Origin: a bacterium
GTDB lineage: Bacteria > Hinthialibacterota > Hinthialibacteria > Hinthialibacterales > Hinthialibacteraceae
Length of the DNA stretch: 17,235 nt
Direction: 5' to 3'
NCBI GenBank assembly: GCA_041946805.1
Contig: JBHGBC010000130.1
Span: 1-17,235 of the forward strand
Positions 1-17,235 of the stretch are shown here, one piece after another. A model generated the notes under the pieces. It did not search any database. It was not told the DNA's origin and saw only the letters and a list, made by a program, of their open reading frames with translations. The position numbers were made by a program, and so were the translations under genes. Positions within the stretch are counted from its first letter, which is position 1. The number at the start of each line of letters is the position of its first letter.

Positions 1-55
1 ATATAATTTATTTATGTATAATCCCAAAGGATTTTGAATTTTTCCCGAAAAGGCA

Positions 56-84
56 TTGACAAATAGTTATCATTGATGTATTGT
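56..84 (+). promoter_or_regulatory. sigma70-type promoter of the cluster
   Basis: Perfect -35 TTGACA (56-61), 17-bp spacer, -10 TATTGT (79-84, 4/6 match to TATAAT), AT-rich upstream DNA, 38 bp before the first ATG. Confidence 0.7.
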
Positions 85-122
85 TACCTCTGCAATAGAT
101 TCACAACAAGATAAACGAAAGG

Positions 123-329
123 ATGAAAACCTTGGCCGAACAGATAGGTGATACCGAAACTAGCCGTCAAATTATTGTGCGGATAAAAATCCCCACTCAC
201 CGGGCGTTGCGGATTAGGGTGGCGGAAGAGGATACTTCGATCCAAAAATGGGTGGAGGAATTGATCGAGCGGGAACTGGGAATCGCGGCGGAGAAAGAAG
301 GCTCTATTGCCACGAAAAAAGCCAGATAA
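123..329 (+). CDS. Small ribbon-helix-helix-like DNA-binding protein (68 aa), probable autoregulator
   Basis: Alternating beta-strand QIIVRIK followed by two amphipathic helices ([27 protein letters not shown]), as in Arc/CopG-type RHH proteins. First gene after the promoter; stop is 2 bp before the next ATG. Confidence 0.65.
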
Positions 330-331
330 AA

Positions 332-1069
332 ATGAGTGCCATTCAAAATGCGAGTCCCAAACCCCAATGGTTGATTGAGAATCCCAAGGACGGGACCCTG
401 CTGGTCCTGATCCCGGACGGAGATTTTTTGGCGGGTGATAAGAAATTTCCGGTTAATTTGCCGGCGTATTACCTGGCGGTGCATCCGGTGACCAACACGC
501 AGTACAAGCGGTTTGTGGAGGCGACGGGGCATCATCCTCCAAACCGGCCGGGTTATGTAACGCCGGTATGGAAGGGGAAAGATTTTCCGATAGAGAAGGC
601 GGATCATCCGGTGGTGTGCGTGAGTTGGAAGGATGCCAAGGCCTATTGCCAATGGGCGGGCATGCGGTTGCCGACGGAGTTGGAGTGGGAGAAGGGGGCG
701 CGGGGGGCGGACGGCCGGGAGTATCCGTGGGGGGACGGATGGGATCCGCATAAATGTAGAAATTCAGTGGGGCAACAAGCAAATGGGACTTGTGACATAT
801 GGTCGTATGCGGAGGGGAGCAGTCCCTGGGGATTGTATCAGATGGCGGGGAACGTGTGGGAGTGGTGTGAAGACTGGTATGACAGCCAGGCTTATGCAAG
901 ATATAAACGAGGGGATTTGTCCTTGCCGAAAAGTGGCCAGCATCGTGTGGTTCGCGGTGGCTCGTGGTACCGCTACTTCGTCAATTACTTCGGGTGCGCC
1001 TTCCGCAACAACTACGACCCGTCGGTTCGGGACCTCAACTTCGGTTTCCGTTGTGCCAGGACTTGTTAG
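332..1069 (+). CDS. FGE-sulfatase/CLec-fold protein 1 (245 aa), DGR target
   Basis: Motifs [53 protein letters not shown] and GFRCAR. Start set at ATG 332 rather than 248, which would overlap the RHH gene. Confidence 0.92.
944..1069 (+). repeat. DGR variable region VR1, with conserved 3' IMH-like end at 1043-1069
   Basis: 126-bp gap-free alignment with VR2-VR5; 15 of 16 variable codons end in C; ends GGTTTCCGTTGTGCCAGGACTTGTTAG. Confidence 0.85.
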
Positions 1070-1120
1070 TTTTTATCCTTTTACGCTTTTACCCTTTAGC
1101 GAGCGCAGCGAGCTCGCGCG
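1070..1120 (+). repeat. Post-VR cis element: three 8-bp T-rich units plus GC hairpin
   Basis: TTTTATCC TTTTACGC TTTTACCC (1071-1094), then GCGAGC-GCAGCGA-GCTCGC (1099-1117). Related copies follow VR2, VR4 and VR5. Confidence 0.8.
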
Positions 1121-1149
1121 CAATTTTAGAAAATGAGAGATGGTTTATC

Positions 1150-2232
1150 ATGAAACGTTACAGCCAGTTATGCGAATCGATTAGTTCGTTCGAGAATTTG
1201 TGGGCGGCCGCGTACCGGGCCAGACGCGGGAAGCGCTATCGTCCGGACGTTCTCGCGTTTCATCACGATCTGGAAAATCAGTTATTCACGCTGCGTGAAA
1301 AATTGCTCCATGAAACGTATCAACCCGGTCCGTATCGGACTTTTCCTATCCGGGATCCAAAACCCCGCTTGATCAGCGTGGCCAGTTATCGCGACCGTGT
1401 GGTTCACCACGCGATCTGCCAGATCATCGAACCGCTTTATGACCGGAGTTTCATTGACGATAGTTATGCCAACCGGCTGGGCCGGGGAACCCATAAAGCC
1501 GTGGCTCGGTGCACTTATTTTGCGCGGCGATACCCGTATGTTTTGAAATGCGATATCCAAAAATATTTCCCCTCCATCGATCACGAAATCCTCAAAATCC
1601 TCATCGCTCAAAAAATCAAATGCCCCCGAACCCTGCGATTGGCCGGCAAGATTATTGACAACTCCAATCCCCAAGAAGAAGTTGTGCAATATCTCCCGGG
1701 AGATGATTTGTTCACTTCGTTGGAACGCCGTAAAGGTATCCCGATCGGGAACCTGACCAGTCAATTCTTCGGGAATGTGTATTTGAATGGAATGGATCAC
1801 TATATAAAAGAGGCTTTGCATTGCGGTGCTTCTCTGCGTTTCGCGGACGACTTTCTCGTGTTCAAGGATGAGAAAGGGCGGTTGCACGCCATTCTTCGAT
1901 CCCTGCAAAATTATCTCAATCGCTTGCGCCTGAAATTGCATCCGCACAAATGCCAAGTGTCACCCACAGTCCATGGTGTGGAATTTTTGGGGTGGATCAT
2001 TTATCCCGATCACCGGAGGGTGCGGCGTTCCACCGGGCTTCGATTTCAGCGCCAATTACGCAAGCTTCAGCAGGCTTATGTCAAAGGATGGATTGATTTG
2101 AATTCCGTGAAAGCCTCGATAATGAGTTGGATTGGTCATTTGCAACACGGAGATACCCACGGTTTGCGGCGGAAATTATTAGAGTCAGCGGTTTTTTCGA
2201 GGAGTGCAGAATGTTGCACGACGGGAGAATGA
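1150..2232 (+). CDS. DGR-type reverse transcriptase (360 aa)
   Basis: MKRY start, YRDRVVHHA, LKCDIQKYFPSIDH, GIPIGNLTSQ (DGR-type SQ motif), RFADDF, GVEFLGW and SWIGHLQHGDT. Compact, with no group II intron maturase or endonuclease extension. Confidence 0.92.
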   Translation: MKRYSQLCESISSFENLWAAAYRARRGKRYRPDVLAFHHDLENQLFTLREKLLHETYQPGPYRTFPIRDPKPRLISVASYRDRVVHHAICQIIEPLYDRSFIDDSYANRLGRGTHKAVARCTYFARRYPYVLKCDIQKYFPSIDHEILKILIAQKIKCPRTLRLAGKIIDNSNPQEEVVQYLPGDDLFTSLERRKGIPIGNLTSQFFGNVYLNGMDHYIKEALHCGASLRFADDFLVFKDEKGRLHAILRSLQNYLNRLRLKLHPHKCQVSPTVHGVEFLGWIIYPDHRRVRRSTGLRFQRQLRKLQQAYVKGWIDLNSVKASIMSWIGHLQHGDTHGLRRKLLESAVFSRSAECCTTGE

Positions 2233-3485
2233 TGATGGACAAGATAAGTCTGGAAAAATATGGGAAGCGTTTGAGGAGCCGAATTCCGGTATGGGGCTTA
2301 ATGCGGCGCCGGGGCGCCATCCAAAAACTGGCGGAAGATTCCTCGAGCGAGGCGGTCCCCCTGTTGGTATCGGCATTGGATTCAACCGACCATACCGTGA
2401 GGGAAACGGCGGACCGGGCATTGCATTCACTGGAGGACCCGAAAGCGATTGACGCGCTGTGCGAAGAGGCCATTCGGAATCCTTCGGGCCGGGCGGCCGC
2501 GATTTGCCGGGAAACCAACAAGCGGCCGTCTGATCACGAACGGGCTTGCTTGTTCCTGTTTGTCACCCGGCAACTCGACGCCTATTTTGATGAGGATTTC
2601 GAGTTCCAAAACCTGCGGTTGCAATATGACCGGGAGGATGCGGTGGTCCAAGGGCATCTCATGGACATCGTGCGTTCCGGGGACCGTCGATGTTTGGGAT
2701 TTTTTGGCGCCCGCAAGTCTCTCTCCGAATGCACGGAGAGTGAAATCCAATTGGCCATCGATTCGGCGTTGCGGCATCAGGACTGGCCGCGTTTGTTTCG
2801 CGCGTTTTTGGAACTGCCTGTAAAGTACGGATATCCGTTGTTGGATCCATTCCGTGATTCCGGCTGGGAGCCGTCCGATCCGGAGTTGAAAAGCGTTTAC
2901 AAACATGTGCTGGAAGACAGCCGGGATCAATCATTCCCTGTAGAAAGAAAAATCAAGACCATCAGTCCCGTTTTCGAACGCTGGCTGATCCAAGGAAGGG
3001 AAAACACTTTTAAGGATCTTTCCGAAACGGAACTGCTCAACCGCTTGGAATCTTGCACACCACCGGAAGGGGTGTCGATTGTGGCCGCCCTGGCCGCCAA
3101 ATGCAAACCGGGAAGTGAAACCGCCCAGAAAATCCAACGGAATCCACACTGGTTGATTCGCCTGGCGGGCTACGCAACCGGTTTGTGTTTCGATCTGACC
3201 GTTGATGAAGTAAAAGACAGCAACTATTGGGTGAGGGAACTGGTAACCAGTAGCGCCGTACTCGAGTTGTGGCCAGGAAAAGCCACGCCGACCGATTTGG
3301 ATGCGTTAAAGGCCGCCCCACGGGAAGCCTGGTTGGGTAAATTCGGCGCGGTCCGGAAGGTTCTGCAAACCTTGATTGGATATCGCATCACCACAGGCGT
3401 GTATGAGGAAATGGCATTTGAAGCCGGTGAATTTGCCGGTGAATTCGACACCGCGATGGATTTTAACACGGACGATTCCAAATAA
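2229..3485 (+). CDS. N-terminal HEAT-repeat helical protein (about 418 aa) with acidic tail
   Basis: PBS-lyase/HEAT-like segment AIQKLAE..EAVPLLVSALDSTDHTVRETADRALHSL. ATGA overlap with the RT stop and GGGAG upstream; the start could also be 2232 or 2235. Confidence 0.7.
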   Translation: MMMDKISLEKYGKRLRSRIPVWGLMRRRGAIQKLAEDSSSEAVPLLVSALDSTDHTVRETADRALHSLEDPKAIDALCEEAIRNPSGRAAAICRETNKRPSDHERACLFLFVTRQLDAYFDEDFEFQNLRLQYDREDAVVQGHLMDIVRSGDRRCLGFFGARKSLSECTESEIQLAIDSALRHQDWPRLFRAFLELPVKYGYPLLDPFRDSGWEPSDPELKSVYKHVLEDSRDQSFPVERKIKTISPVFERWLIQGRENTFKDLSETELLNRLESCTPPEGVSIVAALAAKCKPGSETAQKIQRNPHWLIRLAGYATGLCFDLTVDEVKDSNYWVRELVTSSAVLELWPGKATPTDLDALKAAPREAWLGKFGAVRKVLQTLIGYRITTGVYEEMAFEAGEFAGEFDTAMDFNTDDSK

Positions 3486-3507
3486 CGTAGCGAAAAGAGA
3501 ACATGCC

Positions 3508-4044
3508 ATGAGTGTTAAAAGATACTTTGCACGGCTGGTTTCCGCATTGTTGGGGAGAGAGACATTGATAGCCGGCGTTGAGGGGAGCAATGCGTCAGTG
3601 CAGGCGCGAATTGCCCTCTTGGAGATGGACATCAAGGAAAGGGACAAGCGCATCACGGAGATGCAGAAAGAATACGCGAATCTCCAGGTTGCCCAGGAAA
3701 AAGCCACAGCCGGGGCCGGCCGGGAAGAGATCAAAAATTTATGCAAACGCCTGGTGGGAACATTATCCAATCTGGATGTGCTGGTCTCTCTCGAAAAGTC
3801 GGGCCGGGAAGTAGCCGTCAAGGATTTGATCGAACTGATCCTGAGCCTGGAAAAAGAACTCGGCCGGATTGGACTGGAAAAGATCGGAACCGTGGGGATG
3901 GAAACCGGTTTTGATCCAGTTTTTTATCAGCGAATGAGTGGGGGCAGTGTTCGGGCAGGGATCCCGGTGGTTGTGCGCATTCCAGGGTACCGGATGGGCG
4001 AGAAAATATTGCTCAAAGCGATGGTCACCGCCCAGGAGGCCTAG
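3508..4044 (+). CDS. GrpE-like nucleotide exchange factor (178 aa)
   Basis: Long N-terminal coiled coil, then a GrpE-like head GLEKIG..G..FDP..YQ..VVVRIPGYRMGEKILLKAMV; directly upstream of the Hsp70. Confidence 0.75.
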   Translation: MSVKRYFARLVSALLGRETLIAGVEGSNASVQARIALLEMDIKERDKRITEMQKEYANLQVAQEKATAGAGREEIKNLCKRLVGTLSNLDVLVSLEKSGREVAVKDLIELILSLEKELGRIGLEKIGTVGMETGFDPVFYQRMSGGSVRAGIPVVVRIPGYRMGEKILLKAMVTAQEA

Positions 4045-4045
4045 G

Positions 4046-5677
4046 ATGAGCCAGGTATCGGTCGACTTTGGGACAAGCAATACCGTTTTAGCCCGGTTTA
4101 ACGAGACCACGCAACGGGTAGAAACCCTGGATATCCCCGGTATCGCCAGTGAAATGCGCTATCGCTTGACGCAAGATGGACCGGAACAATTCGTTCATGT
4201 TATTCCTTCCCTCATTCATTATTCCGAAACGGAAACCTTGATCGGCAACCAGGTTTTATCGCGTGGCTTGGCCGAACATCCGGACACGTTCCGATGGATG
4301 AAACGCGCGATCGCCCGTCGCATTACCAAATGCAAGAAGACGGCTCAAGGCCATATCGATCCCCTGCAGGCCGGGGAAGATTTTTTGAAGGCGTTGTTGA
4401 ATTATGCCAGCGACCGGATTTCCTTCACCAACGATGATTTTACCTTCACCGCGCCGGTGGAGGCGTTCGAGGATTTTCAAGATTGGCTTTGGAAAGTCAT
4501 CGAAGGATTGGGAATCCGGAGGTTTCGTATGTTGGATGAGCCCACATCGTGCGTGTTTGGCTATCATGGAGCCGCCCGGAAAGACGAACGATTCGTGATG
4601 TTCGATTTCGGCGGAGGCACGTTGGACGTGTCGACGATCCGGATTGAAATGAGTTCAACCGACACGAAAAAGGCCGTTCAGCTAGGCCAGGCCGGCCAGG
4701 ATCTGGGGGGAATGGATATCGATCAATGGCTGGCGGAAGATTTTAGCACTCGGCATAAGTTGGACGACCGGGAAAAGCGGGATTTGGAAGCCATCATTCT
4801 CCGGCAGGCCGAGGCGGTCAAGATTGCATTATCGGACCCGCTGGAGGCAGAAGCCGGATTTCAGATTATTAGCCAGGCTGGATCCGCGCCGAGATTGCTT
4901 CGTACTACGTTTACACGCAGTTGTGCGCAGTGCGAACGCGGTCAGGTGGGCAATCACTCTGCCCCGGGAGAAGCGTGCATGGGCTGTATCTTGCTTCAAA
5001 AGGATTTCGTGAAACAGGTGCGGGATACGATTGACCGGGCGCTGGAGAACGCGGCGGTGAAAGTGGGGATGCGAAAAAATGAGATCACAAAAGTACTGGT
5101 CACCGGGGGAACCAGTTTAGTCCTTTGCGTTCAAGACATCTTGAAGAATTGCTTTGATTGCCACATTGAATATGACCATCCATTCGATACGGTGGTGCGC
5201 GGGGCGTGCCGGGGAATCGTGGAACCGGTTCTTCAGCATGACTACGCCATTGAAAGTTATAACAGCTCCCGGAAAGAGTATGAATTCAAGCCCTTATTCA
5301 AGATCGGCACTGAATTCCCCACGCGAAAAGATGCCGTCAGGTTTTGGGCCAAGGGCAGTTACGATGGCATGACCCGGATCGGATTGAAAATCTATGAAGT
5401 GTCCCGCATGAAGCGGAGGGATCTCGCGGTGGCCATCGTGGGGGAGGATGGCCGATTGCGGGGAGACAGCCGGGTAACCAGCGAGTATGAGTACATTTGT
5501 TTGAATGAAGACAATCCCACGTTTATCCTGGCCGATCCCCCAGTGAATCTGGCGCGGGATCAACAACGTTTCCTCTGTTCGTTCGGAATCGACGGCAATC
5601 GCCGGTTGCTGGTAACCGTGCTCGATACCCTACGCAGAAAACCCTTGCTCAAAGAGCATCCCGTTGTCCGACTGTAA
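4046..5677 (+). CDS. Atypical Hsp70-family ATPase (543 aa), not a housekeeping DnaK
   Basis: VDFGTSNT, LDEPTS, FDFGGGTLDVS, LGGMDID, AEAVKIALS and VLVTGGTS; AGGAGG RBS at 4034-4039. Short divergent C-terminal beta region with no helical lid. Confidence 0.9.
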   Translation: MSQVSVDFGTSNTVLARFNETTQRVETLDIPGIASEMRYRLTQDGPEQFVHVIPSLIHYSETETLIGNQVLSRGLAEHPDTFRWMKRAIARRITKCKKTAQGHIDPLQAGEDFLKALLNYASDRISFTNDDFTFTAPVEAFEDFQDWLWKVIEGLGIRRFRMLDEPTSCVFGYHGAARKDERFVMFDFGGGTLDVSTIRIEMSSTDTKKAVQLGQAGQDLGGMDIDQWLAEDFSTRHKLDDREKRDLEAIILRQAEAVKIALSDPLEAEAGFQIISQAGSAPRLLRTTFTRSCAQCERGQVGNHSAPGEACMGCILLQKDFVKQVRDTIDRALENAAVKVGMRKNEITKVLVTGGTSLVLCVQDILKNCFDCHIEYDHPFDTVVRGACRGIVEPVLQHDYAIESYNSSRKEYEFKPLFKIGTEFPTRKDAVRFWAKGSYDGMTRIGLKIYEVSRMKRRDLAVAIVGEDGRLRGDSRVTSEYEYICLNEDNPTFILADPPVNLARDQQRFLCSFGIDGNRRLLVTVLDTLRRKPLLKEHPVVRL

Positions 5678-5706
5678 CGGGAAGGGGAGAAAGAAGAATA
5701 CTCATC

Positions 5707-7242
5707 ATGAATCTCAAGGAAGAATTACTCGCGTTGTTCGGGGCGAATGTTCCCATGATGAACCTGATCACTTACGAAGAAGACCGGGTGATTCGCTGCA
5801 TCCAGGAATTGCCGGGCAATTTCGGGATTTATACGTGGGATATGGCGGATGGCTTCAAGTGCATCCGGGAAGGAAAGGAACCCTTTCCTAAAAAGGATGT
5901 AACGACGGATACCCTCCTGCCGCATATCGCCGAAAAAGCCCCGACGGGGTACGTTTTTGTTTTCAAGGATTTCCATCATTCCTGGACGCAAAAAAAGGGG
6001 TACATCACCCGCAAATTACGCAACATGGCCCCCGAGTTGCGCAAACGCAACCAATTTCTGGTTTTTCTTACGCCCGCGGCCGAGCTTCCGCTGGAACTCA
6101 AAGACGATGTAGTCGTTTTGCATGTGCCCTTGCCGGACAGCCATGAAATGGAGCAATTGTATGATGATGTGACGCGCAATTTGGATCGAGGAAGATTACC
6201 GCATCGTGACTTGCGGGGAAAACTAGTTTCCTCGGCGCTGGGATTGACCACGAATCAAGCCCGATTGGCCTTTTCGCGGGTTTGGGCGCGGTATCAGAAG
6301 TTTGATGAACGCGGTATTGATTTGGTCACCTGGGCCAAGCGGGAGGTGATCCGCGAGAGTGGCGCGTTGGAATTCTGGCCGGCGGAGGAGGGGGAAACGA
6401 GTGTCGGGGGATTGGATTTGATGAAAGCGTGGCTTAAGAAGCGTGGCATCGCTTTCGATGAGGAAGCGAGAAAAGCAGGGCTGCCCTTTCCCAGCGGAGT
6501 GGCGTTGATCGGCATTCCCGGCACCGGCAAAAGTTTATCGGCCAAGATGCTGTCCGGCTTGTGGAAGATGCCGTTGTTACGGCTGGATATAGGAGCGGTA
6601 TTCGAATCGTTGTTAGGCGAATCCGAAAAACACATGCGCCGGGCCATCATGCTGGCGGAGACGGTCAGTCCTTGTATTTTGTGGATCGATGAGATGGAAA
6701 AAGCCTTTGCGGGATCGGGCACAGGTGCTTTGAACAGTGGAGCCGCCACGCGGGTCTTCGGCGGTTTTTTGACCTGGATGCAGGAACATAAAAGCCCGGT
6801 GTTCGTATTTGCCACGGCCAACGATATCAACGCCTTGCCGCCGGAACTCATGAACCGGTTCGAGCGGACCTTTTTCCTCGATCTGCCCAACGCCCTGGAA
6901 CGGGAAGAGATCTTTATCATCCACTTGAAACGGGCCGGAGAAATCAATCCCAAACACCGTTTCCGGATGAACGAATTGGTCGAACGCAGCCGCAGCCTGG
7001 TAGGCCGGGAGATTGAACGCGCCGTGCGGGAAGCCCAATTCACCGCTTTCGCCGATGGCAACCGCGAGATCACGCAAACGGATTTGGAGGATTCTCTTCG
7101 GGAGATTGTCCCCATTAGTCAATCTCACGCGGAAATCATTGAAGGTTTGCGAAAGTGGAAGACCGAGGGCCGCGCATTCCCCGCTTCCAGCGAGGAAAAG
7201 CGATCGGATCTGACGCGCGGACGACAAATCGAGATTGAATAA
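5707..7242 (+). CDS. Ycf46-like AAA+ ATPase 1 (511 aa)
   Basis: N-terminal TYEEDR and degenerate first domain (FVFKDFH); Walker A GIPGTGKS; Walker B LWIDEMEK; FATAND. Confidence 0.88.
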   Translation: MNLKEELLALFGANVPMMNLITYEEDRVIRCIQELPGNFGIYTWDMADGFKCIREGKEPFPKKDVTTDTLLPHIAEKAPTGYVFVFKDFHHSWTQKKGYITRKLRNMAPELRKRNQFLVFLTPAAELPLELKDDVVVLHVPLPDSHEMEQLYDDVTRNLDRGRLPHRDLRGKLVSSALGLTTNQARLAFSRVWARYQKFDERGIDLVTWAKREVIRESGALEFWPAEEGETSVGGLDLMKAWLKKRGIAFDEEARKAGLPFPSGVALIGIPGTGKSLSAKMLSGLWKMPLLRLDIGAVFESLLGESEKHMRRAIMLAETVSPCILWIDEMEKAFAGSGTGALNSGAATRVFGGFLTWMQEHKSPVFVFATANDINALPPELMNRFERTFFLDLPNALEREEIFIIHLKRAGEINPKHRFRMNELVERSRSLVGREIERAVREAQFTAFADGNREITQTDLEDSLREIVPISQSHAEIIEGLRKWKTEGRAFPASSEEKRSDLTRGRQIEIE

Positions 7243-7261
7243 GCGAAAAGGAGCGAGACCC

Positions 7262-7654
7262 ATGTCTCATTTTGTGCGCATTAAAACTCAAATTCGCGAG
7301 CGGGAGATTCTGGTTCAATCCTTGCGGGATTTGTATTACCGGTTTCAGGAAGGACAGAACCTGGTCATCCGCGGATATCAGCAAAATCGTGAACAGGCTG
7401 AAATCCTAGTAAATACCGGTTCACAATATGACATTGGCTTTCGCCGGACGGCCCAGGAATACGAAATCGTGGCCGATTGGTGGGGTGTGCAAGGCAATAC
7501 AGCCATTCGGCAAGAGGAATTTGTCCAACAAGTGAACCGTCAGTATTCCTACAATCTGATTCACAACCAAGCGCGAGAACAAAACCTGATAGTCGAGGAA
7601 GAAAAGACGTTGGAAAACGGGGATGTTGTTTTGATCTTGTCGGAGCGCGGATAG
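7262..7654 (+). CDS. DUF1257/Ycf35-like protein (130 aa)
   Basis: Characteristic MSHF.RIKTQI start, [13 protein letters not shown] and [22 protein letters not shown] upstream; usual neighbour of Ycf46-like ATPases. Confidence 0.82.
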
Positions 7655-7658
7655 ATCA

Positions 7659-8372
7659 ATGTCTTATGACATTCTTATCGAGAATGAGAAAGACGGCACG
7701 CTGCTGGTTTTGATTTCGGAGGGGGATTTTTTGGCGGGTGCTGAAAAGTTCCCGGTCCATTTACCGGCGTATTACTTGGCGCTGCATCCGGTGACCAATG
7801 CGCAGTACAAGCGGTTTGTGGAGGATACCGGCCATCGGCCGCCGTATAAGGCGAGTTCGAGAAACCCATTGTGGAGGGGGAAAGATTTTTCGCAAGAGAA
7901 GGCGGAACATCCGGTGGTGTGCGTGAGTTGGGGGGACGCGCAGGACTATTGCCGATGGGCGAGATTGCGGTTACCGACAGAGTTGGAGTGGGAGAAGGGG
8001 GCGCGGGGAATAGAAGGCCAGGAGTATCCCTGGGGGGAGGGGATGGATTGGGGGAAATGCCGGAATGCTAAAAACAAGGGGAATGAGACGACTTGTAATG
8101 TATGGTCGTATACGTCCGGGTGCAGTTCGTGGGGGCAGTATCAGATGGCGGGGAACGTGTGGGAGTGGTGTGAGGATTGGTTTGATGGACAAGCCTTTGA
8201 AAAGTATAAGCAAGGGGATTTGTCCTTGCCGAAGAGGGGAAAGTATCGTGTGGTTCGCGGGGGCTCATGGAACTTCTACAAAGACAATTATTTTCATTGC
8301 ACGTACCGTATCGACTACGTCCCGTCGTCTCGAAACAACATATACGGTTTCCGTTGTGCCAGGACTTATTAG
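7659..8372 (+). CDS. FGE-sulfatase/CLec-fold protein 2 (237 aa), DGR target
   Basis: Close paralog of CLec1 with the same motifs; ends GFRCARTY. Confidence 0.92.
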
Positions 8373-8402
8373 TTTTTACATATTTATCCTTTAGCGAGCG
8401 AA
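8247..8402 (+). repeat. VR2 (8247-8372) plus truncated post-VR element
   Basis: 12 of 16 variable codons end in C; one mismatch in the IMH-like end; only two degenerate 8-bp units and only the left hairpin arm (TTTAGCGAGCGAA). Confidence 0.8.
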
Positions 8403-8718
8403 TCCAAAGTCCTAGTAGAGTTTATCGTTATCATAAATACCTTCGATCATTGCCGAGAGATGATGTAGAGGATGAGGAAAGCATTCATATAATTTATGCT
8501 TTGCAATTCACGAACAGCAGGGAATTGCAAATAAGGTTCCTTTCCGGCTTAGATCAAATAGAAAAATCACGAGACCGAAATCCCAAAGCGGCTGAAAGGT
8601 TTATAATGCTTGTGCGAATACCTCCCAGTTACTCAGTTGTAAAAGGTAGAGAGATAATGGCTCATATTTTGAGAAATGAGGGTATTGTGTTGTTCTTGTC
8701 GGAGCGGGGATAACATCG

Positions 8719-9480
8719 ATGCCATACGATCTGATCATCGAGAATCCTAAGGACGGAACCCTGCTGGTCCTGATTCCGGCGGGAGAGTTCTTGGCGGGTG
8801 CTGATAAGTTCACGGTCCATTTGCCGGCGTATTACCTGGCGCTGCATCCAGTGACCAATGCGCAGTATAAGAAGTTTGTGGAGGAGACGGGGTATAGCAC
8901 GTCTGATACGATGGTTTCTTCAGTTTGGCAAAATAAATATTTCAATAATAAAAAATTGGATCATCCCGTAGTGGAGATTAGTTGGTATGATGCTCAGGCT
9001 TATTGTATTTGGGCGGGTTTACGACTGCCGACGGAGTTAGAATGGGAGAAAGGAGCGAGAGGAAAGGATGACCGGAAATATCCCTGGGGACATGAATGGG
9101 ATCCTAGAAATTGTAGAAATTCTGTAGGTCAAAGAGTCTATGGAACATGTGGAGTATGGTTGTATTCAGAGAATTGTTGCCAATGGGGTTTGTACCAAAT
9201 AGCGGGTAATGTGTGTGAGTGGTGTGAAGATTGGTATGACACCCATGCATATGAGAAATATAAGCAAGGAATTTTGTCAATGCCAAAAAATGATAATGTG
9301 CTTCATAATGTGCTTAATAAAAAATCGTTGCTCCGTGTTGTTCGCGGGGGCTCGTGGAGAAACATCAGTAGCATCGGCTTTCAATGCGCTTACCGAGAAG
9401 GCGTCGATCCTTCGTCTCGAAAATACAACATCGGTTTTCGATGCGCCAGTCCTAATAAGGCTCACCCGTATTGCAGGTAA
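8719..9480 (+). CDS. FGE-sulfatase/CLec-fold protein 3 (253 aa), divergent, probably no longer diversified
   Basis: Same motifs but AT-richer codons, AGNVCEW, an insertion before RVVRGGSW and an extended C-terminus ([15 protein letters not shown]). Confidence 0.9.
9334..9459 (+). repeat. Degenerate VR3
   Basis: Aligns gap-free with the other VRs; 11 of 16 variable codons end in C; IMH-like end eroded (GGTTTTCGATGCGCCAGT); no downstream element. Confidence 0.7.
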
Positions 9481-9545
9481 AGCAATCATGCACATAATTT
9501 TCAAAATCAATCCTCTATAAAATCGTAAGGCTGGGGAGAACCACC

Positions 9546-9743
9546 GTGAAAAAAATCAAAATAACCCTCCACAAAGACGGCACGCAAAAAATCGAAGTGC
9601 TGGGCGGAACTGGGGAAACATGCATGGAATTCACCCGGGAACTCGAACAACGGCTGGGGAAACCCATTGGGGAACGCATCCTCAAACCCGAATATCACGA
9701 AACCATAACTGAAACCGAGAAGGATTTTGAGGTGGAATCGTGA
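9546..9743 (+). CDS. DUF2997-like small protein (65 aa)
   Basis: IKITLHKDGTQKIEVLGGTGETCMEFTRELEQRLG pattern; GGGGAG RBS and GTG start; overlaps the next AAA gene. Confidence 0.8.
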   Translation: MKKIKITLHKDGTQKIEVLGGTGETCMEFTRELEQRLGKPIGERILKPEYHETITETEKDFEVES

Positions 9744-11386
9744 TGGTTACCCCTTCGACGGTTCCCTCCCCGGCCGGACAATCCAAATTCCAGCAGGACC
9801 TGCAGATTTACATCCGCGCGGGGTACCCGATTTTGTATGTGGTTACGGCGGAAGAGGACCGGGCCATCGACTTGATAACCCATTCCTCGCAGGAAGGGGA
9901 GTTGGCCCGCCGGAAACCACTGATCTGGTCGATCTCCCGAGGATTGTGCACGATCGATCACAAAGCTGTCGATCGAAAAATCCTCGATCCTAAAATCATT
10001 TTGCCGTTTTTGCTGGAATTCCAGGAGCCGGGTTTGTTTATCCTGGAGGATTTCCACTTTTTCATGGATGAGCGCTCTCCCACCGCCCCGCTGATCATCC
10101 GGCAGCTGCGCGACCTGGTGGCGCCGTTCAAAGCCTCCCGGAAAACCGTGATTATCCTTTCCTCCATCCTGAAAATACCTCCGGAATTGGAGAAGGATAT
10201 CACCGTGCTCGATCTGGATCTCCCCACGGAAGCGGAACTCCTGGAGGTGCTGAATGAAACCGTCGACCAGGTCAAGGACAATCCCAAAGTAGAGATCAAC
10301 TTGGAAAGCGGCGGGAGCGAAATCATCGTGAAAGCGCTGAACGGATTGACACGGACGGAATCCGAAAACGCCTTGGCCAAGATCATCGTGACCAACAGCC
10401 GCATCGATCCCGAAGACGTGGAGTTGCTGCTCGCGGAAAAGGAACAGATCATCCGCAAGTCGGGAATGTTGGAGTTTTATTCCAGCCCCGAACGCTTTGG
10501 TTCCATCGGAGGATTGGATTTACTCAAACGCTGGTTGCGGCAACGAGGAAAAGCGTTTTCCGAATCCGCCCGGCTGTTTGGGCTGCCCAATCCTCGCGGA
10601 TTGCTGCTGGTGGGCGTTCCCGGATGCGGTAAAAGCCTCACCGCCAAAGCGGTAGCCGCCGAGTGGAAGATGCCGCTGCTCAAATTTGATTTAGGAAAAG
10701 TCTTCGCCGGACTGGTCGGTGAATCAGAAGAGAACATGCGCCGCGCGATTAAGATGGCGGAAGCCGTTTCCCCCTGCGTGCTGTGGATCGATGAAATTGA
10801 AAAAGGACTTTCGGGAGTCCGCGGCCACGGTGACAGTGGAGTCACTACGCGTGTTTTTGGGACGCTTCTGACCTGGATGGAAGAAAAAACCAAAGCGGTT
10901 TTTGTGGTCACCACCGCCAATGACATCGAAGGCCTGCCGCCCGAACTGCTGCGCAAAGGCCGTTTCGATGAAATTTTCTTTATCGATCTTCCCTCTCCCT
11001 TGGAGCGCGCCAACATCCTGGCCATTCATTTGACCAAGAATCACCGCGACTACCGTGATTTTGACCTTTCACCGCATGTAGCTGCCAGCGAAGGATTCTC
11101 CGGGGCGGAGTTAGAGCAAGTTGTTATCTCAGCGTTGTATGAAGCCTATGCGGAAGGAGAAAAAAGCCGGTTGGAGAATCGTCATCTCGAAAAAGCCATC
11201 CGGACTTCGGTTCCACTCTCCAAATCCATGGCTTCCAAAATCACCAAACTACGTTACGAAGCCCGTGACCAATGGCGGATGGCTTCCAGCGGGGAAGACG
11301 GTGGAAAGGACCAAGTAATCGGAGAGGTTTCCATGGGTGAAGTTCCACCCGTTCACACCAAACCCAAACGAGTGTTCGAACTGTGA
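9740..11386 (+). CDS. Ycf46-like AAA+ ATPase 2 (548 aa)
   Basis: [26 protein letters not shown], Walker A GVPGCGKS, Walker B LWIDEIEK and an intact [16 protein letters not shown]. Confidence 0.9.
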
Positions 11387-11393
11387 ACCGATC

Positions 11394-12212
11394 ATGAAAT
11401 TCATCAGTAAATCCAAATTGTCAGTGATTGGATCCAAAACAGATTATGAATCCACGACTCAGGTTCTGACGGTATGGGATTCAGTACTGAACCGTTTCCC
11501 CAATTTTCCCCCCATCATCGAGAACAAGAAAGACGGGACATTGCTTGTTTTGATTCGGGAAGGATTATTTTTGGCTGGTGTAAGTAGATTTCTGGTTCGA
11601 TTACCGGCGTATTACTTGGCACTGCATCCAGTGACCAACGCGCAGTACAAGAAGTTTGTGAAGGCAACGGGGCATCGTCCGCCAAACCAGCTGGATTATG
11701 GGACACCGGTCTGGAGCGGGAGAGATTTTCCGAACGAGAAGGCGGATCATCCGGTGGTGTGCGTGAGTTGGGAGGATGCTCAGGCATATTGTCAATGGGC
11801 GGGATTGCGGTTGCCGACGGAGTTGGAATGGGAGAAGGGGGCACAGGGGAAGGATGGCCGGGAGTATCCCTGGGGGCTGGTGATGGATTGGGAGAAATGC
11901 CGGAATGATAGAAACAGAGGAGATGAGACGACCTGTAGCGTATGGTCGTATGCGGAAGGCAGCAGTCCGTGGGGATTGTACCAGATGGCGGGGAACGTGG
12001 AGGAGTGGTGTGAGGACTGGTATGACAATCAGGCCTACGATAAATACAAGGAAGGGAATATGTCCTTGCCGAAGAGTGGCCAATCTCGTGTGGTTCGCGG
12101 GGGCTCGTGGAACGACCGCTGCGCCTACTTCATCCAGTGCGCTGGCCGTCACTACCGCGTCCCGTCGGAGCGGAGCGACGGCCGCGGTTTCCGTTGTGCC
12201 AGGACTTGTTAG
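11394..12212 (+). CDS. FGE-sulfatase/CLec-fold protein 4 (272 aa), DGR target
   Basis: Paralog with a leader of about 40 aa and AGNVEEW; ends GFRCARTC. Start set at the first ATG after the AAA2 stop. Confidence 0.9.
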
Positions 12213-12262
12213 ATTTTATTCTTTTACACACTTACCTTTTAGCGAGTGCAGCGAGCTCGCGC
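12087..12262 (+). repeat. VR4 (12087-12212) plus post-VR element
   Basis: 16 of 16 variable codons end in C; IMH-like 27-mer identical to VR1 and VR5; degenerate 8-bp units, then GCGAGT-GCAGCGA-GCTCGC (12242-12260). Confidence 0.85.
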
Positions 12263-12287
12263 GAAAATCTTGTGAAGGATAGTCATC

Positions 12288-14639
12288 ATGACCAGCGGCG
12301 GCCCTTACAAAATCGGCCAGGAATTCGGATCTTATTGCCTGGAAAGATACCTGGGTTCCGGCGCGTTCAAGAGTGTGTATTGCGCGACAAACCGGGGGAT
12401 GGATATACTAGTAACGGCTGTCGCCCTTGGTTTTCCCCATCAACAGGACGCGTTGGGGCTGGAAGACCTTGAAAAAGAATTTGCTGTCAACAGCCGGTTA
12501 ATCCACCCCAACATCGTGCGGACCTACGGATTGGAAAAACACGAAGGGATTGCCTTTCTAGTCATGGAATATGTGGAAGGTCAAACCTTGCGTCAAATTA
12601 TGAAGGATCGCGGCCCTTTATCGCCGCCGGAAGCGATTCGATATGCCGGGCTGGTCTCGGAAGCCTTGGCCTACGCCCATGCCTCCCGTGTTTTGCACCG
12701 GGACGTAAAACCTGACAACATCTACATCACCCAGGAGAATATTCCCAAACTTTTCGATTTCGGCGTCGGCCGCCTGTTATCCCGTACCAGTCAAAAGGCC
12801 AGTACCCGTATCGGGACGGTGGAGTACATGGCCCCGGAAGCCCTGCAGGGCGCCACGGGAATCCAGTCGGACATCTGGTCGCTGGGTATCACGCTCTATG
12901 AAATGCTGACCGGAATCCTGCCGTTCGCGGGAGAAGTCGGGGAAGTGATCCACAAGATCATGACGGCCAAATTCGACGAAGCGCCGCTGCGCCAGAAACA
13001 TGTCGATAACCGGATCATCCGGGTCCTTCGGAAAGCATTGAGTAAGGACCCCAATACCCGTTATCCCAACGCCGGGGAGCTGAGCCGGGACCTGGAAACC
13101 GTGGCCCGCCGTACCCGCATGGCCGATGATGACGAGAGCCGCTTAGAGATTCTCATCCGCGCCAGTATCCCACTCATTGGCGTTTGCTCGTTTGAAGAAG
13201 AACGCGTGCTGACCGCCATCCGGAACATCGCGCAACGGCTGACCGAAGACCGAGGCCGGCCGCGGCGGATGTATATCTGGAGCACATCCCGCGGCTTGCG
13301 CGACGAGGAAAATAAGCTGATCGGCAAGGATTCCGCGGGGGATCCCACCCTGGCTTTGTTGCATCTGATCGATGATCCCGACGATGCCATTTTTGTTTTT
13401 CTCGACATTCACGATCACTTCACGCCGGTGACGACGCGCCTGATCCGGGACGCCGCCCGGGCGGTCCGTATGACTCACAAGTCGGTTCTCTTTTTGTCGC
13501 CATTCTATAAAGTGCCAGATGAACTCCAAAAGGAGGTCACATTATCCCTGTATCAGTTACCTGACCGGACCTGCCTCGAACCGTTGCTCGATCAATTGAT
13601 CGATGAGTTCAAGAACGCCAACTTGCCAGTTGAATTGTCGGATGAGGATCGAATGGCGGTCATCCGGGCGTCAATGGGATTGACTCTGAACGAAGCGGAA
13701 CGGGCGATCCGCGCCGCCGGACTGAGATTGCAGGGATTGAAATCGGGCATCGACCGGCTCGTAGCCGAAGAAAAAACACAAGTGATCCGCAAAACGGGCA
13801 TTTTGGAATACTATCATCAATCCGATTCGTTCAAGGACGTTGGAGGATTGAACGAATTGGTGAAATGGTTCCAATCCCGGCTGCCGGTTTTCGCCGGGAC
13901 AACACGGTATGCCGGCCTTCCGCAGCCCAAGGGCGTTCTGTTAGTTGGCGTCCCTGGATGCGGCAAAAGCCTGACTGCACGCGCCTTGGCGGGAGCCTGG
14001 CAAGTCCCGCTGTTGCGTTTGGATGTCGGACGCATTTTCGGTTCGTTGGTCGGTGCTTCCGAGGCCAATCTGCGCCGCGCCATCCAAACCGCGGAATCAG
14101 TCAGCCCGTGTATTTTGTGGATCGATGAAGTGGAGAAAGGTTTTTCGGGTGTGCGCGGGCAAGGAGACAGTGGTGTCTCCGCCCGTGTGTTCGGCACATT
14201 TTTGTCCTGGCTGCAGGATAAAAAAAGTCCGGTATTTGTGGTGGCCACCGCCAATGATCTCTCCGGCATCCCCCCGGAGTTTTTACGGCAGGGACGTTTT
14301 GACGATATTTTTTTCGTCGGCTTGCCCGGTAAAAAACAACGGGAGGATATATTCAAAATTCACTTGAACAAACGACACCGCGATCCGGATACGTTTAACC
14401 TCCCCGGCTTGGTCGAGGCGAGCGGGCAATTTTCCGGCGCGGAAATCGAACAGGCAGTCATCGCGGGTCTTTTCCATGCCTTCGACCATGACCGGGAACT
14501 GGAAAGCGAAGATATCCATCAGGCATTGAAAGAAACAGTTCCCCTCGCTCAATCCCGTCGAGAAGACATCCGCCTCTTGACCGCGTGGGCCAGTCAAAAC
14601 GCGAAATATGCCAATCTGGAAGGATCCACGCCATCATGA
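12288..14639 (+). CDS. Hanks-type Ser/Thr kinase (WNK-like lysine placement) fused to Ycf46-like AAA+ ATPase 3 (783 aa)
   Basis: Kinase: [50 protein letters not shown]+: [34 protein letters not shown]. Confidence 0.92.
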
Positions 14640-15421
14640 CCGATCACATAGATCGTAATACAACAATCCCGATTCTGACTCCAGGTGATTTCGCGCTTGA
14701 CAACATTTTGGGTTTTTCTCCAATCATTGAAAACGAAAAAGACGGAACGTTGCTGGTCCTGATCCCGGCGGGGGAGTTTTTAGCAGGGAAAGAAAAGTTC
14801 CCGGTCCATTTGCCGGCGTATTACCTGGCGCTGCATCCGGTGACCAACGCGCAGTACAAGCGGTTTGTGGATGAGACCGGCCATCGGCCGCCGGATCAGA
14901 CGAATGGGGGAACGCCGGTGTGGAAGGGAAAAGATTTTCCCCAACAGAAGGCGGATCATCCGGTGGGGTGCGTGAGTTGGGTGTATGCCCAGGCCTATTG
15001 CCAATGGGCGGGAATGCGATGGCCGACAGAGTTGGAGTGGGAGAAGGGGGCGCGGGGGACGGCCGGCCGGGAATATCCCTGGGGGGAGGGGATGGATTGG
15101 GAGAAATGCTGGAATAAAGAAAATAAGGGGAATGAGACGACCTGTGATGTATGGTCGTATGCGGCCGGATGCAGTCCGTGGGGGCTGTATCAGATGGCGG
15201 GGAATGTGTGGGAGTGGTGTGAGGACAGGTATGACGACCAGGCATATGAAAGATATAAACGAGGGGATATATCCTTGCCGAAAAGCGGAACGTCTCGTGT
15301 GGTTCGCGGGGGCTCGTGGTACGACAATAACGTCAACTACTTCCAATGCGCCGACCGCAGCCCCTACGACCCGTGGTCGCGGCACCTCTCCTGCGGTTTC
15401 CGTTGTGCCAGGACTTGTTAG
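14636..15421 (+). CDS. FGE-sulfatase/CLec-fold protein 5 (261 aa), DGR target
   Basis: ATGA overlap with the kinase-AAA stop; same motifs; ends GFRCARTC. Confidence 0.9.
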
Positions 15422-15484
15422 TTTTTATCCTTTTACGCTTTTACCCTTAAAACGAGCGAAGCGAGCTTGCTGCAAATTTTGCAG
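15296..15484 (+). repeat. VR5 (15296-15421) plus post-VR element
   Basis: 15 of 16 variable codons end in C; 15394-15448 is identical to 1042-1096 (55 bp); then CGAGCGAAGCGAGCTTGC and the inverted repeat CTGCAAA-T-TTTGCAG (15470-15484). Confidence 0.85.
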
Positions 15485-15497
15485 AAATGGTGTTTGC

Positions 15498-16070
15498 ATG
15501 AAAGTCCAAATGCACGGCATAGAGTTAGCCAGCCGATCAAATGGACCTGGATTACGTGCGGCAATCTGGTTTCAAGGTTGTACGCTGCATTGCTTCGGTT
15601 GTTTCAATCCTGAAACTCACGATCCCACGAGTGGATTTGTGATGGAAACCCAGGATCTTGCCCATATGATCCATTCTTCAAACCTTCCCCTCGAGGGAAT
15701 CTCGATATCCGGCGGGGAGCCGTTCCAGCAATCCGAAGCGCTATACGATTTTCTCACACAAGTGGACCGTTCAAAATTGAGCGTTTTGGTTTTTACCGGG
15801 TATACCTTGGATGAAGTGAAACGGATTCCATTGGGATTACAAATCCTGACAATGGCCGATGCACTAATCGCGGGACGCTATCAACCAAACCAACCGTCCA
15901 ATTTCGCTCTATTGGGTTCATCGAATCAAAAGATCCATCTGCTCACCAATCGATATCGCATTTCCGATTTCGCATCCATTCCGCACAGCGAAGTAATCCT
16001 TCACAAAGATGGAACAATCACGATAACCGGTGTTCACCCCTTGAAAGCGCATGGGGCTACCCATGAATGA
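15498..16070 (+). CDS. NrdG/activase-like radical SAM protein (190 aa)
   Basis: NGPGLRAAIWFQGCTLHCFGCFNPETH (CxxxCxxC), ISISGGEPFQQ, VFTGYT and GSSNQK. Confidence 0.88.
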   Translation: MKVQMHGIELASRSNGPGLRAAIWFQGCTLHCFGCFNPETHDPTSGFVMETQDLAHMIHSSNLPLEGISISGGEPFQQSEALYDFLTQVDRSKLSVLVFTGYTLDEVKRIPLGLQILTMADALIAGRYQPNQPSNFALLGSSNQKIHLLTNRYRISDFASIPHSEVILHKDGTITITGVHPLKAHGATHE

Positions 16071-16818
16071 GAATTACTCACTATATAACATCGTATGTGC
16101 AGGCCTGACCGATCGGGGTCGAATCCGCGCGGAAAATCAAGATGCCTTTTTCATGCTGCCTGAGAAAGGCTTTTTCTTAGTCGTGGATGGCCTCGGCGGT
16201 CATCAAGCGGGGCGCCACGCCGCGGAAATGATAACCAACATCTTACCAGAACAGATTTTACAATTATCTTTAACGGTATCAAATGGCACAAAAGCCATCG
16301 CAGCGGTGCTGCAAGAAGAAATCCGGCGTTTGAATCATATTCTCTGGCAAGCAAGTGAATCCTACGAAAATATTCGTGGCATGGGAGCCACGCTGGTCAT
16401 GGCATATTCGCTCCAAGAAAACGTATTCATTGCACATGTCGGAGACAGCCGGGCTTATTTATTACGCGCGAACCAATTGAATCCCTTAACCAAGGATCAT
16501 TCCATCATTCGACATCTCGTGGATAGTGGGGTCATCACTCCCGACAAGGCAGACGATCATCCGATGAAAAATCAAATCACGCAATGTATCGGAATGGAAA
16601 AGGATATCGCACCTGATATTACATCATTTATTACTCAAGCAGGAGATCGGATTTTGCTCTGCACAGACGGACTGTCAGAAATGCTGAAGGATACCGAAAT
16701 AGCGGAGATTTTGAATAGTCAGAAAGATTCCCAACTGGCTTGTCAAATACTTATTGAAATGGGTAACGACCGAGGCGGTGAAGATAACATGACCGTTGTC
16801 ATTGTGGATTGGATATAG
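16063..16818 (+). CDS. PP2C/PPM-family Ser/Thr phosphatase (Stp1/PrpC-like, about 251 aa)
   Basis: TDRGRIRAENQD, VVDGLGG, MGATL, AHVGDSRAY, LTKDHS, LLCTDGL and GGEDNMT; alternative start at 16051. Confidence 0.93.
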   Translation: MNENYSLYNIVCAGLTDRGRIRAENQDAFFMLPEKGFFLVVDGLGGHQAGRHAAEMITNILPEQILQLSLTVSNGTKAIAAVLQEEIRRLNHILWQASESYENIRGMGATLVMAYSLQENVFIAHVGDSRAYLLRANQLNPLTKDHSIIRHLVDSGVITPDKADDHPMKNQITQCIGMEKDIAPDITSFITQAGDRILLCTDGLSEMLKDTEIAEILNSQKDSQLACQILIEMGNDRGGEDNMTVVIVDWI

Positions 16819-17235
16819 TTAATTTTAACATATCTTCTCTTGAAATGAAAAAGTGAAAAGATTATGCTGAAATTCCTTTTTTTACTTATGAATTCTTATC
16901 TACCTATCCATATTGGATTATTCCAGCGTACATTTGAGGATGGAGATCATATCTATCTACAATCCTCGTTTTTCAACCGTCTGCCTTTCACTTTTCAATC
17001 TCCAATAGCACGCTTTGAACAACATCTAGATAATCAAAATCCTCTCCCTCGCCATAGAGTTCAAGGTTTGTCCACACGAAGGCAGAATTCATAAGAGTCC
17101 TTCAATTGGGGGCAGGGCAATAAACCGCTGCGCAACTCTGAGCCAACGTGTGTAATTTTAAAATATTTTCAGTATCTATTTCATTCCGTGTAACTTACCA
17201 ATAGAGAAGCTCCCCTTTATCTGGCAAAATACCGG

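Follow-up and report, generated by a model that had tools for sequence, protein, structure and literature searches.

A conserved AAA+/Hsp70 gene cluster with interleaved CLec genes and a diversity-generating-retroelement-type reverse transcriptase in a member of the Hinthialibacterota

Introduction

DnaK-GrpE together with the AAA+ disaggregase ClpB constitutes the textbook bi-chaperone. A number of other described systems approach the locus reported here from different sides. The DGR-linked vWA-MoxR (VMAP) ternary conflict systems, as set out in PMC7159879, are multi-gene systems centred on an NTPase-chaperone that contain an FGE/CLec (FGS) domain rewritten by a diversity-generating retroelement (DGR), and the same source (Kaur, Burroughs, Iyer and Aravind 2020) links Hsp70-GrpE to GAP1-N2 GTPase systems, none of which was seen in the DNA studied here. 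The putative antigen sensors that DGRs diversify in multicellular bacteria (Dore et al. 2024, PMC10907252) have several CLecs per DGR, their targets lying in systems that carry kinase or NTPase domains and are predicted to act in conflict, and AAA ATPase-CLec fusion targets have been recorded in CPR bacteria (Paul et al. 2017, as cited in PMC10907252). A DUF2997-ycf35-fed7 cluster is among those listed in PMC4284462.

The window, by which is meant the whole stretch of DNA analysed (17,235 nucleotides; contig JBHGBC010000130.1, 1-17,235, assembly GCA_041946805.1, Hinthialibacteraceae, Hinthialibacterota), is one member of a conserved, horizontally spread cluster in which a remodelling core has acquired a DGR and an array of free-standing cytoplasmic CLecs. 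To this core belong the HEAT adaptor, GrpE and its lid-less Hsp70, between one and three AAA+ ATPases of the Ycf46 type, DUF1257, DUF2997 and a NrdG-like radical SAM enzyme. Because the same mixture recurs in several phyla it gives the impression of a single, hitherto undescribed machine whose recognition parts can be exchanged, and the combination as found here was without description in the literature searched. That the cluster is real and DGR-associated is held with high confidence.

Gene content and organization

The contig is filled by 17 tightly packed, co-directional genes on the + strand, encoding an RHH-like protein, five CLecs, a DGR-type reverse transcriptase (RT), HEAT, GrpE-like and lid-less Hsp70 proteins, three Ycf46-type AAA+ ATPases (one of them kinase-fused), DUF1257, DUF2997, a NrdG-like radical SAM enzyme and a PP2C phosphatase. 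The features are as follows.

56..84, +, putative sigma-70-like promoter match TTGACA-17-TATTGT, the best + strand match (10/12)
123..329, +, RHH-like first gene, 68 aa (ORF; ribbon-helix-helix label given by eye)
332..1069, +, CLec1, FGE-sulfatase fold (PF03781 E 5.7e-54; VR about 968-1042)
1070..1149, +, post-VR element with GC hairpin, by alignment common to CLec1, 4 and 5 and partly to CLec2
1150..2232, +, DGR-type reverse transcriptase (RVT_1 E 5.3e-23)
2211..3485, +, HEAT/alpha-solenoid protein (HEAT_2 E 8.9e-9)
3508..4044, +, GrpE-like nucleotide exchange factor (PF01025 E 1.7e-8, above cut-off)
4046..5677, +, lid-less Hsp70 paralogue with CxxC...CxxC insert (HSP70 E 3.7e-20)
5707..7242, +, AAA1, Ycf46-type, N-domain and one classic AAA module (AAA E 2e-24)
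7262..7654, +, DUF1257, Ycf35 family (PF06868 E 7.3e-22)
7659..8372, +, CLec2 (PF03781 E 8.2e-49; VR about 8271-8345; 3' flank partly decayed)
8606..8713, +, remnant of a second DUF1257 C-terminus (direct repeat D7, 7610-7653 vs 8669-8712, 80% identity)
8719..9480, +, CLec3, divergent and probably frozen (PF03781 E 3.9e-47)
9546..9743, +, DUF2997 (PF11211 E 2.6e-10)
9743..11386, +, AAA2, Ycf46-type (AAA E 3.1e-32; phrog_8638 E 5.8e-146)
11394..12212, +, CLec4, with N-terminal leader (PF03781 E 7.1e-49; VR about 12111-12185)
12288..14639, +, Ser/Thr kinase fused to a third Ycf46-type AAA+ (Pkinase E 4.2e-49, AAA E 1.2e-29)
14636..15421, +, CLec5, with N-terminal leader (PF03781 E 1.1e-49; VR about 15320-15394)
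15498..16070, +, small NrdG-like radical SAM enzyme (Fer4_12 E 8e-29)
16063..16818, +, PP2C phosphatase, 8-nt overlap with the radical SAM gene (Stp1_PP2C NF033484, 242.5 bits, cut-off 230)

A first-pass annotation of this DNA had counted 16 genes on one strand; the single strand stands, and the number becomes 17 once the 68-aa RHH-like gene (123-329) is added. The families that it named were all located on the + strand by profile matches, with the RT inside the gene row, its junctions (329/332, 2229/2232, 4044/4046, 7654/7659, 9740/9743, 14636/14639 and 16063/16070) were reproduced, and no signal peptide or TM segment is evident in any window protein, in keeping with what it had said of the CLecs. 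What it gave as a separate kinase gene is actually a Pkinase domain fused to the third AAA+. The suggested single promoter amounts to one consensus match at 56-84 (10/12), and the promoter scan as a whole, with 21 sites against 15.3 +/- 4.4 expected, does not rise above shuffles. The RHH-like protein had no Pfam match; its homologues, at 58-74% identity, lead the cluster in eight related loci (L018, L037, L041, L046, L051, L053, L055 and L060). The widest intergenic gap, of 346 nt (8372-8719), contains the remnant of the second DUF1257 gene, the trace of a duplicated DUF1257-CLec unit. There is a low-GC stretch at 8000-9500.

The remodelling core

The HEAT protein is likely to be an adaptor. 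Its model is all-alpha (pLDDT 86.8) and its family comprises 226 representatives at E<=1e-30, in relatives among which the C-half is replaced by WD40, beta-helix or CLec, WD40 propellers taking its place in 33 of the 40 long members examined. The alignment of the Hsp70-like protein with DnaK runs from the NBD across the linker into the first strands of SBD-beta, and the protein ends at residue 543, before the lid; the four cysteines of its insert are invariant in 7/7 sequences. A canonical DnaK system was considered and rejected: GrpE is present, but there is no lid and no DnaJ in the window, and NCBIfam DnaK/HscA scores fall far below their cut-offs.

The window AAA+ proteins score with CDC48, FtsH and PAN models, and AAA1, with Walker A and B intact, matches phrog_8638 over its full length (E 2e-117); the Ycf46 label is taken solely from the COG-level name 'SpoVK/Ycf46/Vps4 family' that one source gives to AAA2 orthologues. 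The kinase-AAA fusion is kept in L015, L017, L031, L041, L045, L046, L053 and L075, and in 8/8 sequences the kinase lysine lies within the Gly-loop, the VAIK position being without one. The radical SAM protein carries its CxxxCxxC motif as CTLHCFGC at residues 28-35 and matches the NrdG model TIGR02491 with E 3.2e-27 and 95.4 bits, below the cut-off of 126.1; its gene forms the end of the cluster in L015, L016, L035, L041 and L075. The motif [RK][VIT]xG[YFW] is of the glycyl-radical type, and it occurs in no window protein.

The retroelement and the CLec genes

The IGxxxSQ motif is a mark of DGR RTs. The window RT, the only such RT in the assembly, has the motifs IGNLTSQ and FADD, identical to those of the RTs of L035 and L037, which belong to proven sets of template repeat (TR) and VR; in PADLOC-DB 2.0 it matches generic RT only. 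The five CLecs match PF03781 with E values from 4e-47 to 6e-54, the VR lying at the C-terminal end of this domain, and the A5 profile matches FGE structures (E 7.6e-45) and T. denticola TvpA (2y3c; E 1.2e-19), the CLec fold model itself being too poor for use (pLDDT 60.7). Differences between the VRs of CLec1, 4 and 5 are distributed over the codon positions as 36:38:12, against 133:123:219 in the scaffold, and at 26/31 of the columns where related TRs have A there is variation among VR1, 4 and 5, compared with 17/93 of the other columns. The post-VR hairpin has a weak fold signal (z = -1.85 for CLec1 and -1.86 for CLec5). The DGR signature of CLec2 is weaker than in CLec1, 4 and 5, and CLec3, which has the longest branch in the window clade, shows neither the NNC pattern nor the shared 3' flank. 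Of the five hypervariable CLec genes announced by the first-pass annotation, CLec1, 4 and 5 are thus upheld by their VR codon-position differences and CLec2 in part, and CLec3 is not.

No sixth VR copy that might be a template repeat was found by blastn (word size 7) in the window or any of the 315 contigs, PF05635 and PF22296 detected no Avd gene in the window or the 6.7-Mb assembly, and tblastn with four related Avd proteins returned nothing below E 0.49 in the assembly. Because TR and Avd are missing from both window and assembly, diversification by a DGR in the window, which had been taken as given, is something that we infer from the RT and from the codon signature of CLec1, 4 and 5.

Among the related loci (L numbers), canonical TR/VR sets occur in L017, L035, L037 and L065, where 86-95% of mismatches fall at TR adenines and each TR serves 2-3 CLec genes scattered through the cluster; a bAvd gene lies directly upstream of the TR in related loci, Avd being present in seven of them. 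The contigs L060 and L061 overlap by 6550 nt at 99.1% identity, with 21 base differences inside one VR and none in the 2161 nt before and the 3946 nt after it; another 38 differences fall upstream of the cluster, within the initial 368 nt of the overlap. The DGR of related loci looks to be in working order and writes two or three of the cluster's CLec genes. The RT adjoins the HEAT gene in L033, L035, L037, L051, L052, L057, L058 and L067.

Conservation of the cluster and its coupling to CLec

MAGs from four or more other phyla, with the labels Hydrogenedentota, Acidobacteria, WOR-3 and Kiritimatiellae, also contain the interleaved cluster, as do dozens of contigs from metagenomes. In the metagenomes an Hsp70-like relative is encoded on 182 stretches, and 80 loci were kept. 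Where close relatives are defined by an Hsp70-like protein of at least 50% identity and loci are counted with at least 8 kb of flank, CLec genes are present in 14/19 close loci (22/29 with at least 5 kb) and absent from 5/19, and they are present in 2/15 distant relatives, the core standing without CLec in the other 13/15. The first-pass annotation had named a general lack of CLec genes from AAA/Hsp70 clusters as something that would refute its proposal; in the close clade CLec genes are the rule and the proposal is not refuted, but the distant relatives largely lack them. Because distant AAA/Hsp70/HEAT/DUF1257 cores are mostly without CLec, the CLecs are to be regarded as an add-on and not as a core part, and since the core also occurs without them in some of the close loci the machine does not need them.

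The recurrence of the interleaved cluster shows that CLec and the remodelling core are not neighbours by chance. In protein cluster P0023 a full-length Ycf46-type AAA+ (30% identity to AAA2, 505 aa, E 2e-60) is fused to a CLec 58% identical to CLec5, and in P0068 a cluster-type HEAT protein (E 8e-30; family profile E 2.3e-58) is fused to a CLec with 53% identity. In other fused relatives of the window CLec clade the partner is a kinase, caspase, TIR or FHA domain, kinase-CLec proteins being the commonest; domains such as these are assigned to conflict systems in the accounts of Kaur et al. (2020, PMC7159879) and Dore et al. (2024, PMC10907252). Within the loci a CLec gene directly follows the Hsp70 gene in 15 cases, AAA2 in eight and the kinase-AAA gene in five, there are 14 CLec-CLec adjacencies forming tandem arrays, CLec positions differ between loci, and up to eight paralogous hypervariable CLecs lie in a single operon (L018, L053). 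CLec scaffolds group by locus (17 changes against 40.4 when shuffled, 0/300 shuffles being as low) and do not group by position (24 against 23.4). The idea that the CLecs are interchangeable agrees with scaffolds homogenised within a locus and not specific to a position.

Proposed mechanism and alternative explanations

The preferred reading may be put as a series of steps. The RT, with the TR and Avd that are missing from the assembly, would rewrite the C-terminal ligand-binding face of the CLecs, as shown in relatives and as suggested in the window by the mutational signature only. The CLecs would then act as interchangeable recognition subunits that dock with the machine, the probable sites being the HEAT adaptor, the AAA+ N-domains or both, a docking suggested by the natural HEAT-CLec and AAA-CLec fusions and by the swappable C-half of the HEAT protein. 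A partner protein so bound would be remodelled, unfolded or held by the AAA+/Hsp70 set, with the kinase on the third AAA+ as a switch; this step draws only on family knowledge. The chances that these three steps hold jointly appear evenly balanced. Finally, the hypermutation of the recognition face points to a ligand that probably changes fast, for instance an invader's protein, and the cluster would be a conflict system, which is the least supported step. That the cluster is an anti-invader system is a tentative suggestion, and it is rather doubtful that it is, more specifically, a cytoplasmic protein-targeting immune machine in which rewritten 'antibody-like' CLec adaptors and HEAT/AAA+/Hsp70 capture phage or plasmid proteins and unfold or sequester them. 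If this were true, a mechanistic role could be assigned for the first time to the enigmatic Ycf46/Ycf35/DUF2997 proteins, as a substrate-programmable unfoldase. The adaptor idea of the first-pass annotation is retained in part, through the CLec fusions to AAA+ and HEAT, the recurrence of the cluster and the homogenised scaffolds, but not with CLec as a core part.

A number of observations weigh against the preferred reading. No protease or nuclease effector is encoded in the cluster; CLec3, and in part CLec2, look frozen; the window DGR may be dead, or the assembly collapsed or incomplete; the AAA+-CLec and HEAT-CLec fusions are each represented by one protein cluster only; and the HEAT protein had no match in a phage search and one only in a plasmid search. 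No PP2C homologue was found among the 89 related loci mapped, so the phosphatase is window-specific and phosphorylation gating would fall to the conserved kinase by itself rather than to the kinase-phosphatase pair first envisaged.

Other explanations must be set beside it. The cluster might be a signalling or regulatory device rather than an anti-invader one, in which the CLecs respond to ligands from the cell itself or from its surroundings and so tune the chaperones and the kinase-AAA+, much as kinase-CLec fusions are proposed to act on regulatory pathways of cyanobacteria. For this it could be said that kinase-CLec proteins are the commonest fused relatives, that an RHH-like regulator gene leads the cluster, that no toxic effector is obvious and that a case for regulatory tuning by DGRs has been made (Vallota-Eastman et al. 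2020, PMC7517822). The arrays of up to eight hypervariable paralogues and the rewriting of a VR between samples (L060/L061) are, however, more easily reconciled with a moving target than with a fixed physiological ligand, and other fused relatives carry caspase and TIR domains; the regulatory reading seems unlikely. It is less likely still that the Hsp70/GrpE/AAA+ set serves the CLecs by buffering the folding of rewritten variants or clearing misfolded ones. Mutagenised proteins are plausible chaperone clients, and CLec genes do directly follow those for Hsp70, AAA2 and kinase-AAA, but the core is common without any CLec, members of the HEAT family bear WD40 propellers instead, CLecs undergo diversification in hundreds of other settings where chaperones of this kind are absent, and the HEAT and AAA+ fusions indicate a subunit rather than a client.

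There might equally be no functional coupling at all, a DGR cassette and its spreading CLec targets having lodged in the gaps of a mobile Ycf46-type cluster. The variable positions and tandem arrays of the CLec genes would suit such a history, as would their homogenisation within loci, expected from local duplication or gene conversion, and the independence of the core from CLec in distant relatives. Set against this, same-strand, packed CLecs are retained across several phyla down to about 50% protein identity, the RT stays beside the HEAT gene in eight loci, and natural fusions join CLec to two separate parts of this one machine; mere cohabitation seems about as improbable as chaperones that serve the CLecs.

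Comparison with known systems

In PADLOC-DB 2.0 no defence system was matched, the only matches besides the generic RT being an IetA-like AAA, a PD-T4-6/mad6-like kinase and a PDC-M21C-like PP2C; CLec, HEAT, GrpE, Hsp70, DUF1257, DUF2997 and radical SAM gave none or trivial ones. The window shares with the vWA-MoxR systems the NTPase-chaperone setting and a CLec domain that a DGR rewrites or, in the window, probably rewrites, and the kinase, caspase and TIR partners described for them in PMC7159879 are also those of the window CLec clade. Assignment to these systems was rejected, as no window protein has a vWA or MoxR-type match and the ATPases are of the classic clade and Ycf46-type. The window CLecs are moreover free-standing and multi-copy, whereas those in PMC7159879 are fused to the vWA component, and their partners are DUF1257, DUF2997, HEAT, lid-less Hsp70/GrpE and radical SAM.

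The antigen sensors of Dore et al. (2024) resemble the cluster in serving several CLecs from one DGR and in their conflict setting, but the targets described in PMC10907252 are large fusions (STAND, kinase, CHAT, TIR and others), unlike the window CLecs, and a text search of that source returned no Hsp70, DUF or radical SAM term. With the CPR fusions cited there the cluster shares the coupling of CLec to an AAA ATPase, one Ycf46-type fusion having been found (P0023), whereas here AAA+ and CLec are separate genes in a cluster of 12-17 genes.

As in DnaK-GrpE/ClpB, genes for AAA+ ATPases stand together with those for an Hsp70 and its exchange factor; in contrast to it the window Hsp70 has no lid and there is no DnaJ, and the AAA+ proteins have one AAA module, a different N-domain from that of ClpB and LLG or LVG at the pore-loop position, without an aromatic residue. 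As in the cyanobacterial and plastid ycf46-ycf35-DUF2997 set, DUF1257 and DUF2997 lie beside a SpoVK/Ycf46/Vps4-type AAA+. The host assembly contains no photosystem reaction-centre gene, and the cluster differs from the cyanobacterial set in having three AAA+ paralogues together with Hsp70/GrpE, HEAT, radical SAM, a DGR and CLecs.

Gene organisation

The assembly comprises 6.7 Mb in 315 contigs and the window is one complete contig of 17,235 bp, in which all of the long plausible ORFs lie on the + strand. The genes include five of the FGE-sulfatase/CLec fold (CLec1-5) and three Ycf46-type AAA+ ATPases (AAA1-3), the last of which is fused to a kinase.

Genes of the window, as recognised by family scans (for the first gene, by ORF and family scans)
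123-329, +, 68-aa RHH-like gene
332-1069, +, CLec1
1150-2232, +, reverse transcriptase (RT)
2211-3485, +, HEAT protein
3508-4044, +, GrpE-like
4046-5677, +, Hsp70-like
5707-7242, +, AAA1
7262-7654, +, DUF1257 (Ycf35 family)
7659-8372, +, CLec2
8719-9480, +, CLec3
9546-9743, +, DUF2997
9743-11386, +, AAA2
11394-12212, +, CLec4
12288-14639, +, Ser/Thr kinase fused to AAA3
14636-15421, +, CLec5
15498-16070, +, NrdG-like radical SAM enzyme
16063-16818, +, PP2C

The gene junctions listed in the first-pass annotation are correct, and the absence of signal peptides and TM segments that it noted for the CLecs holds for every protein of the window, none of which shows a TM-like stretch or an N-terminus resembling a signal peptide. 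Within the sole long intergenic gap (8372-8719) lies what is left of the C-terminus of a second DUF1257 gene (repeat D7), and thus a DUF1257-CLec unit was once duplicated. The region 8000-9500, spanning the end of CLec2, the remnant and CLec3, has a GC content of 0.44-0.46 compared with about 0.53 and is the trace of this duplicated unit, now decaying. The cluster appears to end at the PP2C gene; the AT-rich contig end (16819-17235) carries a 76-aa ORF at 16864-17094 for which family scans returned no match. The host is not a cyanobacterium, and PF00124 is absent from its genome (97% complete).

Conservation of the cluster

Use of the Hsp70-like protein as query yielded nine genome loci, and an alignment of seven Hsp70-like proteins retrieved 182 metagenome stretches from which 80 loci were retained; the window proteins were then mapped on all 89. 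The neighbourhood search proposed in the first-pass annotation, for co-occurrence of Ycf46-type AAA+, DUF1257, DUF2997, Hsp70-GrpE, CLec and RT genes, revealed that the interleaved cluster does recur in relatives, in the order HEAT-GrpE-Hsp70-(CLec)-AAA1-DUF1257-DUF2997-AAA2-(CLec)-kinase-AAA3-(CLec)-radical SAM, frequently starting with an RHH-like gene and a CLec, and with the RT as the gene immediately before HEAT in eight loci. The carriers include MAGs labelled Hydrogenedentota, Acidobacteria, WOR-3 and Kiritimatiellae. The cleanest full comparator (L041) has 14 genes and no RT, and a short form is found in two loci (L016 and L035) in which the Hsp70 gene is followed only by AAA1-DUF1257-CLec-radical SAM. 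A PP2C gene was found in none of the 89 mapped loci, of which only two close ones (L016 and L035) extend more than 1 kb past the radical SAM gene.

The first-pass annotation had asked whether homologous clusters generally lack CLec genes, and the answer differs with distance. Where the identity of the Hsp70-like protein reaches 50% or more they do not: with flanks of 8 kb or longer, 14 of 19 such loci have one or more full CLec genes, as do 22 of 29 when the limit is lowered to 5 kb, and a single locus can have as many as eight. In the distant tier (26-41% identity) they do, with CLec genes in 2 of 15 and 4 of 18 loci at these two limits. These counts are not fully independent, because L015/L045, L051/L052, L069/L070, L078/L079 and L096-098 are near-duplicates. 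There is good support for the cluster being real and conserved, with a DGR among its accessories.

The Acidobacteria MAG has the two halves of its cluster on separate contigs, L016 and L031; palindromic MITE-like repeats (L016 1-407, L031 5700-6260) flank these halves, and AAA2 and the kinase-AAA each map as two tblastn pieces. The stretch L016:1-407 was considered as an RT end or a template repeat (TR) and rejected, being the palindromic repeat.

The core proteins

The match of the Hsp70-like protein to DnaK runs from the nucleotide-binding domain across the linker into the first strands of the substrate-binding domain; the sequence stops there, and so it has no lid. A CxxC...CxxC motif, which may be a zinc ribbon, is inserted in its nucleotide-binding domain at residues ~293-314 (window gene 4046-5677), its four cysteines being invariant in all seven sequences compared. 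The AAA+ proteins score with CDC48, FtsH and PAN models, Walker A and B are intact in all three and the pore-loop position reads LLG or LVG; the radical SAM enzyme has the CxxxCxxC motif. The glycine-rich loop (GSGAFKSVY) in the kinase domain of the kinase-AAA3 protein (12288-13150) contains a lysine and the usual VAIK site (VALGFP) has none; HRD and DFG are intact, and the glycine-loop lysine arrangement is shared by 8 of 8 homologues. Presumably this resembles the arrangement in the eukaryotic WNK ('with no lysine') kinases.

AAA2 matches a phage family of unknown function (phrog_8638) over its full length (E 5.8e-146), and PHROG matches exist as well for the radical SAM enzyme, DUF1257 and DUF2997. 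PADLOC recognised no defence system in the window, only single-domain matches. The core without CLec genes occurs in distant loci and in one plasmid locus. The latter lies on pPg_01 of the cultured cyanobacterium Pseudanabaena galeata CCNP1313 (L112, 114318-132857) and comprises two HEAT-WD40 genes, GrpE, an Hsp70-family gene, DUF1257 and an ATP-binding protein, with RelE/ParE and PIN toxin-antitoxin genes and a VWA-AAA pair as neighbours.

Diversification of the CLec genes

The clearest indications of DGR action come from related loci. A scan for repeat pairs with mismatches at adenines of one copy found one TR in each of four loci (L017, L035, L037 and L065), each pairing with two or three CLec 3' ends dispersed across the cluster, with 17-27 mismatches of which 86-95% fall at template adenines; in related loci a bAvd gene (PF22296), the DGR accessory gene, lies just upstream of the TR. 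The metagenome contigs L060 and L061 have 99.1% identity across 6550 nt, and yet there are 21 differences within 74 nt of one CLec variable region (VR), all in NNC-type codons, compared with none in the 2161 nt before it and none in the 3946 nt after it; the remaining 38 differences all precede the cluster, within the 368 nt that open the overlap. This contrast is the most direct sign that CLec genes of the cluster are being rewritten in nature. An AAC-rich TR-like stretch at L061 60-215, followed downstream by an Avd gene and an RT of 45% identity, was considered as the cognate template of these VRs and was ruled out because the mismatches include non-adenine positions. The WOR-3 genome that bears the cluster (L017) has a second, separate DGR at L030 (G043:C3, 277-11930) whose targets are kinase-CLec fusions, with its own RT (45% identical to that of the window) and its own TR at 9093-9223.

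In the window the 3' ends of all five CLec genes align with one another, and CLec1, 4 and 5 also have in common about 50 nt past the stop codon, including a GC hairpin. Differences amongst these three are distributed over the codon positions as 36:38:12 in the VR compared with 133:123:219 in the remainder of the gene, and this excess at first and second positions is the pattern expected when AAC codons of a template are rewritten. When the window VRs were aligned to the TRs of four related loci, 26 of the 31 columns with adenine in at least three TRs varied among VR1, 4 and 5, as against 17 of the 93 other columns (Fisher p 7e-11). The RT motifs IGNLTSQ and FADD match exactly those of RTs from loci with proven templates. 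CLec2 has a decayed 3' flank and CLec3 has neither the shared flank nor the NNC pattern, and therefore both look old or frozen.

The DGR of the window is incomplete. The repeat-pair scan found no TR in the window, blastn of the five VR regions against the whole assembly returned only those five VRs, and there is no Avd gene in either the window or the assembly, which has only one DGR-type RT. By analogy with L037, in which the order is rhh-CLec-Avd-TR-CLec-RT, the absent Avd-TR unit could reflect assembly collapse between two CLec genes or a real deletion. Contigs of the source sample break within CLec paralogues (CLec1), one of them reaching about 1.9 kb upstream of window position 1; L051 and L052 have the rhh-CLec-RT-HEAT order of the window and likewise no local Avd or TR, so the arrangement need not be an artefact. 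Diversification by the window's own DGR copy may have ended. Neither the source-sample contigs nor a raw-read run from the same study yielded a usable signal of VR heterogeneity, and in a second run the organism was barely present (34 reads matched). Elsewhere in the host assembly, 22 of the 27 FGE-sulfatase-domain matches lie outside the window contig, many within long ORFs, and none of the 22 has VR DNA in common with the window. RT relatives in 40 related genomes were considered as comparators and set aside as uninformative, having been found in other contexts (e.g. G010).

Proposed coupling of CLec proteins to the core

Longer relatives of CLec5 (50-68% identity) are fused to kinases in many cases, and to caspase-like peptidases, TIR, FHA, ankyrin, WD40 and HEAT_2 domains and, in one case, an AAA domain. 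Two CLec fusions involve components of the window's own cluster type. In the first (P0023, 771 aa) a full-length Ycf46-type AAA+ protein, 30% identical to AAA2 over 505 residues including the N-domain (E 2e-60), is followed by a CLec, and in the other (P0068, 755 aa) the CLec follows a cluster-type HEAT protein (E 8e-30 pairwise, E 2.3e-58 against the family profile). The HEAT family has 226 representatives at E<=1e-30, and of 40 long members picked among the 150 matches listed, in 33 the first ~245 residues of the HEAT module are followed by a WD40 propeller; a beta-helix is carried by one, and six have no added domain. From these additions, CLec included, it follows that the N-half stays constant and the C-half is a binding domain that can be exchanged, CLec being one of its versions. 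The window HEAT protein is modelled as a single alpha-solenoid (pLDDT 86.8) with an acidic disordered tail, and a fold search with this model returned nothing beyond generic HEAT/ARM solenoids, all of them above E 0.001, and no specific structural relative.

A tree of 68 CLec scaffolds, from which the VR, the N-terminal leaders and four near-duplicate loci were excluded, showed grouping by locus (17 changes compared with 40.4 when shuffled, 0 of 300 shuffles being as low), and the five window CLecs form one clade (SH-aLRT 98). Such likeness within a locus is expected of interchangeable parts with one common docking mode. The possibility that each ATPase has its own position-specific CLec orthologue is ruled out by the tree, in which upstream-neighbour labels clustered no more than shuffled ones (24 changes compared with 23.4). 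Unlike the scaffold, the N-terminal leader varies by position: it is PQWL/EWL after the RHH gene, LTPxDFxLxxxLG after AAA2, kinase-AAA3 and DUF1257 and in tandem arrays (window CLec5, 14636-14725), and Trp-rich after Hsp70, the window CLec4 leader (11394-11516) being similar to this last type. It is tempting to speculate that these leaders are docking peptides. The fold model of CLec5 has a mean pLDDT of 60.7, falling below 50 in the VR half.

Interpretation

The fusions, the swappable C-half of the HEAT family and the homogenised scaffolds give moderate support to the proposal that the CLec proteins would be the recognition subunits of the machine. The CLecs and the core may instead be merely co-resident, a question on which the CLec-less core of distant loci stands on one side and the fusions to AAA+ and HEAT proteins on the other. 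The CLecs may also be a regulatory sensor, or the relationship may run in the opposite direction, with the chaperones serving the CLec proteins. If the CLecs are indeed recognition subunits, we infer from the logic of hypermutation, and from the partners of the CLec clade elsewhere as described in the portions of PMC7159879 and PMC10907252 drawn on here, that the ligand might be an invader's protein and the outcome immunity.

The link to CLec means that the input end of the machine would probably bind a specific, changeable protein or ligand, and the natural HEAT-CLec and AAA-CLec fusions indicate where to seek the docking site. The long-standing problem of a 'conserved ORF of unknown function' thus becomes one of concrete binding and unfolding questions. 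If true, this would be a new bacterial type of hypervariable intracellular recognition in which the sensors are free-standing and multi-copy.

Relation to known systems

In the full-text literature, with the large DGR surveys represented by their main text, there was no paper joining DGRs with DUF1257, DUF2997 or Ycf46, none on the present gene set and, with the same scope and Kaur 2020 (PMC7159879, in the part available) apart, none joining Hsp70, AAA and radical SAM with DGRs; text searches within PMC8144416, PMC11661182 and PMC7517822 gave no ATPase or chaperone context in the text that these covered. DGR-written CLec sensors coupled to NTPase machines are a known theme, judging from the relevant passages of PMC7159879 and PMC10907252. 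The closest descriptions, on the extracts of these sources, come from Kaur et al. 2020 (PMC7159879), with DGR-linked vWA-MoxR ternary systems and also Hsp70-GrpE-GTPase systems, from Dore et al. 2024 (PMC10907252), with DGR-written sensors, and from the AAA-CLec fusions of CPR bacteria, the last by way of a citing sentence in PMC10907252. Here the DGR CLecs are joined to a so far unexplained machine, namely Ycf46-type AAA+, DUF1257, DUF2997, a dedicated lid-less Hsp70 with GrpE, a HEAT protein as likely adaptor and an orphan radical SAM enzyme of the NrdG-like type.

Follow-up and report, generated by a model that had tools for sequence, protein, structure and literature searches.

The 17,235-nt stretch of DNA analysed here (the window), a single contig of a bacterial MAG, carries a chromosomal diversity-generating retroelement (DGR) array made up of one reverse transcriptase gene (RT; 1150–2232) and five paralogous FGE/C-type-lectin proteins (T1–T5). 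The reading of the five variable regions (VRs) of these proteins as products of adenine mutagenesis is well supported, the adenine specificity itself being seen only through the template repeat (TR) of a relative (L034) whose RT is 58% identical. Overall, the best explanation is a DGR array whose VRs were rewritten by retrohoming from a template that is present but unassembled, and we regard it as probable, if by no means assured. The array is a fairly ordinary DGR, either incompletely assembled or recently disabled. In such a system, an AAC-rich template repeat would be copied into cDNA with random bases placed opposite the template adenines, and the mutagenised cDNA would replace the VR (mutagenic retrohoming), so rewriting the C-terminal ligand-binding loops of T1–T5; some 16 codons would be randomised at positions 1 and 2, whereas their final C and the scaffold would not change. 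The features of the window are the following:

332–1069, plus strand: T1, FGE-sulfatase/C-type-lectin-fold target, 245 aa (PF03781, E 4e-54)
944–1069, plus strand: VR1, with an 8-codon scaffold (RVVRGGSW), a 25-codon variable core, a second 8-codon scaffold (GFRCARTC) and the stop codon (15/16 NNC)
1070–1149, plus strand: 3′ flank common to the target cassettes, here the entire spacer before the RT gene (alignment)
1150–2232, plus strand: DGR-type RT, 360 aa, full length, with IGNLTSQ and FADD (RVT_1, E 3.5e-23)
2211–3485, plus strand: HEAT-repeat protein (HEAT_2), with a homologue in the ORF that follows the L034 RT
3508–5677, plus strand: GrpE-like and Hsp70-like genes (Pfam GrpE 1.7e-8, HSP70 3.7e-20)
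5707–7242, plus strand: AAA1, classical AAA+ module, paralogue 1 of 3 (Pfam AAA 2e-24)
7659–8372, plus strand: T2, target paralogue; VR2 at 8247–8372, aged (PF03781, 8e-49; 12/16 NNC)
8719–9480, plus strand: T3, divergent target paralogue; VR3 at 9334–9459, fossil (PF03781, 4e-47; 11/16 NNC)
9740–11386, plus strand: AAA2, classical AAA+ module, paralogue 2 of 3 (Pfam)
11394–12212, plus strand: T4, target paralogue, start inferred; VR4 at 12087–12212 (PF03781, 7e-49; 16/16 NNC)
12288–14639, plus strand: Ser/Thr kinase fused to an AAA+ module, paralogue 3 of 3 (Pkinase 4e-49, AAA 1e-29)
14636–15421, plus strand: T5, target paralogue, start inferred; VR5 at 15296–15421 (PF03781, 1e-49; 15/16 NNC)

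The footprint in the variable regions

All five targets match PF03781 in Pfam (E 4e-47 to 4e-54), and T1 finds in the PDB both FGE and the Treponema variable protein 2y3c (E 3e-13); judged by these matches, the five carriers are FGE-sulfatase/C-type-lectin proteins with a C-terminal variable block. They terminate in 114-nt repeats whose alignment runs gapless from the 5′ scaffold through the stop codon, with VRs at 944, 8247, 9334, 12087 and 15296, each where the original prediction had placed it. Its NNC counts in the AAC-type columns (15, 12, 11, 16 and 15 of 16 for VR1–5) were reproduced exactly, and they stand well above the background: C occupies the third position in 19, 13, 12, 18 and 19 of the 25 core codons, as opposed to 15, 13, 10, 16 and 16% of codons in the bodies of T1–T5, which amounts to 72–76% in the cores of VR1, VR4 and VR5 versus 10–16% in the bodies of the target genes. 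The distribution of variation is likewise inverted. In the bodies of T1, T2, T4 and T5 (191 codons), positions 1, 2 and 3 are variable in 58, 54 and 96 codons, whereas in the 25 core codons of the same genes they are so in 17, 17 and 11, and in the 8-codon flanks of the core in 0, 0, 2 and 0, 1, 0. Three or four different bases are found in 21 of the 50 core columns at positions 1 and 2, compared with 24 of 378 such body columns, and the ts:tv ratio is 82:158 at these core positions against 428:292 at body third positions. The residues most often encoded by the variable codons are Tyr, Asn and Asp, and six of the 16 variable codons are common to VR5 and VR1.

The scaffold around the cores had been called near-invariant, and its motifs were recovered at all five sites, but in VR3 it is changed. 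The 3′ scaffold 15-mer is exact at 1043, 8346, 12186 and 15395, with three mismatches at 9433 and one further, unrelated match on the minus strand, making six matches against 0.71 expected (none of 200 shuffles reaches six). For the 5′ scaffold 14-mer there are exact matches at four VRs and one with a single mismatch at 9334, in a total of ten against 1.74 expected, the five elsewhere, all with three mismatches, looking like chance. VR3 is far less clean than the other four VRs, with differences at non-A sites in its scaffold too, and the conservation of the scaffold does not exceed that of some gene-body segments by a dramatic margin. Beyond the stop codon, a flank of about 60 nt is common to VR1, VR4 and VR5 and in part to VR2, and is absent after VR3: 1058–1096 is identical to 15410–15448, and 1058–1120 is 89% identical to 12201–12263. 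Short GC hairpins downstream of the VRs are no better than those of shuffled sequences (z −1.4 to +0.3).

Evidence for adenines as the sites of change comes from L034, a Bacteroidia-labelled MAG contig whose RT is the nearest that turned up in the genome collection. Its order is Avd (720–1070), TR (1104–1225), a 190-nt spacer and the RT, and in its real TR/VR pair 25 of the 26 mismatches fall at TR adenines. Its VR has the geometry seen in the window (8 + 25 + 8 codons, with the same 25-codon core), and the AAC codons of its TR stand at the columns that vary in the window. Aligned with this TR, the variable columns of the window take up 36 of the 39 A columns and 28 of the 84 non-A columns (Fisher p 2.9e-10), with odds ratios of 12–24 and p of 6e-9 to 3e-11 depending on the choice of VRs. 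This coincidence, together with the DGR-type RT behind VR1 and the FGE targets, supports DGR mutagenesis as the origin of the pattern. The two loci are also syntenic (RT, HEAT-like ORF, FGE target, Hsp70-like gene), the L034 target being 60–64% identical to T1, T2, T4 and T5 and 52% to T3. However, L034 is complete, with Avd and TR, has one target in the 8.4 kb covered and an RT with YVDD, whereas the window is without Avd or TR, has five targets and an RT with FADD. The layout of the template reconstructed from the VRs agrees with that of the L034 TR, but its sequence is approximate, as more than one base is allowed at core codons 5, 6, 8, 9, 11, 13, 20 and 21. The third-position differences GCC/GCT and CGC/CGT, ascribed earlier to ageing or to more than one TR, could equally go back to an adenine that the TR has at a third position of four-fold degeneracy.

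Refreshed and aged copies

Ageing did take place, though in two of the copies only. VR1, VR4 and VR5 differ from the majority of the five copies at 2, 1 and 2 of their 38 third positions, against 17% in the T4 body (p 0.02) and 14% in the T5 body; pooled over T1, T4 and T5 the figures are 5/114 in the VRs and 77/510 in the bodies (p 0.0012). In VR2 they are 7/38, alike to the 14% of the T2 body, and in VR3 13/38, the T3 body having 36%, so that pooled VRs (20/76) and bodies (86/340) of T2 and T3 do not differ (p 0.88). VR1, VR4 and VR5 were hence refreshed from a single shared template at a time when the paralogues had already diverged, whilst VR2 and VR3 have since drifted as ordinary DNA and are no longer serviced. 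Even so, VR5 has at least one change that is impossible as an adenine site (TCG to TGG), and VR1 has GGT for GGG. Public data give no sign of VR polymorphism, the organism occurring there only in assembled contigs, which drop rare variants.

The reverse transcriptase and its missing template

The RT gene starts 81 nt behind VR1. Its product is 45–58% identical to RTs adjoining Avd and an AAC-rich TR, with which both of its motifs align, and its best solved-structure match in the PDB is a 328-aa reverse transcriptase (E 9e-52), which we take to be bRT of Bordetella phage BPP-1. Four of 60 highly conserved columns deviate, where relatives have 0–12, and among the other top homologues with the motif (n = 115) FADD is found in 66 and F at the first position in 94. 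On these alignments, the RT is not decayed and FADD is the norm of its clade, although a near-invariant Tyr three residues before FADD is Ser.

The original prediction held that the template is missing, and this is correct on a wider scale than it claimed, as neither the contig nor the MAG (6.7 Mb in 315 contigs, none below 1.6 kb, estimated 96.8% complete) contains a TR in any part. Searching the 315 contigs with the five VRs by blastn-short returned the five copies only, the best other match scoring 37.9 bits; a separate genome sequence search had the same outcome, and a scan of the whole MAG for AAC density gave only a Q/E-rich coding stretch. Neither the contig nor the MAG has a second RT or an extra copy of the 3′ flank, tblastn with the Avd of two relatives found none (best E 0.31), and PF05635 has no match in the MAG. 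Avd is not strictly defining for a DGR, since 75 of 372 curated DGRs are without accessory genes (PMC5758913).

Of 42 relatives, 34 have an AAC-rich block near the RT, no more than 0.8 kb before or 1 kb after it, and 31 have Avd within 1.5 kb. In the window both flanks of the RT are occupied, by the T1 flank 81 nt upstream and by the HEAT gene, which overlaps the RT stop codon, so that a TR would not fit in downstream of the RT. An independent public assembly shows no differences from the window between 1067 and 8008. This, together with the occupied flanks, shows a genuine break in the usual TR-spacer-RT or RT-TR unit, in keeping with loss of the TR as well as with its relocation. A 2529-nt Logan contig from run X1, the likely source sample, covers positions 1–622 and extends beyond the start of the window, into about 1.9 kb of unseen upstream DNA. 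The template could sit in the approximately 1.9 kb before the first base of the window, or on a short unbinned contig, from where it would act in trans on the products of the RT. For Thiohalocapsa, PMC10907252 describes DGR loci that are incomplete and are served in trans, as well as structural variants that have or lack TR/RT. On balance we think it more likely than not that the template, with or without Avd, persists in the organism in DNA outside the present assembly.

The opposite outcome, which we think possible but would not bet on, is a relic: an Avd-TR-spacer module deleted or displaced when the T1 cassette landed before the RT gene, leaving the VRs as frozen records and the RT as an orphan, undecayed as yet or otherwise used. 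The empty searches of a nearly complete MAG speak for this, as do the other genes filling both flanks of the RT where most relatives have an AAC-rich block, the end of homogenisation in VR2 and VR3, the non-adenine changes in VR1 and VR5, and the Tyr to Ser replacement. Moreover, in a genome of the same genus (G001) the RT finds no match at E ≤ 1e-20 and the FGE protein is only 42% identical, so that the locus would be a recent, dispensable acquisition, and a metagenome locus (L078) in which a VR is followed by an apparent truncated RT start suggests that such decay may happen. Yet the RT ORF is full length, with its catalytic motifs and a number of deviating columns typical of intact relatives, and the third positions of VR1, VR4 and VR5 are so much cleaner than the gene bodies that any loss of the template must be recent. 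In addition, since the MAG consists of 315 contigs with none under 1.6 kb, a module of 0.5–1 kb between repeats would be missed.

Far less credible is that one copy, most plausibly VR1, is itself a coding, self-diversifying template. With its 81-nt spacer, VR1 does occupy the slot directly upstream of the RT, the place of the TR in L034 and in some homologues (P0075 and P0094, with their read-through ORFs). But as donor it would have only 4/30, 8/44, 10/33 and 5/24 mismatches on its adenines, of which it has just 14 in 114 nt, and the flank on its 3′ side is the VR-type one common to T4 and T5, unlike the TR-RT spacer of L034. The best donor of the five, VR2, places 18 of 36 mismatches on adenines, too few by comparison with the real L034 pair, and none of the five, in their present sequences, is the template. 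A reading in which no retroelement is involved, and the paralogues simply diverged under positive selection for a binding loop with a local NNC preference, might also yield the Tyr/Asn/Asp dominance through selection for binding residues, and would suit a scaffold not much better conserved than some body segments, but it is close to refuted by the third-position C, the coincidence of variable columns and adenines in a real, homologous TR (p 3e-10), the DGR-type RT adjoining VR1, and the doublet changes, three to four states per column and transversion excess.

Known systems and neighbouring genes

The DGR of Bordetella phage BPP-1 (mtd-avd-TR-brt) is the mechanistic prototype, and the window shares with it a homologous RT and a C-type-lectin target with C-terminal VR. 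It differs in being chromosomal rather than phage-borne, in the FGE type of its lectin, in that neither Avd nor TR was found, and in its GC-rich hairpin beyond the VR, which is weak and lacks significance. Multi-target chromosomal DGRs of the Treponema denticola TvpA type and of Thiohalocapsa PB-PSB1 (Dore et al. 2024, PMC10907252) likewise combine a DGR-clade RT with several targets per RT and carry a C-terminal VR on an FGE-type lectin fold, varying at positions 1 and 2 of AAC-derived codons; they too have NTPase and kinase neighbours, and the same paper reports loci without TR and VRs that are unequally active. The window, in contrast, has no TR in its assembly, so that no donor in cis or trans can be named, has no Avd, and its targets are small and stand-alone, not NACHT, vWA or kinase fusions.

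Kaur et al. 2020 (PMC7159879) describe NTP-dependent conflict systems with DGR-diversified FGS domains, the TR lying sometimes elsewhere in the genome. As in the window, FGS/FGE lectin domains there occur among NTPases, Hsp70/GrpE and kinases. However, Pfam found no vWA or MoxR domains in the window, its FGS proteins are unfused to other components, and its ATPases are classical CDC48/FtsH/IetA-like AAA+, so its resemblance to the MoxR-vWA ternary systems, in terms of domain content, is one of theme only. As has been proposed in the literature for NTPase conflict systems with lectin domains diversified by a DGR, and going by gene order alone, the targets, interleaved as they are with AAA+, kinase and Hsp70/GrpE/HEAT genes, are probably variable sensors for the three AAA+ modules and the Hsp70/GrpE/HEAT genes. 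The three ATPases match PF00004, with the CDC48, FtsH and IetA models matching below their cut-offs, and along some 500 aa AAA1 has 37–39% identity with AAA2 and with the C-terminal portion of the kinase fusion.

The variable repeats and their genes

The window spans contig C36 (17,235 nt) from end to end; the contig belongs to a metagenome-assembled genome (MAG) of 6.7 Mb in 315 contigs, estimated to be 96.8% complete. All the genes discussed here lie on its + strand.

Genes of the window
123-329, +, small ORF without family
332-1069, +, target T1, PF03781
1150-2232, +, reverse transcriptase (RT), RVT_1
2211-3485, +, HEAT-repeat protein
3508-5677, +, GrpE-like and Hsp70-like genes
5707-7242, +, AAA+ gene AAA1
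7235-7654, +, DUF1257 gene
7659-8372, +, target T2, PF03781
8719-9480, +, target T3, PF03781
9740-11386, +, AAA+ gene AAA2
about 11394-12212, +, target T4, PF03781
12288-14639, +, Ser/Thr-kinase-AAA+ fusion
about 14636-15421, +, target T5, PF03781
after T5 and before the PP2C gene in the gene list, +, radical-SAM activase-like gene
16051-16818, +, PP2C phosphatase, the closing gene of the locus

T1-T5 are lectin-fold paralogues, each with a hit to PF03781, the FGE-sulfatase family (E 4e-47 to 4e-54); their PDB matches are formylglycine-generating enzymes as well as a variable protein of Treponema denticola (2y3c, E 3e-13). The five C-terminal variable repeats (VR1-VR5) lie where the original prediction had placed them, at 944, 8247, 9334, 12087 and 15296, and their alignment is gapless between the 5′ scaffold and the stop codon. 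In each, a core of 25 codons stands between two scaffold stretches of 8 codons, the first of which reads RVVRGGSW. The scaffold had been called near-invariant; its 3′ part reads GFRCARTC in four of the five copies, and its conservation is not far above that of the best-conserved segments of the gene bodies.

The counts of NNC codons in the 16 AAC-type columns were reproduced exactly (15, 12, 11, 16 and 15 of 16 for VR1-VR5), and this bias clearly exceeds the background, since third positions of the bodies strongly favor G and carry C in only 10–16% of cases, as opposed to 19, 13, 12, 18 and 19 of the 25 core codons. Variation is likewise inverted relative to the bodies: positions 1, 2 and 3 vary in 58, 54 and 96 of 191 aligned codons in the bodies of T1, T2, T4 and T5, and in 17, 17 and 11 of the 25 core codons. 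Three or four different bases occur in 21/50 columns at core positions 1-2, against 24/378 at the same positions of the bodies, and transversions outnumber transitions in the former (158 versus 82) whilst the opposite is true of body third positions (292 versus 428). VR3 is much less clean than the other four. VR1 (944-1057) and VR5 (15296-15409) have 6 of the 16 variable codons in common, GTC and CTC included, where other pairs share 0–3; the two may have a common ancestor and have been re-diversified only in part since, or selection may have been convergent. Hairpins downstream of the VRs, as candidate recognition elements, did no better than shuffled sequences, and an Rfam scan gave no family at gathering score.

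A complete relative and the reverse transcriptase

Of 44 relative loci fetched, 42 gave an RT match. A block of at least 10 AAC/AAT codons in 30 lies near the RT in 34 of these (within 0.8 kb upstream in 5, within 1 kb downstream in 29), a homologue of the DGR accessory protein Avd stands no more than 1.5 kb from it in 31, and both are found in 29; the related RT loci are bona fide DGRs. The nearest of them found in the genome collection, on a Bacteroidia-labelled contig (L034), is syntenic with the window in its RT, HEAT-like ORF, FGE target (60–64% identical to T1, T2, T4 and T5, 52% to T3) and Hsp70-like gene, and the geometry of its VR, with 8 + 25 + 8 codons, is identical. Unlike the window, it is complete, with Avd, template repeat (TR), a 190-nt spacer and RT in this order.

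Between its TR and its VR there are 26 mismatches, of which 25 fall on TR adenines. When this TR stands in for the missing one, 36/39 adenine columns vary among the five VRs of the window, compared to 28/84 non-adenine columns (Fisher p 2.9e-10), and with VR1, VR4 and VR5 alone the figures are 29/39 and 11/84 (p 3.3e-11). The interpretation of the footprint as DGR adenine mutagenesis is therefore independently backed, by this TR/VR pair as well as by the adjoining DGR-type RT. The template reconstructed in the original prediction agrees with the L034 TR in layout, but its sequence is approximate, as more than one template base fits core codons 5, 6, 8, 9, 11, 13, 20 and 21. The GCC/GCT and CGC/CGT differences, attributed there to ageing or a second TR, may instead reflect template adenines at four-fold degenerate third positions.

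The RT ORF (360 codons) begins 81 nt behind the T1 stop, matches RVT_1 with its IGNLTSQ and xxDD motifs present, and can be aligned over its full length with the RTs of related genomes (45–58% identity); among solved structures, a 328-residue reverse transcriptase gives the best match (E 9e-52). It is full length and deviates at 4 of the 60 columns with a conservation of 90% or more, within the range of 0–12 among 29 relatives. Its catalytic motif is FADD and not YxDD, which could be taken for a sign of a dead enzyme; this is rejected, for FADD occurs in 66/115 and F comes first in 94/115 of the other closest database homologues with the motif, even if Y comes first in 39 of 40 genome-collection relatives. 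The closest RTs in the database, at 65–67% identity, belong to the FADD clade. In the window RT, Ser replaces a Tyr that is otherwise near-invariant, three residues ahead of FADD. No RT closer than that of L034 was found among 35 collection genomes of the same phylum, nor a second RT in the MAG.

In two database homologues (P0075 and P0094) the gene calls read through an N-rich TR (RGGSWNN...GFRVA) and a spacer of 50–100 codons into the RT, so that their TR stands immediately before the RT, where the window has VR1. An origin of the T1-RT junction by recombination between VR and TR is not supported: the 81-nt spacer has the kind of VR flank also seen at T4 and T5, and it resembles the VR flank of L034, not its TR-RT spacer. 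The N-terminal read-through of P0039, a FADD-clade homologue, judged by eye, hints that a similar flank may precede other RTs.

The missing template

The absence of a template, claimed originally for the contig, extends to the MAG: sensitive blastn of the five VRs against all of it returned only the five copies, and a second sequence search of the genome agreed. No further copy of the shared 3′ flank was found in the MAG, nor any Avd, either by tblastn or as a match to the Pfam family PF05635. The slots that TR and Avd occupy in relatives are filled in the window, upstream of the RT by the T1 flank and downstream by the HEAT gene, which overlaps the RT stop, and a public assembly that is independent of the MAG and probably comes from the source sample shows 0 differences to the contig over 1067-8008. 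The absence beside the RT is thus real and not a local misassembly.

We lean towards a template that exists outside the assembly. The MAG holds no contig below 1.6 kb, and the 3′ end of the window is a dispersed repeat at which assembly breaks: its last 60–90 nt or so (17143-17206) match the first 59–64 nt of three other contigs (C151, C159 and C267; 97–98% identity), and an internal site of C294 as well. An Avd-TR module of 0.5–1 kb between such repeats would be missed. At the other end, a public contig of 2529 nt lies on window positions 1-622 and extends about 1.9 kb beyond the first base. There are precedents for separation: templates away from target and RT, action in trans, and structural variants with and without TR/RT are described for Thiohalocapsa (PMC10907252), a TR apart from target or RT is also noted in ternary conflict systems (PMC7159879), and 75/372 DGRs curated by Wu et al. 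are reported without any accessory gene (PMC5758913). If true, a template apart from the RT would break the TR-spacer-RT unit seen in 34/42 relatives. Recent loss of the template, with the RT left intact, is a possibility to be taken seriously, though not the one we would expect. A TR hidden among the five copies is rejected, because at most 18/36 mismatches fall on donor adenines whichever copy is taken as donor.

Other candidates were discarded too. Beyond the five copies, blastn scored best on C224 (37.9 bits), where part of the scaffold meets the conserved RGGSW region of a different FGE gene. Windows dense in AAC/AAT, sought throughout the MAG, came down to an AAC-rich stretch at the end of C150, which is Q/E-rich coding sequence. 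Public metagenome contigs scanned with two scaffold motifs 75 nt apart yielded one unrelated VR and no TR, and viral contigs scanned with the 5′ scaffold gave no match. The unrelated VR (FGE-type, L078:1-420) is followed about 170 nt on by what looks like the start (some 35 codons) of a DGR-type RT; no long ORF continues it, and a penicillin-binding-protein gene comes next. This may be a decayed DGR.

Unequal ageing of the repeats and possible function of the locus

Departures from the five-way majority at third positions (38 sites in 41 VR codons) number only 2, 1 and 2 in the VRs of T1, T4 and T5, whose bodies depart at 14–17% (pooled, 5/114 versus 77/510, p 0.0012). These three were therefore written anew from a single shared template at a time when the paralogues had already diverged. 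The VRs of T2 (7/38) and T3 (13/38) depart like their bodies (14% and 36%), and T3 has lost the shared 3′ flank; VR2 and VR3 are fossils. The intact RT, its clade-typical FADD and the clean third positions of VR1, VR4 and VR5 speak for an element active at least until recently, whereas the drifted T2 and T3, the change of Tyr to Ser before FADD, and a TGG in VR5 where other VRs have TCG, which cannot be an adenine site, speak against current activity.

Among public runs, X1, from the probable source sample, covers the window as assembled contigs, which drop rare variants; in the raw reads of X5, from the same study, the organism is absent (depth about 0 outside conserved motifs), and X2 and X3 hold short pieces, mostly less than 90% alike, plus a few near-identical ones of 150–240 nt. 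VR1 and VR5 share 54 identical bases over scaffold end, stop and flank (1043-1096 = 15395-15448), and it is there that the public k=31 contigs break (1067 and 15419-15423), so that only the MAG assembly tells which of these two paralogues precedes the RT.

By what is established of DGRs, the TR transcript would be reverse-transcribed with random bases opposite adenines and the cDNA would replace the VR, retrohoming being guided by the invariant scaffold and perhaps also by the shared 60-nt flank. The three AAA+ modules (5707-7242, 9740-11386 and 12288-14639) are paralogues of about 500 residues, 37–41% identical, with a common N-terminal region of about 250 aa lacking a family match; one is joined to a Ser/Thr kinase, and each is followed by a target gene. 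PADLOC gave these genes sub-threshold-looking matches to IetA and to PD-T4-6/MAD6-type kinases. Gene order and published proposals would make the variable lectins sensors for the neighboring AAA+/kinase modules and the Hsp70/GrpE/HEAT set. Pfam finds no MoxR or vWA component in the window, which puts the locus outside the described ternary systems. It is tempting, though doubtful, to regard it as an NTPase system for conflict or sensing that works without MoxR and has not been described so far, in which three classical AAA+ modules each have their own small, stand-alone DGR-diversified lectin sensor, backed by Hsp70/GrpE/HEAT and PP2C, with a single RT keeping up diversity from a template apart from its gene.

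Chromosomal DGRs that serve several FGE-type targets amid NTPases are already known, as are incomplete loci, and current understanding is not overturned by this one; it differs modestly in having an intact RT that has been stripped of both TR and Avd, and targets whose ages are clearly unequal. It shows that a DGR target array can be recognized and roughly dated from its VRs alone (three serviced after the family expanded, two abandoned), and that a distant relative can serve to predict how a template is laid out. Should the template truly be kept away from the RT, or have been lost with the RT intact, the locus would represent a stage in the rearrangement or decay of a DGR, one that surveys anchored on the TR miss by design. 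With its variable lectins and AAA+/kinase modules interleaved one to one, it is a further example for the proposal that conflict-system sensors are diversified by DGRs of cells.

A literature search for DGRs together with DUF1257 gave no paper. The T2-T3 spacer (8373-8718) ends in a 44-nt remnant of the DUF1257 C-terminus (8669-8712, 80% identical to 7610-7653), ten residues of which can be read in one frame, so that DUF1257-T2 and (remnant)-T3 look like a tandem duplication. About 50% of third codon positions in the T1-T5 bodies are G (34% in T3), next to the 10–16% C, and GC skew is strongly positive across most of the window, an unusual codon or strand bias.

Follow-up and report, generated by a model that had tools for sequence, protein, structure and literature searches.

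Can a protein kinase that has lost the lysine of its VAIK motif still work when a lysine elsewhere in the N-lobe could take its place? One gene raises this question, in a 17,235-nucleotide stretch of DNA from a bacterium of the Hinthialibacteraceae (GenBank assembly GCA_041946805.1, contig JBHGBC010000130.1), which we call the window. An initial annotation had read the gene product as an active and probably convergent bacterial counterpart of the eukaryotic WNK kinases, possibly sensitive to ions. We consider it probable that the gene encodes an active kinase-AAA signalling protein in which K28 replaces the beta-3 lysine, that this arrangement is convergent with WNK, and that the protein acts within an island of lectin-fold sensors. 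The features of the window are collected in Table 1.

Table 1. Features of the window, in order of position. L004, L005 and L028 are kinase-AAA loci used for comparison; fractions are counts in the 114-row family alignment unless stated otherwise.
Feature	Position	Strand	Remarks
FGE/lectin-fold paralog directly upstream of RT gene	248..1069	+	VR-like end
Reverse transcriptase (RT) ORF	964..2232	+	RVT_1, E 5e-23; true start probably Met at ~1150
HEAT-repeat protein gene	2127-3485	+	also in L004 and L005
GrpE-like gene	3376-4044	+	also in L005
Hsp70-like gene	3938-5677	+	also in L005
Third Ycf46-like AAA+ paralog	5707..7242	+	64% ortholog in L005
Two more FGE/lectin-fold paralogs	7659-8372 and 8719-9480	+	VR-like ends
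Standalone Ycf46-like AAA+ paralog	9740..11386	+	orthologs 72% in L004, 68% in L005, 54% in L028
FGE/lectin-fold paralog directly upstream of kinase gene	11337..12212	+	start possibly ATG at 11394; VR-like end ~12087-12200
Kinase-AAA+ ORF	12288..14639	+	783 aa; N-terminal Ser/Thr kinase and Ycf46-like AAA+ ATPase; frame intact over 783 codons
Kinase domain	12288..13130	+	residues 1-281; AF2 model pLDDT 85.6, pTM 0.83
Gly-rich loop G23-S-G-A-F-K-S-V-Y31	12354..12380	+	G23, G25, F27, K28, Y31 invariant in 114/114
Lys28 codon AAG	12369..12371	+	third-glycine register of GxGxxG; K in 117/117 rows having the region
Strand beta-3 and 10-residue family motif V45-D54	12420..12449	+	conserved: A46 114/114, F49 108/114, P50 113/114, H51 112/114, Q53 109/114, D54 106/114
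Gly48 codon GGT	12429..12431	+	replaces beta-3 (VAIK) Lys
Glu64 codon GAA, alphaC Glu	12477..12479	+	E in 114/114
Catalytic loop HRDVKPDN, H137-N144	12696..12719	+	H 114, R 113, D 114, K141 114, N144 114 (each /114)
DFG motif D157-G159	12756..12764	+	D 113/114, F 114/114, G 114/114
APE motif A182-E184	12831..12839	+	A 111/114, P 114/114, E 114/114
Ycf46-like part	13134..14636	+	residues 283-783; alpha/beta N-domain and AAA+ module
Walker A K560	13965-13967	+	in AAA+ module
Walker B D613-E614	14124-14129	+	in AAA+ module
FGE-sulfatase/C-type-lectin-fold protein	14636..15421	+	C-terminal end hypervariable, VR-like ~15296-15400
NrdG-like radical-SAM activase homolog	15498..16070	+	Fer4_12, E 8e-29
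Stp1/IreP-type PP2C Ser/Thr phosphatase	16051..16818	+	NF033484, 242.5 bits vs cut-off 230

We propose that the gene product is a cytoplasmic signalling protein of two modules, a Hanks-type PknB/Stk1-like kinase and a Ycf46-like AAA+ ATPase. Pfam Pkinase matches residues 18-259 at 167.7 bits (cut-off 31.7; E 4.2e-49), spanning positions 3-252 of the 263 in the profile, and Pfam AAA matches residues 550-678 at 103.9 bits (cut-off 21.2; E 1.2e-29). Over 100 relatives with a length near 777 aa have an identical layout of these two Pfam domains, and the label 'Ycf46/SpoVK' for the AAA+ part is taken from their source annotations. Within this part, K560, D613, E614, N656, R667 and R670 are invariant among 98 sequences. 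The full-length model has a pLDDT of 83.9 and a pTM of 0.63. The kinase domain belongs to the Pkinase family (PF00069) by its profile match and by the presence of HRDxKxxN, DFG, APE and the alphaC Glu; the VAIK Lys is missing.

The initial annotation had placed Lys28 in the position of the third glycine of the Gly-rich loop and Gly48 in that of the VAIK lysine, in a span (12351-12431) that runs from Leu22 to Gly48, and had called the other catalytic motifs and the alphaC Glu intact. All of this held. Both codons are in frame with the 783-codon ORF, and K28 is the first residue of strand beta-2 (28-35) by DSSP of the AF2 model. Residues 29-62 contain no lysine at all. E64 stands nine residues ahead of HPNIV, the register of the canonical consensus, and S172/T173 and T177 of the activation loop precede the APE motif (T173 in 109/114, T177 in 114/114).

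The assignment of Gly48 deserves some comment. Against S. aureus Stk1, phmmer gave an alignment without gaps in which V45 falls under the VAIK Lys, because the beta2-beta3 loop is here three residues longer. This suggested V45 as the equivalent of the beta-3 lysine, but the motif of the family and its invariant Ala46 oppose it. When family members were aligned by hmmalign to a profile of canonical neighbours, 12 of the 14 rows placed G, A or C in the column of the canonical lysine. As this agrees with the family alignment, in which Ala46 is kept in 114/114, we accept G48 as the equivalent of the VAIK lysine.

The relocated lysine is a trait of the whole kinase-AAA family. Among the 120 relatives listed, K28 is found in all 117 rows that have the N-terminal region, and position 48, readable in 118 rows, is G in 108, A in seven and C in three, never K. 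Other residues are stable too: A46, E64, H137, D139, K141, N144, F158, G159, T177, P183 and E184 are kept in 114/114 and R138 and D157 in 113/114. None of the motifs HRD, DFG and APE, of the catalytic-loop Lys and Asn or of the alphaC Glu is retained in fewer than 111 of the 114 aligned sequences. The DFG phenylalanine, Phe158, is present in 120/120 of the relatives listed, with Val, Ile or Leu after the DFG glycine. Even distant members at 43-44% identity, from the Verrucomicrobia (locus L020) and the Gallionellaceae (L028), have the lysine in the Gly-rich loop, with Cys in beta-3.

Among the neighbours sampled outside the family the trait was absent. We examined 286 kinase domains taken from the best 50%-cluster representatives, a sample that was drawn from the top 150 representatives and leans towards giant tandem multi-kinase proteins because summed scores filled these places. 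A lysine at the position of K28 occurred in only four, all of them family members and all without the beta-3 lysine; 273 were canonical and nine had neither lysine. A search restricted to proteins of 165-525 aa was added to reach the single-domain neighbours hidden by summed scores. All 94 of the nearest non-family proteins recovered in this way were canonical, and none (0/94) had a lysine at the third-glycine position. Across both samples, the gain of the Gly-loop lysine and the loss of the beta-3 lysine are perfectly coupled, and the pattern exceeds what chance would give.

A phylogenetic tree separates 28 family rows from 47 canonical rows by one branch (SH-aLRT 100), and this split persists when residues 1-57, the region that carries the trait, are dropped. 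Because the family forms a single split, the lysine swap arose once, at the base of the kinase-AAA family and within bacterial Hanks kinases. The closest structures are also bacterial. The best PDB sequence match of the kinase domain is 4eqm (E 2.6e-45), the best Foldseek matches of its model are Stk1 and PknB, and the best PDB matches by sequence and fold together are Stk1, StkP, PknB, PknA and PknE. No WNK kinase appears among the 60 PDB sequence matches or the Foldseek matches listed, and a phmmer search of the PDB with the N-lobe alone gave three weak matches, none to WNK. Since the swap arose inside bacterial PknB/Stk1-like kinases, the WNK-like position of the lysine in this bacterial family has apparently evolved independently, and the convergence that the initial annotation had called probable gains support from the nesting of the family among canonical bacterial kinases.

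How far does the likeness to WNK extend? According to passages of Kannan 2007 (PMC1821047), Wnk kinases no longer have the charge at K72 but carry it in the G-loop, at position 55 (PKA G55), where it is required for catalysis, and PMC12599244 likewise describes a lysine moved to strand beta-2 and a cysteine on beta-3. In WNK1, the lysine is K233 in the G-loop/beta-2 and Cys occupies the beta-3 position. By the equivalence that those passages of Kannan 2007 provide, the arrangement in the kinase-AAA family, a lysine at the third-glycine position without one in beta-3, is indeed WNK-like. In both, the lysine stands at the third Gly of GxGxxG and the start of beta-2, and the catalytic core is otherwise retained, with HRD and the alphaC Glu. 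The VAIK lysine has given way to a small residue in both, which is Cys in WNK and either Gly, Ala or Cys in the kinase-AAA family. However, the family does not share descent with WNK, as its nearest relatives are bacterial Stk1/PknB kinases and its database neighbours are canonical. It also has DFG where WNK has the chloride-binding DLG, and it is fused to an AAA+ ATPase in a genomic context that has nothing of ion homeostasis.

This context is a conserved island in which lectin-fold proteins with hypervariable tips of the DGR type lie beside Ycf46-like AAA+ proteins, and the kinase-AAA gene belongs to it. The ATG of the lectin-fold gene immediately downstream overlaps the stop of the kinase-AAA gene (ATGA, 14636-14639). 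Five FGE paralogs of the window differ mostly at NNC codons in their last ~35 codons, between invariant flanks, giving a variable region at the C-terminal end of each FGE-fold target (five VR-like ends). The reverse transcriptase has an ortholog at the syntenic locus L004, and both share the motif IGNLTSQ, a putative signature of DGR reverse transcriptases; the best NCBIfam match of the RT in the window is a group II RT, below the cut-off of that model. A textbook TR/VR pair, with differences confined to the adenines of the template, is present at L004. In the window and in the assembly we found no DGR template repeat, with five VR-like copies and none TR-like, and 2-mismatch matches across the assembly stayed at the control level; the contig may end before the TR. 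Since its relative L004 has a TR/VR pair, DGR activity would be expected at this locus too. The small cytoplasmic lectin-fold proteins may serve as variable ligand sensors. PADLOC returned only generic matches (the models PD-T4-6 and mad6 for the kinase, IetA for the AAA+ part and DRT-type models for the RT), and we assign no named defence system to the island. Neither the island nor the C-terminal AAA+ fusion was part of the initial annotation.

Is the kinase active? We infer with good reason that it is an active kinase and not a pseudokinase, because its remaining catalytic residues are so widely kept (at least 111/114) and because an Stp1-type PP2C phosphatase is encoded in the same string of genes. 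This phosphatase gene overlaps the end of the NrdG-like gene by 20 nt, lies 1.4 kb downstream of the kinase gene and is the sole PP2C match in the 6.7-Mb assembly, in which the kinase gene is one of only two kinase matches. A nearby Stp1/IreP-family PP2C that scores above its NCBIfam cut-off makes real phospho-signalling by the kinase-AAA+ protein likely. The flanks of the kinase-AAA loci L003, L004, L005, L020 and L028 yielded no PP2C, and elsewhere one occurs only in the flanks of L014, a non-family locus, so the kinase-phosphatase link is a single-genome one.

In such an active kinase, K28 would most likely reach down across the small residue at position 48, contact the alpha and beta phosphates of ATP and pair with the invariant alphaC Glu64, leaving D139, K141, N144 and D157 to perform phosphotransfer as in any RD kinase. 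Phosphorylation of S172/T173 in the activation loop would switch the kinase on, and the Stp1-type PP2C, three genes downstream, would switch it off. The AAA+ and kinase modules may relay or threshold signals from the variable lectin-fold ligand sensors.

The main alternative is that the domain is a pseudokinase, which binds nucleotide through K28 or not at all and, without phosphotransfer, regulates the AAA+ motor to which it is joined, as a scaffold or by switching its conformation. The VAIK lysine is, after all, missing from every family member, the ATPase fusion offers a plausible non-catalytic role, and passages of Kaur et al. 2020 (PMC7159879) describe the kinase domains of conflict systems as mostly catalytically disrupted and probably non-enzymatic. 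However, a scaffold has no need for an invariant catalytic base (D139), for invariance of K141, N144, the RD Arg, the alphaC Glu and the Asp of DFG, or for that of the GT/APE elements that bind substrate, nor would it require the compensating lysine to be invariant as well (114 sequences at 48-78% identity). The exact arrangement can also be active, as WNK shows (passages of Kannan 2007, PMC1821047). The phosphatase counts on both sides, being within the same gene string here and undetected in the flanks of other family loci. On balance, we think a pseudokinase improbable.

Two further readings assign a sensory function to the space that the lysine has vacated. The first, which we regard as a speculative and rather unlikely one, is that K28, the vacant beta-3 site and the invariant motif G-F-P-H-x-Q-D together form a new regulatory pocket that makes kinase activity sense a small ligand, an anion or the nucleotide state of the fused AAA+ ring. 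The protein would then be the trigger by which a ligand caught by DGR-diversified lectin-fold sensors leads to phosphorylation. If true, bacteria would have their own form of WNK-style sensing, independently built and wired into adaptive-like recognition, and kinases with a Gly-loop lysine could be a design to which bacteria have come repeatedly, misfiled as dead by pseudokinase catalogues that rely on sequence.

The second is regulation as in WNK itself, in which chloride or another small anion in the vacated beta-3 space would block autophosphorylation and make the protein an ion or osmotic sensor. The lysine is placed as in WNK, passages of PMC5346417 tie this placement to the chloride site, and Gly48 leaves an even larger cavity beside the nearly invariant F-P-H-x-Q-D motif. 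However, the WNK1 pocket is described there as Leu369 and Leu371 of DLG, and since the kinase-AAA family has DFG (Phe in 120/120), the corresponding region would hold the canonical Phe. The island also has no ion-transport genes, and its context points to the sensing of macromolecular ligands by DGR-diversified lectin-fold proteins. The ion sensitivity that the initial annotation had considered possible therefore finds no support, and we judge it very unlikely. Lastly, that both changes are sequencing or assembly errors, or have come about by chance in a single gene that is decaying, can be dismissed, as had been argued from their mutual compensation: the contig is a 17.2-kb fragment of a metagenome-type assembly, but we found nothing in favour of error, the ORF is intact across 783 codons, and both residues are found again in 117 relatives, which represent many phyla, and in genomes that were assembled independently.

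With an active kinase-AAA protein as the preferred reading, its relation to known kinases can be considered. Sequence and structure both match PASTA kinases of the PknB/Stk1 type best (32-33% identity), with which it shares the features of an RD kinase, an activation-loop Thr and a Stp1-family PP2C encoded nearby, as in the pairing of PknB/Stk1 with Stp1/IreP. Unlike them, it has no transmembrane segment, PASTA domains or beta-3 lysine and carries a C-terminal AAA+ module instead; the Stk1-family NCBIfam profile gives it 218 bits, below the cut-off of 450. The CAK-chloro group of choline/aminoglycoside-type kinases, as described in passages of Kannan et al. 2007 (PMC1821047), are small-molecule kinases with Arg55/Met72 and with the alphaC Glu changed to Phe, whereas the kinase-AAA family consists of true protein kinases of the Hanks type, which have Lys28 and have kept Glu64.

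The bacterial pseudokinase families ActPs1-3, GLW, CP1, DYD and DLHK (passages of O'Boyle et al. 2025, PMC12599244) also lack the VAIK lysine. The kinase-AAA family would be flagged as pseudokinases by the same, usual sequence rule, since it is without that lysine. Unlike those families, it keeps every other catalytic motif intact, and those passages describe neither a Gly-loop lysine nor an AAA fusion for them. If the family is active, rules that call any kinase without the VAIK lysine a pseudokinase would misclassify it and others like it. In the texts covered by our literature search we found no published description of the kinase-AAA family. If active, it would show in a bacterial Hanks family that the Gly-loop lysine is a reachable and stable alternative design and not a eukaryotic oddity, and what is gained by moving the lysine could be studied in it as a simple system.

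The island itself resembles the conflict systems with DGR-diversified lectin-fold 'antigen sensors', among them the CLec-AAA ATPase fusions of CPR bacteria, that are described in passages of Kaur et al. 2020 (PMC7159879) and Dore et al. 2024 (PMC10907252). As in these, several cytoplasmic targets of the FGE/C-type-lectin fold, whose hypervariable ends are adenine-directed, lie beside an RT and NTPase/kinase modules, and a kinase hard-wired to an AAA+ motor in a hypermutating lectin-fold island is a candidate signalling output of DGR-diversified intracellular sensors. In those passages of the two papers we found no mention of the island's combination of genes or of its kinase. Compared with the systems described there, the NTPases of the island are three Ycf46-like classic AAA+ paralogs and not MoxR, STAND or GTPases, its lectin-fold proteins are separate small genes, and Hsp70/GrpE, HEAT and NrdG-like radical-SAM proteins are added. 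The protein encoded at 15498..16070 scores 97.7 bits with the NrdG profile, under the cut-off of 126.1, and an NrdG-like homolog is present in 34 of 78 Ycf46-like AAA loci.

The 783-residue kinase-AAA protein is encoded on a contig, covered by the window in its entirety (17,235 bases), of a 6.7 Mb assembly in 315 contigs. By Pfam, residues 18-259 form a protein kinase domain (E 4.2e-49) and residues 550-678 a classic AAA domain (E 1.2e-29). Its Gly-rich loop reads G23-S-G25-A-F-K28-S-V-Y, with K28 replacing the third glycine of GxGxxG, and residues 29-62 contain no lysine. The initial annotation had described a lysine in place of the third glycine and a glycine at the beta-3 position, and the codons agree (AAG at 12369-12371 for Lys28, GGT at 12429-12431 for Gly48). 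The protein has the catalytic motifs [11 protein letters not shown] and APE. The alphaC glutamate, earlier called plausible and intact, is E64, which lies nine residues N-terminal of HPNIV in the same register as in the canonical consensus.

An ungapped phmmer match to S. aureus Stk1 (4eqm) put V45 at the position of the beta-3 lysine; we rejected this as a loop-length effect. The beta-3 segment of the family is [11 protein letters not shown], in which A46 is invariant (114/114), as the alanine of VAIK would be. When 14 family members were aligned to a profile made from 200 canonical neighbour domains, the K column of V-A-L-K was filled by G, A or C in 12 of them, and the remaining two, including the window's own protein, were displaced by three residues. 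An AF2 model of the kinase, built from the 114-row alignment (pLDDT 85.6, pTM 0.83), predicts beta-1 at 16-24, beta-2 at 28-35 and beta-3 at 44-50. Since the invariant A46, the profile alignment and the modelled strands agree, we accept G48 as the predicted beta-3 lysine position and K28 as the predicted first residue of beta-2. Just after the emptied position there is a nearly invariant F-P-H-x-Q-D motif (F49-P50-H51-Q52-Q53-D54, window 12435-12449), for which the canonical neighbours have no counterpart.

Residues 1-290 were then searched against 5.8 billion clustered proteins, and the best 120 matches listed comprise the window's protein and 119 relatives. These relatives share 47-78% identity with it, and nearly all combine Pkinase and AAA domains in a length of about 777 aa; the sources, where named, are Planctomycetota, Hydrogenedentes, Deltaproteobacteria, Polyangiaceae and Phycisphaerae MAGs. 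Position 28 is K in 117 of the 120 listed rows, the other three being without an N-terminus, and position 48 has 108 G, 7 A, 3 C and 2 gaps, but never K; the earlier view that the exchange is not a sequencing error therefore holds. We aligned the window's protein with 113 of the 119 relatives, omitting the N-terminally truncated P0111, P0117 and P0121 as well as P0047, P0103 and P0104. G23, G25, F27, K28, A46, E64, H137, D139, K141, N144, F158, G159, T177, P183 and E184 are invariant (114/114), while R138 and D157 are each found in 113 rows and A182 in 111. Stray lysines occur within positions 40-56 in seven rows, at non-conserved sites. Two distant members at 43-44% identity, from Verrucomicrobia (L020) and Gallionellaceae (L028), keep the G-loop lysine and have Cys at the beta-3 position. 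Judged by these alignments, the relocated lysine is a trait of the family. The Gallionellaceae protein (L028:111-2459) also has the catalytic loop HRDIRPSN, with Arg for Lys, and so deviates from the canonical core at a second point.

The two changes were also expected to co-vary in homologs, and they do. An all-against-all search of representatives returned 150 proteins, of which 148 were analysed (two family members already sampled were left out), giving 399 matched kinase stretches, 286 with a complete G-loop and beta2-beta3 segment. A lysine at the third glycine occurs in only four of the 286; all four are family members, and none has the beta-3 lysine. The beta-3 lysine without a G-loop lysine is found in 273 stretches, and neither lysine in nine, where the beta-3 residue is Arg or Gln. 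This sample is skewed to tandem multi-kinase proteins; a second search therefore compared the 300-residue kinase part with proteins of 165-525 aa. The best 120 listed include eight family fragments already sampled, 18 new ones and 94 non-family proteins. All 14 new fragments with an N-terminus have the G-loop lysine and none the beta-3 lysine, and the non-family proteins are canonical throughout (94/94). The gap in identity is sharp among the matches listed, with the family at 53% or more and all others at 41% or less. The top representative matches of the first search (P0122-P0130) are giant proteins that carry 4-10 kinase domains in tandem and reach 7,165 aa; several of these domains have degenerate G-loops, or Arg or Gln at the beta-3 lysine position. 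In one 488-aa gene call (P0285) a family-type kinase fragment is joined to an RVT_1 domain; this may be a genuine fusion or a mis-call spanning neighbouring genes for a kinase and an RT.

We placed 28 family rows (including the distant L020, L028, P0222, P0119 and P0120) in a maximum-likelihood tree with 47 canonical neighbours, sampled by taking every other non-family protein whose domain exceeded 230 aa. In this unrooted quick search without bootstraps, a single branch separates all family rows from the neighbours (SH-aLRT 100), and a repeat of the same kind without residues 1-57, the trait region, gives the same split. The lysine swap would accordingly have a single origin inside the bacterial kinases. 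The closest solved structures are Stk1, StkP, PknB and PknE by sequence and Stk1, PknB and PknA by fold; WNK is absent among the sequence and fold matches listed, which argues that the resemblance to WNK is convergent, as had been proposed.

According to Kannan et al. (2007, PMC1821047), the Wnk positive charge is shifted from K72 to G-loop position 55, the lysine there is required for catalysis, and Wnk is the sole functional ePK family without K72; an analogous R55/M72 shift is considered possible in the CAK-chloro subfamily. O'Boyle et al. (2025, PMC12599244) give the WNK beta-3 residue as Cys and the lysine as migrated to beta-2. Compared with these descriptions, the kinase-AAA family resembles WNK in its lysine position, its small beta-3 residue and its retained alphaC glutamate. 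The likeness does not extend to the chloride pocket of WNK1, which a review (PMC5346417) ascribes to the two DLG leucines, Leu369 and Leu371; the family instead has DFG, with Phe in all 120 listed rows and the Gly followed by Val, Ile or Leu. Chloride sensing, and with it the ion sensitivity once thought possible, thus finds no support in the family's sequences. The passages covered by our literature search describe neither a bacterial Hanks kinase whose catalytic lysine lies in the G-loop nor the kinase-AAA family.

We consider it likely that the protein is an active, K28-dependent kinase, because the whole catalytic apparatus is conserved together with the compensating lysine, the catalytic loop is of RD type with a conserved activation-loop S172/T173, and the gene string includes a Stp1/IreP-type PP2C. 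This phosphatase scores 242.5 bits against the NCBIfam Stp1/IreP cut-off of 230 and is the only match of its type in the assembly, where the kinase-AAA is one of two kinase matches. However, no PP2C was found in the flanks of the other kinase-AAA loci, which counts against activity. The stop codon of kinase-AAA and the start codon of the lectin-fold gene downstream overlap (ATGA, 14636-14639), and the radical-SAM and PP2C genes share 20 nt (16051-16070); these overlaps point to translational coupling inside one operon.

Genes and variable-repeat-like (VR-like) ends of the kinase-AAA island
Feature	Position	Strand	Remark
FGE/lectin-fold	248-1069	+	
RT	964-2232	+	
HEAT-repeat protein	2127-3485	+	
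GrpE-like	3376-4044	+	
Hsp70-like	3938-5677	+	
AAA+ (Ycf46-like paralog)	5707-7242	+	
FGE/lectin-fold	7659-8372	+	
FGE/lectin-fold	8719-9480	+	
AAA+ (Ycf46-like paralog)	9740-11386	+	
FGE/lectin-fold	11337-12212	+	adjoins kinase-AAA upstream
Kinase-AAA	12288-14639	+	783 residues
FGE/lectin-fold	14636-15421	+	start overlaps kinase-AAA stop
Radical SAM, NrdG-like (Fer4_12)	15498-16070	+	
PP2C	16051-16818	+	Stp1/IreP family
VR-like ends of the five FGE genes	~944, ~8247, ~9334, ~12087, ~15296	+	

The contig carries three paralogous Ycf46-like AAA+ modules (the third, at 13134-14636, within kinase-AAA), and behind each of them come one or two lectin-fold genes. We compared the window's proteins with 78 loci (L003-L080) fetched by AAA-derived patterns, five with kinase-AAA and 73 with standalone AAA. 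Genes of the FGE-sulfatase/C-type-lectin fold (FGE) occur in four of the 78, all among the five kinase-AAA loci, and in none of the 73 standalone-AAA loci. L005 has orthologs of each of the three AAA+ modules, and L004 and L028 have some of them. Together with the arrangement on the contig, this suggests that the modules form an AAA+ machine of hetero-oligomeric or tiered kind. Hsp70, GrpE, the HEAT protein and the two standalone AAA+ paralogs also have orthologs among L004, L005 and L028.

Towards the C-terminus, each of the five FGE paralogs has a hypervariable block, made up mostly of NNC codons, between flanks that are invariant among them. Template and variable repeats that differ at template adenines are a hallmark of diversity-generating retroelements (DGRs). 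The syntenic Acidobacteriia locus (L004) has the order AAA, FGE, kinase-AAA, FGE, template-like fragment, FGE, RT, unknown gene, FGE, radical SAM, and is a clear DGR, since its AAC-rich template repeat (6762-6870) differs, by eye, from four variable repeats (~2959, 6163, 8357 and 11500) at the template adenines. Its kinase-AAA gene thus sits among DGR target genes. The RTs of both the window and L004 contain IGNLTSQ, which we take to be a DGR-RT signature. No template repeat was found on the window's contig or elsewhere in its assembly; it may lie just beyond the contig end. We infer that the hypervariable lectin-fold proteins could be intracellular ligand sensors whose signal the AAA+ and kinase modules would relay or threshold, in the spirit of the systems described by Kaur et al. 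(2020, PMC7159879) and Dore et al. (2024, PMC10907252).

A homolog of the NrdG-like radical-SAM protein is present in 34 of the 78 loci. Its pairing with Ycf46-like AAA+ spans many unrelated phyla, often with the two genes directly adjacent (e.g. L006 and L019), and is a widespread gene pair.
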